Part shown: in pieces, positions 1 through 64,000 of the stretch | Layout of the letters: each line of letters begins with the position of its first letter | How positions within the stretch are numbered: the stretch's first letter is position 1 | DNA from: Bilabrum cf. latius | Taxonomy: Eukaryota | Assembly: GCA_965178125.1 (NCBI GenBank) | Contig: OZ237745.1 | Span: 372,001-436,000 of the forward strand | Direction: 5' to 3' | DNA length: 64,000 bases | Translations under genes and position numbers: made by a program | Notes under the pieces: generated by a model | Told to the model about the DNA's origin: nothing | Database searches by the model: none | Seen by the model: only the letters and a program-made list of their open reading frames with translations

Positions 1-219
1 CTGCATTGTAGATCGTTTTGGTGATTGCAGGCACATCGTGCCGAAGCGAAAATATTGCGGTGTCATTCAATTCATGTGTGTGGCGGCAAGAGTAATATAA
101 CCACATGGCATGCGTCTGGTCGTTTGTGTCAGGATCAAATACCCTGGACATGCTATTGATCCCAAGCAGCCTAGCTGCAACTACGCAGCAGCCTGAGGGA
201 CCGGGCGACATACTGGTAC

Positions 220-355
220 TGGGCAGCCCATTCAATGGTCTTGCAAGCAGCGTGCATGCAACTAGACACTCCATTAAAATGGAAGCTACGTGCATTTCTT
301 TCAATTGAAGCCCAGTAGAAATCTTATTAGCGAAGAAGCCAAAACAGGCAGCTGC
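220..355. repeat. Dispersed ~130-bp repeat, copy 1 (copy 2 at 47357-47482)
   Basis: Shared TGGGCAGCCCATTCAATGGTCTTGCAAG...GAAGCCAA..CAGGCAGCTGC, with scattered substitutions. Confidence 0.8.
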
Positions 356-434
356 TAGGCATCAACTCGTTCTCCTGGTTCTCTACTTTCCGACTATAAG
401 TGTGTGCTACTTCGGATGCAATTTTGATCTGGAT

Positions 435-3391
435 CAGACCTTACAAAACAGAAAATCAGATTTAGTTAATTTTCGCCGAAGCCATTAAGTAAATCGAGGC
501 TCCGAAAAACCATTAAGGAGGATATTACGAGTATAAATTTATGCAACGTTAGTTTGTAATTAAGTAGATAAACTCATTGGTGCCCTTTGTTTTTTAATTG
601 GATGATTTTTTTTGTGCGTATTGGTCAGTTGCACTTCGCGCAGGCTACGTGGCAGGCATGAAACGGTCCCGGCGGGCACCTAAAACCACTTCCAGAAGAG
701 TTAAATCGCGCACTAGTGTCTCCAATGGTTCATAGAAGGCTGCGGGGCCTAGTTATAGGGACCTCATATCTCACTATGAGAAGTAAGCAGAGAAGTGCAT
801 CCCGCTAACCGCAGCAGCCCTCAAAGCCGAACTTGAAGCGATGATGGACGATGACCGCAAATTAGCGAAGGAGAAATGGTTGAATGTCAAGTATGACTCT
901 GACGGAAAGCCTGTTTTGCCTTGCAAGGAGGTCGTGGGTGGTCATGGTGATGAAAAATCCTAGACAGCGCTGCTGCTGCGACAGCAAGCTCTCGCCGCCG
1001 TGCATGCCAGGTATCACGTGGTCGAAAAATCTGAGGCGATGCTGGCTGGAAATGTCTGGGCCAATCCTAAGCGAAGGCCGCCTATTCGCAGTAGATATGA
1101 TGACATGTTCAGCATTCTGGAGCGTAGCTCTGGTGCTGTGTTCATTGTGCCGAACGCTCTGGCAGAGAAACATGGTATGAAACCAGTTAATGATGGGCTG
1201 GTCTACGCAGAGGGCAGGATATTTGCTTTCGATTCTGTGTTCAAAAAGAACCAGAAAATGCCGGAAGGGAAGTAGCTAGAGCTGCACGTGCCGCCGCGCG
1301 GCATAGCGCGTCACTTCCGCGGAGGAGGGTAGACGACCGTGCTATCTAGCATGTCCAAGCAGAGCCAGGGTATTGCAGCTGATGTGCTCTATCGAATAAT
1401 CCTTGAGGTCGGGATGAAGTCAAACTCGGACGCGGGCGCGTCTAGGCTCCTGCAGATCAGAGCGTGGCCGGACATCATCCGAAAAGCTCAGGCTGCAGGA
1501 GCAGTGTCGCAGTCTACAATGAGGAATCGGCGAGTAGAAGCTGTCTCTGATGACAAAGATGGCATGCTTACCATTCTGCGAGAAAGCTTGCAAGGCGAGT
1601 ATCTTCAGATGGAGTTCGACGGGGGCAACATCAAGGGTGGGTAGTCATCCACCACCAAAGTGTTCGGAGTGTCGATCCGCAGCCTTTCAACTGGTAGGGA
1701 CTTCCTGGTAAGTCTGCAGTTAGTTGAGGGTTCTAGAGGTGCTGATGCTAAAGTGCTCCTTGAAAAGGCCTTAGAGCACGTTGGAGTATCGAAGGATCAA
1801 GTGGTGAGCATCGCGGCAGACGGCGCTGATGACAACCGGACTGCAACAGAGGCATTTGGCCTCTCAGTTGACGATATCGTGGTCTGCGCAAATCATGGCA
1901 TTGCCAGGTTTGCGTCAAATCTGCGGTCGAAGGTTCCATTTCTCAAGGAGTTCTATGCTAGACTGCAGAACATCTTCCGCGTTTCCGGGATGAAGGATCG
2001 GATGGCTGAGCTGACTCGCGCGAAGCTCCGGAAGCCAATGCTCTTCTTTCCAGATACTCGGTGGGGCCTGTTAGCACGACTCATCGACTATCTAAAATAG
2101 AATAAGTACGCTGCTTTGATCAAGCTGCGGCGGGTGTGCATGGTCATTCAAGCCAAGCGGAAGGACAAGACGAGTGGAAAGCTCCCAGGCTTCTTGGTGA
2201 TGCTTGGTGTCAAGAACCCGACTGCTTTGACAGAGGACAGTGAATTGCTGAAGGCTTCCGACGATGACGTCAGAGCTGGCATGCGGCAGGCAATTGCCTA
2301 GTTCGACTACCTCCACTCCAAGCTTCAGTACACCAACGAGGTGTCCCGGCTTGTGGAAGGGGACGACTACTTGCTGTCCTCCGTCCATAAAGTTACAAAG
2401 CTCTTGGAGAGGGTGGGAAAATCAGCCGAAGCAAGTGCTGCAGAACTGGAGAGCGCTAAATAGGACCTAACGAAGGACGGTGTGTCGCGGGAGAAGGCTG
2501 ACGAGCTGGTGCGAGGGGTCAAGGAAGCTTGCGATCAGACCCACAAGTCGTGGAGCAGAACCACTGAGAGAAAGGCACGATACTTCCAGGCCATGAAAAC
2601 AATTTACGGTTGCTTGTAGCATGGCAGCCCGGTGCAGCCAGTTCACTCTGAGGCTGATAGGAACGAGCGTGATGCAGCTCTGGTTGCACTTCGTGAGATT
2701 GCGAAGTGGCGGAAGCTCAACGCAGACATGCTTGAAACTGCTGTGGAAACCGCGCGCATCCTGCATGAGAACAAGATAGTGCTATTTGATCGTTCCTGTG
2801 AGGTCGGTAAAGCGTGGAGGAAATATGTGCAGGATGTGAAGGACAAGCTTACAGGGTCCGACCAGGAGCAGTTGCTTCACTACGCCGAGGCCATGCGCGA
2901 TGTTGCCAACCTACGCCTCAACAGCTCGAACATGGAAAGAAAGTTTTCCATGCTCGCTGCTGTGTGCAGCAATCAGCGGCAGGGAAGCCGACGCATCAGT
3001 ACAGTCCAGGATGTCATGCTACTTCGGGCAAACCCGACGACATTCATCGAAGACTGGGCATCGAGATGGATGTCGCGCAGCGGACTTCGTGCAAAAGCAC
3101 CGGAGATGCGAGAAGACCTGCGTAAGGTTCTAGATGGTGGAGGTATACGTGAGCAGGACGAATGGTGCCAACTTGGCCTTGGCGACGTCGAGATCGACAC
3201 AGATGGTGCGGCCACTGGAGCTCAGGAGTCCGCGGATTTGCCTGTTGCGGGTGCTACGTGATCAAAATATCCATAGATATTCATATTAAGACCATAATTT
3301 GTACATATATATGTGTTTCGGCCCTTAATTTACTTAATTTACTTAATGTCAATTTACATAATTTCTGAGGGCCCCAATCTTGTGAGGTCTG
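435..3391 (+). mobile_element. hAT-superfamily DNA transposon, apparently complete
   Basis: TIRs CAGACCTTACAA (435-446) and TTGTGAGGTCTG (3380-3391), 11/12 match. Perfect 8-bp TSD ATCTGGAT at 427-434 and 3392-3399. Encodes a transposase. Confidence 0.9.
841..3261 (+). CDS. hAT-like DDE transposase (~806 aa, TAG=Gln; true start may lie upstream)
   Basis: One frame broken only by TAG, ending TGA. Motifs EFDGG, IAADGADDN, CANH (CxxH), DTRWG and SSNMERKFS. Confidence 0.85.
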
Positions 3392-5677
3392 ATCTGGATT
3401 CCTCGGTCTGTTCACGATAACATGATACGTTTTCGTTTTACCGGTTCTAACCTTCATGTAGGACACCTCAGTCAAGTGGCTCGGACCATACGTCAATTAC
3501 TGACTATACTTCCACCCTCGCGAGGGGGATCCAACCTCGCGTTGATCGATGATGAGGACAAGATGATTGCGAAGGGCTTGGGGGCATACATGGATGTTGT
3601 GCCTTACATCCGGAAAATTGCCCAGGCAGACAAACAAACAGCCCTGGTCGATGCAACGATAGCAAGCTTCGACCCGATGACTGAAGAGAGAACGATGCAG
3701 CTAGCACCACTTACACTTGTGGACAATCCACACGACGAGGCAACAGCAGCATTCCGGCAGGTCATTGAGCATATCGCAACTCCATTCTAGAGAGGAAAGG
3801 AGCACGAGAAGCAGAAAAAAGCCTACGACGTGATTCCAGTAGACCTTCTGGCTGTACCTAGATGGTTCGCTGCGTTGTGGGACGAGGACACGGAGGATAC
3901 GAGACTGCAGAAGAAGAGGACTCGACAGCTATCAAAGCTGAAGTTCCCGAGCGCGAAGGACCCGCAGGCGATCGATGTGTATGCCTAGCGCATACGGAAG
4001 ATGCGCTAGCTTGCGGCGGGGATTCGGGAGTACAAGACTCTGGACGCGTTCGCGGCGTGGAGGATCAAGGGGGAGAAAGCGGCAGCACCAGGAGGACACA
4101 ACCAACGAGAACTGTGCAGAATGTACGATCTTGCAACTATTGCTCGCGTACTATTCCAACCCGGTTTCAAAGGTGGTTTAGTTCCTGAGGCTGGTCTGGC
4201 CGACCCCACACTGCGAAGATAGGTACGTGAGGCTCGATAGAGTCTCAATGGCCTGCTCGCAGCTGGATCGAACCGCCTCATGATTGCTGCCCCTACCAAA
4301 GGGCGTCACATGGAACCGCACATATTCCGTCAAGCGATGTGTGATCGACTGCAGATACCGTCTCCCACACAGGTATAGACCTGGGACGATTTGTGTCCTT
4401 ACTGCAATGACGGCAGGACGAGGTTCTCGGAGAGTAGAACTCATCATCTTACTTGCTCGAAAGCAAGGAAGTTCCAAGGCAGCGTAGCCTACGCCAGGCA
4501 TAACGCTCTGGAACGTGGACTCCTGGCCATCATAAAGAGGAGCGGAGCGAGCAACATCCGCACTCAGAAGATGGGGGAGATGATTGGCATCAGGAGGGTG
4601 CCAGATGTGTCCGTGAAGAATGTAACGGCGGAACAACTTGCTGAACATCGTACCAAGCAGGGAGCCAACATTCCGTACGGATACGAGAGGCTGGAGACGA
4701 CGGACTGCAAGGCAGACATCTCATTCGCTCTTGAGGGCAAACAGTACGCGATCGATGTCACCGTCTCTGACCCCCTCAGTCAGTGTTACGTGCAGACTGG
4801 CCATCACCCGACACGTGGATCCGAAGAACTGCCAGGGGCAGTGCTACGGGCTGCAGAAGCCGCAAAGTACAAGAGCTATTCTCTGGAGGTGCCGAAGGGG
4901 CTTCTGGAGGGCGGTGAGCTGCCTGTGGGTGTGAAGGTCATGCCGAAGTGCGTGCCAAAGAGTGGGATCACATTGATCCCTCTCGCGGCCCTAGCCAACG
5001 GCACACTGAGTGCATCGCTCATCGGATTCTTGCAACTGCTGGCCAAGCAGATCAAGAAGAAGCTGGGCGATTCCAGAGATGACAGAAGAAAGATGCGGAA
5101 TATGGTCGCCACGTGGGTTTCAGACCTTTCTCTGGCTATCTCCAGAGAGAATGCTGTAGCACGGCATAGTATGTTTGTTGAATTAGAACATGACATCAAG
5201 GCCTGCCATCTGGAATTCGCAGACAGCGACGACTCGGAAGACGACTGGAGTCATGTGCAGGACTTCAAAAGACGCAGGGTCAGCGCGTCGGCTGCGGGGC
5301 TGCGGTACCCGCGCAATGGTAAGGGGGTAGATTCCGAGGATGTGGATGGGGTCTCGCTCGATGCTTCCGAGGGAGAGAGCGACAGCCAGACAGAAGCTTC
5401 AGATCTGTCGGACGACGATACGAGCCAGCAGAGCGAGGATGGTGCCGAAGCTGGTGAGTGGAAGCGACCGAAGGCAAGTAAGCGAAGACGGTTCTCGGAA
5501 GAACTGTCCAGTCTGTCTGAGCTAAAGGATGATGATCGAGATGAGGATGGTGTGATGCCGTCAATTTCACTTAGTCCCGCGAACTTCAGGAATGTCGTGA
5601 ACGCGGAGCATGCAGTGGTTAAGGTTTCTCAGTAGAGTGCTGACACCAGGCCTGCGAAACGTGCGCGAAATGACTGA
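3392..5677 (+). mobile_element. 5'-truncated CRE/R2-type non-LTR retrotransposon ORF (RT thumb, CCHC knuckle, restriction-like endonuclease)
   Basis: Continuous frame with TAG only, to TGA at 5675-5677. Motifs LPPSRGG (thumb), FRQAMCDRLQIP, CPYC..H..C, ARHN, KADI..IDVTV and AEAAKYKSY. RT core absent; interrupted by the hAT element. Confidence 0.75.
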
Positions 5678-6163
5678 TTAGGGCGGGGGGTTTGCAAGAG
5701 GTCCTTTGTAGCGTGTTGAACTTTCAAGAAGAAGATTAAAACCTTCATGTTACCCTGATGCCTGCGCAGCTGCGGGTCCGATGCCTGCAATGAGCGGACC
5801 GGGTTCTCTCTCGTGCAGTTTGTTCGTTCTTTTTGGTCTGACACTGATGGGATCCTTCAGTGCATGAGTTGCCTAGAGGATCAACGGCTCCACAGCTGCT
5901 GCTGTTGGTGGGTGCGAGGGCTTGTCCAGCAGCAGCGTGCCTGTGTTAGGCGGGGAGGAGGCTCATGCAGCTCTGCGTGGATGCTCTGCTCCAGTTGGAC
6001 GCGCAGGGCGTGGAGGAGACGGCCCCGGGAAACTGTCCTGTGCAGCTCCCATTGTTCGGTTATCATGATGCTTGACCCTAAATCAGATTTTAGAATTCAG
6101 ATCGGATTTAGCCACTTTGGAGGACAAGACAAGAAGAAACATCTTCTATTCACGCAGCTCAAA

Positions 6164-9100
6164 ATGAGCCACATGTATCACTCTCTTTTGTTACACTCGT
6201 TTGGCCTCATGCCTTCTCCTGAGCACGACGATGCAGTCGAGTATATGGCCTCCGCTCTGGAGAGCTACCTTGAGGACCTCGGGACGGACGACCCAGAATA
6301 GGAGTTTGTGCACGATCTGGTACAGCCATTCTTGCACGACATGGGTGTATCGGATGAAGCGATATCTCATGGTCTGGCGGGCCTACTGCGCGGGATGTCT
6401 CGCATGGCGAAAGCAGCTGAATCCAAGGCTGGGCCCGCCTCATTTCCATTCGGTGCAGACAGGTCCGACAAAGTGGGTATTGATAAATCGGCAAGTTACA
6501 GTCTGGGACACACAGGCAAGGAGACTCTTGGTCGCGCGATCTCGCACGGATCTTCGGCGGGCGACGACCACGCAGTAGAGACCGGCACGATGGCTGGGCT
6601 GATGAACATCCTGGAGGATCCGCAACGAGAGTCGCGAGGAAAAGGTGTGGCTAGACGCCGTAGTCGCAATGGAAAAGGTAGGCGGCGCCGCCGTGGTCAA
6701 AATGCCCAGCTCGCGCAGTCATCGTGCGGGGCCGGCCTGCACGGGAGCGCAGGCGTAGGCGCAGGGACAGAGTCGGGTACTGGAACCGGGGAAAGGACAG
6801 GGAGTGCCAAAATGCAAATGTTGGCCGAGTCTTAGGGATCGTTTTCTGCACTCCCGCCTCAGTGGGAACGGTCCTCGCAAGCGGTGCATAAGCTTCGGGA
6901 GGCCTCGGAACCGGTTGCAACCTTCATTGGTTCCGCAGCGATGTGCGGCGCCACAGGGCACAGAGGACTGCAGGTGCGGAGGAGCGCGACGGCTGCTGCG
7001 GCGAAGAAAGGGAGAGGGTCAGAAATAGAGGGCAAGGCAGCCGGATCCATGGTGCGGCAGGACTCCGCTCTTGACTAGGCAGCTCCAATCGGAAAAGCAA
7101 TGGCATACATGTTGCAGGATGAGCAGGTGCTATCGGGCCTGCAGAAGGAACTCGCGGAGGCGCAGCGAAGGTTCCCTGGGTGCAGGCTGTCGCTGACCGA
7201 CGAGCCCCGCAAGGGGTTGGTGCTGTCCGTCAGGGCACTCGTCAGGACAGACAAGAGCGGGTTTGTGGCCCATATTCCGATGCAGTCCTTTGGAGAACCC
7301 GAGAGGAGGCCGAAGGTGAGGCTGGAAGTGGTGGACAGTGCGGCAGCGAGGCGCGCTGCAGCCGCTCTGGTGGGCGGCGGGTCCGTCGGCACGGCCATTC
7401 CAGCTGCCAACAGCGATCAGGGCTGGATCTCCCCTGCGATGCTGGGCTCGCTGAGTCGATCCCTGGAGCAAGTCGCCGTGATGAAGGTCCAAGAAGAGGC
7501 CCAGAGGTGCGCAATTGAGGACCACATGAAAGGTCTGGTGCCTGGATGGATGGGCAGGCTTGTAGAGGAGGTGCTCAAACATTGTCTGCATGCAGCTGCG
7601 AGAGCAGTAACTAAGGCCAGAGCCAAGCAAGCCGGTATGTCTATGGACGCGTACAAGCGCCAGCATGACGAATCCACCGCGCCCTCAAGCCATGGTGCTC
7701 TGACAACAGACCTGGCTGCACCAACCTTGCGGAGGGAATGGTCGCTACTGGAGGACACTGCGGGCAAAGGCATCCAAAAGAGGAGGAAGCAGGTAGCCAA
7801 GGAACTTGCGCAGAGCCTTGTATCATCCGATAGCGTCGCCCAATTTTCCGTCGGAGAAGCTCGCGTAAACCGAAGCACGGAGATGCTGCAGAAGGGTGTG
7901 GCCGGAGTGGGTATCAACAAAGAGATGGTCAAGACGTCAGTGCTGGGGTCGAACTTCCCTGACATGTATCGAGATGCTGCCACCTTTGTGCTGCTGGGGA
8001 GGCTGTATGTGTATGGTGAGCCCAATCGGAGGCACCTCTTAAGCATCGCGCCCGGGTCAGGCACACACCAGTGGGTCCACATTGAGCGCATGTCGACGCT
8101 CGATTGTTACCCACAGCTACGCCATCACTTTGCCCACCCCATGAGCAACGGCGAGGTGCTGATACACGCCGACCGGCGCTCACACAGCCCTGGGTTTTTC
8201 AAGCTGAAGGTGACGGCAGACCGTGTCGAAACACCGCAGGGGGGCACTACGCGGCGCGACAGGTGCACCATTACAAAGCTGCATGTGACGAGAGACTATT
8301 CAACGAAACATATCGAGGAGCGATATGGGTCTGTGTCGGTTCGGCTGCCGGGCGGGCGCCGCATTGTTGTTCTCGGTGGGCTCTAGCTGCCTCAAACTAT
8401 CCTCCCGCAGCTAAAATTGGCTCATGGCCAGGCCAAGGCACTGCCTGTCTATGCCGCGGAATACGCTGTCACGTAGCATCACTTGGTGGCTTTACTGGAC
8501 TTGTATCCCACTGGCAGCCAATCCAGGCGAGTTTACACGAGCGGGGCCATCCCGGAACGGCTGGTGGAGCACCGGGCCGTTGCATGCGGGCACAACGTGG
8601 TGGTGGTAGGAGGTGAGCCCTTGGCTCTGAGACAGGGGCTGACCGATGCTCGCGTGCTAGACTGCAGGCGTATGGTGTGGTATAACGTCGTGCTGCCGGC
8701 CGCGGCTCTGAAAGTCAGACCCAGGATCGATCCCATGCTCGCGAGGCTACCAGGAGCCACTGGGGTGCTGCTGTTTGGAGGCAGCATGGCAGACGGGACG
8801 CCCCTCGGCAGCCTGTACTCTCTCATGGTGGACATGACCACTGCAACGATGGACCCATCGGAGGTGCGCGCTGACGCAGAGAGCGAGATGGCGTAGCTAC
8901 GGGTGCAGCTGGACAAAAACCGCGCATTGCTCCGAAGGCTAGAGAGCATCGGCCGCGAGCTTATCACCGCCGATGATCTTACCAAAGTTGCTCACGCTCG
9001 CGTAGACATCGAGCGACTGAATCGGTTGCTGCGGCGGTCAATTGATGATGCGGTCAAGATTGAGCTGGCGAAACACGAAGTGCAGGGTCGCTGGGAACTG

Positions 9101-11263
9101 CTTCATACCAAGGGGAAGAACCCAACGCTTGTTGCAAAGAAGAAGGCATTGCCAGGTGCTACCGAGGTGCCGTCGTATTTTGACATCAGCCCGGTGGCAG
9201 CACAGGGCTCGATCGAGCGGCTTGGTAGCTCGCTCATCGTGTTCGGTGGCGTGTGGGCCGATGCAGAGCGCCGAAGCACCAAGCCAAACAAGAAGGCGTT
9301 CCTGATAGACTGCAATCAGCAGACCGTGAGGATCGCCGCGTCGCAGCTGAACTTGAACATCGCGAGGCTATGGGAAGAGCAGCTGCTTGTGGACGTACTG
9401 ATCCGGTGCCGCGGAGGGCAGACCATCCCGGCACACCGGTCGATTCTCACGCTGTTCTTGCCCTACTTCAGGCGTGTGTTCCGCGAGTTCCACGAGCTCG
9501 CGCTGGAGGGTGACAGCGACGATGACAGCGACAGCGACGATGACAGCGACAGTGACGCGTCAGATGACGGAGAGGAAGACGAGGAAGATGTGGACGAAGA
9601 GGAGGTGGAAGAGGAAGAGGTGGACGAAGAGGAGCAGTTCAGGAAGGCGCTGCTTGCGGACCTTGCAGAGCACGCGGGAGAGGACGCTGGGTACACTGTG
9701 GCCACGGTGACAACCAACTTATAGGATGGTACTGATGCAGACGATGACCACCCGGAAGGTGCACTGCACGGTGGAGACGATGGATTCATGACGGAACTAG
9801 ATGTCGAAGCTGCGGTCAAGGCGGCCCTGCGGCGGGCCTCGAGCATGGGTGCATGCAGCGCGGGAGGAGGGGGTCCCGTTGCCGCCCCCACCAAGGGCGC
9901 GTCGCTGCTGATGCCTCCTCTGGACCCCCCGGATGGCGTGATGGAGATCGAAGAGGACATGGATGGCGAGCTGCTGAAGCTCATCTTGGAGTACATATAC
10001 ACTGGCGGGATCGAGGTGCCTGCGGAGCGGGTGCAGGACGTGCTCGAGCTGGCCACGCTGCTGGGGCTGCATGTGACAAAAGAGGAGGCCGAGAGAGAAG
10101 AGGCCCGCAAGGTCGCTGAGAAGGAAACCGTCAAGGAGCTGAAAGCGGACCGGATGCGTGCGGGCGGTGGTGGCTCGAAGGACCTGAGGAAGAAGAGCAA
10201 GAAGTCTTCCAAGACGGCAAAGAGGAGGGGCCCGCCACCTCTCGAGTCCAGAGAAGTGCTGGATGGCGGAGTTGAGGCGCTCCGGCTGGGTAAGCTGGTG
10301 GAGCTGTGCTAGATGTCTCGCGGCGGTGGGGTGTCTGTCAACCGGTCGCCCACGATCGGACACGCATCGCCGGCGATGAGGGCGCACCTCCGGACGGGCA
10401 TTCTTCGAAACGAGGCCGTGGTAGAGCAGGAGAAGGCGGCCATCGCTGAAAAGGCTAGCGCAAATGCGGGTGGTACGATGTCGGCAGCAGCAGCTGCAGG
10501 CAGCGGAGTCAGTGATGAGGACGAAGACGGTGCGGGTGGCGGTATGGACGACGCTACTACCGGTTTTGACGATATAGTAAGTCCGTTTGTGCCTGTGTCG
10601 CTGGCGCACGTGGCCGGCTGCGACGTCATGGTGGTCGCGGGCGACGAGTCCGTGGCCATCCCTGCCCACCGCGCCATCCTGGCGGCCAGGTCACCCTACT
10701 TCCGGTCATTGTTCAACGCGGGCATGGCGGAGAGCAGAGCCGCCCGCGTGCCTGTGGGCATTGAAGACGCAGGGAGGGAGGTGACGGAGGCGTTTGTGCG
10801 GTTCCTATACGATGACTCGCTGGCTCGGCTGGAGCCAGACGACGCCCCTGCGCTGCTGACGCTGGCCAACCTGCACATGCTGCCGAGGTTGGCCAGCATG
10901 TGCGAGAGGCTGATGCTGAAGTCGTTTGACATGAGCGATCCCGAGAGCGTGCTGGGTATCTACTGCTTTGCTGCGTACCAGGGCCAGGCGGGGAGGAGGC
11001 TCATGCAGCTGTGCGCGGATGCTCTGCTGCAGTTGGACGCGCAGGACGTGGAGGAGGCGGCCGGTCACCTGGCTGGAGAGGTGGACCGGAGCGTGCTGGT
11101 GCAGCTGCAGCGGACGCTTCGGCAGGGCAAGGGTCGGAACTTTGGCGCGGTTGACTTGCCGGGTGGTCGCGGCGGCAAAGCTGGCGAGGGAGCAGGTGAC
11201 GATGCAGGCAGCGGGGAGATGGAGGCTTCCGATGGTCCGGCAAGCGGAGCTGGGCTTGGGTGA
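6164..11263 (+). CDS. Large Kelch-repeat + two BTB/POZ domain protein (LZTR1-like architecture, ~1699 aa)
   Basis: Nine track ORFs in one frame joined by 8 TAGs, ending TGA. Kelch-like VVVGG/LLFGG/IVFGG. BTB motifs IPAHRSIL..YF and IPAHRAILAARSPYFRSLF..GMAES. Confidence 0.8.
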
Positions 11264-12520
11264 GTTGTTTCATCTTGCCAAACAAGGTGCACTTCTGCTA
11301 GTCATGTTTTGAACATGTGTGTGGTATTTTATATGTCCGATCCTTGTAATCGGTTGGTTCCAAATCAAGTGTTCTCAACACTTCCTCATCCGCAAATGGT
11401 CGGGTGATCCGATCCCTTGATCTGGGTCACTCGTCAACCACACACCCTCACCTCCACTTGCCCGGCCTGTGCCTCCCCCTTCCAATCCGCCGTATCAACC
11501 AGGTGACCCCACCAATCATATCCTCCTCCACGAATCCTCCACCCGCTTGGTAAACCGTCACCCCTCCCTACTCTGCCCTGACCCCCCCCTCACCCCCTCT
11601 CGCCCACCCCTAGCCGCCGCTCCTGCTCGTCCTTTACTGGACTGGCCTCCTCGACCACGCTCTCTCCTCCACTTCGCTGCATCGCACCTTACTTTGCACC
11701 TCGAGCGGGTACCGCGCCCAAAGCGCGACCTCAATCTCAGAGACCTCATTGGCCTCACCAACCAAAATACCAACCGTTTCCCTCCGCCCGTCATTGCTTC
11801 GTAGATCCCTTCTATCATATGGACCCAATGACCGCATGCCGAAGGATCGAGGGCGCTTCGGCCGATTTGAGCCATGTCGTGGTAGCTCGACGCAGGTCGT
11901 GCTGGGGGTCTCGTGGAAGCCATATCCGAGTTCTCCGGGTCGATGAGGGCCCGGCCAGCGAGCCCGGGGAACCACCCATTGGCATTGGCGTTGGAGCCTG
12001 TGGCGTGAACCACACGCACACGGTGCAGCGTCTGGGGGTGCACCCGCGGTTGGCCGCTTTGAAGGCGTCGAGGACGCGCGCATGCCTAGTTAAGCACCCA
12101 CCCGCCCTCGGGGTGGAAAATACAGAAATACATTGTTGGGTAAAGATTCCGTAAGCACCCAGATGCACCGTCGCCCCCGAAGGGGTTTGGGTGATCACCT
12201 AGATCCAGAGGAGCCCTAAAACAAGGACTACAAGACCCCCGACCCCTTCAGGCCAAAGGCCCCCCGTTCTCAGCCTATGCCGCCGAGTTCCCATTCTTCG
12301 CCATCAGTGTGGTCCCCCACAGGCCCCCAGCCTGTTGCCTTCACAAGTAGAAAGCATACAGGTGCGGAGCGTGTGCCCGGCACAAGGCGCGGTCCAGTCC
12401 CACATCGGGGTCCCCGGTCGAGACCCACCATTTCCTCCTCCATGACCGTCTCTGCGTCTCACGATCCTGGGTGGTCGTTGTCGTTGGGTAGTGTGTGCTT
12501 TGACTCAATCTAATCCGGTA

Positions 12521-15500
12521 GTAGCGCCGCGCGCCTACAATAGCGTGAGCGGAACCTAATTTGGCCGCGCGCGCGGCCGGCGAGGCGCCCGGATCACGTC
12601 TGGGCGCCTGTGAGCGGGCGGGGAGAAAATCTGCGAGAAAAAACGCGCCTACCCTGTTCTTTGTGACTGTATGCGTCGATTGCGCCGGGATTTTGTCGGC
12701 GGCAAAAAATTTGCCGGCGGCGCGGCGCGACTGTCTCGCCCACTACGGCCGAAATGTGCGGGGCCGGCAAATTTTTTCCTCCTATGGCCTCCATGACAGA
12801 TTTTTGATATGTTGCTCTTTATGGTATGTTCTTTCGATTATGGCCGTGTGAGAGGCTGGGTGGCGCTGGTTCGGGCGCAAGGAGCCTCTCTAGCTGGCCC
12901 GTCCAAACGCGCTCTCGGCTGTCTGCAGGCCGCCCCAGCGGCTGCATCCGCATGCGCGTGAGCGGAGCCTGTTGTTTGATCTCATATCTATCACACGAAC
13001 CGAAGGGGCGCTCCCGTCCGGGCGAAGGAGTGCCGACTTTCGACCCGAACGGGTCCCGCCACCCCGCTGCGGCCCTGGCAAGCCGCGCCTGGCCGTCGCT
13101 CCCGCGGCCCCCAGGGCCGTCAGGGCGCTCAGATGTCTTACTCTGGGTCTGGCAGCAAGGGGGGCTTCTTCCCTCCGATCGCGTCGAACGCCTAGGTCTG
13201 CTTGCTGGCCAACACAGCCGCCGCCCCCCTGGCCGCCAGAGGCGCGTCCTCCGCGTCTTCCCCCTCGGCATCGATCTGCGCCTCGGAATCGGGAATTTCC
13301 TCGCCCACCGGATCGGGGGCGACATCGCCGCCCTATTCTGCGTCCATCATCGCGGCAGCCGCGCCCTTTGCAACCCCGTCGCCCGCCGCGCCCCCCTCGT
13401 CCTCGTCGTCGCTCCCGTCGCGGAGCCACCCCCGGTCCTCCGCCATGGCTCTCGCAAGTGTCTCTTAGTAGTCCATTCCCTTTTGCGTGGGCAGCCTCCT
13501 TCGGCTCGATCTGCGAGAGGACCGGTGCTGGGGGTCACGGGACCGCTTCGAGGCGTCCGCAAGGCCGTCCTCGTCCTCGTCCTCGCTGGACCCACCCCCT
13601 GCCTTGCGCGCTGTGGCAAGCGCCCCCCGCCTTCGACTTCCGTCCCTGACCCTCCCCTTGCTCGGCCTGCCTCTACCCCTCCCCTGTCTGCCCCTCGTCC
13701 GCCCATTGCTGGTGCCGTCCGAGGCAGAGTTAGAGCCTCTCGCAGGGGCAGCAGCCGCGCCTGCTCTGCCCCCCCCCCCCCCCCCCCCCTCCGATGGTGG
13801 GGCGAGCGATCCGCAGCCACTTGGTAGCAATGGTGTGGATCCGCGCCCACCACGAGTCTCCTCCTGTTGCTATGCAAGCCCTCCTGTACTCTGCCTGAGG
13901 GTGATGCCCACGACGCTCTCGCCAGGCGCCAGAGAAGGTCCGCCCCCGTTGAAGTGTACTCCATCAGCAGCTGCCACCCGAACTTCCTGAGCAGCTCGTT
14001 GTCACATGTAGCCAGCAGCGGGGGCGGCAAGAACACCAGCCGCCCCATGCTCCCGATGCGATAAGCCTGCATTCGCAGGCCCACCACCACGGTACCCGCC
14101 AGATCCTGCCTGAGGCCTGCCATGCGGCTCGCGTCACTCCCCCCTCCTCCTCGCCCCACCTCACTCTACATACCCCAGGCAGCTTCCCGCTGCGCTACAG
14201 GTCGTCGCCCTCCGTGCAGGGGTTCAGGCAGCACTGGCTCCTGCCCCCCCACCCCCTGCTCCTGCCCTGGGAGGGGGTTCGGCGGACCCGCACTCGCCGC
14301 CGGACTCCTCGATCGGGAGGGGAAAGTCCACGGGTGACGGCCCCCCATACGCGGGGACCAGCTCGGCGTCCCTGCCGCCGGGCTCCACGGCGGCCACCTG
14401 GTCGGGGGTGGCCGGGCGGAGCAGGGCGCCCGCCAGCACGTCGGCAGCATAGTTGATCCGGCGCTCCCCGCCTGGCGAGCCCGAGACAACGGGTTGGATC
14501 TCGTCCGCGACGCGACCGACAAAGTTGAACGCCCTCAGATCGGCCGCACCGAGCGCGCGGGCGGCAGAGGCAGCGTGCTGCCCGGCGCGGTTGGCAGTCA
14601 AGTGATACGCCTGTGGGCGCCTCTGCCTGAACCCGACCGCAAAAGCGAGCAGATCAAGACAATCGGAGATGATTTTGTCATCCGGGGACCACTTGTGCAA
14701 CACATGCCGCGCCATTCTGCGCAGCATGACAGCGATCACCGGCGAGTGCCGCTGGATCAGCGCCTAGCTTATCGCTCTGCTTCATATCCTTTCCATCCGC
14801 CTGGGACTCCAGTCCTCTTTACCGCTCATAATTGTAGTAGTTGCACGTAAATCGGCCTGTCTCGGGCACATATCGTTCAAACCCCCGCCAGAATGCTCGC
14901 ACATGCCGAGAGAGATGGTGCAGGCGAGCAGAACCCCGAGCACAGACGCCGCGCTTGCGCTGCAATATCCATCCTCCAGGTCAAGCGCGGATGCAAGCGG
15001 TGTGTCATACTGCACTAACTGAGAAAATGCAAGCGATTCGGTTAGAATGGGCTCGTGTGGCCGTGCAGTCGGCAAAAACAAGCGCAAATCTCGTCGTGGA
15101 GAGGGGTGCACCCAACTCCCTCGTTGCCGGTGGCCCCATCATGGAATAAGTCCAAATCGCGAGCAATGATTGATAATCCCAAAATACATCGCTGGCACAA
15201 GCGCAAAATCGGGCACTCAGCTGCACACCGAGAAATGAGGCTGGCAACGAGGCCCTGATCGCTCAATTTCGGCTCTCCGCGCTGGTGACCACTCAAAGGC
15301 GAGACAACCCAAGCAAGCCAGCCGGTGAAATTGATATTATGCATTGTCTTACATTTAAATCTGCCATGGACTTGCAGGTAAACCCTGTATTCGGCGCGCA
15401 AGAAGCTCGCGATGTGGCGTCCGCCAGATCAGCTAGGCCACGCACGTTCCGAGGTTTGCCTGCTTGAGTATCGAAAATGACGAGACAAAAACAGCATTAT

Positions 15501-15817
15501 ACAAGACTTTGCGACTTTATACATAAATGAGCCGAGGGGCGGCTTGCGCGCTTCGCTAGAGCGCGCGTGGAAGCGGAGACAAGCTCGAGCCGTTTGGGCG
15601 GCCGAGGTGGCTCGGTCCACCGTGAGGCCACCCGCCACGCATGGCTGCGCGTGCAAACGAGGGCAAACGATTTTAATACCATACAAACTCACATCCCCGG
15701 CAACAGAATCACCATACACCCATCGTGGTCGGAGCTCGAGTGCCGCAAAGTTTCAGATTCCCGTCCGGGGCCGCCAAATTAGGTTCCGCTCACGCTATTG
15801 TAGGCGCGCGGCGCTAC
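12521..15817. mobile_element. Unclassified ~3.3-kb element bounded by perfect 45-bp inverted repeats, with degenerate minus-strand coding remnants
   Basis: GTAGCGCCGCGCGCCTACAATAGCGTGAGCGGAACCTAATTTGGC at 12521-12565 and its exact reverse complement at 15773-15817. No clear TSD or transposase motif. Confidence 0.6.
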
Positions 15818-16073
15818 CGCGGATTCCAATTTGTCCCTAGTGTAGGCGGCGTCGCGGCACTGTGAAACACGCCACACTTCTCTGCTATTAAATTGAATAT
15901 GTGAGCACTTCTGCACTTGTTTTGCAGCGAAGTCGCATCAAGTGCTGGCCCGCAGCGTGTAGTAGGCCAAGATATTCAAGATTCTGGTATTGTTGCTCAG
16001 CAGGGGATGCTTGCTGCGTCAACTTCTTCTCTATTTTGATCAAATATAAGGTGATCTCACTATATCTGTGCAG

Positions 16074-17696
16074 GCCAAGTATCGTTGAGGATACCGCTGC
16101 AGGGCGGTTGGAGGATGTCGTGCAGCATATTTCCAAAGGCAGCTATCTCGAAGCTACAGGGTTGGATGTAAGTCTGAAGTGGCCGAACCACACTGATAAT
16201 TTGCGATTGGAATTTTTCGTGGCCTTTCTGGTCTGATCTGTAGAAGTAATACATTGCTCCATGAATCCAAACTGCAATTGAAAACTGGATCTCCAGCACA
16301 GGACGGCTGGACAGCTCTAGTCGCTGCGTCATTTTTCGACCAATTGCCAATTATCAAAGAGTTACTGGCTGCTGGTGCTGATGTGAACGCCAAGGGCAGT
16401 GTGAGGCCAGTGCCGACACACTAGTGTAATTCAAGATCAAGTTGGCCAGAAAGTAGTAGGAGCAGGTAATACTGACTCGAAAATGAGTCTTAGCTCTATT
16501 GCCTTATCATCGAATGGTGATACCAGTCCAAGCTATACGTACTGCGTCGCAGACGGGCGAAACTGCCCTCATCGTCGCGGCCAGATACGGAAATCCTGTC
16601 AGTATCGCACCGCTGCTGGCAGCTGGGGCAGACGTCTGGGCTGTCGACAGAGTGAGAGAGGAAACGAGGGTGAATAGAACTGCATTGCAGCGCTGCGCCG
16701 TTGCAAGTTCGAGCCACAGCGAATCGCATCCGCAAGGCGAGCTCAGCTTGCCGCGCGGCTTCGCTTGGGCATGATTTCAGGCACGCTTTCGGTCTCCTAC
16801 CCCATTATTTCACCCAATCACAGCATGGGTAGACGGCTTTGATGGCTGCTGCAAGAGCAGACAATTTTGAGTGCATCCCAGACCTCCTGGCCGCCGGTTC
16901 CGACGTGAATGCACCCCCCGACAGCGTGAGGTGTCGTCGAGCACTATGATGCCCTGCAGCACTGTATCCATGCAAGGCGTATTGGTGTCATTCAGGCCGA
17001 GCCTAGTAGCCAGCCTTGGCCCTGGGCAAGCCTGCTGACCGTGTCCCACCCTAGCCTTAACCGCCCCTGCACCCCGTGACACCCCGTGCATCTCTCCCGA
17101 GGATCGAACGGCTTGGTGTTTGGCATACAGCCGCTTCAGGTTCACCGCAGTACGGCCAGACAGCTCTGCATGGTGCCGTAGCAAGGGGTAACGTGGCCAG
17201 TGCTCGATTGCTCCTGGCGGCATCGCCTGACATGCACGCATTGAACCGGGTGAGTCGCATCAATCCAGCGGTCCTTCGCATAGACGCGTTGTGAGCGATG
17301 GAGCAGCAGCTGCTACTGCCTCATGTTATTGTCTCTGGCTTTGCCACTCAGTCTGGCCGTACAGCACTGATGGAGGCGGCCAAATACGGGGAGGCTGCAG
17401 TTGCCGCTCTCCTGCTGTCCGCCGGTTTCGATATCGAGGCATAGGATCCGGTGAGGCACTGAATGCAACGAGTCCATCATATCGCGTCTTACTTGGAGAC
17501 GCGGTCCGACCGAACCAGTTCTACCCTCAGCAGCGAGTAATTAGGCCTGCATGCCTATCACCCTTCATCCTTCCCTTCTTGTATGCCTGTATCCCAACCG
17601 CAGCTTGGCAACACTGCTTTCTGCATGGCAAGCGATGGGGGTCACAAGGCCATCGCCGCAATGCTGATAGCTGCTGGAAATGTGAGACCATCTTGA
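16074..17696 (+). CDS. Multi-exon ankyrin-repeat protein (ends uncertain; may continue into 18064-18597)
   Basis: Exons 16302-16400, 16553-16651, 16824-16925, 17151-17249, 17352-17450 and 17604-~17690 each encode a GxTAL..A...L repeat, bounded by GTGAG donors and CAG acceptors. Confidence 0.8.
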
Positions 17697-18911
17697 TTCG
17701 TTGCTATCTATCGCGCGCCCGATATCGTGGTGTGCAAGGGGGCGAGAATCGTGGGAGGGTGTAGTGGATGGGTCTATGCCAGACAATAGCTCTGCGCAAT
17801 GTTTGCTGCAGCGAATCTACCCGGACCAGTATAATTGATGATGACCTGTACCCATCGCCATTTATTATGCTGCGCTGCAGGACCCGCAAGCCATCAGTGG
17901 CCGAGCAACGCTGGTTGCACAAGTGTGCTAGCGAGCCGGGTATTTTCCGAGGGCCTGCATTGCGAGCCTGCTGCACGGAGAGGGGCAGCACATGCGAGAC
18001 ATGACATGGCAGTTCCTGTAGCAGCGGGTCAGGCGCTGCGCGGTCGTAAGATGGAGAGTTGCGGTGTTGGCAGGCAAGGATGCAAGCATGGTATTTCGAG
18101 CGGCGGCAGAGGGCCGGCCGCTTGAGCTGGCCAAGCGGCTCGGGCTGGGGGCGAAGGCGGGGGGACTCGAAGCGAAAGGGGTACTGCCGAAGCGGATGAT
18201 CTGTGGAGAGAAGGAAGATGGGGGCAGTGTGTATGTGATGAGTGAACGCTGGACCAGCGGCCCGCTGATGGCGGCCGTGCTGGGTGGTCACGGCGAGTGC
18301 GTGAAGTTGCTGGTGAAAGCGTGGAAGAGAAAGCTGCGCCCTTTGACCAGGCACCAATTGCGCGCGGCGATTGACGGCCTCGTTGAGTCATGTGCGGTGA
18401 GGCCCCCACTGTAGGAGAAGGGTGTTAATGCAGTGCCGGGAGAGGAAATGCTCGCCCGGCTGCGGTCGCAGGGCGAGGCCTGTGCTCCTGTGGAAGATCT
18501 GCTTCGTCGATGCGCGCTGGCTCGGCCTGCCGATGCACGCAAGATAAAAAAACGCGCGGGCGGGGGCAAGCGCAGGGCCAAACCTGGCCATGCCTGATCA
18601 AATCGTTGCCGTTCGGGAGTTCTCGTGAGATTCGATCGCTGCCGCCGTAACGCGACTGTTGTGCCATCTTGGTTGTATCCGGCGCCGTGAAAGGTCGGAT
18701 TTGGCCGACCGACCGGTATCGCCGATATCGGTACCATGAGTTCACCTTACCGATTCTCGCGTACCATTCAAGTAATCCTAAAATAATATCAAAATATTGA
18801 AAATTGTATAAGTTAACTATCGATTGCGAGAGTTACTCATTGATGAGCTTGCGAGAATAGTATACTTGGTGGTCATGAAACCATACGCTCGATTTTCAGG
18901 AAGGGCTACTT

Positions 18912-19893
18912 GGGGGGGTCAACGTGGTGGTGGTGGAGTGCCACACCAAGCGTTGAGGACGAGGGCTACGCTACGCTCGCCCCTCCTTTAAAGGCATATT
19001 TAGCAACTCAAGTGTTTCCCCTATAAACCTAAATGATTTCCCAAGGGGTTCCCCAAGAACCCCTATAGAACCCCTCTATGTACCCATTTTCAGATATAAA
19101 ATTTACTCCTACGAAGTAGGGGTAAATTGAAGAATTCTAATATTTAACCCCCTTATAAACTCTAACAGCAAAGACAGAGATGTTTTAGTAAAGTAGGAAA
19201 AAATGAAGAAATTAACCAAGTGTCCAAAATATCTCTGTGTTTGCTGTAGGAACGGAAGGATGAATTCCCAAGAGACCAAGAGACCAACCGAGGATTTCCC
19301 CAAGAGAACAAGGTATTTTATCAAGAGACCGAGGTATGTTCCCAAGCGACAAACCGATAAACCGACCGATGAACCGACCGATGAACCGACCAAGGATTTC
19401 CCAAGGATTTCCCAAGGATTTCCCAAGGATTTCCCAAGGATTTCCCAAGCGACTAAATTGTTCTCCGAAGCAACCAAACCGATTACCCAAGAGATGATAC
19501 ATTATAAGGAAAACGAAAACAAATTATAATTGTATTTTAAGTCCCTTTGGAAAAGTCCCCCAAAAATTGAGAGATTTGACAGGTCAATTTTAAGAGACTT
19601 AGAAAGAATAAATATATTTTCCAATTAAAATTAAATGTTGTAATTCCTATGATGCCACCATAAAAATTAAAAGGAAAACGAAAACAAATTATAATTGTAT
19701 TTTAAGTCCCTTTCGAAAAGTCCCCAAAAAACTTGTCAATTTTACAGGTCAATTATAAGAGACTTAGAAAAAATAAATTAAGTTCCCTATTAAAATTAAA
19801 TGTTGTAATTCCTATGATGCCACCATAAAAATTAAAAGGAAAATAAAAAACAAATTATAATTGTTTTCCAATTAAAAACACAAAAATTGATTG
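18912..19893 (+). repeat. Virophage left terminal inverted repeat
   Basis: Reverse complement of 42325-43485. Contains 11-bp GGATTTCCCAA and 12-bp ACCGACCGATGA tandem arrays and a ~170-bp direct duplication. Confidence 0.95.
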
Positions 19894-19954
19894 CCTAAAG
19901 TGGAAATGTCGTACCTTAAGCATAACTTACGTAGTCTATAGTACAACCACATAA

Positions 19955-20194
19955 ATGGCAAAATCACAAAAGGAACTCGAGAATTACATCTTGGCGACCA
20001 AAGAATGTCTTAAATCAGTCCCGTTTATTACAACACGAGAAGCATACGATATGGCCAAAAAGTACCTTGAATTTACAAAGACTATTATTTGGATTAATTA
20101 TGATGATGACGATGACCTGCTTGCTGACTTTGAGGAAGCTAAAGATTTAAGTCAAATTGTAGTTGAATGGCACGAAAGTACCAAAACCAAATGA
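19955..20194 (+). CDS. Virophage hypothetical protein (79 aa)
   Basis: ATG..TGA ORF preceded by the conserved TCGTACCTTAAG/TCTATAG motif. Confidence 0.7.
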   Translation: MAKSQKELENYILATKECLKSVPFITTREAYDMAKKYLEFTKTIIWINYDDDDDLLADFEEAKDLSQIVVEWHESTKTK

Positions 20195-20259
20195 TTTTTT
20201 CCCAAGAATTATTTTCCCTACTTTACAAAAGTAAGGAGAATGATACAACTATATAGCAA

Positions 20260-21315
20260 ATGAGTAGCGCCTTTGAAAGAATATTACAATCCCTAAACAT
20301 TTATCCCAACAGTCGTATTGTAAATTTAATGAAACGACCAAAACGACCCAAAGGAGTAAATCGACCCCACGTAAATGTACCAGAACCTCACCAAGTGGTA
20401 CAAATGGATTTATTATCATTACCCCACGACAATAATTATAAATACGCATTAACTGCTATTGATTTACATACAAAGTAGGCCGATGCTGAACCGCTCAAAA
20501 CCAAGCGTTAGAACGAAGTATTAAAGGCATCAAAAAAGATTTTCAATCGTGGTAATGTCCAGAAACCGCAGCACCGTTTGGAAATAGATAATGGAAAAGA
20601 ATTTAACGCTTTACAAAGATATTTAGAAGAGACCGATGTATTTGTACGAAGAAATAAAGCAGGTCGCCACCGACAACAAGCATTAGTGGAAAACTTAAAT
20701 AAAACGTTGGGAAAAGCCATATTTACCCTATAGAACGTTAATGAGTTAAATACAGGTAACGAAAGCGTAGAATGGGTGGATATGCTTCCAAACATCATTG
20801 AAAACTATAATGAATATCAACTGGAAAAGTATATAGAAGAACCACCTTTACCCCCAGAACACTTCGACTTTACGTAGTGTAAAGGGGACGCTTGTAATAT
20901 ATTGGAAGAGGGTACAAGAGTTCGTATACCATTAGAAGAACCCAGAAAGGCTACAAATTTACAGCAAAAATTATCCGGAAATTTTCGTGCTTCCGATTTA
21001 CGCTATAATCCAGAAATCAAAACGGTTACTAAAGTGTTATTAAGACCCGAACAACCACCTTTATATGTTGTGGATTAGGACGATTTAGTGGCTTATACAA
21101 AAGAGGAATTACAGATTATCGACTTTGATAATGAGGACAATAACCGAGATGCTCAGACAATCTTTCTCCCAAAAAAGATAAAATCCGAGAACGAAACAGA
21201 GTATCAAATCGAATGGAAAGATTTTCCAGAACCAGAACATTGGACGTGGGAACCAAAGAATAAAATCCAAGAAATTGCTCCTAATTTAATTTTGGAGTGG
21301 GATATAGAAAATTGA
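20260..21315 (+). CDS. Retroviral-type (rve) integrase with C-terminal chromodomain (~351 aa)
   Basis: With TAG read through: HQVVQMDLL, EIDNGKEF, QQALVENLNKT (D-D-E) and YQIEWKDFPEPEHWTWEP. Ends TGA. Confidence 0.9.
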
Positions 21316-21372
21316 GATGCCTCGTATCGTACCTTAAGGATTATTTTCGTATTCTATAGTACAACAACAAAA

Positions 21373-23034
21373 ATGTCATTCACTCTGCCGACTAAAGCGT
21401 ATTCGTCAAAAAGCCTTATGGACCTATGTAATGCCGGAAAACAAGAGGAATGTATTCAATACCTTAAACAATACTTCTACCGCACCCACGAGCAAGGTGG
21501 CGGGGTGTATTTTCTAATAGCATCTGAATTAAATCGGAATAACATAAGTGATGACGAACCCCAGAAACCAGTCTGGTAGTTCCTTACGAATAAAAATATT
21601 ACTGAAAATTACCTGATTGGGGGACACTGTATTTACGCGATTGTGGGCAACAAAAGAGTAAAGACTTGGTCAGCACGAGACTGGTTCTTAAATGAGAATA
21701 CCGACGTATTTACGATTGTAAGAAAATTTAATTCACCTACCGTGGATTACGACAATCAAACAATTAACGTTATGGGTTCACCTATACTTACACGGGAAAA
21801 CTGTGGAAACATAGAGGATTTATCCGAAGACGCAAAAGCAGGCGCGACTATGATTTATGAACATATCCAGAAGGTGTGGACTTCAGAAGACAAAGAATAG
21901 TGTGATTTTGTGATGAAATGGTTGGCTCACGTTATTGTGGGCGGAAAGAAGTTGGGAACAGCACTATATTTGAAATCTCCACAAGGAACTGGTAAATCGA
22001 TGATTATTACCTTCCTTATGAGAAAACTACTCGGATATACCCTCACACTATAGACGCTTACACACAAGATGCTTCAACCCGACGCCTTCAACTCAATTCT
22101 GGACGGGAAACTATTAGTCAATTTTAATGAAATTCCAAAAGCCCCGCCAACTATTTGGGACGCCATGTAGGCAACACTAAGAAATCTTATTACGGAAAAA
22201 CACTTTTCCTGTAATGAGAAGTTTGTCAAATCCGAAAGTCGTCCGAATACATTCAATTTAATTATTGATACGAATGATAGTCCAATCAAAATCACCGAGG
22301 AAATCCGTAGATATTGTGTTTTGGATGTGAATACATCTAAGAAAGGAGACAAAGAATACTTTACAACACTAAAACGTTTTACAGAAAATCCAGAAGTGGC
22401 TAAGGCATTTTATATGTTATTGGTTGAAATCTATGATACATCACCAGACTTTACAGGACAATTCGCACCAAAATCAAAGAATTTTTACAAAGGAATTCTT
22501 GATGGCGCACATCCGGTTTTAAAAATTCTAAAAGAAGAGTGGCTGGACGAAGGCAGAGATTTTAAAATGACAGTCTTGGAATTCCGCAATTATCTAAAGT
22601 AGGAACTGAACGGTAGAGTGAAGAACCTTGGTACACCTATGATTAAAACACTATTGTCAGAGGTGGGTGTTCATTCAACGATGAACAAATAGAGAAAACA
22701 AGAATTTAATGTGAAACACGCAGACTTACTAAAAGGCTTCCAATCTAAGTTTTAGGCACTTCGTCATTCTGCTGAGATGGAAAAAGCAAAATCCGAGGTG
22801 GATGTTCTTCGAGAATAGATTAGAGAACTACAGAAACAAGTCGCATAGCAACAGGAAACGATTGAATAGTTGGAATTAGAAAAGGAGATTACACCGACGG
22901 AAAAAGTCCATAAGAAAATCCAGAAACAGCTGAGTGTTGAGAATAGCATCGCTATTCAAAAATGGATAAAAGAGAACCCACCAAAGAACAAAAAAGGGAA
23001 ACTTTCTAAATTCCTCTGTAAAATTGAGAAGTGA
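21373..23034 (+). CDS. SF3/D5-like helicase (~553 aa)
   Basis: With TAG read through: Walker A LYLKSPQGTGKS, Walker B-like LVNFNE, IIDTND, RRYCVLD. Ends TGA. Confidence 0.85.
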
Positions 23035-23091
23035 GTGAGTTCGTACCTTAAGAATAATTATCGTATTCTATAATATATTAGATACTATAGA

Positions 23092-24933
23092 ATGCCCGAA
23101 ATCGATTTTACGGAACCCCAAAGAACCAAATTGCGTCTTAATGGGAAACCAATATGGAGTATGCGATTTGAGAGCGAGGACCTTATCAACGTAAAAGATG
23201 TCTTGGAGTTTATCCGCGATTACGACGATGGTGGTGAAAATCCGTTTGATGACTTTAAATTTAAGGTGAATATCAATTTTCAAGATACAGGTTGGCGAAC
23301 AAGAAGCACTTGGATTACTACAGATGATTTAGAAAATCAAGATAGTTTATGGGCGGGTTACGAAGACGACGATGACGACGAATATAGAAAATTGAATTCT
23401 TTTGAGCTACTGCTTATTAGAAAGCCAGAACCAGAAGGCGGTGCTGACGAACATAACGATTGTTTATATAACGCTATAAAACAGGCTTTTCCTTTTTCAG
23501 TTGGTCGTAAGGTTAATGTAAAGAACGCAAAAGGCAAATGGAAAACTACTATTAAAAGAATGTCATAGTCTGACCTGAAAGAATTCTTGAAAATTGGGCG
23601 TGATGACCCCGTTGATTACAGAAGAATACCAGAGATAGAAGACGAACTAGAAATACGTATTAACGTTGTGGGCGACTTTGAATACACATCTGGAAAAACT
23701 CATTTTGACCGTCTTCTAACTGTATCATTAACAAATGGGCATTACAAGTATGTTCCCCCCATTAGTTAGAAAGAATTATTTACACCGCCGTCTAAAGAAC
23801 CGTGTACGCTAGTTACCCGCTTGTATCAATCCGAGAATTCTTATTTACTATTTGATGGAGACCGTGAGTATCAATCAGAAGGCATTACATCAGTTTCCAA
23901 GGATAAATTCATCTTTGAAGTCAAGTCCAAGGAAGAACTAAGAACAAAACACGAAGAACGGATGAAAAATGTAAGGGCATTAGCGAAGGAGACGGGTGGA
24001 TATATGGATTTATCACGATTTATGTTTAGAACATCCCTATTTGTAAAGTCGTATTTCAGTAAGTTTTCCAAACTTTACCCTGCCGACCCGATTGACCAAG
24101 TTGAAGCACTATGGATTTCAAGAGCATCAGGTGGTGGATTGAATTGGGCAAACAAGAATACTACATTAAAAAACGCATACCAGTACGATATTAACTCATT
24201 TTATCCAAGTATTATGAAGGGTACATTTACATTTCCGGTTAGAAGGGGTAAGTTCGTACAATTTAAAGTACCATCCAGTGGGTTCTATCCGTACGGCATT
24301 TTTAGGGTACAGATTGAAAATCTCAATTCTAAATTAGTACAAAAAAGAAAAAACAATTATTATACCCAATATGACATTAACCGAGCGATTGAGACGGGCG
24401 CTTAGGTGTCTCTGATTGAAGACGGTGAAGCCAACGCTTTACTTTACGATGAGACAACAAGGGTGAAGGCAAATGGACTGTTCAAAACGATGATTGAGCG
24501 ATTGTACGGTTATAAAAAATAGGGATTGAAGTGTGCGAAGGAGATACTAAATAATATTTGGGGTTCTCTATGTTAGAAAAACACAATCACAAAAACACTC
24601 CGAGATGGTGATTGTATGAATTTTAGACAATTAAAGAACGCGTATCCTAAAGCATCTGGACGACTTGTATCGGGTATACTATATGACGAAGAGTACGATT
24701 ACAAAACAGCCTACGCAAGAATGGGCCCCTTTCTGACTGGACTTGGACGAAGTAAATTGTCCAAAATGATTGAGCCATATCTTGAAAACATTCACTATGT
24801 CAACACGGATGGTTTCATTAGTGAGAAAGAATTACCTCTAAAGTTATCAACGAACCTTGGGGGTATGAAGTTGGAGCAATCAGGTGAATGTCAAATTATT
24901 CACAGTAAGAAGAAAATTTTTAGAAAAGATTGA
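23092..24933 (+). CDS. Protein-primed family B DNA polymerase (~613 aa)
   Basis: Motif A YDINSFYPSIM, motif B KEILNNIWG, motif C YVNTDGF. One frame with TAG only, ending TGA. Confidence 0.9.
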
Positions 24934-24989
24934 CCAAAGCACCGCAGTTTACCGGCGGAACGGCATAAAAGTGTTTAGAAAAGATTGAA

Positions 24990-25262
24990 TTAAATAGTCT
25001 GCTTTTCCTTAAGCTTCTAAATTTCCTATCGCAAACTATCAAGTTCATCCATAATATTAATTTGTTCCCTTTTTGTGTCTTCCTCTTTTTGAAGCCAATC
25101 AAGGTGTTTTTTTGTTCTACAATGATGTGATTTATTGTACTTCTTATATACGCCTCCACACGAGCATTGTATCTATTCTCCAAGTTTTTCCTTGTTTTTC
25201 CGGTAGTATTCACGGGCATACAGCTTATCCTGTTCTTTTCTTTCTGAATGACTGAGTGTCAT
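24990..25262 (-). CDS. Small zinc-finger protein (~90 aa)
   Basis: CSCGG..HHCRTKKH motif followed by a coiled coil; 3 internal TAGs; ends TAA. Confidence 0.7.
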
Positions 25263-25298
25263 TTTTGTATTCTATAGTATTATACTATAGAGTTAGAT

Positions 25299-26528
25299 TT
25301 AAGTATCGTAGGCAAATATTTTCCAAGCCTGTTTTAGGGCATTCTTCTTGGATATTCCTTTTCCTCTTAAAATGGACGCCATTTTCATAACTCTTGAACG
25401 TTTTGTTTCACACTGACATTGACCTCCAAATATTTCCAGATACATACCCGATACTGGGTCATTCGTATGCGAATGGATTTCTTTCATAATTGGTCTTCCA
25501 ACTGTTTTAGTTGCTAAATCCCAACCTTCCTTAAAATCTTGTCCAAAATCCCTTTCTGTGTTCTACTTATGTTTTGCCTAATTTTTCAGTAAGGCGTTTC
25601 TGACATTTTCCGGTAAATCATCTAAACCTCTCCCAAACCATTTGGAAAAATAACCAGCCACGTCAGTAGCAGCATTAGCCACTCTCTTAGTAAATCCCGA
25701 TACACTCTTAGCAATACTTTCCACATCCTACATAATAAATTGGTTTAAGGGTGGTGTCAAAAACCCATTTGTGCGTAGAACATCCTAAATGAACTTTTGA
25801 CAATTCAACGAGAAAGCACGATACTAATAAAAATTGTATTCTCCTATTTTTTGTAAAGTGGTTTCATATAATTCCCTTACTGTTTTCTAAGGTTTTCCAT
25901 TAATATTTACTTCCATAGTTTGTGTTTTCTTGTTGGTGGAAAATCTTGGGGACAAATTCACACGCTCATTCTTCTCTAAATATATTTTCCTACCACCTCC
26001 AAGGTTCAACTCTAAGGCTAAATGAAAAAAATCATTATATCCGTGTTTATTTTTTAACTTTTTCATTTTTCCCAAGGTTATCCAGTTGAGTAACCGATTA
26101 ATCGCACCACTAATAGGGGTTCTAATCACTTTCATAGCTATAATTGTTCTATCCCCGTATTGCTGTAGTGTTCTCTGGACTTCGTTTGAATTCCCATACA
26201 CAACCCCACCTTTAAGCTGGCTTCGCGGACCATCTTTTAAATACTAATGAAGTGTGTTGGATTGTGTAGGTTTCTTCTAGGATTTCTTTTTTGGTTTTTC
26301 TTTTGTTCCCACACCATCTTTAAGCTGTTGCGCCAGCTAACTGCGCCGAGAGGGGGTGCTTCGCACACCATCTTCAAACTTAATTGCTTTTTCAAGGGCT
26401 TCTTTAGAATAAGGATGTTCACTTTTCCATGTCCTTGTTGTTTTACTCTTTGGTTCTTTGACACTAATGTACGTCTTAACAAAACCAGAATTCATTTTTC
26501 CGCCACTAAGTGAATAAAAACTATCCAT
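25299..26528 (-). CDS. Virophage protein with a putative permuted papain-fold (PPPDE/LRAT-like) domain (~409 aa)
   Basis: Three track ORFs share one frame through TAGs. Motifs FFHLAL..LEKNE and YRAFSLNCQKFI (His before NC). Ends TAA. Confidence 0.6.
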
Positions 26529-26554
26529 TTAGTATAGACTTGTATTTAAAAAAC

Positions 26555-27172
26555 TCATAGACGAGAACCAAGACCAAATGTTTTACGGACGAATTCCTCC
26601 AGTTGCTAAAAGGATGAATAGACACAGTACTAACTCTAATGTAATCCAGCGATTAAATTCGTTCTTGAGCGTTCCACAGACAATAAGTCCCCCGATTTTT
26701 TACCCTCACGGATTTCCTCAAAAAGACTGTGAGAAGGCACACACACAAAAATTGAACTTTCCTTAAATAAATCTTTCGCTAATTCCAACGAACCAACCAT
26801 AACAATTAAACGCCTCGATTTCTTCGTGAGCCAATCCGCTTTAATTTTTTCATACACTAATCTTGATTGGGAATAATAAAAGAGGCGGTGGGTGCTTTCA
26901 TCACCATCAATTAACATTTTCTCCATTTTCTATTTTTCCTGTCCTGAGATTTGAGCATTTACGCATTCGTCTAAATCAATAATTAGCGTGTCCTTATCCA
27001 CCGCTTCTAGGGAGCGACACAAAGTAGTTTTCCCAGAGCCTTTTGGAACAACCACGCAGGATTTCTGTTTCTAAGTTCCGTCTTTCGTCCACCAAGAATA
27101 TAGACACCGACTACCAGAATACATTAAAGGAGCCAAAGTCCCAGCAACCATTACAGCAGATGACACTGACAT
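26555..27172 (-). CDS. P-loop NTPase/kinase-like protein (~205 aa)
   Basis: VVVPKGSGKTTLCRSL and LIIDLDE; ends TGA. Confidence 0.65.
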
Positions 27173-27204
27173 TGTTTTGATATACTATATACCAAGACAA
27201 ATAT

Positions 27205-27888
27205 TTATTGCTACTCTTCTTGTTTCTTCTATAAAAGTTTTACATGCTTTTGAGTTTTTTGATGTCTTCTTAGTTTATCTTCTGTTATAGAACATCCACA
27301 TTCACACTATACTGTTTTCCGTTTTGTTCTATACTCCTACCCATTACTTTTGGCAATCATCCGCTTCTAATGAATTTGGGTTTTTCTATGTCTTGCGATT
27401 TCATGACGTCTTAATTTTGTTCCACATTCACAAACACATATATCCTTTTTTATCTAAGACAACACTTTTTCTGAATTGGATTTGTACCTTTCACGAGCAC
27501 GTTGTCTTATATCATCTATATTTTCTTTGTAATACTCTCGTTTTTTCTACATAATTGCCTAGTAGTTATCTATTCTATACTAAGCACCACTTCGACCAGC
27601 AACCATTTTATTCACACATTCGGTTTTCTGTATCCACTACCCTTCTATTTTATTGAGTTCTTCTTTAGACGAGCACGAACATGTTTCGATTAGGTCTATT
27701 CTATGGTCTTCCATTTGTAAAACCTTAAATGATGTTGTGTACCCATACTTCCCCTTCTTATACTATCTAAATTTTATCCTATGCTACGACATTCTCATAC
27801 TCAAAGATTGAGTAGTAGAACCAATATACGTTAATCCTGTAGAAGGAGACCAAATTTTATATATCTTCCCCTTTGAATAATCAGGCAT
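27205..27888 (-). CDS. GIY-YIG endonuclease with C-terminal CECG zinc motifs (~227 aa)
   Basis: MPDYSKGKIYKI..TYIGSTTQSLSMR and CECG..RHQKTQKH. Missed by the ORF track because of TAGs; ends TAA. Confidence 0.85.
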
Positions 27889-27949
27889 TCGCTTTTCTAC
27901 GCTTTTCTACTCTTTTCTATTCCCTTACACTTAAATCATTTTTTCATAC

Positions 27950-29749
27950 TCAAGCTTGGAGCATAGCGAGAAGTTGATTGCGAGAAAGAGATTTACCACC
28001 TGTTAAGCCCGAGCCTAACTTGGCACCTGTTAAGCCCTTGCCTTTCTTGGTAGTTTTTCGGGGTTTCCTTTGGCGTCCCATACCAGCCATTTCACCCACC
28101 ATTTTAGCGGTGTCAAATACCTACTTACCATCCTTTAATACTTTTTTGAGATTGCCTTTCTTTACCCAATCAGCGGTTTTGTGTGCGAACTTTTTTAAGG
28201 CATGTCTAATCTTTTTCCCAAGACCGCGACCATGTAATCCTGATAATTGACTTTCATAGACCACGGGTAGTTTAGAGGCGGACAAAACGTCTGCTCGTGA
28301 GATGACACCCTGCTAATACTCGAACTTAGACCCATCAATCAAATTTAATACTCCTTCGTATAATCCAATCACCACACACTATACATTATCGTAGTCCACA
28401 ACATCATTATTCTTCACTCGTAGGGTGATAGACAATTGATTAGAACCGTTGCTACCATTCGTCTAATCTACATCTAAGCTTAAGTCCTTGGCGGGGTCAA
28501 TACATAGCAGGCCACCAGATAATACCCTTTGTTGATATCCAGGCTATTCAGGCTATATTCCATTATCGAAGCGTCGCATAGCCCATTCCGCGTATTGCTA
28601 TTCAAGTCCGTTGCTTCTGGATAAGTCCCATAACTGCTGTGGCGATGCGTCGGCGAGTAATCCAGATTTGTTATTCATCTCGATACTTATTCCCTCAATT
28701 CCAAGGAATGTGTTTCCCTAATCTACTGAGACGCTGGTAGGTGAACGACGGGCGAATACAAATAAACGACTTGGTACACTATTGCTAAGTTTTATGTTGT
28801 TGTTGGTAAGAGTTGCTGTAGTACCTGCGGCAATTGTTGGACTATGACTTTGGGTATACGAAGTCATCTCAAAAATATCATACGAGACCTATTTAGGAAG
28901 CACAAAACCTGTCTTTGGGGTGATTTGTTCAAGATATAGGGCTGGTTCTTGGACATCTACCGACTGAACAGTAGCAGTTAAGCCCTATTGTGGAATACGA
29001 GACCAAACGGTTTTACTCAGTTGAGACCAATTAATATTTAAGGAGAGTGTTTGAATTCCGTATATAGCCGTTTGTTCCTATTTACTTTCGTAGTGGAAAG
29101 GTGGGCATAGTACTGCCTCAGTGCATTCAAAAACAAGAACACGATTTTGAGTTTGACCTGCGGGTACATCAGTATTATCCATTTGATACAAATTGTAAAA
29201 TCCACTTCCTCGGGCTGGTTGGTCCTAAAGCACGTCCTCATACGAAGCAAGAGCGTTATTCGTAGACTAACTCATCATCGCGTATGAAGGCACATTATCG
29301 CGTCTATACACACTATCAAGGCAATTCACACGGTGGACATCATCATCTAGTAAATGGGACAGCGCGTCCATTAATTCTCCGTTGTTCTGGGTATAGCGAA
29401 GGTTATTAATGCCAACTGTCTATGTTGCGATGGAGCGATTAAGTGGATAGGAGCGTGGAGCATCGTAATCTGGTCTAAAGGGTGCTAGACCACCTGCGGT
29501 TTGATTATTCACGGAAAAGGTGATAGAAAATCGGCATGAGACATAGGCGCGGCGGCACAAACCTACACCTGAAGGCATACTAATATTCCAGTTGACCCCG
29601 CTGTTGTAGTTTCCGGCAGACCCGGAGGGGTTATATTTACGGAAAGTCCGGTTCTCATAACCTTCTTGAACTTCATAAGGCTTCGGTTGTACATCTAGTG
29701 TTGCGGGTGATACTTTGACTGGCTGAAGGGCAAAGGTATTCAATGACAT
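27950..29749 (-). CDS. Virophage major capsid protein (599 aa)
   Basis: 1800-nt frame with ~14 TAGs and no internal TAA/TGA. Segments DAPRSYPL, NNKSGLLADASPQQLWDLSRSNG, GGLLCIDPAKDL and a basic Gly-rich tail match the recalled Sputnik-type MCP pattern. Confidence 0.9.
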
Positions 29750-29827
29750 TTTTGTTTTCCTTGTATATTATATACAACGAATAAAATTCTATGGGGTCGC
29801 GTCCCCATCCGACGAATTATCATTTTT

Positions 29828-30943
29828 TCAAAGTCCTTTCCGTTTCTTAAATAAAAACTTCACACTCACACTTCCGTGGCGTAAATAAAGAGGTCTTAGA
29901 TTTGAATAATTGTCTTTCCAATATAGATTAAACTAAATCCTATCTACTGAATGTGTATCTAAAAAATCAATTTCGTGGAGAATATGGGGCTGGTATTGAA
30001 GAACCTACTAATTAACTGTTTCAGTGTCATCTAATACACAATCCATATCCACTAATAAACTCTCGGTTCCTGAACCTGAATTTTGAACTGTATTAGTGGA
30101 TTGTCCATAGGCGGATTTCTAGGATATTGCCTCACTCCTCACTGGAAGACTTGAAGATGTGAAAACTATTCCACGGAAAACCTAAAACTACACTAAACTC
30201 CCTCGTTCCTAGGTCATCATTAATCTGTAGTCTCCTGATGGATTTCCCTCGAAGTATGCCTAAGGTTCATATTTTCCAACAGAACTGCCATCATCAAATA
30301 AAACATTCGTTCCTAAGGATTTGAATAGAATGCTTGCGTATAAGTCGTCATCTTGGATATCCATTCGTTCCATAGGAAAACCCGTCATCAATTCGTTAAG
30401 GGCTTCGTTCAACACTAATTTAAATTTCTGTCCTGAGTTTTCCTCGTCGTAATCGGGGTTTGCTACTAAGGAAAATTTACCATCTTTAAATAGTAAAACC
30501 GGAACTGATGTAATATCCGCTGACAAAGCATTCTATAGGGTTTCATTAAATAAATCAACAAAATGCTACACGGAATACATATAATAATAAGGAACAAACT
30601 ACATAGGATTGGAAAATGATGGTTGGTTTTCCCCTGTTAACTAGGGTCTCCACTGAATGCTTGAGGTCCACAAACTTACTCCGTCTTCATCTGTAATGCT
30701 TATTCTATACACCGTTTGATTAGGATTTGAAGATGGATTTTTCACTTTATCGGTTTCTATGTGTGGAACCCATAAAGGTATTGAATTGGTGCTTATGGAA
30801 AACCGGAATACTGACATCGTATAATCACCAACATCTTTATCTAATAATGGCTACTTGCGGGTTTCGCTATAGGTTGCTGGCTAAAAAGTATCTTCGTTAT
30901 TTCGTATGTTTGCGGTAATGTAAAATCGGTCTGGAGAACTCAT
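29828..30943 (-). CDS. Virophage minor capsid (penton) protein (~371 aa)
   Basis: N-terminus PATYSETRKQPLL..DYTMSVFRFSISTNSIPLWVP; C-terminus LYWKD..SVKFLFKK. Lies directly upstream of the MCP. Confidence 0.85.
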
Positions 30944-30999
30944 TTTACTATAGACGTTTATAATTATGGGGTGGGTTTGATTACTTTTCTAAAGTATAA

Positions 31000-31491
31000 T
31001 TAAGATGGTGTAATAAGTGAACCTGACACTAAGGATTTCCAACTAGATGTAGAAGAACTGCCAATCGCCACATAGACATCGTTGTCGCTTCCATTATACA
31101 CTAAAGCGCCCTTGAACTTTCGCTCTGCTGACGTATTAATAGGGGTAGAAGCGTCAGCCAATGTAGCTCCAGCAACCTCACTCAGCCCAACAACACCCTC
31201 TTGAGAAGTCTTGAATGAACCAACTAGTGAAATATCGCATCTTTCTCCTTCTTCGCTCATACTGAACTGACAACCAGCAGACGCTCCGTTTTTTCCAAAC
31301 CGTAGAACAGTTTCACCCCACTCCATATAAGGCTCTCCGTCTTTGAATTCAATACTTGGATTGCCTATGACTGCTCCCGTAGAGTTAGTAATTGCGGACA
31401 CTTTAATTGCGTCGCTACTCACAACATTACACGTAATAGTTTGAGACATAAGGTCTAGACTGTTCTTAGATAGAAGATTTGAAACTGACAT
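31000..31491 (-). CDS. Virophage hypothetical protein, possibly structural (163 aa)
   Basis: Intact ATG..TAA ORF, Ser/Gly/Thr-rich, next to the penton gene. Confidence 0.7.
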   Translation of the reverse strand: MSVSNLLSKNSLDLMSQTITCNVVSSDAIKVSAITNSTGAVIGNPSIEFKDGEPYMEWGETVLRFGKNGASAGCQFSMSEEGERCDISLVGSFKTSQEGVVGLSEVAGATLADASTPINTSAERKFKGALVYNGSDNDVYVAIGSSSTSSWKSLVSGSLITPS

Positions 31492-31556
31492 TTTATAGTA
31501 TATCCACAGAAATAATTTTTATCAGGTTGCCAAAAGATGTAAATAAGAGGTTTTGG

Positions 31557-32738
31557 TCAATCTTTTCCTAAAAGATGTAATAGTTCCATAGCAACCTAAT
31601 GATGAATATCTTTATCGGCTCCTTTTACTTTCTTGGCTACATTCATTGCTGTATCATAGATAATCCTTTTTCCACCTCGTAATCCTTTCCCCTTTTTTGG
31701 TTTTCCACTTTCTTCTACAGTCATTGCGCGTGATGGTGGGTCTTCTAAATCAGGCTACTACATTCCATAGGGCGGACTAAACCCCGTAAATCGCTACACA
31801 GGTCTAGTAGCACGTTTTCCAATTCCCTGCTCAATTTCCATCCTACTCGGCATATCATAGTACTCACCAGTTTCTGGGTCCCACGCCCCCGGAGTGCTTC
31901 CTTGCGGTAGTGGTCTTTCATTGCTCGCTGCGGCTAATATGGCATCTAAGTCTTTTGATGTTTTTGACGCATTACTACTTGAACCCTCTTGAAAATGCTA
32001 AAACATATTTGTCTGCCCCTGTGATGTTCTTTGTGAGAAATTCTTTCCCTATTCTAAATCCCACGCTATTCGTTGTTTTTCAGTTAAGGGTCTGTCTTGT
32101 TGTATTCTTTCTCTGGCTCTTTCCAATAACTATTTATACGCACCCGAAGACCTTTTTGGAAGCTGTACTTGTGTTGGAGCGGAAAACGTGTTTCTTCTTG
32201 TTGTTCGAGCAGGTGTTTGTAAAGATGTTGGCTACTAATCAATTCCCAACATTCCCTACGGTATTCGTTGTCCGGATGCCTCCTATATAACTTTCCCTAA
32301 TTCTAAGAGTTGTTTTCTATCCTCAGCTGGAACTCTCTGCAGTCCTTCGTATCCTTTCCTTTGAAACCTCTCTATGTTAACGTATTGACGGGCGAGTTGT
32401 TGCTTCATTTGTGGAGACATATTGATATTACCAACAAAATCCTTCAATGCTTTCACTGCTGGACTTACATTTTTACCCTCAATAATACCTTTCATTATAC
32501 CAGATATTGACTTAGATATGATTTCCTCGTTGCTTTGGTCTGCCTATTTTCTCTACGCTGGAGTTCCATACCTTCCACTTTCTTTTAATCGTTCAATTTT
32601 TGCCCTTTTCCTTATAAAATCACTATATTCTGTTTCTAAATCTACGTCGTCCCTTGCCTGTAAATCTAACATTTTAGCATTGTCCAGTTCCCTTTCTAGG
32701 GCTTGCTGAATAAGAGCATTCACTTTAGCAGTTTTCAT
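31557..32738 (-). CDS. Virophage hypothetical protein (~393 aa)
   Basis: Track ORFs 32553-32738 and 32283-32495 share a frame, read through TAG to TGA at 31557-31559. The middle was not checked codon by codon. Confidence 0.65.
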
Positions 32739-32803
32739 TTACTATAAGCTTTTATAAAAAGCTTGACCAAAAAATAAAAAATAAAGTGTTTGTGTATAGT
32801 ATA

Positions 32804-33043
32804 ATGGATATTGATAAGTGGATTATATAGAGAACCAAACAACTCGCGCTATAGAAAGAACAAGACGCTTTAAATAGAGTTAAAAACCATCATATTAAAG
32901 TTGGAAAAGGCCGTAGTAAGCCTAAGCGGAAAGTGAGCGCCAAAATGAAACGCCGCAATAAACTTGTAAAAATGGTGATGTAGTAGACTGGTATGAGTTT
33001 ACCTCAAGCAAGTCGGTATATACGAGAATAGAATATTATTTAA
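32804..33043 (+). CDS. Small basic virophage protein (79 aa)
   Basis: RRNKLVKMVMQQTGMSLPQASRYIRE, containing tandem in-frame TAG TAG; ends TAA. Confidence 0.7.
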
Positions 33044-33072
33044 AGAAACTTTTATAAAAAGTTTGACCAAAA

Positions 33073-33975
33073 TTACATAAGGTAAGCCTACTTTTCTCCT
33101 AATAAATACCTCGGGTAATTCCTGTGGACACATACCCACCTAGAAGGCATTTTTAAGACTTTAGAGATTTCTTGTTTCTCAAGTCCTATATAATTTTTTA
33201 GTAAATACCTTAGAGAATGTGCGGAAGAACACTAAGGGAATATAACGAACTTATGACTTTCCGCAAGAATAATTCGGGTACTTTTATAGTTGGTAGATAA
33301 ATGACTTGTAATTAATACAGAAGTATTTGAATGTCTTCCAACCTACAATATTTCATCCTGTAAATGATTGAGGGCTTCCCTTAACTTCTTATCTTTGATT
33401 GTATCAATATCATCCAAGATTACTAAGGCGTCCCTTAATTCCTAATGAATATCAATCGGGTTCTCCACCAGTTCCTCATTTAAAATAATCCTTTTCAGTC
33501 CTTTCACTTCATCTAAGACTTTATCCTACTATACTCGTGAAAATAAAATAATTCTCCTGTTTGGAAACATTCTGTGATAATTCTTAGCATATTTGGAAAC
33601 CCAAGTAGACTTCCCAGCACCTGATGGTGCGGTGATATAAATGACCTCTCTTCCTTTTGGATTTGGTAATGATTGGAATTCACCCTATTTTAATGTAATC
33701 TCTTTATGTTTCTTTTCCTATGCTTTTTCATACAAGTATTTGATGTCTTCGTCTAGGGGTTCGACCTGTTTGATTAAGTGTCGTGCTAATAAATCCATTT
33801 TCCTCTGCGGAAATCGTTTCCCTGTAAGTGATGATACTTGAAAATCCTAGAATGATATACTATCATCTCCAAATTGGTTGTCTGTCTTTTCCGCTGTGTA
33901 TAAAATACGTTTTCCGTGAGTGTCATATGCGATAGGTGATGATTTTGTAGTTTCCTTCCAAGAAAAATGTGCCAT
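33073..33975 (-). CDS. A32/FtsK-HerA family genome-packaging ATPase (~300 aa)
   Basis: Walker A APSGAGKST, Walker B LVILDD, GRH motif and LITSH; ends TAA. Confidence 0.92.
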
Positions 33976-34164
33976 TTTAGTGTATTTACTATATGTTTTT
34001 ATATTTTCTAAAGTGTTTTGTCTTTTTGTTGAAAACTTATTTTGAATGATTGTCTTTTATGCTATCCACAAATTCCAAAACGGATTTTGTAGAAATACTT
34101 CTACACTTAAATAGTGGTTAAGAGAATTCATCTCCCCCAATATATGTTTCTATAATAAATATAT

Positions 34165-34719
34165 ATGGATTATGCTCTTAGCGATAGTGATATTCGTGTT
34201 CTCCTCCAAAATCCACCAAATATTAAAGGCTTTCTTCCTACGTCGGTAAATATTGTACCTTATACTGAATTAGGATAGTACAATAGTATTGATGGATTAT
34301 TTAGTCGTTGTAATTGTTGTATTATTTTGTATCAAGAAGAAATAAATTCCGGTCACTGGGTTTGCTTATTTAAGCGTAATAAAACAATATACTTCTTTGA
34401 CAGTTATGGAATTCGTCCAGATAGGCAATAGAGTACGATGAGTGATGTAGTTCGTAAAAGGTTCTATGAAGACCCTGAGTTAATTTATTTAATGTATCAT
34501 TCTCCGTATAAGATTGACTATAACCCATATTAGTTTTAGGCAGATGGAATGGATATAGCAACCTGCGGGAGACATTGTATAGTTCGTCTTTGGAATAGAG
34601 CGAAAAACGCTGATTAGTATAAAAAGTGGGTGGATAAGGTTTGTAAGAAACATACATTAAATCCTGATGAATTAGTGTATTTATTGACGTATCATCTTAA
34701 TGATATACAGGAAATATAA
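34165..34719 (+). CDS. Adenain-like capsid maturation cysteine protease (184 aa)
   Basis: SGHWVCL (His), FFDSYG (Asp) and Y-TAG-F-TAG..TCGRHC (Gln, Cys); ends TAA. Confidence 0.92.
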
Positions 34720-35059
34720 ACGGGCATACATTAAATATTATTATATCACTTTATAGAAATAATGCGTTGGACTTCAAAAGACCAAGATAAATGTATGAGA
34801 TTAAGGGGAAAAATAGATGACAAAATATGTAATCTAAACGTCAAACAAGGTGTTCTGATCCTAACGCCGGATGGGGTTCGGTGTTGATGCCAGAGTGGGA
34901 GCGCGTGAACGTCTCGTTGGGTTCCGATGGCGGTTGCGACCGGGAAGGTGCGACCAAGCCAACGGATTGCTTGCGATGACGCGCATACCCTCTCTGTGTT
35001 CAGGAGAGGGGCGGAGATTGGGTAATTTTTGAAGAAAGTTCCTGCTCCGTTCATTTAAC

Positions 35060-38000
35060 ATGAACAGCGCCGGTAGCCATCGGATCGACCCGGCGCGCGG
35101 GGCAGCAGGCAGCGCCAGGGTGATCGCCGCAGCTGCAGTGTTCGCTCGCGCGGTAGGCCAACCTGCGGTCACGTTGGCCGATTTAGCTACTCGATATGGT
35201 ATGAATGATGCTGTGTTCTCGGATTTCATTGCTCGTCTCAACGTGCAGCGCGACACCATGGCGCCTCGCGATCCCGATCTTCAACGTGCACACGATGCGG
35301 GGTTCCTGTGCTACTTGCTCGACAGGTACTCATCAAAGCAGTCCTTCACGGCATCACGGTCCATTAATGCTGTCAAGAGCACCGCTCTCGCCAAGTTCGT
35401 GTCAAATGGGACGCTAACGACTCTCGGTGCACGGCTGCTTCTGCCGGCGTCGCCGAGCTCTCCTCGACGGCAACAGCCTGAGCGACTCGCAGGACAAGTA
35501 CATCTTCATCCTGTTCAGCAATCTCCAGAGGCTCCTTCTTCAATCGAGTCTCCATGGTCCCTGAGTTCACTACCGACGGGCCGGCGGACCGCTCCTCTTC
35601 GCGGACAGCATCGGCCACCCGGACGCCTCGACTTCGGCGCCGCCATCCATGCTTCACCTGGACGCGACCGAGCGGCGTAGAGTGCCACCAGGACAAGCCG
35701 CGGAATTTCGCCCTTGCGGGCGCGGCCAGGCTCTTCGACGACGCGGCAGGCCCCGCTCGCGCGAGGCGGGCGGGCCCACCTGCACGAGTCCCCGAACCGA
35801 GGGCCCCCGGGGACAGCAGCAGATACCCAGCGCAGCGGACAGCCCAACTTCTCAACGTCTTCACCCCCGCGGCACCAACCTCCACCTGCCTCGGGCAGGC
35901 TCCCCGGTAGGCCAGGCACTCGGGACTTCGGCGATCCGACAGTGCTCGCGGAGGCGCTCAGCAGTGCAGCATCACGGTCAACGGGCCCGGCAGGCCCTCA
36001 GCTTCTTCTTCCTCGTGTGTCTCCGGCTTACGACTCCCCCGGCGTGACTCCGGGCACCAGCCGCTAGCTTGACGCGGTCTGGGGCCGCCTTCCTGGGGAT
36101 CTCCAACGGGCAGTGTTGCACTCCACGACGCTGCGGGGAACGGCCGACCCAGCGACAATTCTGCATCTACGCCTGTTTGCGCTGTGGCACAGCATTCCGA
36201 CTCTGCGCCAGGAAGAGCTGCTGTCGCACCTCTCCGCCCACGTGGAATTGCAATGGTACTTCTCGCACCGACTAGCAGCCTCGATGCACTCATCCCCGCC
36301 ACCAGTCGACGCTACACCCGCTCATCAGCCACCCCGTGAACCTCCTGTGTCATCTTCTGCCTCACCGCAGCCTGCGTCTTCAATTGACCCAGTTTCACCG
36401 GGCGCAGGCACGGCAGTGGACTCCGCGGTCGTTCGCTCGCAACCAGTGGAGATTTTGTAGCGTGAGGCCTCTGCACCTTCAATCGCTGCAATTCGAATGC
36501 AGAATTGGTTTTCTGATGATTTCTTGGCAACGTTGACCTCGATCTTTCGCCAATCCGCGTTCATGCCGCGGTTTTGCTAGGCTGACGCGCTTCATTTGGA
36601 CGCTAGCGGCCGCGATTTCGCTGCAGAACTGGCCCGTGCCCTGTTTGGTCAGGCCGTGACGAGAGCCAAGATTGAATCGGCTATTTTCTCGTTCACGAGC
36701 CGGCTTCATGCAGCTCTGCCGATGAGCAATGCCAGTTTTGGGAAGTTTGATGCGTCCAACTCGGAGTCGTCTGCTGCAGGCGGACGAGAAAAGTAGGTGC
36801 CATCTAGCGAGTTACTATGCACTATTTACTCGGCTATTTCCTTTGCTTTAGGCTGTGTGCTCGTGCGCGCTGCTTGCGTGCATTCGACGGCGTCCTTGCC
36901 GTCCTGGTTGCCGCAGGGCAGCAGCTCGTGGTCGTGTCCAGCATCACTAGTGCCCGATTGGAAAACCCTGGGGCAGGTTCGCAATGATTTTCTTCGTTTG
37001 GTTAGTGCTTCCGGGGCATCATCTGCATCGGCGTCCCGACTAGAGGTGGTGTTTGCCGCTGTGTGTGTGATACCACGCGGAAGTTCAGCCTTTGAGATGC
37101 TCTCCTCCCATGCTTGGCGCCATACAGGCGAACGCTGTGACGTTGAGATTCGTGACCTTGTTGGGAATGAGATTCCTTCGTGCTCTTCTGGCGACTGCAT
37201 GCGTCTCCTACAATTGCTGCATCCGTGGGCCACTGAGGCATGCAGATCAGGCGAACCTGGCCTCGTGCGCGGACTGCTACAGGGAGTCCAGGCTGACATG
37301 CAGGCGCCGTCCCGTCGAGCAGCACTGTCCCGTCACTTCGACCCCCGCGGGGGCAGTGGAGGCCGGGGCAGTGGAGGCGGGGGCAGTGGAGGCTCCAGGC
37401 GCAGCGGGGGTGACAGCGACCAGCCCAGTGCCGATCGTGGCGGAGGTCGACACCGTCGAGGCCGTGGACGTGGCGGCGCAGGCCAGCAAGGTGGCCAGCA
37501 CCAGCGTGCGGACCGGCAGGACGGGGGTTCCACCAGGAAGTCCAAGGAGCCTTCACCTGACCCCCCCCCACGAGGTACGTCACGTCAGAGCCAGCCCAGC
37601 ACTCCAACACCAACACTGCCGCAGGGGCGTACGCAGACTACCACCACATCGGACGCGTGTGCTGCTTCCACACCACCTGTCACGTCAACGCCCGCGCTTC
37701 ACCCAGTCCTGGTGGCCCTAGCGCGCCCTAAGCGACCGCAGCGGCCGCCCACGGCGTCATCCACGAGGCTGCCAGGTAGGACGGACATCTCTCCAGCATT
37801 CGTTGACTGGGCATATCCAGCTCCGGATCCAAGCCATGAGTGGGCAGGGACGACTGCACCCTCCGTCGAGGACTTCATACAGCGAAAGGACGATCACCAG
37901 CGTACCAGAGAATGTCCCGGCGAATTCGTGGAGGCTCCAGCTGCGACGTGGGACCGTGAGCGGCTCCACCTGAAGGTTCACGACGACCCGCTGGCATTCA

Positions 38001-40819
38001 CGCCACGCAAGTACTTCGACAAGGTGCCTCGCTAGACTGCAACACTGCGGACCCGGCGGGAGGTTCTGTTTGGCGGCCGCACACCGAGGAAGGCCCCGTC
38101 CCTTGCCGAGTTTAAAGCCCTCCCACGAGTCGAGCGTGTACTGGCAGCACTGAACTATGGTTGCCCCCTAGCCATCGTGGACGAGGTGCCCAAAGAGCAC
38201 GATCTAGACTACAAGGACCGTAAGCTGTCTCCGGAAGAAAAGTGGGAGATCGCCTGCGAGATCGGGCGCTCCATGCGGGCTGGCGAGCGTGACTTCGTGT
38301 CACCCAAAGATTTCGACACAGCCCGGGCCCGGCCGCTGGTGATCCCCAAGAAGGACTCGACAAAGCTACGGTTCCTTCAGGACTCCTCACTCAAGGTGAA
38401 CGGCCAGCGTACCGGTCTGAACAAGGCCATCGACTACAGTGCAGCCACGCCTGTGCAGCAGACGAGCAGCATGGACGTGCTGCGCTCGGCAGCCGCAGCA
38501 GTTCGATCCTGCCCCAAGCGTGCCAGCGGATACGTCGTCGACATTTCCTCGTACTTTCGGGTCCTGCCGGTGGCAGTGGAGGATCTCCAATACAACCTGA
38601 TCAAGCTGCCCGACGGGCGCATCGTGCAAGATTTCAGGCTCTCTATGGGCAGCTCATCATCTCCCGCCTTCGCAACTACGATCAGTTCGGCTTTGGCCCA
38701 AGCCCTCGAGGAGCAGTCCATTGGCAGGGCCATGCGACCCGGACGGAGACACAAGCAGAAGCAACGACGCCGGAAGCAGCAGCACGCCAACGCCCAATCC
38801 AGCACGACGGACCAGGCGCCCCAGGCGAACTCGTCAGCAACGTCCACCCCGCCTGCCGCTAGCACGACAACGGGACATGTCAAGACGGCCCAAGACTAGT
38901 CCCGCCATTGGTAGGTCGAAAATGAGGTGTTTGTAGATGACTTTGCCTGCCTCGGCGGAGATCACGAAGTCGATGCATGGGCAATTCGAGCCATGGGGCA
39001 GCTGGACTCCACAAACTTCCCCGTCAGCATCTCGAAAGCATTGAAGCAAGGGGCCCCAGCCCCGGTGTTCGAGTACTTGGGCCTCACCTACGACTTGATC
39101 AAACACGAGGTGCGGTGCCCTAAGGACAAGGCCAACGACGTCCTGCGCAGACTGCACGAGGCACTCACGACGAAGGGGATGCTGCTGTCTAGCTTTGAGA
39201 CCTTGGTCGGCAAGTTGTCCTTCCTGTCGGGCGCACTTTATGGTATGCGCGGTGCTCTACGTCCCCTGTATGACGCCAAGGGCTGGGCCCTTCACAAGTA
39301 GGCCAGCCGGTCACGACCAGGTGAGGTGTGGGTCCCCACCTCCTTTGTGTCCAAGGGTGGCTTCACAGTTGGGGAAATCCTCGAGGGATTCCAGGTGGCT
39401 ATCCAGCGCAAAGGCGGGCGCAGCTTTCCGATGCGGGGCACCATTGACTGTCCCATCCTTCGCACTGATGCGTCGGTGACAGGCTACGGCGCCGAGCTGC
39501 TTCTCCACGACAAGGACGGCAACATCACTTCGCACACCGGCATCCAGGGCACTTGGCCGCATCGCCTAGAGGCGAAGGATGTAGCGGCGGCAGAACTTGC
39601 AACATGTTTGTTGGCACTGGCGCATTGGCGACAGCACCTGCGTGGACGTGTGGTGCGTTTGTGGTGTGATAATGATGCTTCCGTGTAGCTGATACGCTAC
39701 GGCAGACCCAAGAGCCACATCATGGCAGCCTTACTTCGCCCTATCTTCGTACTGCAGACAACGCAAGATGTGCAGATTCACGTGAAACACATTCCTGGCG
39801 AGGACAACGTCGTTGCGGACGCTTTGAGCCGCGGCTCACAGGAGGCATACACGCACCTGGACGCGGTGTATCAGGTCGACTGTCCCACGCCGATCTGGAA
39901 CACCTTGTACAAGCACGACCATTTCACGCTGGTGGCCACTCTGGACTCAGTGGGTTGCGCACGGCGTGGGGGCACTTCGACAACTTCCTCACGTGGTACG
40001 ACATCGACCGCAGTTTCATGGACGGGCATCTTCCAGCAGCTCGCAGACTCTTCGCGTTCAGGCTCAATGCAGCGCTCTCGAGATTCGCAGTCTTCTTAGG
40101 GGAATGTTCGCCTCTCAGTGGCGGCACCATCGCTACATACACCAGAAATGCCTAGCGAGTCGTCATCGAGTCCACAGGTGCGTGCGGCGTCCCACGGTCA
40201 AGCTAGCTCGACAGCATCCTCCGGTACTACCACAAAGCATCGCCATCGGCGCACCCGTTGCGTCGATCTTCAGCCCCACTCCGCGCAATCCGACGGTGCT
40301 TCTCGACAGCCGGTTGCAGCACAACAGAGTAGGCTGCTCGGACAGCTGTCTGTCTCTGCTTCTGTGGGGGCCTCCGGCTGGGAGAGCTCGTCGGTGCGTC
40401 CAGACGACAAGCCGGCCTCCAATGGCAGCAAGTGCAGTTCATCACGCGAGACGGACGCATCCATGGTGTTGCCATCCGCCTGGGCCTCCACAAAGCCGAC
40501 GGCCCAGCCAAGTTCTCCATCCAAGCCGCAGAGCCCATCGCAGTCCATTGCAGAGCCGGACGATGGGCAGTCACAGGCAGCAGGTTCTGCGGCGTGCGAG
40601 CCTTCGTGGCGTGGGCAGCAGCGAGCCACGCCCCAACTGCAGGCGCAGACGAAGACTACGCCCGGTAGCTGGCGCTCAGCTGCCCCACGTCAGGGCCAGT
40701 CTTCGTGGCGAACACGAAGCCGATCGTCAAGGCGCAGGTAGTACGGGCGCTCCGCAGCTTCTGCTCACGAGAAGTTGCAGGAGCGGTGCACGGACATTCC
40801 ATCCGCATCGCGGCAGTGA
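35060..40819 (+). CDS. Ngaro Gag-like + reverse transcriptase + RNase H open frame (up to ~1919 aa)
   Basis: Single frame with TAG only. RT motifs VIPKKDSTKLRFLQD, VDISSYF, LSMGSSSSP and FVDDF. RNase H motifs TDAS, AAEL, CDN and HIPGEDNVVADALSR. Confidence 0.85.
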
Positions 40820-41013
40820 TGTGTTTGGACCGTGCTGGGGTCGCCTTCGAGGTCATTAGGCGATTTGGCAGATGGAAGTCGGCATCTGCATGCGAGGTGT
40901 ACTTGCGGGGCGTCAGGGAAGGTTTGCCTCCTCTGGAGCTCGGCGGCAGGAGCCTCGATTTGAACAGGCCAGTGTGGGTGCTGGCCAGCGCGCTGCGGCT
41001 GAACTTGGAGTGA
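39955..41013 (+). CDS. Ngaro tyrosine recombinase (overlapping frame; start uncertain)
   Basis: GGLRLGEL (Arg), HSIR (HxxR) and GRWKS..CEVYLR (Trp, Tyr); ends TGA. Confidence 0.88.
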
Positions 41014-41794
41014 GCCACACAGCCGCAGCGTACAAGACATGGCGGTAAGATTTGGCGGAGTAGTGCACGTGCTCTTCCCAGCCCCGGTCAGTCCGGTCAA
41101 GGGTCGCGCACAGGCACAGCTTTGTCAGGTCTTGCCATGTCTGATTGTTAACGAGACTAGGTTGCGCGTACACTCTGGCATCATGATCCTAACGCCGGAT
41201 GGGGTTCGGTGTTGATGCCAGAGTGGGAGCGCGTGAACGTCTCGTTGGGTTCCGATGGCGGTTGCGACCGGGAAGGTGCGACCAAGCCAACGGATTGCTT
41301 GCGATGACGCGCATACCCTCTCTGTGTTCAGGAGAGGGGCGGAGATTGGGTAATTTTTGCCCACCCTCCCAACCCCCTCCTCCTCGGCGGAGTAGTGCAC
41401 GTGCTCTTCCCAGCCCCGGTCAGTCCGGTCAAGGGTCGCGCACAGGCACAGCTTTGTCAGGTCTTGCCATGTCTGATTGTTAACGAGACTAGGTTGCGCG
41501 TACACTCTGGCATCATATCAGAAACAGCAATTAAGGAGATTTAGAGTTTATTTTATAATTTAACATTATTTGAAAAGGAACCTGAGAAGTATAAAGAACA
41601 AATTAAATCACTGACAAATATGGTGGAAAACATTATATTTGAAGAGCAAGTAGAGTATCTTGTAAAATAGGCGAAAACACGAATTCTTAACAAAGACGAA
41701 ATCAAAGAGATAATCGGTAATTATCTCTAAATAATAAAGATGATATTAAGTCCCCATAAAATGCTGATGTTTCTTGCTGTTAAAATGGTGTGAT

Positions 41795-42079
41795 TTATGA
41801 ACTCCAAAGGTAAAGATGTGAGAAGAACTTTGGGGTTCTTGGTTTTACTTCGATACCGTGTCGTTTGAAGTATCTAAATTGGCGGTCCGTATCTAAATGA
41901 TTTAAATGGCTGTAATACCCTATTCTATCGTAAAATTGCTAATACCGCCTATCACCAAACGATGTAATATATTCATCATTTTCGTCAAAAACATCGTATT
42001 TTGAAGTTTTGCGTCTTGAGGGTGCTTTAAATAGAAAATTTTCAACAACCTTTTCAAAATCGTAGGTATGTGGCTTCAT
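41795..42079 (-). CDS. Small virophage/giant-virus-type protein (94 aa)
   Basis: KYDV..ITSFGDRRYQQF..HLNHLD..RH..FFSHLYLW; ends TAA. Confidence 0.65.
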
Positions 42080-42324
42080 AAGTACTCTATAGTATAGTCT
42101 TCTACTTATATCAAAGCCCGAGCTTCTTGTATTCCTTTAGTTTTTCGTGTAATTTTTTCCAAATACGTGGATTAATTTGCTTGACAATATGCTCTATCAT
42201 CAACTCCTTTAAAAATGGGTTCATTTAGTATAGTGATATAGAATGCTTTAAATTATCATCTCTCGGGTAATCCTTGGAGAATTAATTTTAATATTTCTTT
42301 GTATCCTATATTGTCAAAATTTTT

Positions 42325-43485
42325 CAATCAATTTTTGTGTTTTTAATTGGAAAACAATTATAATTTGTTTTTTATTTTCCTTTTAATTTTTATGGTGGCA
42401 TCATAGGAATTACAACATTTAATTTTAATAGGGAACTTAATTTATTTTTTCTAAGTCTCTTATAATTGACCTGTAAAATTGACAAGTTTTTTGGGGACTT
42501 TTCGAAAGGGACTTAAAATACAATTATAATTTGTTTTCGTTTTCCTTTTAATTTTTATGGTGGCATCATAGGAATTACAACATTTAATTTTAATTGGAAA
42601 ATATATTTATTCTTTCTAAGGCATGAGCCGGAACGGCCACTGCCGCGCTGCCCCGCCCCCTTCCCTAAGGAAGGAGACGAGGGAATGCCTCGCAAGCTGC
42701 TGGTCGCACTGGCGGTTGCAACCTCGCGTTGGTAGACCGGAGCCTGTGTTCGAGTCTCGAACGCATCGCCACATCAACCCCGAACCCCATTCGGCGTTAG
42801 CATTATTAAAATTGACCTGTCAAATCTCTCAATTTTTGGGGGACTTTTCCAAAGGGACTTAAAATACAATTATAATTTGTTTTCGTTTTCCTTATAATGT
42901 ATCATCTCTTGGGTAATCGGTTTGGTTGCTTCGGAGAACAATTTAGTCGCTTGGGAAATCCTTGGGAAATCCTTGGGAAATCCTTGGGAAATCCTTGGGA
43001 AATCCTTGGTCGGTTCATCGGTCGGTTCATCGGTCGGTTTATCGGTTTGTCGCTTGGGAACATACCTCGGTCTCTTGATAAAATACCTTGTTCTCTTGGG
43101 GAAATCCTCGGTTGGTCTCTTGGTCTCTTGGGAATTCATCCTTCCGTTCCTACAGCAAACACAGAGATATTTTGGACACTTGGTTAATTTCTTCATTTTT
43201 TCCTACTTTACTAAAACATCTCTGTCTTTGCTGTTAGAGTTTATAAGGGGGTTAAATATTAGAATTCTTCAATTTACCCCTACTTCGTAGGAGTAAATTT
43301 TATATCTGAAAATGGGTACATAGAGGGGTTCTATAGGGGTTCTTGGGGAACCCCTTGGGAAATCATTTAGGTTTATAGGGGAAACACTTGAGTTGCTAAA
43401 TATGCCTTTAAAGGAGGGGCGAGCGTAGCGTAGCCCTCGTCCTCAACGCTTGGTGTGGCACTCCACCACCACCACGTTGACCCCC
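42325..43485 (-). repeat. Virophage right terminal inverted repeat (with 185-bp insertion)
   Basis: Reverse complement of 18912-19893 apart from 42621-42805. Confidence 0.95.
42621..42805 (-). repeat. Solo repeat related to the Ngaro A repeat, inserted in the right TIR
   Basis: Reverse strand reads CTAACGCCGAATGGGGTTCGGGGTTGATG versus A-repeat CTAACGCCGGATGGGGTTCGGTGTTGATG, and shares GGTTGC/GTGCGACCA/GCTTGCGA/AGGGGCGG blocks. Confidence 0.75.
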
Positions 43486-43677
43486 CTACTTTGATACTGC
43501 AGAAGTTTGTCCAAGCAGGCATGCTTGAGAAATAAACAAGCTTTTTTGAATAAATTGGTAGTTATATTATATATAAGTCTTAGCGCAAAAAAGTTACCGA
43601 ACGGTTTACAAGATATTGAATCGAATGTGGACCTGCCATGAATGACGTGCTTCGTGACCCGATTCTTGCGCATCCAT

Positions 43678-46090
43678 TTACTTGGCATTAACATCAACAA
43701 TATCCACATCACAGCCAAATCCTGTTTCCAGATGATACATAGATTCTTTACAATCCCCACAAATGAACTTGCAGCAGCGTGAACACACTTTATAGGAAGA
43801 AACTGACTAATGATGCTGCCGCTTGCTGCATCTGGAGTCCTTGCACTTGGCGCTGCACCCCACTCGACGGTTCTTTGATCGTCCGCTACTGAGAAATTTA
43901 ATCAGTCCTGCTTGCAACTACTCCTTTCCAATCAAATGGAGCGAGCCCAGCAGCGTAGCTACCGTGTGCTGCTTTCTACATCCAAGGTTCCCGGGGGTCG
44001 CCTCCGCACGCATCCCAGCTGAGGTTGCAGCACCGCGAGTTCCTGCACGTGCATGTCGGTAAGGACGCATCAATTCGTCATACAACAGCTGCACAAACAT
44101 AACATGAGCTTGTCGATGCAGCACCATGTGCTAAACCTGTTCCTGAACGGATTCGTTGCTAGCTCCAGCAGCTTGCCGACGACTGGGTCCGTGGCGTAGC
44201 AGTCGACGTGCCTCCAAGTTGACCCAGATGATGTACGTATTGACGATAACTTGCTCCATTAAACCTTCCCACACTCTTAAGTATGCCCTATTCTCTCCCT
44301 GGAATGCATTTGTTAGCGAAAGTTGCGTCCGGAACTTGTCAGCTAGATGCACACCCCCCATGTACTTGTTGTAGAGGACGGACACGAGGGGCGCGTTCAC
44401 CACACTCAGTTCGCCACCATCTTTCCGTAGCTTCTTTACCAACCGAACAAAGTACTTCGTAGGAATGTTAGAAGCCATAAGAAATGGTGCGCGGTCACAG
44501 TATCCAAAAACTTGCATCCCAGAAGCTGAATCAACTGGCGAGTCAAAGGCTACTGTCTGGCCAGGGCTCAACAGGCCCCGACTGCCAAGGTCCTCTTCGG
44601 CCAGCAGCGATCCCGCAGGAAGCTCACTCGCATCAAAAACATCATCAGCTATTACATGACATGAAGAGACTTTGCTGGACCCAGGAGGAGCGCGCTTCAC
44701 AGCCTGCCCGCGTTCGCCTGGGGTTCGTCTGTTCAGCTTGCCAATCGCGTGGTACAGCTCACCGCTCACTTTGCCTTGGCGAAGCGTGCCAACAACCCGA
44801 AGGCCTTTGCTGGTGGCCCAATCACACAGTGGAGCCGATTTAAAGTAGTTATCCACCGCTAGAAGGCCCCCATTCAAGTTTTTGTCCATTGCCTTTGACG
44901 CAACAGCTGCTGTTTGCAGGTCCATCCGGGTCAGCTACCCGGCAGCGGCACCGCTACCGGTTGCTACCTTATACGAGTACTCAGCCTTCCCCCTGTACTA
45001 TCGTGTATCATCGGCAACAGATGTTGCTAGATCCAAATGGTACCCATACCCGTCTTTTCGCGCAGCTGCCCATAGCTTAAAGCCATGCGATGTGGGCTTG
45101 TTCGGCATGATGACACATGCCCGATTTCGGCCGTACGCCATCACCATCATCTCATCAACGGCGATGCTCTTTGGGCTCGAAGTAGCCGCACGAAAGTACT
45201 CTGAAACTGTATCTAGCATGCCTGATAGATATTCTATGAGTACCCGCTCGCGAGGACTGCCCACACTCCCTAGCCTCATTGTGGCGCGCTCCTCCGCCAG
45301 CAGGGGTGCCGGAGCCTCCTGCAACCTCCCGGCGAAAGACAAGTTTCGATGGAACCGATTCCAGTCTTGCACTACGATATCGTCTTTCATGCGCACCAGG
45401 AACTACTTTGATTGCAGTTATTCTAAAGGTATCCGGGGTCGGATGAGAGACAGAGTCAATGCCACGGCCAGGAACATCATCGCAACTGGCATGTCCATTG
45501 GTTGGTCGCTGCCGGCTGGCCGGCTGCCTGGCCAGCTACCTCTGCCGCTGCAGTGCCTCGCCACGGAAATGCAATATCGAGAGGCACCAGCGAGCACAGA
45601 ATGCGTATTGAAGATATTGGTTGTTCATGATGAGCCGTCATCCAGCCTTTGACATACTCAGTAGCAGCCACATAAGTAGCCGCTGTGCGAGCGATCGGGA
45701 TCCCATCACCGCCAATCACAACCCGGTCATTCACGAAGTACCTATATTCAGGCTCGTCAACCAACGATGCAATTTTGTCCATAGGAAACATACTTTCATA
45801 TTGCTCTATTCTGCGCCGCTTTGCTTGGTGAGCCTACTGCCTCCTACGATGCTGCACTTGAGGCCGGCTCAAAGTTGCAGACCGACTGGATACCTGCTCG
45901 TCCTCGTCTGAATCGCCGACATAGTCCATATCATCATCGCTGGCCTATGCTTCGCCCAACAAATCACGTAAATCATCATCTTTTGTCGATTTATTTGCAT
46001 TGTCCTCTTGCCGTTTACGCTTGAACCCAGCGCGTCGGCTCGAACTGGCCGCATGGGACGGGCTGCTTCCTGACTACTTGCTAGCAACCG
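43678..46090 (-). pseudogene. piggyBac transposase, degenerate (5' end approximate)
   Basis: IAVDEMM..MPNKP..GFKLW, VDNYF..VGTLR, YNKYMGGVHLAD and a C-terminal Cys-rich domain. In-frame TAA at 45418-45420 and an apparent frameshift near 45620. Confidence 0.85.
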
Positions 46091-47356
46091 AAACGCTAGA
46101 TATAGGTTTACAAGACTCCAATGAGAATTTTGGGATTGACTGAGATGCTTCTGCGAAGGCTAAGCACAAATAAGCGATGAAGGCTGATATCAGTGGCCTT
46201 GCAGCAACACCGTGCATGGCCAATTTTGCACAGGACGCAAGCCCGATTGTGGCCCTATTATACCTCTGTAGAATTATTTAAGCTCGTCCACATCACCATG
46301 AAATGATTATTCAACCAACACCTCGTCAAGCATACCACGGATGCATGGATACTGTCAATGAGTGCCACATTCGTGGCTTCCGGTGCCTCTGCGGCAGATT
46401 GTACGGTACCCCGAAACTAGCCGGCTAGAGCCCATGCAATTCCACCAACCATAACAATACCGTACTCACTTTGATCGATGATCCTGAGTTTGGCGGATTT
46501 CTGCTCGTGACGCCGAGACGAGGCACTCCCACCAGGGGCACTTGCACCCCGAGACCCAACTTCGGACGCGCCGCTGGAGCGACTTTATCGCCTCCCACTC
46601 GTTGTTCTCGCAAACGTAGACGTAATCCTCCACATGATATTGTATTCAATACCCGTTTACCTCAACAGTAGTGCCAGTGTGTTAAAAGTCTATTGCGCTA
46701 AGGTATAAATGCCCTGCAAATTTTGGAACCGTTTGAACCGACGTGTGTTGGAATGGCAGCCAAATTTCGCTGGATTGCTAATGAATGAGCCTAGTGACCT
46801 GATAACATGTTGTCAAATATGTTTTTAACTACTAAATACCAACAGAAACCAAAGAAAAGCTTTTTTGGCGGCACACGGTGCGTGCATCTGGCACCCCTTG
46901 CCAGCGAGTAAAATCTTGGGCTGGGGGTGGTCGCCAAAAATGGTGGTCGCAAGCACGACTCGTTTTCAGTCTAATGCTGCGAATTGCATGGCTCCGTTGG
47001 GACTGCATTACATTTAAATGTTACATAAGATATTTTTGCAATGTAAATTCACCCAAGAAATTGGTCCAGTTCTCAGCAATGGGAGCCTAAAGGCACGATG
47101 GTCGCGATTTTGGGACTCGGAATGCCAATAATGGCGGACCTTTCACGGCGCCGGGTATGGCCAGGGCTGTGGGCATCCGGATTGTTTGATTGAATGCAAG
47201 CGCTGCACACGAAGCGACTGAATAGAGAGCGAAGGGTCCAGCCAACAGGCACCGCAGCTACTTCTAGTACAAATAATACGGACTAGAGAAACTTGATGAA
47301 GTCGTATCATCATATTCCATCGTCATCCGATGCCATCAGTGAGTCATTCATTGCCT

Positions 47357-60519: not shown

Positions 60520-62910
60520 AATGGAAAATAAAATACCTCGATCTAGATTCAATGTCAAGGCGAAAGATATCCTGCGGGGCAAGTGAGACCATTCCCGACA
60601 CGACGCCCTGTGCTCCCGTCCTTCGTCGGCATTCGCTTTCTGCAAAGCAATAGTTTGTAGGGACTATCGCAGAACTGAGTACGGCGAAGAAGCCCTTAGC
60701 AACTATGTGACTGAGCTTTTCTTCGATGGGTCGACGCCAGTAGACCCAAGAAGGGAAGACCTGGTGTCTGACTTGAATTCATTTCTTGGCTCAGGTAAGG
60801 AGCCGTCCTATCGTGCAGACTCTGCTGCCAGCCGGCTGTAGATCAAAACCATATCGCGAAATTGTTCATATCTCTTATTGCAGGTACTGGCCGGGTAGTT
60901 GACGAGCTTCTCGCCCTTGGTGATGAGCGCGAAGTGGCGGTAGGCTCCAAACGATCGCTTGCTGAGGAGCAGATAGACACGGAAGGAGGCTCCAAGCGGA
61001 GACGTGTTGACAAAGGATCAGGAAGCCACGATTCATTGAATCCAATTGAAGCCAGACCACCCTCACTGCCTGGCACGGACCCAGTGCTCGCCCAGCAGCA
61101 GATGATGATGATGGCAATGATGGCTCAGGCCGCAGGCTCGCTGCCTGCTGGCGCTGGCAGATCCGAGCCGGTCAAGCCGTCTTCCTCTGCCTCAACAGGT
61201 TCATCTCACGCTGTGCTGGGTCCGTCAATCGGCAGTTCGGACTCGTCGGCTGGGACGCACAAAACGAGCGCAGCCTCACACTCGGAACCCCCATCGTCGG
61301 CAGCCCAACCAGCAATCGTGAAGGGCCCACTGGCTGGCGCCGCAGACGATGACCCGGACGATGATGCAGGGTGGGCGGACCAGTCGACTGCGGACATTCA
61401 CCCACCAGCAGGACCCGCCACTTCCTCGTCCACCTCATCATCAGCATCCGCATCAGCAGCATCCTCATCAGCCTCATCCTCATCAGCAGCATCCTCGGCC
61501 ACAGGCACCTCTGCAAATGGTGGCGCGCTTAGCTACACGGGTCCATTGGATGGCCTCGTGGTGCGGCTCTCAGGGCTGCCTCAATTCATCGACTCGGACG
61601 CGAGGCTGGCGCGGGAGATGTCGCTGCATGGCAGCGTGATCGACGCCCGGCTGGCAGAACGGGTCCGGGGCGGCGGCGACGTGCTGTTCCGGTCTAGAGG
61701 AGAGGCTCTCCGCGCTGCATCGTCGCAGCAGCTGGTGCAAGGGGTGAAGGGGGTCCAGGGATGGCTGCAGAAGGACGGCGGGGCCTTCGGGAAGGAGAGG
61801 ATGATGGCGGAGCGAGAGAAGAAGGCGAAGGAACAGTAGCGCGGTAGGGGTGGCAGTGGCACTGGCGAGGGGTCGACCCGGCCGCTTTCAGCCCAGGAGA
61901 AATCGGCACAGATGCGGCTTGACTTCATCAAGGGTCAAGAGCCTCTTGTGGAAGCATTCAGGGCCACCCTGCAGGAGGTAAAGCGAAACCGTGGCAGGCT
62001 ACATGAGTTGGATTCGGCGGGCGAGGGAGACTCTGCAGAAGCGCGAGATTTGTTGAAGAAGACCTAGGAGTTGGCAGTGCGCGCGAAAACGGAGGGGAAT
62101 CGGGTTGTAAACGCTGCACGCACAGCTATGACGGCCGCTCAGGCTGACGCCGAACGGGTCCAGGGATTGCGGGAGCGACTGGATGCAAAGTCTGGCGGGT
62201 CCTCAAGCGGCCCCAGCAAGTCTGGAGGAGACCGACACCCTTCTTCCCTGGTGCGAGCCAGCAAGTCTGGCTACCTCAAGGATCCCGCCCACTCTGCATC
62301 TTCCCCTCGGGTCGGCGCCAGTGGTGACAATGGCAGGGCGGAGGGCAGCAACGGTGCGGTGCCAGACAAAGAGCAAGTGGAACATGTCAAAGACGCGGGA
62401 GATGATGAAGAAGAGTAGGCCGAGGATGGCGCCGGTACTGGAGCTGCAGAAACAGGCGCATCGGCTGAGGATCTGTTCTTCGCGACTTCTGTGCCGCCCT
62501 CCGCGCGCACTGAGGGGGACCGTGCTGCGGCTGACGGCAGCAGCCCTGCAGGGCAAGCGTCTAGCGGTGCAGGGGGCTCGGCCGCACCAGTTCCTGCAAC
62601 TTCTTCTTCTTCGTCGTCGTCGTCATCTGGTGCAGATGCCGCATCTGCGGAGGCTTAGCCCAGTGCATCGGGACGCACTTTGTCAATCGAGGCATCCAGC
62701 ATACCAGGCTATGATCCATCCGCGCCTGCCTCCTCCCTTGATGCCCTGAAGGTGCACATGGGCGCATTTGGCGCCGTGGAGGGTGTCACTGCCGACGGGG
62801 ATAATGGTGCGGCTGTCCTTGTCCGCTTCGGAGACGCCAAGGCGGCGGAGATGGCGTCACAGATGGGTAGAGCCATGGGAGGAAAGTTGCTCGATGTGAA
62901 GGTGGTGTGA
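60520..62910 (+). CDS. PWI-like + RRM RNA-binding protein (RBM26/27-like; introns near 5' end)
   Basis: ALSNYV..L.SFLG..VVDEL (PWI-like), two RRM-like segments and a coiled coil; joined by TAGs; ends TGA. Confidence 0.6.
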
Positions 62911-63089
62911 CTCTTCTGGGTGAAATGGGTGAGTTAATAAGGCTGGAATTCCTGATATTAAATTGTTTTGCGTAGAAATCCGGATTCCGGATACAGCCAA
63001 TCCAGGTCCTGGTAGAACGCCGCAGTGCCCAATAATCGATGCTTCGAAACAAATGGGGCCGTCCACCGGATCAACTAAAGAGAACCACA

Positions 63090-64000
63090 TCATGCAGGGG
63101 GGCCAGGGGGTGGCCGGGGCGCCTGTTTCTTGCCGGTTGGTGCCGGCGCTTTCGGGCTTTTTCTGCCATGGGGCGGTCTGCGCGCACTGGCTGGCCTGCC
63201 TGCTGCCGGCGGCGACGACACTAAACTGGAAGGATCTTTCGCAGTACTCGGCGGTGCTGGGGGCGGCCTGGCCCCTTTCGGGGGTGCAGGCCTGGAGCTC
63301 TTGCTTGGGGGTGATGGTCTGCCTCCCTTGGGTGCCTTGGGTGCGCCGCGGCTTGGGGGCGCTCTCGGCCCGTTGCCTGGTGGGTCTCTTGGTGGGGCTC
63401 GGGGCGATGCGGGGGCGCGGGAGGGCCGCGGGGGAGCCTTCGGCGGTGACTTGGGAGCTGTCGAGTCCCCGGTGCTCTTGTTCCCCGCGTCCTTTTGCTC
63501 CGGTTTTCCCGGGATGAGTGGCATGGCCCTCTGGCGGATCCTTTCGGGCGGCTCACTCGAGCTCCTCCTCGTCCGCTGCATTGCCTCGATGCTGAACCTG
63601 TCTTCATCGCCATCTCCGCCATCCTCATCATCTCTACCAGCTCGATTCCTCGCGTCCCAAGCCCCAGCACCATCTGCAGCGCTGCCAGCTCCGGCGCTAT
63701 CACCGGGAATCTCGCTGTCTAGAGGCGATGAGCCTGTCCCTGCCCTGCTCCGTCCAGTGGGGGCTATCGATGGCTTGCCACCTCTGCTTGAACCATTCTT
63801 GCCAGTGCTTGCGCTCGTTTCATCACTCCTGTCCGTGCCCTTCCCGTCCTCGCCACTGCCAGCCGCAACGTCCAATCCGCGGCTAGACCGAATCCTGCCG
63901 ATCGCACCGAGCATCTGCTGCGAATCAGTGCCGCTGCCTCGGCGCCGGATATCGCCCTCGATCATGTCGCGCAGAGCGGCCGCGTCGTGCTCTTCATCGC
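63090..64000 (-). CDS. 3' end of a proline-rich protein (runs off the window)
   Basis: Long open frame with a Pro/Lys/Ser-rich C-terminus. Confidence 0.55.
   Translation of the reverse strand, partial: DEEHDAAALRDMIEGDIRRRGSGTDSQQMLGAIGRIRSSRGLDVAAGSGEDGKGTDRSDETSASTGKNGSSRGGKPSIAPTGRSRAGTGSSPLDSEIPGDSAGAGSAADGAGAWDARNRAGRDDEDGGDGDEDRFSIEAMQRTRRSSSEPPERIRQRAMPLIPGKPEQKDAGNKSTGDSTAPKSPPKAPPRPSRAPASPRAPPRDPPGNGPRAPPSRGAPKAPKGGRPSPPSKSSRPAPPKGARPPPAPPSTAKDPSSLVSSPPAAGRPASARRPPHGRKSPKAPAPTGKKQAPRPPPGPPA

Follow-up and report, generated by a model that had tools for sequence, protein, structure and literature searches.

Which amino acid, if any, is specified by UAG in this genome, and are UAA and UGA kept as stop codons? 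The question was raised by the window (the whole 64,000-nucleotide stretch analysed), in which reading frames of host genes, transposons and an integrated virophage are interrupted by TAG. It is highly probable, in our assessment, that the window is read with a code of the NCBI table 15 type, that is, a nuclear-cytoplasmic code in which UAG specifies glutamine and UAA and UGA are stops, in a eukaryote placed by BRX1 near Cafeteria among the Bigyra stramenopiles. Separate, independent tests on the sequence support each of the three parts of this reading: UAG is sense, it means Gln, and UAA still terminates.

Open reading frames were measured as the total number of residues in ORFs of at least 300 aa. 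Under the standard code the window holds 4,765 such residues. With TAG read as sense the total rose to 20,127, compared with 1,753 ± 774 (maximum 3,634) in 100 dinucleotide-preserving shuffles, a gain ~24 sd above the shuffles. Reading TAA as sense added almost nothing (5,513 residues vs 908 ± 550 in shuffles; a gain of 748 aa vs 627 in shuffles). TGA as sense gave 16,301 residues, a gain that is mostly an effect of composition, since shuffles already reached 9,829 ± 1,533. In 21 long stop-to-stop ORFs (13,202 codons), 159 in-frame TAG were counted; 14 of these ORFs terminated in TGA and seven in TAA. Both opening statements of an earlier, sequence-only reading of this DNA were thereby borne out, namely that host genes, transposons and virophage all carry in-frame TAG and that intact genes end in TAA or TGA. 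In host genes, TAG codons fall within or upstream of the Pfam matches of BTB/kelch, BRX1, SDR and GWT1, and for the last three within the domain itself (Brix, adh_short and GWT1); in the virophage they occur in the ORFs for integrase, PolB, MCP, penton and ATPase. Everything expressed in the host cytoplasm would be adapted to the code: host genes, the piggyBac-like transposon, the retrotransposon and the endogenous virophage.

Host genes were identified by Pfam matches. A BTB/kelch ORF of 1,834 aa (5759-11263, forward strand; BTB E 1.5e-30) carries eight in-frame TAG, its best-matching BTB stretch (residues 1620-1721) lying near the C-terminal end. GWT1 (PIG-W; 49569-50960, reverse strand; E 3.6e-50, residues 34-440) has three TAG within the domain span, in columns that sit in variable loops and are uninformative on the residue. 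The short-chain dehydrogenase (SDR; 57797-59101, forward strand) has one TAG (residue 266) within adh_short (E 7.8e-36, residues 85-293), in a column equally uninformative on the residue. BRX1 (53613-55301, forward strand; Brix E 9.5e-43; PDB BRX1 E 2e-85) contains two in-frame TAG and ends in TAA. One of the two (54825-54827) lies in the conserved Brix core, and its column was Q in 119 of 120 homologues, Cafeteria among them, with a gap in the remaining one; it is the one strongly diagnostic host-gene site (n=1).

Contigs from sequencing runs were compared with the window at this site and at three GT..AG introns (59863-59948, 60583-60672 and 60792-60880). The intron joints were present in contigs of runs X5, X7 and X8 and absent from X1 (taken as the best DNA run), whose contigs ran through all three intervals. 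X5, X7 and X8 contigs also spanned the BRX1 TAG with 0 differences from the window, and, over four runs from three studies, contigs matched the window at this codon with 0 differences. Run types were guessed (X5 was flagged 'probably DNA' yet has spliced joints), and the evidence comes from contigs rather than raw reads; at that level the TAG is retained, unedited, in contigs from runs with spliced forms. These data bear on the proposal that the code is standard and that the in-frame TAGs reflect pseudogenes, assembly errors or RNA-edited sites, in other words damage or artefact. A degraded appearance is common in endogenous viral elements, and stop codons can arise from errors of assembly, according to the available part of PMC10120064. 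Against this, frames were interrupted by TAG only, never by TAA or TGA, throughout the 13,202 codons; an essential gene, BRX1, carries TAG; the agreement among runs and studies was complete; and independent metagenome contigs of free-standing virophage relatives (L004-L007) have the same TAG-only pattern, with 12 TAG positions common to the window and L006. The artefact explanation is effectively refuted already and is assigned a negligible probability.

The integrated virophage was delimited at 18913-43486 by repeat search and reading of the flanks. Its terminal inverted repeats (18913-19893 and 42325-43486) have arms of 681 nt and 296 nt that are 100% complementary, a 5-base direct repeat (TACTT) at both flanks constitutes a target-site duplication, and GC content is 0.27-0.43 within the element vs ~0.6 outside. 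Pfam matches on the forward strand at 20167-24933 identified an integrase (rve and Chromo), a DUF5906 primase-helicase and a protein-primed PolB (DNA_pol_B_2), which contain six, ten and five TAG, respectively, and all terminate in TGA. The features of a mavirus-like element (rve integrase, protein-primed PolB, inverted repeats and target-site duplication) were thus all found. The morphogenetic module is complete, with a double jelly-roll MCP, a penton, a packaging ATPase and a clan-CE protease. The major capsid protein (MCP; 27950-29767, reverse strand; MCP_V20_C E 1.9e-29, Sputnik_MCP_1st E 4.8e-24) has 14 in-frame TAG and a TGA end. The penton (minor capsid protein; 29828-31093, reverse strand; V18-19 E 1.8e-08) has 16 TAG, of which the first two probably precede the start codon. 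The ATPase (33073-34056, reverse strand), matched by 2,952 representative proteins at E ≤ 0.001, has nine TAG and ends in TAA. The endogenous virophage is apparently recent and intact.

Two transposons carry the same codon. A retrotransposon inserted in the virophage (34856-41516, forward strand) was recognised by split direct repeats that are 100% identical (A1 34856-35031, B1 41054-41184, A2 41184-41359 and B2 41386-41516) and by RVT_3 and RNase H Pfam matches; its ORF (35033-40819) encodes 1,928 aa with 12 TAG. A piggyBac-like transposase ORF (43678-45417, reverse strand; DDE_Tnp_1_7 E 1.7e-09) has six TAG and a TAA end.

The virophage protease (34159-34719, forward strand; start codon at 34165; five TAG, TAA end) had no sequence match in Pfam or PDB and was assigned by predicted fold. 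Its AlphaFold model (pLDDT 90.2) gave 30 Foldseek matches at E ≤ 0.001, the best of those listed being adenovirus protease, Ulp1, SENPs, poxvirus I7L, ASFV pS273R and bacterial deubiquitinases, and the modelled fold matches that of a clan-CE cysteine protease. The sequence-only reading had proposed Gln-diagnostic TAGs in BRX1, in this protease (34531-34533 and 34537-34539) and in an ankyrin-repeat exon (16830-16832, forward strand). All of these coordinates were exact and in frame; the diagnostic value held for BRX1 and for the second protease TAG and was lost for the other two. The second protease TAG (residue 125) stands at an invariant Gln nine residues before the invariant Cys-Gly; all 39 standard-code homologues had Q in its column, as did 7/7 rows of a smaller alignment. 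The column of the first is mixed (K15/P9/Q6/R4 and others). The ankyrin TAG falls at a variable G-x-T position, occupied in its sister repeats within the window by W, E, Q, R or N; it is real and fits Gln, but it is no test of that meaning.

The retention of UAA and UGA as stops was assessed in 4,392 codons of virophage genes, which are AT-rich; in-frame TAG numbered 106 and TAA and TGA 0 each, a lack to be expected in part, since those two codons define the ORFs. The other two frames of the same genes hold 107-161 TAA and 81-151 TGA. Among virophage Gln codons CAA outnumbers CAG (116 vs 44), so TAA would see heavy use if it were readable; TAG makes up ~40% of Gln codons and is spread throughout the genes. 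No TAA and no TGA was found inside gene-level alignments. When either codon was read as sense, alignments of true genes gained at most ~20 codons at their ends and only shadow frames opened. The TAA terminators of BRX1, ATPase and protease fall where homologues end, that of the ATPase at the same alignment column as the end of the L006 orthologue. A code of the Condylostoma type, ambiguous or context-dependent, would have UAG read as Gln internally and also as some terminators, or UAA occasionally read through. The 21 ORFs are the whole sample, transcript 3' ends are not visible in contigs, and some ORFs (e.g., SDR) have a TAG a few dozen codons ahead of the TAA or TGA stop that could be a terminator. 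Such a code is nevertheless very unlikely: a TAG terminator was needed by 0 ORFs, MCP homology runs on past the last TAG to a shared C-terminus, and the internal use of TAG and the TAA-free alignments given above speak for fixed meanings.

The residue specified by UAG was examined in a near-pair test between the window and L006, an environmental virophage that is 57% identical and also TAG-recoded (3,488 aligned codon pairs, self-calibrated). Opposite 73 window TAG sites, L006 had Q at 18, TAG at 12, K at nine, E at seven and other codons at the rest. Log-likelihood ratios were +29.6 for Q, +8.8 for K and +7.7 for E, so that Q was favoured by >20 nats. With the direction reversed (43 L006 TAG sites against the window), the ratios were Q +10.9, K +4.4 and E -11.8, and both directions combined placed Q over E by ~44 nats. 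The L006 Gln codons opposite window TAG were CAA at nine sites and CAG at nine; as the two are equally frequent, the link is at the level of the amino acid and not of mutational proximity. TAG was paired with Q at 25% of sites, close to the 29% at which true Q was conserved, whereas true E and K were conserved at ~49% and TAG stood opposite E or K at only ~10-12%. A second panel of 84 standard-code loci (column-weighted, 58 TAG columns) gave Q +7.37, E -0.05 and K -6.08, and Q still came first when at least 10 or at least 30 loci per column were demanded.

Smaller and more distant comparisons were less uniform, and some of them furnish the case for UAG being sense with the meaning glutamate or another polar residue, e.g., lysine. 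E came first in a distant test against four standard-code loci (E 21.2, Q 7.6; 103 pairs, pseudo-replicated) and in the ATPase against 146 representatives (E 3.0, Q 2.0; eight columns only), where several TAG columns are E-rich (e.g., residue 238, E 0.66). In the 84-locus panel, columns with a majority of at least 50% at the laxest threshold numbered seven for E, five for Q, two each for L, D and N and one for G. PDB alignments at the BRX1 TAG column have Q in the human protein and E in two yeast proteins, and K was second in both near-pair directions. Single conserved columns also stand at odds with Gln (MCP column 237, G in 6/7; penton column 305, Y in 3/3). These observations are outweighed by the near-invariant Q columns of BRX1 and of the protease active site, by the low counts of E (7/73) and K (9/73) opposite window TAG and of E in the reverse direction (0/43), in view of the conservation of true E and K, and by the combined near-pair margin and a column-weighted panel in which Q stands 7.4 nats above E. 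A meaning of Glu or Lys is therefore considered most improbable.

Leucine and serine, the amino acids of the other known UAG-only nuclear reassignments, were evaluated in the same tests. One protease column (residue 89, TAG) is L in 27 of 39 homologues, and Ser was the most frequent residue in the pseudo-replicated four-locus count (16/103). Leu was nonetheless strongly rejected in every likelihood test (-60.3 in the reverse near-pair direction, among the three worst; -162.8 in the four-locus test); L006 had 0 Leu codons opposite window TAG, and an L006 TAG stood opposite TTG at one of 43 sites. Ser was rejected or near zero (near-pair -33.7; 84-locus panel -7.5; four-locus +0.6, in the test where E and Q reached +21.2 and +7.6). 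Either meaning is scarcely credible. Glutamine is the best-supported meaning of UAG on these codon comparisons, and the earlier proposal that UAG is Gln with UAA still a stop is upheld by the two conserved-Gln columns, by the L006 and 84-locus tests and by the TAA-terminated ORFs.

The host was placed by BRX1. The best named match was Cafeteria (65% identity), and in a tree of this one gene Cafeteria shared a clade of 12 rows (SH-aLRT 98) with the window and two environmental sequences, a clade that adjoins labyrinthulomycetes. By this gene the host would be a Bigyra stramenopile near Cafeteria, which we take to use the standard code.

UAR = Gln codes (NCBI table 6) are used by many ciliates, hexamitid diplomonads, some ulvophytes and Streblomastix. 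They resemble the window in the capture of a stop codon for Gln and differ in that UAA is also Gln, whereas TAA was absent in frame from virophage genes here and ends a third (7/21) of the ORFs. UAG-only reassignment, as far as the available parts of PMC11687900 and PMC5304391 go, is known for Gln in Iotanema and in Protocruzia and some phyllopharyngean ciliates, for Leu in a rhizarian and for Ser in Scotinosphaera, consistent with the statement that uncoupling has been reported in few lineages. Iotanema spirale (Fornicata) is alike in being a non-ciliate with UAG = Gln and UAA as stop, and tRNA-Gln(CUA) and an altered eRF1 are expected in both; it is an anaerobic metamonad represented by a transcriptome only (PMC5304391, in part), whereas the host here is a stramenopile by BRX1 and is represented by genomic DNA that includes introns, transposons and a virophage. 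Protocruzia tuzeti and the phyllopharyngeans show that UAG can pass to Gln without UAA and that uncoupling recurs (PMC11687900, in part), but they are ciliates, that is, alveolates prone to code change. The window BRX1 is stramenopile-like, and the 64 kb of the window are gene-dense and carry mobile elements as well as GT..AG introns. A change of UAG alone, with UAA as stop, is also seen in Rhizaria sp. exLh (UAG = Leu) and Scotinosphaera (UAG = Ser), where the amino acid is a different one.

Decoding would depend on a tRNA-Gln whose anticodon, CUA, is a single mutation away from that of tRNA-Gln(CUG), as established knowledge and the available part of PMC5304391 suggest. The CUA anticodon cannot pair with UAA, and an eRF1 N-domain with poor recognition of UAG would act alongside it. 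In Iotanema the eRF1 change is in the GTS motif (PMC5304391, in part). No tRNA gene was found in the 64-kb window or in L004-L007, and the window does not contain the eRF1 gene.

Two systems resemble the virophage. Endogenous viral elements of Streblomastix strix are likewise integrated viruses of the polinton/virophage kind that use the host's variant code; that host is a metamonad with UAR = Gln, whereas here UAG alone is recoded and the virophage is complete, with inverted repeats that are 100% identical and with free relatives (PMC10120064, in part). A virus that carries the non-standard code of its host implies a long association. The mavirus-like elements of Cafeteria are comparable in that a low-GC virophage, bounded by terminal inverted repeats and equipped with an rve integrase, resides in a GC-rich, bicosoecid-like host genome and has taken up a split-direct-repeat retrotransposon; Hackl et al. 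reportedly described in 2021 that endogenous mavirus-like elements of Cafeteria carry Ngaro retrotransposons. They differ in that the code of the window is non-standard and that its MCP is closer to that of Sputnik (3j26, capsid protein V20, E 4.7e-33) than to 6g45 (E 1.4e-09), presumably the mavirus MCP.

An independent origin of the UAG-only code is probable, since the host is none of the known UAG-only lineages and its BRX1 groups with Cafeteria inside the stramenopiles; no stramenopile case of UAG-only reassignment was found reported in the literature searched. On balance, we lean towards a broader view: stramenopiles would here show their first observed change of the nuclear genetic code, and the rare assignment of UAG alone to Gln would have arisen independently in a near relative of Cafeteria, the model host of giant virus and virophage. 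A whole virophage clade would have co-evolved with this lineage (the endogenous copy and its free metagenome relatives, alike in sequence and in TAG positions, with TAG as a major Gln codon), and so, by implication, would the helper giant viruses of that clade.

Uncoupled UAG/UAA reassignments are few, and each independent case tests why both codons usually move together and how eRF1 can give up UAG yet retain UAA. In a genome-sequenced relative of Cafeteria with an apparently intact virophage, code evolution would be tied to a tractable virus-host-virophage system. With standard-code gene callers, nearly all of the genes examined here would be broken and the virophage would look degraded. TAG recoding is in turn a handle by which virophages from the environment (e.g., L004-L007), and perhaps giant viruses too, may be assigned to this host lineage; if the broader view is true, the code would serve in the environment both as a barrier to virus-host association and as its marker.

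The window is eukaryotic nuclear DNA with a GC content of ~0.57–0.62, dropping to 0.27–0.43 at roughly 19–35 kb and 41.5–43.5 kb. Open reading frames (ORFs) were counted in the standard code and with one stop codon at a time read as an amino acid (TAG-sense, TAA-sense or TGA-sense). The longest ORF was 561 aa in the standard code versus 1,928 aa TAG-sense, and many long ORFs were then open. Residues in ORFs of at least 300 aa were compared with 100 dinucleotide-preserving shuffles in 1-kb blocks. The standard code gave 4,765 residues in 13 ORFs (shuffles 281 ± 324), TAG-sense 20,127 residues in 38 ORFs (shuffles 1,753 ± 774, maximum 3,634), TAA-sense 5,513 residues (shuffles 908 ± 550) and TGA-sense 16,301 residues (shuffles 9,829 ± 1,533). 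The gain is far beyond a composition effect for TAG only.

Codons were counted in 21 stop-to-stop ORFs that homology or length supported, their boundaries being stops and not gene starts. These contained 159 in-frame TAG in 13,202 codons, which together with the ORF gain bears out the sequence-only reading that UAG is a sense codon here. As that reading had also stated, all three classes of gene carry in-frame TAG: 20 in 4,285 codons of six host genes, 33 in 4,094 codons of four transposons and 106 in 4,392 codons of eleven virophage genes. Pfam searches with X placed at TAG identified host genes (BRX1, a short-chain dehydrogenase [SDR], BTB/kelch, B-lectin, GWT1 and MACPF), mobile elements (a piggyBac-like transposase and a retroelement ORF with RNase H) and a complete set of virophage genes (rve + chromodomain integrase, DUF5906 helicase, PolB, GIY-YIG, major capsid protein [MCP], penton and ATPase). 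Two neighbouring long ORFs at 787–5677 (824 and 763 aa, with 8 and 7 TAG) were without significant match in the Pfam search and may be part of an uncharacterised mobile element. Within an ankyrin-repeat gene (16000–18600), short exons of roughly one repeat each lie between GT..AG-type introns, and a second in-frame TAG (17441–17443) directly precedes an exon end.

Two TAG codons fall in invariant or nearly invariant columns. The BRX1 TAG (54825–54827) lies within the conserved core in the context WFRHY-TAG-VLD, and its column holds Q in 119 and a gap in one of the best 120 database homologues, which take in Cafeteria, oomycetes, labyrinthulomycetes, fungi and animals; in PDB alignments the human protein has Q and two yeast proteins have E. 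For the putative protease (ORF 34159–34719), Pfam and PDB sequence searches returned nothing but spurious WD40 repeat matches. An AlphaFold model built from a 40-sequence alignment (pLDDT 90.2) gave 30 Foldseek matches with E ≤ 0.001, the best of those listed being adenovirus protease, Ulp1, SENPs, poxvirus I7L, ASFV pS273R and bacterial deubiquitinases, which we take to be clan-CE cysteine proteases. Invariant columns include G63-H64 and C134-G135, and the alignment also gives Y33, Y81, D86 and D168. Residue 125 (TAG 34537–34539) is Q in all 39 standard-code homologues. Clan-CE proteases form their oxyanion hole with an invariant Gln that lies a few residues ahead of the catalytic Cys. Both sites had been singled out from the sequence as diagnostic of Gln, and both columns agree, the oxyanion role of the second being the one established for the family. 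The remaining four protease TAG columns are variable, residue 89 among them (L in 27 of 39 homologues). The SDR codon, inside the adh_short domain, faces A or a gap, and three in-domain TAG of GWT1 (PIG-W) lie in variable loops; both genes are uninformative, and two N-terminal GWT1 TAG are probably outside the coding region.

Relatives of the integrated virophage were collected from several sources. An MCP protein search returned five relatives; two database homologues (P0001 and P0002) have Q at window TAG positions and were not counted as evidence, as they may have been translated with a table in which TAG = Q. Scanning IMG/VR with the single MCP protein found no relative, with an MCP alignment only three distant loci, and with an ATPase alignment 80 more virophage-like loci, in none of which (0/80) was a TAG-specific ORF effect seen. 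A metagenome scan gave four virophage contigs (L004–L007) with an MCP 57% identical to that of the window. Their proteins are 44–60% identical to those of the window virophage, their genes end in TAA or TGA, and 12 TAG positions are common to them and the window. Like the window, they need TAG to be sense: in L006, ORFs of at least 100 aa hold 3,588 residues in the standard code versus 6,925 TAG-sense, and the MCP has an open frame only if TAG is translated. By their predicted frames, these contigs form an environmental clade of TAG-recoded virophages, from which it follows that sampled environments harbour the recoded host lineage as well as its virophages.

The meaning of UAG was estimated from the window virophage proteins aligned to L006 (3,488 codon pairs), with each ordinary amino acid's substitution profile in the same pair serving as the model, so that the test is self-calibrated. 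The 73 window TAG sites face Q 18, TAG 12, K 9, E 7, S 5, T 4, R 4, A 3, D 3, V 3 and five singletons. Relative to background, the log-likelihood ratio was +29.6 for Q, +8.8 for K and +7.7 for E; all other residues scored below zero. With the comparison reversed, the 43 TAG sites of L006 are opposite TAG 12, K 8, Q 7, S 3, T 3, R 3, H 3, four singletons and no E (Q +10.9, K +4.4, E −11.8). TAG faces CAA as often as CAG (9 each), which makes the signal one of the amino acid and not of one-step mutation. TAG is matched to Q at 25% versus 29% for true Q to Q; conservation is 48–78% for true E, K, L, S, Y and W.

Tests at greater distance were mixed. With a standard-code panel of 84 loci and each TAG column counted once, Q scored +7.37, E −0.05 and K −6.08 over 58 columns covered by at least 3 loci, Q +5.58 and E +0.02 over 45 columns (at least 10 loci), and Q +4.49 and E +1.9 over 30 columns (at least 30 loci). 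Other counts, however, leaned towards Glu. Four standard-code loci with each homologue counted separately gave E 21.2 and Q 7.6; the ATPase, compared with 146 of 150 representative homologues after omission of the four nearest as possibly recoded, and with 8 of 9 TAG columns usable, gave E 3.0, Q 2.0 and K 1.3; and when the 84-locus panel was scored by majority residue, the laxest threshold gave E 7, Q 5, L 2, D 2, N 2 and G 1. A few conserved columns also have G, Y, L or D opposite a window TAG. True Q faces Q in only about 8–20% of cases at this range, and the distant tests are low in power because Gln sites are so poorly conserved there. A composition test, which asked which residue runs short if TAG is ignored, did not separate the candidates: once TAG is included, Q and E both exceed standard-code homologues. 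Gln is favoured over Glu: on these alignments, we take the near-pair test, together with the two invariant columns, as decisive for the meaning. The assignment of UAG to Gln first made from the sequence is thus upheld by BRX1 (119/120), the protease (39/39), the near pair (+29.6) and the panel (+7.37).

UAA and UGA were examined as stops. The 21 ORFs terminate in TGA (14) or TAA (7: BRX1, lectin, piggyBac, ATPase, protease, GIY-YIG and orf25299), in keeping with the earlier description of gene ends. In the virophage genes the two other frames hold 107–161 TAA and 81–151 TGA each versus zero of either in the correct frame, a zero that is partly built in because the ORFs are bounded by TAA and TGA. 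An independent check came from L006: when TAA or TGA was allowed as sense between it and the window, the alignments of true genes (helicase, PolB, MCP, penton, ATPase, protease, GIY-YIG and others) did not grow, and any TAA or TGA in them lay no more than a few codons ahead of the start or past the shared stop. Other TAA- or TGA-containing alignments were weaker antisense or off-frame shadows. A count of these codons over all HSPs was rejected as misleading, since such shadows of real genes align too. Virophage genes use CAA 116 and CAG 44 times, and TAG makes up 106 of 266 Gln-type codons with TAA at 0; in such AT-rich, CAA-rich genes, TAA would be heavily used if it were decodable. That UAA is kept as a stop, as first proposed, agrees with the seven TAA-terminated ORFs and with the true-gene alignments, none of which TAA-sense extends.

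Eight public sequencing runs, seen as contigs, cover parts of 51000–60900, and four were compared with 51000–64000. X1, the best DNA source, matched the window exactly in two contigs (8,495 and 9,641 nt). GT..AG intervals at 59863–59948 and 60792–60880 are joined in contigs of X5, X7 and X8, and that at 60583–60672 in X5 and X8 only; X1 runs through all three. Because these contigs join intervals that X1 spans, we infer that X5, X7 and X8 contain spliced RNA, run types being guessed, none of the runs being listed as RNA and X5 being flagged 'probably DNA'. Their BRX1 contigs show 0 differences over 53730–55175, 53859–55117 and 53642–55175, and the BRX1 TAG is therefore unchanged. In each of the four runs compared, the B-lectin region (55340–57500) had a very high summed contig depth together with numerous variant letters, small indels and internal joints, which suggests a gene family with internal repeats that is multi-copy or highly polymorphic.

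The virophage is the low-GC element at 18913–43486. Its inverted terminal repeats are 100% identical over about 1 kb (arms 681 and 296 nt) and hold 165-nt direct repeats and an 11-nt tandem repeat; the 5-base TACTT directly adjoins both ends. The MCP matches Sputnik V20 (E 4.7e-33) and the core genes are all open under TAG = Gln. From its sequence, the element looks complete and recently integrated, and is possibly inducible. A 52-nt motif occurs at 19909–19960, 21327–21378 and 23041–23092 (copies 2 and 3 at 85% and 65% identity to the first). Copies 1 and 2 end in ATG, that of copy 2 being the helicase start codon, and copy 3 ends about 18 nt inside the PolB ORF (23074–24933); the motif may be a common promoter or leader, perhaps recognised by a helper giant virus. 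A GC-rich 6.6-kb retroelement (34856–41516) is inserted just past the protease gene. Its direct repeats are split, follow the order A1...B1-A2-B2 and are all 100% identical. It carries the 1,928-aa ORF with RNase H, and Pfam gave no significant match to a tyrosine recombinase or RT domain. This architecture resembles that of Ngaro/DIRS elements. Ngaro elements are present in Cafeteria's endogenous virophages, and the insertion resembles those. Identical repeats and frames open under TAG = Gln suggest that both insertions are recent and possibly functional. Outside the virophage, an inverted pair of about 45–50 nt (~12520–12580 / 15760–15825) encloses a 3.3-kb GC-rich segment with long minus-strand ORFs and a run of about 25 C (13770–13792), which may be another DNA transposon.

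The best named match of BRX1 was Cafeteria roenbergensis (65% identity); closer matches (99% and 88%) were found in further assemblies only. In a quick maximum-likelihood tree of this one gene (37 rows), the window grouped with these two sequences, the trio lying within a 12-row clade that includes Cafeteria (SH-aLRT 98), itself nested in a 16-row clade (SH-aLRT 95) adjoining labyrinthulomycetes. The host is tentatively placed in Bigyra as a bicosoecid-like stramenopile, tentatively because a single gene was used.

A tRNA with anticodon CUA would read UAG and not UAA, and would be one mutation from tRNA-Gln(CUG). ARAGORN found no tRNA gene within the 64-kb window or L004–L007. Changes would also be expected in the eRF1 N-domain, where PMC5304391 names the motifs GTS, NIKS and YxCxxxF and neighbouring positions. 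In PMC11687900 and PMC5304391, UAG-only nuclear reassignments comprise a rhizarian (Leu), Iotanema (Gln), Scotinosphaera (Ser) and, among ciliates, Protocruzia and two phyllopharyngean lineages (Gln) and another phyllopharyngean (Leu). The full-text literature searched, whose scope leaves out most subscription journals and supplements and so makes an earlier report possible, held no nuclear case in a stramenopile or bicosoecid; its only stramenopile matches were mitochondrial codes. The suggestion that this host may be an independent case agrees with the literature searched, and the host placement behind it comes from one gene. The recoding is real, and a nuclear code with UAG = Gln and UAA and UGA as stops is supported; it probably arose independently in a stramenopile. 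As in the one precedent, Streblomastix, where PMC10120064 describes an integrated virus that shares its host's variant code, the integrated virus here uses the code of its host, and the virophage clade is adapted to that same code.

Follow-up and report, generated by a model that had tools for sequence, protein, structure and literature searches.

A piggyBac-like element, a virophage and a Ngaro retrotransposon nested in a chromosome of Bilabrum cf. latius

How did a DNA transposon, a virophage and a retrotransposon come to lie together on one chromosome of Bilabrum cf. latius, and which of them contains which? We addressed this question in a single stretch of 64,000 nucleotides (GCA_965178125.1 OZ237745.1:372001-436000), referred to here as the window. 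The nesting order is host chromosome > piggyBac-like element > virophage > Ngaro, with a scrap of a second Ngaro in addition; the virophage genome is complete and the first Ngaro intact. Steps in GC content coincide with the layer boundaries (57.8% in the host flanks, 50.2% in the piggyBac-like element, 36.8% in the virophage and 61.2% in Ngaro). Taken jointly, the evidence makes it very probable that the locus records three recent insertions stacked at one intergenic site on the chromosome of a eukaryote, a protist in whose nuclear code TAG stands for glutamine.

Boundaries and order of the nested elements

The outer element spans 18679-47154, measures 3,896 bp without its inserts, and is bounded by perfect inverted ends of 18 bp between two copies of GTAT. 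The boundary features of all layers are as follows, with terminal inverted repeats abbreviated TIR and duplications TSD.

18675..18678, left GTAT TSD copy of the piggyBac-like element, abutting the TIR on the outside
18679..18696, + strand, piggyBac 18-bp TIR, on the 3' side of the transposase gene
18679..18911, - strand, piggyBac terminal segment, 233 bp, separated from the remainder by the virophage
18906..18911, left CTACTT TSD copy of the virophage, 5 bp (TACTT) or 6 bp (CTACTT)
18912..19893, + strand, left virophage TIR, with tandem repeats of 11, 12 and 21 bp and 2.2 copies of a 165-bp unit
34856..41516, + strand, Ngaro-type tyrosine-recombinase retrotransposon, 6,661 bp, 61% GC
34856..35031, + strand, Ngaro repeat A1, 176 bp, identical to A2
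41054..41184, + strand, Ngaro repeat B1, 131 bp, identical to B2
41184..41359, + strand, Ngaro repeat A2, 176 bp, identical to A1
41386..41516, + strand, Ngaro repeat B2, 131 bp, identical to B1
42325..43486, - strand, right virophage TIR, 1,162 bp
42621..42805, - strand, relic confined to the right virophage end: A-like solo repeat, 185 bp, 63% GC, from a second and diverged Ngaro family
43486..43491, right CTACTT TSD copy of the virophage
43492..47154, - strand, main body of the piggyBac-like element
47137..47154, - strand, piggyBac 18-bp TIR, on the 5' side of the transposase gene
47155..47158, right GTAT TSD copy of the piggyBac-like element, abutting the TIR on the outside

Both copies of the piggyBac TIR, CCGGCGCCGTGAAAGGTC, at 18679-18696 (+) and 47137-47154 (-), match perfectly. 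The sequence has no other match in the window at ≤3 mismatches (chance expectation 0.08), and two matches arose in 0 of 100 shuffles. GTAT abuts both ends, as the first-pass annotation of this DNA had claimed. That annotation also placed the virophage between the piggyBac stop codon and the element's terminus, which is where we found it: the stop codon lies at 43678-43680, 185 bases from the virophage-side duplication, and 233 bp of the transposon follow beyond the virophage. Because the virophage landed in this 3' non-coding tail, it left both 18-bp ends and the transposase's catalytic core in place.

The virophage extends from 18912 to 43486 (~24.57 kb including Ngaro) and has 981-bp inverted ends. 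Two pairs of arms are 100% complementary, one of 681 nt (18913-19593 and 42806-43486) and one of 296 nt (19598-19893 and 42325-42620). The right TIR is the longer because it contains the relic, which occupies 185 bp as against 4 bp at the equivalent site on the left. On the left the virophage terminates in a G7 run and on the right in a C6 run, whose final C belongs to CTACTT as well; the duplication is therefore either 5 bp (TACTT) or 6 bp (CTACTT). Thus, of the CTACTT duplication with 1-kb TIRs that had been proposed, both ends were confirmed, while a size of exactly 6 bp is ambiguous.

Ngaro has the layout A1-[ORFs]-B1A2B2, and the diagnostic split direct repeats noted earlier are present with A1 = A2 and B1 = B2 at 100% identity. 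The spacers beside it have 29.4% and 28.1% GC, only open pieces of 55 and 78 aa would span the empty site, and the insertion broke no recognisable virophage gene. The suspected second Ngaro relic was borne out by alignment: its reverse complement shares 119 of 159 aligned bases with repeat A (score 32, against 4.6 ± 2.5 and a maximum of 15 in 300 shuffles). The relic is A-like alone, and simple A1 x A2 recombination should yield A+B. Overall, the claim that each nested layer has exact boundaries of its own (TIRs, duplications and split direct repeats) held almost to the single base.

Gene content and identity of the layers

Each layer was identified without relying on its boundaries, and these identifications support the interpretation given to the layers in the first-pass annotation. 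The genes of the three elements are listed below.

20167..21315, + strand, integrase, rve family with C-terminal chromodomain, 382 aa, 6 in-frame TAG (PF00665, E = 1.7e-9; PF00385, E = 6.7e-6)
21373..23034, + strand, helicase, DUF5906 / VapE-like (D5-type), 553 aa (PF19263, E = 6.9e-15)
23092..24933, + strand, DNA polymerase, family B, protein-primed type (organellar/viral), 613 aa (PF03175, E = 1.9e-5)
25299..26528, - strand, virophage ORF, 409 aa, no family match
26555..27172, - strand, virophage ORF with P-loop-like N-terminus, 205 aa (AAA_24, E = 0.0024, under the cut-off)
27205..27888, - strand, GIY-YIG endonuclease-domain protein, 227 aa (PF01541, E = 6.3e-8)
27950..29749, - strand, major capsid protein (MCP), 599 aa, 14 in-frame TAG (Sputnik-type domains PF22031, E = 1.8e-31, and PF21915, E = 5.1e-25)
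29828..30943, - strand, minor capsid (penton) protein, V18/19, 371 aa (PF21507, E = 1.5e-10; 3j26_N, 4.9e-14)
31000..31491, - strand, virophage ORF, 163 aa, no family match
31557..32738, - strand, virophage ORF, 393 aa, no family match
33073..33975, - strand, P-loop ATPase, 300 aa (generic AAA-type matches only, best E = 8.2e-6, slightly under the cut-off)
34165..34719, + strand, virophage ORF, 184 aa, no family match in Pfam
35060..40009, + strand, Ngaro long ORF: N-terminal part, then a reverse transcriptase (RT)-like region with a low-complexity insert, then RNase H
40018..41013, + strand, tyrosine recombinase ORF of Ngaro, 331 aa, in a different frame, open from 39676 (PF00589, E = 1.2e-4 to 2.9e-4, under the cut-off)
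41795..42079, - strand, small virophage ORF, 94 aa (DUF5754, E = 2.5e-4, under the cut-off)
43678..45390, - strand, piggyBac-family transposase ORF, 570 aa, 5 in-frame TAG, with core D79/D180/D299 and a C-terminal cysteine-rich region
45477..46217, - strand, upstream ORF, 246 aa, with an acidic stretch, in a frame different from that of the transposase and without match to piggyBac N-terminal regions

The identity of the virophage is firm. Its 13 ORFs (94-613 aa) are open when TAG is read as sense, and they end in TGA (7), TAA (6) or TAG (0). The MCP is nearer to Sputnik V20 (3j26_A, 9.1e-33) than to the mavirus MCP (6g45_A, 1.2e-9). For the DNA polymerase, the PF03175 score of 24.2 bits falls slightly short of the 25.8-bit cut-off, and the polymerase half alone matches, the N-terminal 340 aa being without a Pfam family. 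The ATPase at 33073..33975 is probably the packaging ATPase, judging from its place in the morphogenesis block. We take the 184-aa ORF at 34165..34719 to be a putative maturation cysteine protease, its His / Asp / Gln-Cys spacing having been judged by eye only. A promoter-like motif, TATA[ACG]TA, lies 8-23 nt 5' of the ATG in 11 of the 13 virophage genes, compared with 3.1% of random 40-nt virophage windows, although those 13 upstream regions served both to derive the motif and to count it.

The identification of Ngaro comes mainly from its repeat architecture and RNase H. The long ORF matches RVT_3 (RNase H; E = 5.3e-7), RT_RNaseH (0.0016) and Ty3 RT/RNase H (3.4e-5), and its frame remains open through 40819. 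The reverse transcriptase is weak by Pfam (RVT_1, E = 0.085), and the structure model of the RT-RNase H region (pLDDT 33) is too poor to support identity. No family was matched by the N-terminal ~1000 aa of the long ORF, which are termed Gag-like from position alone. In the recombinase, the R / HxxR / Y pattern was judged by eye, and a PDB search gave no match.

The outer element encodes a piggyBac-family catalytic core, but its duplication, seen in one copy of the element, is GTAT rather than TTAA, and the N-terminal third of its transposase went unrecognised. The transposase matches PF13843 (Pfam; E = 8.5e-10, covering model positions 110-247 of 349), as do all 27 aligned sequences, comprising this ORF and 26 distant relatives, and the three aspartate columns are conserved in the alignment. 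Against a profile of the 26 homologues, it matches positions 221-567 of 576 (E = 1.7e-45), and the N-terminal third was not found with this profile. Its best structural matches are piggyBac (6x67_C, E = 5.1e-9) and piggyBat (9c0f_C, E = 7.5e-9), made with a model of modest quality (pLDDT 66, TM 0.33-0.39). Word-based protein and PDB sequence searches gave no matches to the transposase; public data contain fragments at 93-94% identity and four others at 50-62%. A proposed GT-AG intron joining the 246-aa ORF to the transposase did not extend the profile match. The autonomy of the outer element is unproven, because the transposase matches only positions 221-567 of 576 and the intron adds nothing.

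TAG as a glutamine codon

The first-pass annotation had spoken of a differently coded host, and the codon evidence agrees: TAG is a sense codon in the virophage, Ngaro, the piggyBac-like element and the flanking host genes alike, and it aligns with Q or E. Its best reading is glutamine. Under this reading, TAG accounts for 103 of 263 glutamine codons in the virophage (39%), 18 of 148 in host genes, 10 of 80 in the Ngaro RT ORF and 5 of 23 in piggyBac. In the host BRX1 gene, TAG aligns with Q of human BRX1 and E of yeast BRX1. At the TAG columns of the MCP, a 94%-identical relative has Q in 11 of 11, and a 58%-identical relative has Q in 7 of 12 and E in 3 of 12. However, Q in the closest MCP relatives could itself be translated from TAG by a recoding-aware gene caller, so this evidence is possibly non-independent. 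When the MCP is compared with Sputnik V20, small or polar residues occupy 12 of the 13 aligned TAG columns and L the remaining one.

Origin of the nesting and comparison with known systems

We propose that a 3.9-kb piggyBac-superfamily DNA transposon would have landed by cut-and-paste, producing the 4-bp GTAT duplication. A virophage of ~17.7 kb would then have entered its non-coding tail by means of its own rve integrase, producing the 5-6 bp duplication; its chromodomain may have guided it to silenced, transposon-bearing chromatin. Reverse transcription and tyrosine-recombinase recombination, a route by which no duplication is expected, would have brought the 6.7-kb Ngaro into an AT-rich spacer separating two virophage genes. 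A second Ngaro family presumably left the solo A-like repeat in one virophage end. Recency is indicated by the identity of the virophage ends (681/681 and 296/296 bases) and of A1 with A2 and B1 with B2.

The outer layer invites two other readings. The piggyBac ends and transposase might mobilise the entire 28.5-kb unit, virophage included, as a working fusion like Teratorn, a piggyBac-herpesvirus fusion reported, in the portions available, as still transposing (PMC5601938, PMC10175614). Both 18-bp ends and the catalytic core are kept, but, as in a plain insertion, the virophage has kept a duplication, complete inverted ends and an integrase of its own, the profile search did not recover the transposase's N-terminal third, and the composite is known from one locus; we consider this very unlikely. 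Alternatively, the outer layer could be a host gene that arose from piggyBac, or else an old fossil, its TIRs and GTAT being coincidental or another element's, which would reduce the nesting to host > virophage > Ngaro. The partial Pfam match, the fruitless word-based and PDB sequence searches and the departure of GTAT from TTAA would fit, since TTAA specificity defines piggyBac insertion in the available text (PMC7351741). Such a reading is nonetheless highly improbable given a perfect 18-bp pair and identical 4-mers around the transposase ORF (0/100 shuffles), a 570-aa frame open across 5 TAG codons with three catalytic-aspartate columns, a GC content distinct from that of the flanks, and public fragments at 93-94% and 50-62% that fit a multi-copy family.

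Stacked insertion could also have begun elsewhere, with Ngaro already in the virophage before integration and packaged and carried in virions. All recognisable virophage genes are spared, the loaded ~24.6 kb lies within the 15-30 kb quoted for virophage genomes, and full-length type 1 and 2a Ngaros of Cafeteria lie mostly within virophages (both from the available text of PMC8547959); moreover, divergence leaves the order of the two events unfixed, because the Ngaro repeats and virophage ends are all 100% identical. We regard this history as possible but unlikely: the 94%-identical capsid relative lies on a contig of 19,492 bp, shorter than 24.6 kb although compared by size alone, and the relic is confined to one end, whereas replication is expected to copy the ends mutually. 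By our reasoning, the latter suggests that at least one Ngaro event followed integration. An assembly chimera of unrelated repeats at one or more junctions is extremely improbable. Repeat-rich, heterozygous Cafeteria virophage loci did give assembly problems, according to the same source (PMC8547959), and perfect identity of long repeats can also stem from collapsed or polished assemblies. Here, however, piggyBac resumes exactly past the virophage and the virophage exactly past Ngaro, matching duplications bracket insertions, and the GC steps coincide with the boundaries.

Three successive insertions thus remain our preferred reading, and such nesting is already known in Cafeteria and Halocafeteria. 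Ngaro insertions in the endogenous virophages of Cafeteria burkhardae, cited as a precedent in the first-pass annotation, are indeed described there in virophage spacers and ends, with solo repeats (Hackl et al. 2021, PMC8547959). In the portions of that report available, the endogenous virophages (EMALEs) likewise are low in GC within a high-GC host, with ~1 kb inverted ends and an rve integrase; the interrupters are GC-rich Ngaros of ~6-7 kb with the layout A1-[ORFs]-B1A2B2, which prefer intergenic spacers and terminal repeats; and three levels occur as an EMALE with two Ngaro1, all within Ngaro4. The present locus differs in its outer shell (a piggyBac-type DNA transposon instead of Ngaro), in a capsid nearer to Sputnik V20 where all Cafeteria elements are mavirus-like, in one long Ngaro frame instead of separate ORF1 and ORF2, in a solo repeat that is A-like alone instead of A+B, and in a host with TAG as glutamine, its virophage using TAG for 39% of glutamine codons.

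In Halocafeteria seosinensis, as far as the available text describes it, virophages likewise lie within host transposons and transposons within virophages, polinton-like viruses also take part, and the authors suggest that a transposon might be shuttled by a replicating virus. The partners there, unlike here, are LINEs and DNA transposons of the MULE type, the authors report that Ngaro does not occur, the host has 47% GC, and the terms 'genetic code' and 'stop codon' have 0 occurrences each in that text (bioRxiv 10.64898/2026.07.28.741278). Teratorn of medaka shares the placement of an entire DNA virus genome between piggyBac-superfamily ends; in the available accounts it is a 180-kb, established, multi-copy, transposing vertebrate element (PMC5601938, PMC10175614), whereas the composite here is known at a single locus and the virus within it still has a duplication, ends and an integrase of its own. 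With the piggyBac superfamily (T. ni piggyBac, 6x67; piggyBat, 9c0f), the outer element shares the PF13843 core, three aspartate columns, C-terminal cysteine-rich region, short perfect TIRs and a 4-bp duplication. It departs in having GTAT instead of TTAA, ends that start CCGG, and a transposase 20-25% identical to full-length relatives with an unrecognised N-terminal third.

Transport of the virophage as piggyBac cargo, or of Ngaro inside virions, could follow from this arrangement. The intact ORFs, identical repeats and common promoter-like motif suggest that reactivation of the virophage may still be possible, by a giant virus in which TAG is likewise translated as glutamine. The locus extends a nesting pattern whose descriptions to date come chiefly from the flagellate Cafeteria; what is new is a recoded host, a virophage with heavy TAG use and a Sputnik-like capsid, and piggyBac as the outer shell.

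Boundaries and base composition of the nested elements

From the sequence alone, the first-pass annotation had described a Ngaro element inside a virophage, the virophage inside a piggyBac element of the host, and the relic of a second Ngaro. The features that delimit these layers, in window coordinates, are as follows.

18679-18696 and 47137-47154: outermost inverted pair, CCGGCGCCGTGAAAGGTC and its reverse complement
18906-18911 and 43486-43491: CTACTT on either side of the virophage
18913-19593 and 42806-43486: virophage terminal inverted repeats, 681 nt, 100% complementary
19598-19893 and 42325-42620: second arm of the virophage inverted repeats, 296 nt, 100% complementary
34856-35031 and 41184-41359: Ngaro direct repeats A (A1 and A2), 176 nt, 100% identical
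41054-41184 and 41386-41516: Ngaro direct repeats B (B1 and B2), 131 nt, 100% identical
42621-42805: the relic, an A-like repeat in the right virophage end
45390-43681, minus strand: ORF of the piggyBac-family transposase, 570 aa

GTAT stands directly outside both copies of the outermost 18-bp repeat, and these copies are the sole two matches in 64 kb when up to 3 mismatches are allowed (0.08 expected; 0 of 100 shuffles contained two). The terminal homopolymer of the virophage is G7 at its left end and C6 at its right. Because the final C is common to CTACTT, the target-site duplication measures either 5 bp (TACTT) or 6 bp (CTACTT), and the empty site without the virophage is one unbroken piggyBac sequence under either reading. 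Across the Ngaro (34856-41516), the order is A1, internal region, B1, A2, a 26-bp spacer, and B2. The nested layers of the first-pass annotation are confirmed almost to the base, and their structural interpretation as piggyBac, virophage, and Ngaro plus relic is supported.

The GC profile of the window is stepped. The host flanks lie at 52-70%, the stretch from ~19.0 to 34.9 kb at 34-43%, and that from 35 to 41 kb at ~60%; GC is low again up to ~43.5 kb and then ~50% to 47.1 kb. The virophage in its present state measures ~24.57 kb, and the entire composite 28,476 bp.

Length and GC content of the layers and the host flanks
piggyBac-like element: 3,896 bp, 50.2% GC
Virophage minus Ngaro and relic: 17,728 bp, 36.8% GC
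Ngaro: 6,661 bp, 61.2% GC
Relic: 185 bp, 63.2% GC
Host flanks: 35,524 bp, 57.8% GC

Other repeats and ORFs lie outside the composite. Inverted repeats of 48 bp (12521-12568 and 15770-15817; 98% complementary) surround ~3.2 kb in which the DNA richest in GC of the whole window is found (66-70% at 13-15 kb). The ORFs between them had no family match, no obvious target-site duplication was seen, and the region may be another DNA transposon. Two copies of a 136-bp sequence (220-355 and 47357-47482; 80% identity), the second of them ~200 bp beyond the right end of the piggyBac-like element, may represent either a short dispersed repeat or a regulatory region common to both sites. The ORFs at 787-3258 (824 codons, 8 TAG) and 3386-5674 (763 codons, 7 TAG) had no credible Pfam match even at E 1; they may be genes specific to the lineage or belong to a mobile element that was not recognised. 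Finally, a host ORF of 1,834 codons, with three BTB-domain stretches and a weak Kelch match, contains a 93-bp direct repeat (5932-6024 and 10970-11062; 88% identity) that may reflect an internal domain duplication.

The genetic code and the virophage

When read with the standard stops, the genes of all three elements (virophage, Ngaro, and piggyBac) break into fragments. If only TAA and TGA terminate, tidy ORFs without overlap emerge, among them frames of 1,928 codons in the Ngaro and of 579 codons for the transposase; other stop sets were rejected because the ORFs overlap or fragment. TAG terminates none of the 13 virophage genes, of which 7 stop at TGA and 6 at TAA. In-frame TAG codons also occur in the flanking host genes encoding BTB/Kelch, MACPF, GWT1 (PF06423, E 1.6e-50), BRX1 (Brix domain, E 2.7e-43), and short-chain dehydrogenase proteins, so the recoding is a property of the host nucleus. 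The pattern is that of NCBI table 15, in which TAG is sense and TAA and TGA terminate.

Several alignments bear on the amino acid that TAG encodes. When the capsid protein was aligned with eight database relatives, a 94%-identical relative (located on a 19,492-bp contig) had Q at all 11 aligned TAG columns and a 58%-identical relative had Q at 7 and E at 3 of 12, although the database translations were possibly made with a TAG=Q table, so that these Q residues may not be independent. The TAG of host BRX1 falls in a block of near-identity, opposite Q in human BRX1 and E in yeast BRX1. Of the 13 TAG columns that align with Sputnik V20, one faces L, and the other 12 face residues that are polar or small (G, G, Q, S, R, N, K, S, P, E, D, S). 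Leucine also stands opposite a transposase TAG in most relatives at one MAFFT column; in the HMM alignment, the same residue falls in a hydrophilic, poorly aligned stretch beside a long insertion, and it is disordered in the structure model. Taken from these alignments, glutamine is the best reading of TAG. No tRNA gene was found in the window by ARAGORN, and no RNA family by Rfam. Under the glutamine reading, the share of TAG among Gln codons is 103 of 263 for the virophage (39%), 18 of 148 for the five host genes, 10 of 80 for the reverse transcriptase (RT) frame of the Ngaro, and 5 of 23 for the transposase. The capsid protein also has ~11 extra residues (~397-408; 28541-28576) with two TAG codons, which are missing in the 94% and 58% relatives.

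The capsid protein, of the double jelly-roll type found in virophages, matched two Sputnik-type major capsid domains (PF22031, E 1.8e-31; PF21915, E 5.1e-25). Its sequence resembles that of Sputnik V20 (3j26_A, E 9.1e-33) far more closely than that of the mavirus major capsid protein (6g45_A, E 1.2e-9). It is accompanied by a penton protein (V18/19, PF21507, E 1.5e-10), which matches the Sputnik minor virion protein (3j26_N, E 4.9e-14). Pfam further identified an rve integrase core (E 1.7e-9) with a C-terminal chromodomain (E 6.7e-6), a DUF5906/VapE-like helicase (E 6.9e-15), a GIY-YIG domain (E 6.3e-8), and a family B polymerase of the organellar/viral type that scored slightly below the cut-off (E 1.9e-5). 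Virophages are expected to encode an FtsK/HerA-type packaging ATPase and an adenain-like cysteine protease. Here, the putative packaging ATPase had generic P-loop matches only, just under the cut-offs, and the putative cysteine protease, which had no family match, is so named for its position and for a motif recognised by eye. Nothing credible emerged from relaxed Pfam searches of the protease ORF or of the virophage ORFs without an assignment. In the polymerase ORF, the N-terminal 340 residues (23092-24111) had no family match, so that the polymerase half alone is recognisable and an exonuclease domain is not confirmed; an OTU-like motif considered for this part was dropped when a relaxed Pfam run returned nothing credible.

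The motif TATA[ACG]TA lies 8-23 nt 5' of the start codon in 11 of the 13 virophage genes and occurs in 3.1% of random 40-nt windows of virophage DNA, an enrichment that is descriptive because the motif was derived from and counted in the same upstream regions. It presumably resembles a shared promoter of the kind that virophages take from their giant virus, and it is the one hint that expression and replication may depend on such a virus; no giant virus sequence was found within the window.

The element is a virophage: it has a capsid protein, a penton protein, a genome of 17,728 bp (within the 15-30 kb given in PMC8547959), low GC, inverted ends, and a short duplication. All 13 ORFs are open, and the two ends show no difference across 681 + 296 bases; this copy is young and looks functional. 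Much of both ends (19287-19864 and 42354-43112) consists of tandem repeats with 21-, 12-, and 11-bp units and a 165-bp unit present 2.2 times, and the relic is positioned within the 165-bp array of the right end.

The Ngaro, the relic, and the piggyBac-like shell

Hackl et al. (PMC8547959) give the Ngaro layout as A1-[ORFs]-B1A2B2. Here, both the 176-bp A and the 131-bp B repeats are present in two identical copies, in the order which that layout requires. The enzymes that such an element would encode were recognised to different degrees. RNase H was detected by Pfam (RVT_3, E 5.3e-7; RT_RNaseH, E 0.0016), and a three-sequence profile matched Ty3 RT/RNase H at 3.4e-5. The Pfam match to RT was weak (RVT_1, E 0.085), probably because a low-complexity insert of ~60 residues splits the domain. 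Blocks that we took by eye as RT motifs (D..YF, SMGS.SSP, and FVDD) are conserved in the sequence from the window and in two homologues (57% and 36% identity), which lie on contigs of ~5.8-6.0 kb. A structure model of the RT-RNase H region, built from the three-sequence alignment, had a pLDDT of 33 and was discarded. The recombinase ORF matched PF00589 at E 1.2e-4 (22.3 bits against a cut-off of 27.1 bits), with R, HxxR, and Y seen by eye, and gave chance matches only in a PDB search. Pfam detected neither an rve domain nor a methyltransferase in the Ngaro. The absence of a methyltransferase would set it apart from DIRS1-like and PAT-like elements. The bases on the two sides of the element (34850-34855 and 41517-41522) differ, and there is thus no duplication of flanking bases. 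We file the element as Ngaro-type on its architecture, with its predicted enzyme domains partly confirmed.

The Ngaro lies in a spacer of 29% GC between the protease-like gene and a small ORF, and the reconstructed empty site is crossed by open pieces of 55 and 78 aa only. At the right virophage end, the relic occupies 185 bp at a position where the left end has 4 bp. The reverse complement of the relic matched repeat A at 119 of 159 positions, with a score of 32 compared with 4.6 ± 2.5 (maximum 15) in 300 shuffles; over the first 32-35 bases, identity with the beginning of A is 89-91%. The match did not improve when B was included. Simple recombination between A1 and A2 would be expected to leave an A+B product, from which the relic differs, and its tRNA-like look was not supported by ARAGORN or Rfam. 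On these comparisons, the relic is a solo A-like repeat from a different Ngaro family. As it is present in one end only, the relic most likely arrived after integration of the virophage. Neither the host flanks (35.5 kb) nor the piggyBac-like element gave any further match to Ngaro proteins or repeats (best E 0.34 and 0.71). Non-Ngaro sequence totals ~57 kb, and both Ngaro events fall in the 17.7 kb of the virophage, for which our own arithmetic gives a chance of ~1 in 10; this clustering in the virophage is suggestive, but at a single locus it is not significant.

For the outer element, the transposase matched PF13843 (E 8.5e-10) over profile positions 110-247. A word-based protein search with the transposase returned nothing, and a sequence search of the PDB returned chance matches only. 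An exhaustive protein search recovered 256 proteins at E ≤ 0.001. The best of these are fragments of 128 and 69 aa with 93-94% identity, with ends that fall on a TAG codon of our ORF, and so resemble standard-code ORF calls of another copy; four more fragments showed 50-62% identity, and full-length relatives ~26-43% over the matched stretches. We aligned the ORF with 26 full-length relatives hand-picked among the 150 matches listed. PF13843 was matched by 27 of the 27 sequences. Of the three catalytic aspartates, D79 and D299 do not vary in the alignment and D180 hardly varies; a C-terminal cysteine-rich region has five conserved cysteines. In a 576-position profile of the 26 relatives, positions 221-567 matched the ORF (E 1.7e-45). 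An AlphaFold model of the transposase (pLDDT 66, pTM 0.64) had as its best folds piggyBac (6x67_C, E 5.1e-9) and piggyBat (9c0f_C, E 7.5e-9), followed by Tn5 transposase, and the TM-scores were low (0.32-0.39).

Positions 1-220 of the profile were unmatched. Upstream of the transposase is a 246-aa ORF in another frame with an acidic stretch. A GT-AG intron (45539-45406 or 45539-45403) that would join it in frame was considered and dropped, as neither this ORF nor the two splice models extended the profile match upstream of position 221, and the N-termini of the homologues had no tblastn match elsewhere in the window. The transposon ends form a perfect 18-bp pair, and a search for additional inverted 9-mers in subterminal positions found none. 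With 4 bp, the duplication has the length of that of piggyBac, yet it reads GTAT and not TTAA, which in this single copy may be a habit of the family or a one-off. By its catalytic core and ends, we assign the element to the piggyBac superfamily. Its target site departs from TTAA specificity, and we do not claim autonomy.

Order of nesting and relation to known systems

The order of events is fixed by the nesting: the piggyBac-like element came before the virophage, and the virophage before at least the Ngaro that left the relic. The intact Ngaro may have entered the virophage before or after its integration. Insertion of the virophage left both piggyBac ends and the ORF in place; the site lies 185 bp past the stop codon of the transposase, with 233 bp remaining to the end of the transposon. 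Duplications of 5-6 bp are given for rve-integrase elements such as mavirus and the Mavericks (PMC8547959). The chromodomain of the integrase suggests tethering to silent chromatin, which could account for insertion into a transposon. The nearest recognisable host gene, encoding a MACPF/perforin protein (47745-48971, minus strand, E 2.8e-11), has its 3' end ~590 bp from the piggyBac end, and the composite therefore seems to be intergenic.

There are precedents for such nesting. Roughly a quarter of the endogenous virophages in Cafeteria burkhardae contain a Ngaro of ~6 kb, and the 20 analysable insertion sites comprise 9 between genes, 7 in genes, and 4 in the inverted ends; solo AB repeats occur, and one virophage that bears two Ngaro1 insertions is itself located within a Ngaro4 (all PMC8547959). 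The virophage described here, unlike those of Cafeteria, is not mavirus-like, although an integrase-plus-polymerase replication module is common to both. In Halocafeteria, a relative of Cafeteria, virophages and polinton-like viruses nest mutually and in MULE and LINE elements, and Ngaro is absent by the authors' own statement (10.64898/2026.07.28.741278). Retrotransposons within polinton-like viruses are reported from cryptophytes and ochrophytes (PMC12220804), and Teratorn illustrates that a piggyBac element is able to carry an entire virus (PMC5601938, PMC10175614). No virophage that uses a reassigned stop codon came up in a search of the full-text literature, with most subscription journals outside its scope, and a virophage inside a piggyBac element is described in none of the literature matches listed. 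What makes the locus of interest is the recoded pair of host and virophage, the second host for a Ngaro-virophage association, and the non-TTAA piggyBac shell. The hypotheses of the first-pass annotation that the virophage might be moved as piggyBac cargo and that the Ngaro might travel in virions are reasonable.

The virophage-Ngaro association has hitherto come from one host genus. A second host, in which one 17.7-kb virophage bears two separate traces of Ngaro-family elements, points to a recurring relationship and not to a Cafeteria oddity. A much broader reading, which we consider improbable, is that Ngaro elements are specialised virophage riders across unrelated or distantly related protists, including a recoded host, and that they target virophage DNA, spare its genes, and move between cells in its particles. 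Under that reading, heavy TAG use would lock the virophage and its presumed giant-virus helper to TAG=Gln hosts, making the code a host-range fence for a three-tier parasite community, and the piggyBac shell would offer a second, virus-independent route within the genome.

Returning to the narrower reading of a recurring association in a recoded host, with 39% of glutamines encoded by TAG, the virophage proteins would be truncated in any standard-code cell, and the helper giant virus would have to handle the same code. The locus therefore offers a natural test of how a code change shapes virus host range, and an intact virus between working-looking piggyBac ends represents a starting state that could give rise to a Teratorn-like fusion.

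What the first reader, a model, noticed from the sequence alone, without database searches (positions are those of the whole stretch)
18912..43485. Complete endogenous virophage written in the host's alternative code, invisible to standard gene calling
Seen: TIRs, a 6-bp TSD, and intact MCP, penton, ATPase, protease, integrase, helicase and pPolB once TAG is read as Gln. The standard ORF track misses the ATPase, protease and GIY-YIG entirely. Known: integrated mavirus-like virophages in Cafeteria reactivate on giant-virus infection and protect the host population. Inference: this is a code-adapted host-virophage-giant virus system. The virophage should be translatable only in UAG=Gln hosts, and an undiscovered helper giant virus compatible with that code is predicted.
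Basis: partly seen in the sequence, partly recalled or inferred. Interest (0 to 1): 0.97.

Follow-up and report, generated by a model that had tools for sequence, protein, structure and literature searches.

The report
Endogenous virophage written with TAG=Gln
A virus-of-giant-viruses is integrated in a GC-rich protist genome and, like its host, reads the stop codon TAG as glutamine, so ordinary gene finders miss most of its genes.

Summary
Window 18912-43486 is a low-GC element with about 1-kb perfect terminal inverted repeats and a 5-6 bp target-site duplication. Read with TAG=Gln it has 14 intact genes: 106 in-frame TAG, no in-frame TAA or TGA, and stops that are only TAA or TGA.

All four virophage hallmark genes are confirmed:
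- major capsid protein: Sputnik-type Pfam domains, E 1.8e-31 and 5e-25
- penton
- packaging ATPase
- cysteine protease

An rve-chromodomain integrase, a D5-like helicase, a B-family polymerase and a GIY-YIG nuclease are also present.

Host genes in the flanks carry in-frame TAG too; BRX1 has one at a conserved Gln/Glu site. Metagenome relatives with 57-60% identical capsid protein share the code and a start-proximal promoter motif.

- The element is interrupted by a 6.66-kb GC-rich Ngaro-type retrotransposon (34856-41516), which lies in a spacer.
- The capsid module is nearer to Sputnik and Yellowstone Lake virophages than to mavirus.

Mimiviridae-type promoter motifs (AAAATTGA; TCTA-like) point to a giant-virus helper, but none was seen.

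There is precedent: endogenous viruses of Streblomastix use their host's TAA/TAG=Gln code. This is a new variant of a known kind. Host lineage and junction-spanning reads remain open.

The parts
18906..18911 (.). left copy of the target-site duplication (CTACTT; 5 bp TACTT if the element is taken to end at 43486)
18912..19893 (.). left terminal inverted repeat, with internal 165-nt tandem repeats and 4 AAAATTGA motifs
19955..20194 (+). orf79, a small ORF preceded by the conserved upstream box; it overlaps the integrase start in another frame
20167..21315 (+). integrase, rve core plus C-terminal chromodomain (6 TAG)
   Evidence: PF00665 1.7e-9, PF00385 6.7e-6
21373..23034 (+). D5-like primase-helicase (10 TAG)
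   Evidence: PF19263 6.9e-15; PHROG DNA primase 5.7e-19
23092..24933 (+). B-family DNA polymerase. The polymerase domain at residues 319-608 is detected; the N-terminal 318 residues are unassigned (5 TAG)
   Evidence: PF03175 1.9e-5, below the cut-off; PHROG DNA polymerase 7.7e-13; no PDB hit
24990..25262 (-). orf90, unknown (3 TAG)
25299..26528 (-). orf409, unknown, conserved in relative L004 at 51% (9 TAG)
26555..27172 (-). orf205, P-loop protein, conserved in L004 at 55% (5 TAG)
27205..27888 (-). GIY-YIG endonuclease (12 TAG). It lacks the promoter motif and is absent between the capsid and orf205 genes of L004
   Evidence: PF01541 6.3e-8
27950..29749 (-). major capsid protein, virophage type (14 TAG)
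   Evidence: PF22031 1.8e-31, PF21915 5.1e-25; Sputnik V20 9.1e-33
29828..30943 (-). penton / minor capsid protein (14 TAG)
   Evidence: PF21507 1.5e-10; 3j26_N 4.9e-14
31000..31491 (-). orf163, unknown, no TAG; its first ~20 residues resemble the start of a 381-aa ORF of L004
31557..32738 (-). orf393, unknown, conserved in L004 at 43% (13 TAG)
33073..33975 (-). FtsK/HerA-type packaging ATPase (9 TAG)
   Evidence: pLDDT 92.1; YSLV5 packaging ATPase 1.3e-30, Sputnik V3 4.8e-28, mavirus 4.7e-17
34165..34719 (+). adenain-like cysteine protease (5 TAG)
   Evidence: H64, Q125, C134 invariant in 27 sequences; pLDDT 89.8; Sputnik V9 1.2e-17, TM 0.84
34856..41516 (+). Ngaro/DIRS-type tyrosine-recombinase retrotransposon inserted in a virophage spacer. 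Repeats: A1 34856-35031, B1 41054-41184, A2 41184-41359, B2 41386-41516. RT/RNase H frame 35060-40819 (12 TAG); recombinase ORF 40018-41013 (4 TAG)
41795..42079 (-). orf94, weak DUF5754 match (1 TAG)
42325..43486 (.). right terminal inverted repeat
43486..43491 (.). right copy of the target-site duplication (CTACTT)

Best explanation
A 17.9-kb virophage genome, 24.6 kb with its passenger retrotransposon, is integrated by its own rve integrase into the nuclear DNA of a GC-rich eukaryote. That eukaryote reads UAG as glutamine and stops at UAA and UGA.

The virophage belongs to a lineage that has evolved in this code for a long time. TAG makes up 39% of its Gln codons, and some TAG positions are shared with environmental relatives that are only 43-63% identical in protein.

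Its genes carry a start-proximal TCTATAGTA-like motif. Its three replication-module genes carry an upstream AAAATTGA octamer as well. These resemble the late and early promoters of Mimiviridae. The likely life cycle (inferred, not shown) therefore resembles that of mavirus-type endogenous virophages: silent in the host genome, then transcribed and replicated when a giant virus infects. That giant virus would itself have to tolerate UAG=Gln.

An Ngaro-type retrotransposon later inserted into a spacer of this copy without breaking a gene.
For: Integration:
- Perfect TIRs and a 5-6 bp TSD.
- A sharp GC drop at the borders.

Virophage identity:
- MCP: PF22031 1.8e-31, PF21915 5.1e-25; penton: PF21507 1.5e-10.
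- PDB: Sputnik V20 9.1e-33 and the Sputnik minor virion protein 4.9e-14.
- Protease model: Sputnik V9, E 1.2e-17, TM 0.84.
- ATPase model: YSLV5 1.3e-30, Sputnik V3 4.8e-28.

Code:
- 106 in-frame TAG and 0 in-frame TAA/TGA in 4583 codons of 14 genes; stops are 7 TGA and 7 TAA.
- Of 79 window TAG codons aligned to orthologues in L004, 21 face CAA/CAG, 11 TAG, 8 Glu, 7 Lys, 7 Ser.
- Over the 68 non-TAG partners the BLOSUM62 sum is best for Gln: 113, against Glu 71 and Lys 48.
- The host BRX1 TAG sits at FRHY[TAG]VL, facing Gln in human and Glu in yeast BRX1.
- 10 host frames hold 46 TAG, and the Ngaro frames 16.

Lineage:
- 7 of 7 JGI metagenome loci are relatives with 53-60% MCP identity; 6 of the 7 have in-frame TAG and none has TAA/TGA.
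- L004 is syntenic for 9 genes and stops only at TAA/TGA.
- 0 of 80 IMG/VR virophage-like ATPase loci have in-frame TAG.

Promoters:
- 13 of 33 motif hits lie within 45 nt upstream of 12 of 14 starts, where about 0.6 would be expected.
- The motif is present before 8 of 12 L004 genes.
- AAAATTGA: 15 in the element, against 3.2 +/- 1.8 simulated. Copies lie 65-72 nt upstream of orf79, the helicase and the polymerase, and at the same place before the L004 polymerase.
- Meaning of the motifs: PMC5294985, passages.

Copy number:
- In run X4 the virophage contigs have depth 588-627 with about 1% differences, against 48.9 for the host flank.
Against: - No giant virus sequence, virion or transcript was seen; the helper is inferred from motifs alone.
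- No listed contig was seen to bridge the host-element junctions (whose tables were cut), and no whole genome was available. Integration therefore rests on this assembly plus the TIRs and TSD.
- No tRNA(CUA) lies in the window, so the decoding machinery is unseen.
- The integrase start is overlapped by orf79 in another frame and has no promoter motif of its own, so its expression mode is unclear.
- The polymerase lacks a detectable exonuclease domain.
- The 6.66-kb insert may prevent replication or packaging of this copy.
- IMG/VR is probably biased against recoded genomes, so 0 of 80 overstates how unusual the code is.
Confidence: 0.85

Rival explanations
1. An autonomous Polinton-like integrating virus or transposon that carries virophage-type capsid genes but needs no giant virus. 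It would spread with its own integrase and polymerase using host transcription.
For: - It encodes its own integrase, helicase and polymerase.
- It is multi-copy in the host.
- No giant virus was seen in any call.
- The Halocafeteria preprint (10.64898/2026.07.28.741278, passages) heads a section 'giant-virus signatures are absent' for its endogenous virophages.
Against: - All four morphogenesis genes match virophages best, not Polintons or adintoviruses.
- A uniform short motif lies 8-27 nt before nearly every start codon, and AAAATTGA lies before the replication genes. This is the pattern of giant-virus-driven promoters, not of host nuclear promoters.
Confidence: 0.1
2. Virophage-only recoding. 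The host uses the standard code, and TAG is suppressed only during infection, by a tRNA brought by the virophage or the giant virus, as in some recoded phages.
For: Recoded phages that use TAG=Gln for part of their genes are known (listing and abstract of 10.1101/2022.06.29.495998). A virophage clade carrying a suppressor tRNA was reported (PMC6905037, passage).
Against: - Host genes and the GC-rich retrotransposon also carry in-frame TAG.
- The BRX1 TAG lies inside an ungapped conserved block, at a Gln/Glu position.
- No tRNA gene is in the element.
- All virophage genes are recoded, replication genes as well as structural ones.
Confidence: 0.03
3. A dead, pseudogenised virophage in a standard-code host, whose TAGs are nonsense mutations.
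For: Under the standard code nearly every gene is broken.
Against: - 106 TAG against 0 TAA/TGA in frame.
- TAG alternates with CAA/CAG in orthologues.
- The TIRs are 100% identical.
- Relatives share the pattern.
Confidence: 0.01
4. An assembly chimera: a free or contaminant virophage contig joined to host DNA by mis-assembly.
For: No independent contig was seen to bridge the junctions, and the element is multi-copy, which invites mis-joins.
Against: - A TSD flanks complete TIRs exactly.
- A host-type retrotransposon, very abundant in a run that lacks the virophage body (X7), sits inside it.
- The element shares the host's code.
Confidence: 0.03

Closest known systems
Endogenous mavirus-like elements (EMALEs) of Cafeteria burkhardae, with Ngaro retrotransposons inside them (Hackl et al. 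2021, PMC8547959, passages read)
   Same: - A low-GC virophage in a GC-rich host.
- Long TIRs and a short TSD.
- An rve integrase plus a protein-primed-type polymerase.
- Multi-copy in the host.
- Interrupted by a ~6-7 kb GC-rich Ngaro element with A1-[ORFs]-B1A2B2 repeats.
- A TCTA-containing motif before the genes.
   Different: - The capsid protein is much closer to Sputnik V20 (9.1e-33) than to the PDB entry 6g45 (1.2e-9), which I recall to be the mavirus capsid protein.
- The ATPase is closer to YSLV5 and Sputnik than to mavirus.
- All genes use TAG as a Gln codon; the term 'genetic code' has 0 occurrences in the main text of that paper.
- The host is different: GC about 0.58 in the flanks, and TAG is a sense codon.
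Sputnik and Yellowstone Lake virophage 5 (morphogenesis module)
   Same: They are the best matches for the capsid protein, penton, protease and ATPase.
   Different: The window element has an rve-chromodomain integrase and a B-family polymerase, is integrated with TIRs and a TSD, and is recoded. From recall, Sputnik has a tyrosine integrase and no polymerase.
Endogenous viral elements of Streblomastix strix that use the host's TAA/TAG=Gln code (Bellas et al. 2023, PMC10120064, passages read)
   Same: Integrated small dsDNA viruses written in the non-standard nuclear code of their protist host, which the authors read as a sign of long association.
   Different: Those fall in a Metamonada capsid group of Polinton-like/Maverick type and use table 6 (both TAA and TAG). 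Here the capsid is of virophage type and only TAG is reassigned, while TAA still stops.
Nuclear codes with UAG alone reassigned (Panek et al. 2017, PMC5304391; phyllopharyngean ciliates, PMC11687900; both seen as listing and abstract only)
   Same: UAG has a meaning different from UAA.
   Different: I could not determine whether this host belongs to any of those lineages.

Membership tests
Virophage (Maveriviricetes hallmark module) | Virophage-type double jelly-roll major capsid protein | tested here: met
   PF22031 1.8e-31 and PF21915 5.1e-25; Sputnik V20 9.1e-33
Virophage (Maveriviricetes hallmark module) | Penton (minor capsid) protein | tested here: met
   PF21507 1.5e-10, covering the N-terminal 140 residues; 3j26_N 4.9e-14
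Virophage (Maveriviricetes hallmark module) | FtsK/HerA packaging ATPase | tested here: met
   Model pLDDT 92.1; YSLV5 1.3e-30, Sputnik V3 4.8e-28, mavirus 4.7e-17; Walker A GAGKS invariant
Virophage (Maveriviricetes hallmark module) | Adenain-like cysteine maturation protease | tested here: met
   No Pfam hit, and the PDB phmmer hits were spurious WD40 repeats. The model (pLDDT 89.8) matches Sputnik V9 at 1.2e-17, then adenains. H64, Q125 and C134 are invariant in 27 sequences.
Virophage (Maveriviricetes hallmark module) | Replication depends on a co-infecting giant virus | not testable with these tools
   Only promoter-like motifs of Mimiviridae type
Mavirus-like endogenous virophage (EMALE / genus Mavirus) | rve integrase, polymerase B, long TIRs, short TSD | tested here: met
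   The polymerase match is below the Pfam cut-off, but the PHROG match is 7.7e-13.
Mavirus-like endogenous virophage (EMALE / genus Mavirus) | Proteins most similar to mavirus rather than to Sputnik or other virophages | tested here: not met
   Capsid: Sputnik 9.1e-33 against 6g45 1.2e-9. ATPase: mavirus ranks 5th. Protease: Sputnik V9 is the top hit.
Polinton / Polinton-like virus | Capsid proteins of PLV/Polinton type | tested here: not met
   Only virophage capsid families hit. Adintovirus proteins rank below virophage ones.
Ngaro (DIRS-order) retrotransposon | Split direct repeats A1-[ORFs]-B1A2B2 | tested here: met
   A1 and A2 are 176 nt, 100% identical; B1 and B2 are 131 nt, 100% identical. 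The definition is from PMC8547959.
Ngaro (DIRS-order) retrotransposon | Reverse transcriptase/RNase H plus a tyrosine recombinase | tested here: inconclusive
   RVT_3 (RNase H-like) 8e-6. Phage_integrase 1.2e-4, at 22.3 bits below the 27.1 cut-off. No RVT_1 hit. An FVDD motif and an HxxR...Y pattern are seen by eye only.
Nuclear code with TAG=Gln and TAA/TGA as stops (as NCBI table 15) | In-frame TAG in conserved genes, facing Gln in homologues; TAA/TGA the only terminators | tested here: met
Nuclear code with TAG=Gln and TAA/TGA as stops (as NCBI table 15) | tRNA-Gln(CUA) and an altered eRF1 in the host | not testable with these tools
   No genome is held; no tRNA in the window

The most novel reading that the evidence does not exclude
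A whole three-partner system (protist, giant virus, virophage) runs on UAG=Gln. The virophage lineage has lived in this code since before the window copy and its 43-63% identical environmental relatives diverged; they share 11 TAG positions. It carries Mimiviridae-type early (AAAATTGA) and late (TCTA-like) promoter motifs. A Mimiviridae-like giant virus with sense TAG codons should therefore exist in the same habitats, so far unseen because standard-code pipelines break its genes.
Probability: 0.45. Interest if true: 0.85.

Novelty: new variant of a known kind. Interest (0 to 1): 0.7.

Why it matters
- Virophages can follow their hosts into a non-standard genetic code. This ties the lineage to UAG=Gln hosts and acts as a built-in host-range barrier.
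- Surveys that call genes with the standard code will under-count such elements. Here 9 of 14 genes yield no ORF of 100 aa.
- It makes a concrete prediction: giant viruses with in-frame TAG and known Mimiviridae promoter motifs should occur where the relatives were sampled.
- It extends the virophage-plus-Ngaro association, known from Cafeteria, to a second host with a different code.

Tried and rejected
- Whole-genome copy census: no genome is held.
- RNA evidence: no RNA holder was listed. Run X7 is only guessed to be RNA and the tool calls it probably DNA.
- Junction bridging and empty sites: the runs are short contigs. No listed piece bridges 18912, and the right junction lay outside the laid stretch.
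- Named virophage references: tblastn of the capsid protein against the phage collection found nothing.
- IMG/VR by capsid: one distant relative only (L001, 26% identity, no TAG).
- Protease: no Pfam hit and spurious WD40 hits in PDB; solved by fold comparison instead.
- Polymerase in PDB: no hit.
- Rfam and ARAGORN: nothing in the window.
- Other copies in the flanks: none by tblastn or blastn.
- Earlier scan notes: none.
- Host lineage: the protein-atlas look-up of a host protein was not accepted, and I did not pursue it by other tools. Literature searches named no matching host.
- Literature on a recoded virophage: searches found none. The nearest are a suppressor-tRNA remark (PMC6905037) and the Streblomastix EVEs. 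Supplements were not available and might list codes or elements that I could not see.

Full report
**Observation**

The window has GC of about 0.52-0.70 on both sides of a block at 0.34-0.43 from about 19 to 35 kb and from 41.5 to 43.5 kb. A 0.58-0.64 block lies at 35-41 kb.

The low-GC block is bounded by inverted repeats. Arms 18913-19593 / 42806-43486 are 681 nt and 100% identical. Arms 19598-19893 / 42325-42620 are 296 nt and 100% identical. Between them lie 165-nt tandem units, whose number differs between the two arms.

The host flanks read ...GCTACTT|GGGGGGG and CCCCCC|TACTTT.

With TAG read as Gln, 14 tightly packed ORFs appear. Together they hold 4583 codons, 106 in-frame TAG and no in-frame TAA or TGA. 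They end 7 times in TGA and 7 times in TAA.

Under the standard code, no ORF of 100 aa or more exists in the ATPase, protease, GIY-YIG, integrase, helicase, penton, orf409, orf205 or orf393 genes.

**What the genes are**

| Gene | Evidence |
|---|---|
| Capsid protein | PF22031 1.8e-31; PF21915 5.1e-25 |
| Penton | PF21507 1.5e-10 |
| Integrase | rve 1.7e-9 plus chromodomain 6.7e-6 |
| Helicase | DUF5906 6.9e-15; PHROG DNA primase 5.7e-19 |
| GIY-YIG | PF01541 6.3e-8 |
| Polymerase | PF03175 1.9e-5 (below the cut-off); PHROG DNA polymerase 7.7e-13 over residues 319-608 |

- The first 318 residues of the polymerase match nothing, and PDB gives no hit.
- Against PDB sequences the capsid protein matches Sputnik V20 at 9.1e-33. 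It matches entry 6g45, labelled 'putative major capsid protein' and mavirus by my recall, at 1.2e-9.
- The penton matches the Sputnik minor virion protein at 4.9e-14.
- The protease had no Pfam hit and only spurious WD40 hits in PDB.
  - An alignment of 27 relatives shows H64, Q125 and C134 invariant.
  - Its model (pLDDT 89.8) matches Sputnik V9 best (E 1.2e-17, TM 0.84), followed by adenains.
- The ATPase belongs to a family of 2970 representatives at E of 0.001 or better.
  - Its model (pLDDT 92.1) matches the YSLV5 packaging ATPase (1.3e-30), Sputnik V3 (4.8e-28) and, at rank 5, the mavirus FtsK-HerA ATPase (4.7e-17).

It is a virophage. Its capsid module is nearer to Sputnik and Yellowstone Lake virophages than to mavirus, while its integration and replication module is of the mavirus kind.

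**The code**

- TAG makes up 106 of 271 (39%) of the putative Gln codons of the virophage.
- In nine genes with orthologues in the metagenome relative L004, 79 window TAG codons are aligned. Of these, 21 face CAA/CAG, 11 face TAG, 8 Glu, 7 Lys, 7 Ser and 5 Arg; the rest are scattered.
- Over the 68 non-TAG partners the BLOSUM62 sum is 113 for Gln, 71 for Glu and 48 for Lys.
- In the capsid alignment, the 58%-identical P0002 has Gln at 7 of the 12 aligned TAG columns.
- The host shares the code. Ten long host frames hold 46 TAG among 301 putative Gln codons, and the retrotransposon frames hold 16.
- In the ribosome-biogenesis gene BRX1 (PDB E 2.2e-86), the TAG lies in the ungapped block FRHY[TAG]VL. 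It faces Gln in human and Glu in yeast BRX1.
- No tRNA gene is in the window.

The reading 'host-wide UAG=Gln, with UAA and UGA as stops' is well supported. Pseudogenisation and virus-only recoding are not.

**Relatives**

- A metagenome scan found 7 loci with capsid proteins 53-60% identical. Six of them have in-frame TAG (6, 6, 6, 3, 3, 2). The seventh, a 157-codon fragment, has none. None has TAA or TGA.
- L004 is 13.8 kb of a 15-kb contig with uniform GC of 0.40-0.50.
  - It carries helicase, polymerase, orf393-like, ATPase, protease, penton, capsid, orf205-like and orf409-like genes at 43-63% identity.
  - All carry in-frame TAG and all stop at TAA or TGA.
- Closer proteins also exist in ENA assemblies: 94% for the capsid protein and 97% for the protease. 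Their DNA could not be fetched.
- By contrast, 0 of 80 IMG/VR loci found with the ATPase (31-49% identity) have an in-frame TAG in the match. That collection is likely biased against recoded genomes.
- The recoding is thus a property of a lineage, not of this single copy.

**Copy number and hosts**

- In run X4 the host flank contig (17500-18704, no differences) has depth 48.9. Virophage contigs have depth 588-627 and differ from the window at about 1% of positions (20 in 1797, 12 in 1124).
- Run X5, under another organism label, holds a 5.7-kb virophage contig with 72 differences.
- Run X7 holds the host flank without a difference (depth 54) and the retrotransposon at depth 1300-2100. It has nothing on the virophage body, only a TIR-like piece.
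- Depths of contigs are not copy numbers, but the picture is of a multi-copy, polymorphic element family.

**The insert**

- 34856-41516 is a GC-rich element with repeats A1 (34856-35031) = A2 (41184-41359) and B1 (41054-41184) = B2 (41386-41516). Both pairs are 100% identical.
- It has a long frame with an RNase H-like RVT_3 match (8e-6).
- A second ORF has a weak tyrosine-recombinase match (1.2e-4, below the cut-off).
- This is the A1-[ORFs]-B1A2B2 layout given for Ngaro elements that invade Cafeteria virophages (PMC8547959, passages).
- Other copies in X7 diverge exactly at 34856/34858.
- No frame longer than 79 aa spans the joined virophage flanks. The insert therefore sits in a spacer, and the gene set is intact. 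This copy is nonetheless 6.66 kb longer than the virophage proper.

**How it probably works**

- The motif TATA[G/C]TA or TATAATA, often as TCTATAGTA, occurs 33 times in the element, against 13.8 +/- 4.1 in Markov-1 simulations.
- Thirteen of those hits lie within 45 nt upstream of 12 of the 14 start codons. These upstream stretches are 1.8% of the sequence, so about 0.6 hits would be expected there.
- One further hit lies 18 nt before orf79. Eight of 12 L004 genes have the motif.
- The orf79, helicase and polymerase genes share a ~52-nt upstream box.
- Each of these three genes also has an AAAATTGA octamer 65-72 nt before its start. The L004 polymerase has it at the same place.
- The octamer occurs 15 times in the element, against 3.2 +/- 1.8 simulated.
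- A review states that AAAATTGA is the early promoter motif of mimivirus and CroV, and that TCTA flanked by A/T-rich sequence is the CroV late motif (PMC5294985, passages). The mavirus/EMALE type 4 promoter uses TCTA (PMC8547959).

I infer, but have not shown, that the genes are driven by the transcription machinery of a Mimiviridae-like giant virus. Because all genes need UAG=Gln, both virophage and helper must operate in hosts with this code.

**Comparison and novelty**

- The nearest system by lifestyle is the EMALE/Ngaro association of Cafeteria burkhardae. By capsid it is Sputnik/YSLV5-like.
- Endogenous viruses written in a host's non-standard code are already reported for Streblomastix strix (TAA/TAG=Gln; PMC10120064, passages).
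- A suppressor tRNA in one virophage clade was read as a hint of reassignment in its hosts (PMC6905037, passage).
- My searches found no paper describing a virophage with a reassigned stop codon.
- The Halocafeteria preprint's main text has no occurrence of 'genetic code', 'stop codon', TAG or UAG, and it reports no Ngaro. Supplements could not be read.
- I file this as a new variant of a known kind.
- The host lineage is undetermined. Known UAG-only codes (listings and abstracts) could not be matched to it.

Noticed in passing
window 43678-45417 (-): A piggyBac-like transposase gene (PF13843 8.4e-10) with 6 in-frame TAG lies about 200 nt from the virophage's right end. The integration site is in a transposon-rich spot.
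   Followed up: partly
window 53613-55298 (+), 49572-50960 (-), 57797-59098 (+): The host housekeeping genes BRX1, GWT1 and a short-chain dehydrogenase carry 2, 5 and 2 in-frame TAG. The host's UAG-only reassignment may itself be worth reporting if its lineage is not one of the known cases.
   Followed up: partly
window 17682-17880: A contig of run X7 skips 199 nt with GT..AG ends. This is either a host intron, if that run is RNA, or a deletion variant, about 1 kb left of the integration site.
   Followed up: no
window 27205-27888 (-) versus L004 11764-11802: The GIY-YIG gene sits between the capsid and orf205 genes, which are adjacent in L004. It has the highest TAG density (12 in 227 codons) and lacks the promoter motif. 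It looks like a separately acquired, homing-endonuclease-like gene.
   Followed up: partly
window 31000-31491 (-) and L004 3777-4922 (-): orf163 and a 381-aa ORF of L004 share only their first ~20 residues (60% identity) and then diverge. This would fit a conserved anchor with a variable outer part.
   Followed up: no
window 19955-20194 (+): orf79 carries the conserved upstream box, and its end overlaps the integrase start by 28 nt in another frame. The integrase has no motif of its own. The two may be co-transcribed, or linked by a frameshift.
   Followed up: partly
window 787-3261 and 3386-5677 (+): Two long frames (824 and 763 codons, with 8 and 7 TAG) have no convincing Pfam match. They may be another mobile element or lineage-specific genes.
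   Followed up: no
window 18912-19893 and 42325-43486: Eight of the 15 AAAATTGA octamers in the element lie in the TIRs, within the 165-nt tandem units. Other copies in runs X4 and X5 have a variant terminal sequence.
   Followed up: partly

Follow-up and report, generated by a model that had tools for sequence, protein, structure and literature searches.

A composite promoter-like motif upstream of the replication genes of an integrated mavirus-like virophage

In the current view, a virophage becomes active once transcription factors of a helper giant virus recognise the promoter motifs it has copied, and virophage promoter motifs are currently the best predictor of the helper that can reactivate them. 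Most earlier work stressed late promoters; in recent transcriptomes of Sputnik and zamilon replication genes come before capsid genes, with no cis-element known for this order. In Sputnik a DNA replication gene belongs to the early group and the virion genes to the late one, and two of the five early genes have early as well as late motifs (PMC11998528). In zamilon, replication genes are expressed before morphogenesis genes by a mechanism that the authors left unidentified (PMC11464507). As the preliminary description of the present locus had stated, the octamer AAAATTGA is the early motif of mimivirus and CroV (PMC5294985) and TCTA the late motif of CroV and mavirus (PMC8547959). For the mimivirus early motif a 150-nt upstream window is used, and the same review describes mimivirus's own DNA replication genes as being without it (PMC5294985). 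Virophage replication genes with early motifs ahead of them have been published before: Phaeocystis globosa virus has a virophage-like PLV, PgVV-14T (Gezel-14T), in which a AAAATTGA-type motif precedes five genes including the polymerase gene TVpol, and the authors contrasted this early motif with the late-promoter use in Sputnik and mavirus (10.1101/2022.07.28.501842).

Here we describe three repeats within a virophage that is integrated in a protist genome and lies in a 64-kb stretch of DNA, the whole of which is called the window below. With a probability of roughly 70%, we regard them as a class-specific composite promoter of the virophage that serves its replication genes (primase/helicase and pPolB) and one accessory ORF. 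Like the early promoter of mimivirus and CroV, the repeats contain the exact octamer 65-72 nt 5' of the start codon, well within the span that the mimivirus window covers, tied to one gene class; unlike it, they lie on a virophage, before replication genes, and continue with a CTTAAG box and a late-type core. PgVV, being a PLV, differs in its capsid and in its replication module, and the accessible text describes no CTTAAG box or fixed-distance core for it (10.1101/2022.07.28.501842), whereas the element studied here is a Sputnik/mavirus-type virophage with an rve integrase and pPolB. Sputnik showed no statistically significant class-specific motif (PMC11998528); here, in contrast, there is a third, palindromic element with fixed spacing that marks the class and is kept across lineages. 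In overall organization the element resembles mavirus/EMALE04, which is likewise integrated, low in GC within a GC-rich host, flanked by terminal inverted repeats (TIRs) and interrupted by a retrotransposon, and has an AT-flanked TCTA motif directly before most genes (PMC8547959). The core found here is, however, longer (TCTATAGTA / TATAGTA) than TCTA, the CroV motif having been compared by description only, and the motif before four genes conforms to the Megamimivirinae late consensus and not to a bare TCTA. TAG is also a sense codon here, while the accessible EMALE text mentions neither the genetic code nor UAG or amber (PMC8547959). We found no report of the CTTAAG box in the virophage literature, the one paper that mentions both the hexamer and virophages being unrelated; the motif logos for further EMALE types (PMC8547959, Figure 3-figure supplement 5) may bear on its novelty.

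The integrated virophage and its genes

The element at 18913-43486 is an integrated mavirus-like virophage. Its GC content of 36-42% (about 37%) in the GC profile compares with 55-62% in the surrounding host, a target duplication (TACTT) lies at both flanks (18907-18911 and 43487-43491), and a repeat search found TIRs of ~1 kb each. The left TIR holds 165-nt tandem repeats with AAAATTGA / TCAATTTT pairs; at the inner end of the right TIR a AAAATTGA lies on the minus strand (42328-42335), and no CTTAAG box follows it. The features are:

18913..43486, no strand: whole integrated virophage (provirophage), from inverted repeats I1 and I2, GC profile, Pfam and flanking TACTT
18913..19893, no strand: left TIR (repeat search)
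19955..20194, plus strand: ORF1, 79 aa, acidic, no family in Pfam
20260..21315, plus strand: rve integrase with C-terminal chromodomain (Pfam)
21373..23034, plus strand: D5-like primase/helicase (DUF5906, VapE-like), 553 aa (Pfam)
23092..24933, plus strand: pPolB (Pfam, homologues)
25299..33975, minus strand: late-type gene block with g5, AAA-like g6, GIY-YIG, MCP, penton, g10, g11 and packaging-type ATPase
27181-27205, 29764-29788 and 31494-31518, minus strand: full Megamimivirinae-type late motifs in this block
27950-29749, minus strand: MCP (Pfam)
29828-30943, minus strand: penton (Pfam)
33073-33975, minus strand: packaging-type ATPase
34141..34719, plus strand: late-type motif (34141-34165) and the gene labelled PRO, 184 aa
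34856..41516, plus strand: GC-rich retroelement inserted in the virophage (direct repeats, domain match)
41795..42224, minus strand: two small right-end ORFs of 37 aa and 94 aa, with only the core motif before each
42325..43486, no strand: right TIR (repeat search)

Pfam matches within the virophage comprise a Sputnik-type MCP, a V18/19 penton, an rve integrase with chromodomain (PF00665 with PF00385), a DUF5906 helicase (PF19263), DNA_pol_B_2 and GIY-YIG. The double jelly-roll MCP and the penton are of the Sputnik/mavirus type (PF21915 and PF22031, E 5e-25 and 2e-31; PF21507, E 1.5e-10). For pPolB the match to PF03175 falls just below the cut-off (24.2 vs 25.8 bits), and its homologues carry PF03175. 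The packaging-type ATPase has only generic AAA matches, near or below the cut-off. PRO has no Pfam match but is represented by homologues in related loci; the cysteine protease candidate of the virophage gave no Pfam match, and for ORF1 no homologue was found among the related loci. Judged from the sequence, TAG is a sense codon in the virophage; the helicase gene has 10 in-frame TAG, and the 1919-aa ORF of the retroelement, which contains an RNase H-like RVT_3 domain, has 12. The retroelement is framed by split direct repeats (176 nt at 34856/41184 and 131 nt at 41054/41386). Cys/His repeat motifs were seen in the translations of some virophage proteins.

Anatomy of the three motif copies and of the general core

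The preliminary description had reported three motif parts, AAAATTGA at 19883/21308/23020, TCGTACCTTAAG at 19909/21327/23041 and CGTA(G/T)TCTATA at 19930/21348/23062, the latter two separated by a 9-nt spacer each time, ahead of ORF1, the helicase and pPolB. All of these positions were confirmed:

19883..19943, plus strand: candidate composite promoter copy 1, before ORF1; AAAATTGA 19883-19890, TCGTACCTTAAG 19909-19920, TCTATAGTA 19935-19943, ATG 19955
21308..21361, plus strand: candidate composite promoter copy 2, before the helicase; AAAATTGA 21308-21315, TCGTACCTTAAG 21327-21338, TCTATAGTA 21353-21361, ATG 21373
23020..23075, plus strand: candidate composite promoter copy 3, before pPolB; AAAATTGA 23020-23027, TCGTACCTTAAG 23041-23052, TCTATAATA 23067-23075, ATG 23092

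Each TCGTACCTTAAG includes the hexamer CTTAAG (19915-19920, 21333-21338 and 23047-23052), which is separated from the core by 14 nt in all three copies. The octamer starts 72, 65 and 72 nt 5' of the ATGs of ORF1, helicase and pPolB, and its distance to TCGTACCTTAAG varies (18, 11 and 13 nt), so that only the spacing from the box to TCTATA is fixed. In copy 3 a second CTATAGA (23085-23091) lies directly 5' of the pPolB ATG. The integrase gene between ORF1 and the helicase is preceded only by a core-type CTATATAGCAA, with neither CTTAAG nor AAAATTGA. Poxvirus intermediate and late promoters are bipartite, being composed of an upstream core, a fixed spacer and an initiator. The arrangement found here is similar, with an upstream element at a fixed distance from an initiator-like element before the start codon, although the sequences are unrelated.

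The arrangement of octamer and box is not due to chance. TCGTACCTTAAG occurs exactly three times in the 64 kb, where the sole other match at up to 2 mismatches lies at an unrelated site (47087). The element's unique AT-rich part (14,962 nt) has 7 AAAATTGA on both strands, compared with 2.5 expected from Markov-1 simulations (P=0.0125), and the probability of finding one AAAATTGA by chance in a 25-nt window ahead of every one of the three boxes is ~9e-9. The three copies form one repeat family (D7), copies 2 and 3 being 85% and 65% identical to copy 1 over 52 nt. One might suppose that a single intergenic segment was recently duplicated or gene-converted within the element, and that its copies lack any selected function, as the 85% identity of copies 1 and 2 over these 52 nt includes bases past TCTATA, and the promoter of the orphan ORF1 resembles a copy of the helicase promoter. 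The differences between copies are, however, concentrated in the spacer while the boxes are invariant, and the same architecture precedes helicase and pPolB genes in lineages at 38-65% pPolB identity; this conservation largely refutes the duplication and leaves it with a very small probability.

The TCTATA part is not specific to replication genes and belongs to a core motif found before 11 of the 13 virophage genes, compared with 7.2% for 35-mers drawn at random from the element (P=1.9e-11); TCTATA itself occurs at most 35 nt from the ATG in 6 of the 13. In the late-type block (25299..33975) most genes have a TCTATA/TATAGTA-type core 3-25 nt 5' of the ATG, and none is preceded by a CTTAAG box. 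We also searched for the Megamimivirinae late consensus [AT]8-T[AC]T-N4-[AT]5-[AG]TA[TG]A, with at most 1 mismatch and within the 100 nt upstream of a gene's start codon (the criterion of PMC11464507). It matches four times, each time directly before a same-strand ATG (g6, MCP, g10 and PRO), compared with 0.43 matches expected, and none of 150 simulations reached four. The three replication-gene promoters show no match at 1 mismatch; copy 3 (23053-23077) matches at 2.

The positions of the copies also bear on the idea that they are 3'-end signals of the upstream genes (hairpin terminators or polyadenylation sites) or TATA-box promoters of host RNA polymerase II. Copies 2 and 3 do adjoin the stop codons of integrase and helicase, and TCTATA is similar to a TATA box. 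Yet there is no stable fold (z-scores of +1.06, -0.20 and +0.22 in the three regions), and no upstream gene ends at copy 1, at the group B promoters described below or at the group C helicase promoter. Polymerase II usually starts ~30 nt downstream of the TATA box. With a core only 9-19 nt before the ATG, such a start would fall inside the ORF, and we consider explanations of this kind hardly credible.

Conservation in related virophages

Restriction to the replication-gene class and conservation were established with 24 related metagenomic loci, 14 of them TAG-recoded; they were found with a 5-row pPolB alignment, a 14-row alignment being too diverse, and the class-association counts are of distinct upstream regions. 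In the TAG-recoded loci the composite CTTA[AT]G-N12-14-T[CA]TATA precedes 14/14 helicase/pPolB genes and 0/25 other genes, and AAAATTGA precedes 13/14 and 1/25, respectively; over all 24 loci the octamer is found before 18/22 helicase/pPolB genes and 1/56 others, with the reservation that these class-association counts come from phylogenetically related loci and Fisher P values overstate their independence. Conservation in related elements, on which the preliminary description had staked its reading, was thereby borne out both for the composite (14/14 vs 0/25) and for the octamer (18/22 vs 1/56). In the 152,213 nt of the window plus the TAG-recoded loci, the pattern CTTA[AT]G-N12-14-T[CA]TATA[GCA] has 30 matches, all of them 9-18 nt 5' of a helicase, pPolB or ORF1 ATG, and it has none in 46 kb of host and retroelement DNA.

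The composite is kept across lineages at 60-65% and at 38% pPolB identity, with a gap from CTTAAG to the core of 13 nt in group A (7/7), 12-13 nt in group B (4/4) and 13 nt in group C (2/2); the distance from AAAATTGA to CTTAAG ranges from 10 to 34 nt over window and relatives. The 12-nt box did not hold up as a conserved unit, since relatives retain no more of it than the palindromic CTTAAG and, a few bases 5', a CGT. Similarly, the third part and the 9-nt spacer hold within the element of the window, but relatives have CGTT, CGTG and other spacers.

Coding constraint has to be considered for the octamer. Copy 1 of AAAATTGA makes up the left TIR's inner end (with its mirror image at 42328, minus strand), copy 2 consists of the last integrase codons and the TGA stop, and copy 3 of the helicase codons AAA ATT GAG. 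Two of the three copies in the window thus extend into coding sequence or a stop codon, and the group A counterparts do the same, so that coding constraint could account for some of the AAAATTGA conservation. In group B, and for one group C gene, the motif lies in purely non-coding DNA because the genes are arranged divergently.

Exceptions were also found. One sub-lineage of group A has AAAGATTGA before the helicase gene, the octamer is absent from the group C helicase promoter, and one penton gene, in locus L019, carries AAAATTGA twice; the restriction of the octamer to replication genes is therefore not strict. Among more distant standard-code relatives the strict composite occurs in just 1/8 helicase/pPolB upstream regions; in one of these relatives (L014, 28% identity) CTTAAG precedes both the helicase and the pPolB gene, and AAAATTGA is absent. 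Further searches gave no additional relatives: the exact 32-nt pattern had no match in the metagenome contig collection, the MCP as single query found no relative in the viral contig collection, the 5-row pPolB alignment found there only the L010 contig, which was already among the relatives, and pPolB found no virophage relative in the phage collection, only Bacillus phage polymerases at 26%.

The distribution of the boxes might also suggest replication-origin iterons, i.e. loading sites for the D5-like primase/helicase that lie beside replication genes by happenstance. Each element has 2-3 copies of the palindromic core, clustered in the replication module, and the two copies of groups B and C stand on either side of one short intergenic region, facing each other. 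However, 30/30 copies keep a fixed distance to the core and are followed at 9-18 nt by a start codon of the matching strand, which a promoter predicts and an origin does not need. Where pPolB is encoded, replication would be expected to be protein-primed and to begin at the termini, and the TIRs, the expected start here, lack the CTTAAG box; iterons are accordingly improbable.

Possible mode of action and helper virus

The composite, which we favour as a promoter, has two modules. In the proximal module a T(C/A)TATA(G)TA core, 9-19 nt 5' of the ATG, is preceded at a fixed 12-14 nt by the palindrome CTTAAG, in most cases with a CGT a few nucleotides further 5'; the distal module is AAAATTGA, the mimivirid early octamer, at a variable distance of 10-34 nt further 5'. 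Nearly all other genes, including the capsid genes, have the core alone as an AT-rich late-type motif. The virophage would be read by the transcription machinery of a giant virus acting as helper, most probably a mimivirid; octamer and CTTAAG box would allow the replication genes to be transcribed ahead of the morphogenesis genes or independently of them, and the morphogenesis genes would depend on the late-type core only. We infer this timing, as well as transcription start sites, binding proteins and the identity of the helper, from sequence comparison. The composite may explain how replication and capsid genes are switched on separately in such viruses. Together with its relatives, the locus offers a conserved and mutable candidate cis-element before helicase and polymerase genes, combining an early-type octamer with a palindromic box, which can serve as a search pattern for the helper and as a target for reporter assays.

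A different role for the palindrome would be that of an operator, as the preliminary description had suggested: a dimeric regulator encoded by virophage or host would bind CTTAAG and silence or autoregulate the replication genes of the integrated copy, with AAAATTGA and the core as the promoter proper. CTTAAG is indeed perfectly palindromic, with frequent extensions (CCTTAAGG, ACTTAAGT, TACTTAAGTA, GTCTTAAGAC); it lies between distal element and core at a fixed distance to the latter, a typical operator position; it is kept in L014 without AAAATTGA, which fits a factor travelling with the virophage, and the virophage encodes proteins with Cys/His repeat motifs. However, we identified no DNA-binding protein common to all the lineages, the related loci lack a homologue of ORF1, and a palindromic hexamer could equally be a promoter motif of the helper. 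Tetraselmis virus 1, for instance, has the palindrome TCCGGA at high frequency upstream of its ORFs (10.1101/2022.07.28.501842, legend of Extended Data Fig. 6). Overall, we consider an operator rather unlikely. More speculatively, and still with less than even odds, CTTAAG-N13-TCTATAGTA might be an undescribed replication-class promoter shared by an entire clade of virophages that encode pPolB, with the palindrome bound by a dedicated dimeric factor that times genome replication. Because the clade and its host would both read TAG as an amino acid, this factor and the helper might come from an unsampled variant-code system of host, virus and virophage. The TAG-recoded clade implies virophages in variant-code hosts, and presumably giant viruses as well; the literature on variant genetic codes made no mention of virophages among the matches listed.

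The proposal that the helper belongs to Imitervirales is plausible, as four late-type genes match the Megamimivirinae consensus, but the early motif is not exclusive to this order: AAAATTGATTATTTGTTTT is the promoter of the DNA polymerase gene in the iridovirus IIV-6, and similar early motifs are described for phycodnaviruses (PMC5294985). Therefore, the motif alone cannot fix the order of the helper. The suggested search for the box in candidate helpers yielded no helper genome carrying it in IMG/VR, nor any giant-virus contig with the composite, only single, chance-like matches per contig; this result applies to IMG/VR and does not address helpers absent from it. In these scans AAAATTGA-N8-32-CTTAAG-N12-14-TCTATA gave 16 single matches, all in AT-rich sequence with no gene start after them, and CTTAAG-N12-14-TCTATAGTA gave at least 105 matches, one per stretch, none of those listed being paired or having AAAATTGA upstream. 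A 16-base pattern matched once among viral contigs, in GC-rich coding DNA, and was judged a chance match.

Public sequencing runs contained only near-identical copies and, in two other runs, a few short pieces; none of the listed runs that contain the stretch is recorded as RNA. A 34-nt piece from a public run lies over the helicase promoter and has 4 deletions; its length does not allow an interpretation. A variant with 98.5% identity has three listed differences in or just 5' of the promoter regions (21322, 23007 and 23078), all of which lie outside the boxes, and among the three copies of the window, too, the boxes are invariant and the spacer sequence is variable.

A three-part motif upstream of ORF1, helicase and pPolB

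In the virophage element of the window, ORF1, the helicase gene and the gene for protein-primed polymerase B (pPolB) are each preceded by the early-promoter octamer AAAATTGA, the 12-nt box TCGTACCTTAAG holding CTTAAG, and CGTA(G/T)TCTATA. This is the placement given in the preliminary description, all coordinates of which we could reproduce.

Copies of the three-part motif (window positions, forward strand)
Before ORF1: AAAATTGA at 19883, TCGTACCTTAAG at 19909, CGTA(G/T)TCTATA at 19930, start codon at 19955
Before the helicase gene: AAAATTGA at 21308, TCGTACCTTAAG at 21327, CGTA(G/T)TCTATA at 21348, start codon at 21373
Before the pPolB gene: AAAATTGA at 23020, TCGTACCTTAAG at 23041, CGTA(G/T)TCTATA at 23062, start codon at 23092

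The spacer between TCGTACCTTAAG and CGTA(G/T)TCTATA measures 9 nt in all three copies, and the window contains exactly three copies of the 12-nt box. A repeat search joined the copies into one repeat family (D7) with invariant boxes and a variable spacer. The unique, AT-rich part of the element is about three-fold enriched in the octamer (7 observed versus 2.5 expected, P=0.0125), and a copy would stand shortly before each of the three boxes by chance with a probability of about 1e-8. Terminator hairpins were excluded, as there are no stable folds and some copies lack an upstream gene.

Reading 120 nt upstream of all 13 genes of the element, we found that the tripartite motif is made up of two different things. 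The TCTATA part is a member of a general core (TCTATA, TATAGT, CTATAG, TATACT or TATATAG), which lies at most 35 nt from the ATG in 11 of the 13 genes, compared to a frequency of 7.2% in 35-mers drawn at random from the element (P=1.9e-11). Specific to ORF1, helicase and pPolB, where the core reads TCTATAGTA, are the TCGTACCTTAAG box upstream of the core and AAAATTGA further up; the integrase gene, located between ORF1 and the helicase gene, has the core only. Allowing at most one mismatch, the Megamimivirinae late consensus as used in PMC11464507 is matched by four genes (MCP and those labelled g6, g10 and PRO here), each time directly before the start codon (0.43 matches expected; none of 150 simulations of the element reached four).

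A 98.5% variant in public runs shows at least three differences within the promoter regions or shortly before them (21322, 23007 and 23078; among the 40 of 87 differences listed), all three outside the boxes. In this variant (integrase-pPolB region 20247-24933; also window 19864-20276) the sequence upstream of 20247 differs, with ORF1 and its promoter replaced. Copies or strains of the element thus have a mosaic left arm.

Conservation in related virophages

Scanning public metagenome contigs with a pPolB alignment gave 24 loci. In-frame TAG codons are found in 14 of them, and the other ten, which are more distant, use the standard code.

TAG-recoded loci
Group A: L002-L009, pPolB identity 60-65%
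Group B: L015-L018, pPolB identity 38%
Group C: L019-L020, pPolB identity 38%

Upstream of helicase and pPolB in groups A-C the order is AAAATTGA, CTTAAG, T(C/A)TATA(G)TA and ATG. A variable sequence of 10-34 nt, in many cases with (T)GCGT at its end, separates the octamer from CTTAAG; CTTAAG itself, which is often part of an 8-10 bp palindrome and reads CTTATG in one group B sub-lineage, is followed after 12-14 nt by T(C/A)TATA(G)TA and this, after another 10-19 nt, by the ATG. The genes of group B run divergently, as does the helicase gene of group C, which places the motif there in non-coding sequence on either strand. The pattern CTTA[AT]G-N12-14-T[CA]TATA[GCA] has 30 matches in 152 kb (window and recoded loci), every one of them located 9-18 nt upstream of the start of a helicase, pPolB or ORF1 gene; host and retroelement DNA (46 kb) gave no match.

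Upstream regions with composite (CTTA[AT]G-N12-14-T[CA]TATA) or octamer
Composite, TAG-recoded loci: helicase/pPolB 14/14, other genes 0/25
AAAATTGA, TAG-recoded loci: helicase/pPolB 13/14, other genes 1/25
AAAATTGA, standard-code loci: helicase/pPolB 5/8, other genes 0/31
AAAATTGA, all 24 loci: helicase/pPolB 18/22, other genes 1/56

These counts refer to distinct upstream regions, skipping four ORFs with a clearly internal called start and leaving out ORFs with less than 100 nt of upstream sequence; as the sequences are related, tests on them overstate independence, although at least four diverged lineages still agree. Conservation in related elements had been set beforehand as a test of the motif, and in the TAG-recoded loci the composite indeed precedes every helicase and pPolB gene counted and no other. 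From the 12-nt box and spacer as originally described, CTTAAG is kept, but neither the TCGTAC half nor the exact 9-nt spacing is conserved; CGTA before TCTATA varies as well (CGTT and CGTG in group A). Simple duplication of the motif is excluded by its conservation in relatives.

The sole exception to the link between octamer and replication genes is found at L019 10637-10685, where a penton gene stands behind two tandem AAAATTGA without a CTTAAG box. In a standard-code relative (L011 1633-1714; L012 46-112 and 2218-2299), helicase and pPolB share another block, TTTCCAAAAGAA ... AGAATATCTCTTTATAT, behind AAAATTGA, with a TTTAAG-like sequence in place of CTTAAG. Because these genes share a class-specific block of their own, shared helicase/pPolB promoters seem to be general in the virophage clade, even where CTTAAG has been replaced. 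L017 holds a complete group B pPolB gene (1950-3785), followed by a group A-type promoter and a group A pPolB start (4327-4748); this could be an assembly chimera, tandemly arranged elements or a recombinant of different lineages.

A putative replication-class promoter

The motif is real and conserved, and it is most likely a class-specific promoter. A polymerase II TATA box is an unlikely reading of the core, because the core lies so near the start codon; its position would fit the short-leader promoters of cytoplasmic giant viruses. In mimivirus and CroV, AAAATTGA is described as the early motif (PMC5294985). It is this early motif, together with the short-leader geometry of the core and the fits to the mimivirid late consensus, that leads us to read the composite as a replication-class promoter. 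We infer the following mechanism as a whole. A late-type core would be common to all genes, and a CTTAAG box at fixed distance plus an early-type element at variable distance would be added to it, so that helicase, pPolB and ORF1 could be switched on before the capsid genes or independently of them. CTTAAG and core are held at a fixed distance of about two helical turns (measured between centres), which suggests that a palindrome-binding factor contacts the machinery on the core. The varying spacing of AAAATTGA points to a module of its own, possibly an early promoter in tandem; under the geometry of iridovirus IIV-6 (PMC5294985), transcription from it would start about 11 nt downstream.

As the main alternative, the CTTAAG box may be an operator bound by a dimer that the virophage or the host encodes; the present data are compatible with this as well as with a helper-encoded reader. 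That the boxes are origin iterons is unlikely, since every copy keeps the promoter geometry.

An early motif before the polymerase gene was already reported for a virophage-like PLV (10.1101/2022.07.28.501842), as were early and late motifs together before early Sputnik genes (PMC11998528). What is new is that a palindromic CTTAAG box is conserved at a fixed distance from the core, that this box is strictly limited to helicase and pPolB genes across several mavirus-type virophage lineages, and that the whole promoter system is present in a TAG-recoded clade. Our literature search found no link between CTTAAG and virophages; the EMALE motif logos (PMC8547959, Figure 3-figure supplement 5) lie outside this comparison.

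An Imitervirales helper, as proposed in the preliminary description, is reasonable and is strengthened by the late-motif matches, but it is not proven, as AAAATTGA-like motifs are wider than this order: similar early promoters are described in an iridovirus and in phycodnaviruses (PMC5294985). The search for the box in candidate helper genomes was negative, with no giant-virus contig carrying repeated composites among the matches listed in two pattern scans of IMG/VR.

The element, its genetic code and its surroundings

Element and neighbouring features (window positions)
18913-43486: virophage element, 24.6 kb, about 37% GC (surrounding host 55-62% GC)
34856-41516: GC-rich retroelement with split direct repeats (176 nt, 131 nt), inserted in the virophage immediately behind PRO
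43678-45390, reverse strand: piggyBac-like DDE transposase ORF (PF13843) with 5 in-frame TAG, adjoining the right end of the virophage

Pfam assigns to the element an rve integrase with chromodomain, a D5-like helicase (DUF5906), protein-primed polymerase B, a GIY-YIG nuclease, a Sputnik-type major capsid protein and a V18/19-type penton protein; with its GC content and its ends, this gene set makes it an integrated mavirus-like virophage. The ends are inverted repeats of about 1 kb, and TACTT is present on both flanks (18907-18911 and 43487-43491), fitting the 5-bp target-site duplication expected of an rve integrase. The ORF of the retroelement is 1919 aa long and contains an RNase H-like domain, and the layout of the retroelement resembles that of Ngaro/DIRS inside the Cafeteria EMALEs described in PMC8547959; from these EMALEs the virophage element is set apart by its in-frame TAG codons.

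In-frame TAG occurs in every long ORF of the element (5-14 per gene), in the retroelement ORF (12) and in host ORFs (8 in a 1799-aa BTB/POZ protein, 5 in the piggyBac-like transposase); the regions concerned are window 19955-34719, 35060-40819, 841-11263 and 43678-45390 and loci L002-L009 and L015-L020. Virophage, retroelement and host frames are closed by TAA and TGA. Capsid protein TAG positions align with Gln in 11 of 11 cases (94% relative) and 7 of 12 (58% relative), although database proteins may themselves have been translated under such a code. TAG is thus most likely read as a sense codon for Gln in virophage, retroelement and host ORFs. That a virophage clade has adapted to a host with reassigned UAG implies that its helper giant virus, too, is translated with this code; among the papers listed by our search on variant genetic codes, none mentions virophages.

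Zinc-finger-like repeats (Cys-x-Cys-x-Cys-Gly ... His ... His) were observed in the C-terminal half of the GIY-YIG protein (27205-27888, reverse strand) and in a small ORF near the pPolB end (about 24990-25262, reverse strand), making both proteins possible DNA-binding candidates for the boxes. Within the terminal inverted repeats, at 19501-19893 and 42325-42900, lie 165-nt tandem repeats, in each of which about 13 nt separate an inverted pair of AAAATTGA and its complement, as well as an array of 11-nt CCAAGGATTTC repeats. One 165-nt-type unit more is present in the right terminal repeat than in the left. Copies of AAAATTGA are also found in terminal regions of group A relatives (L005).
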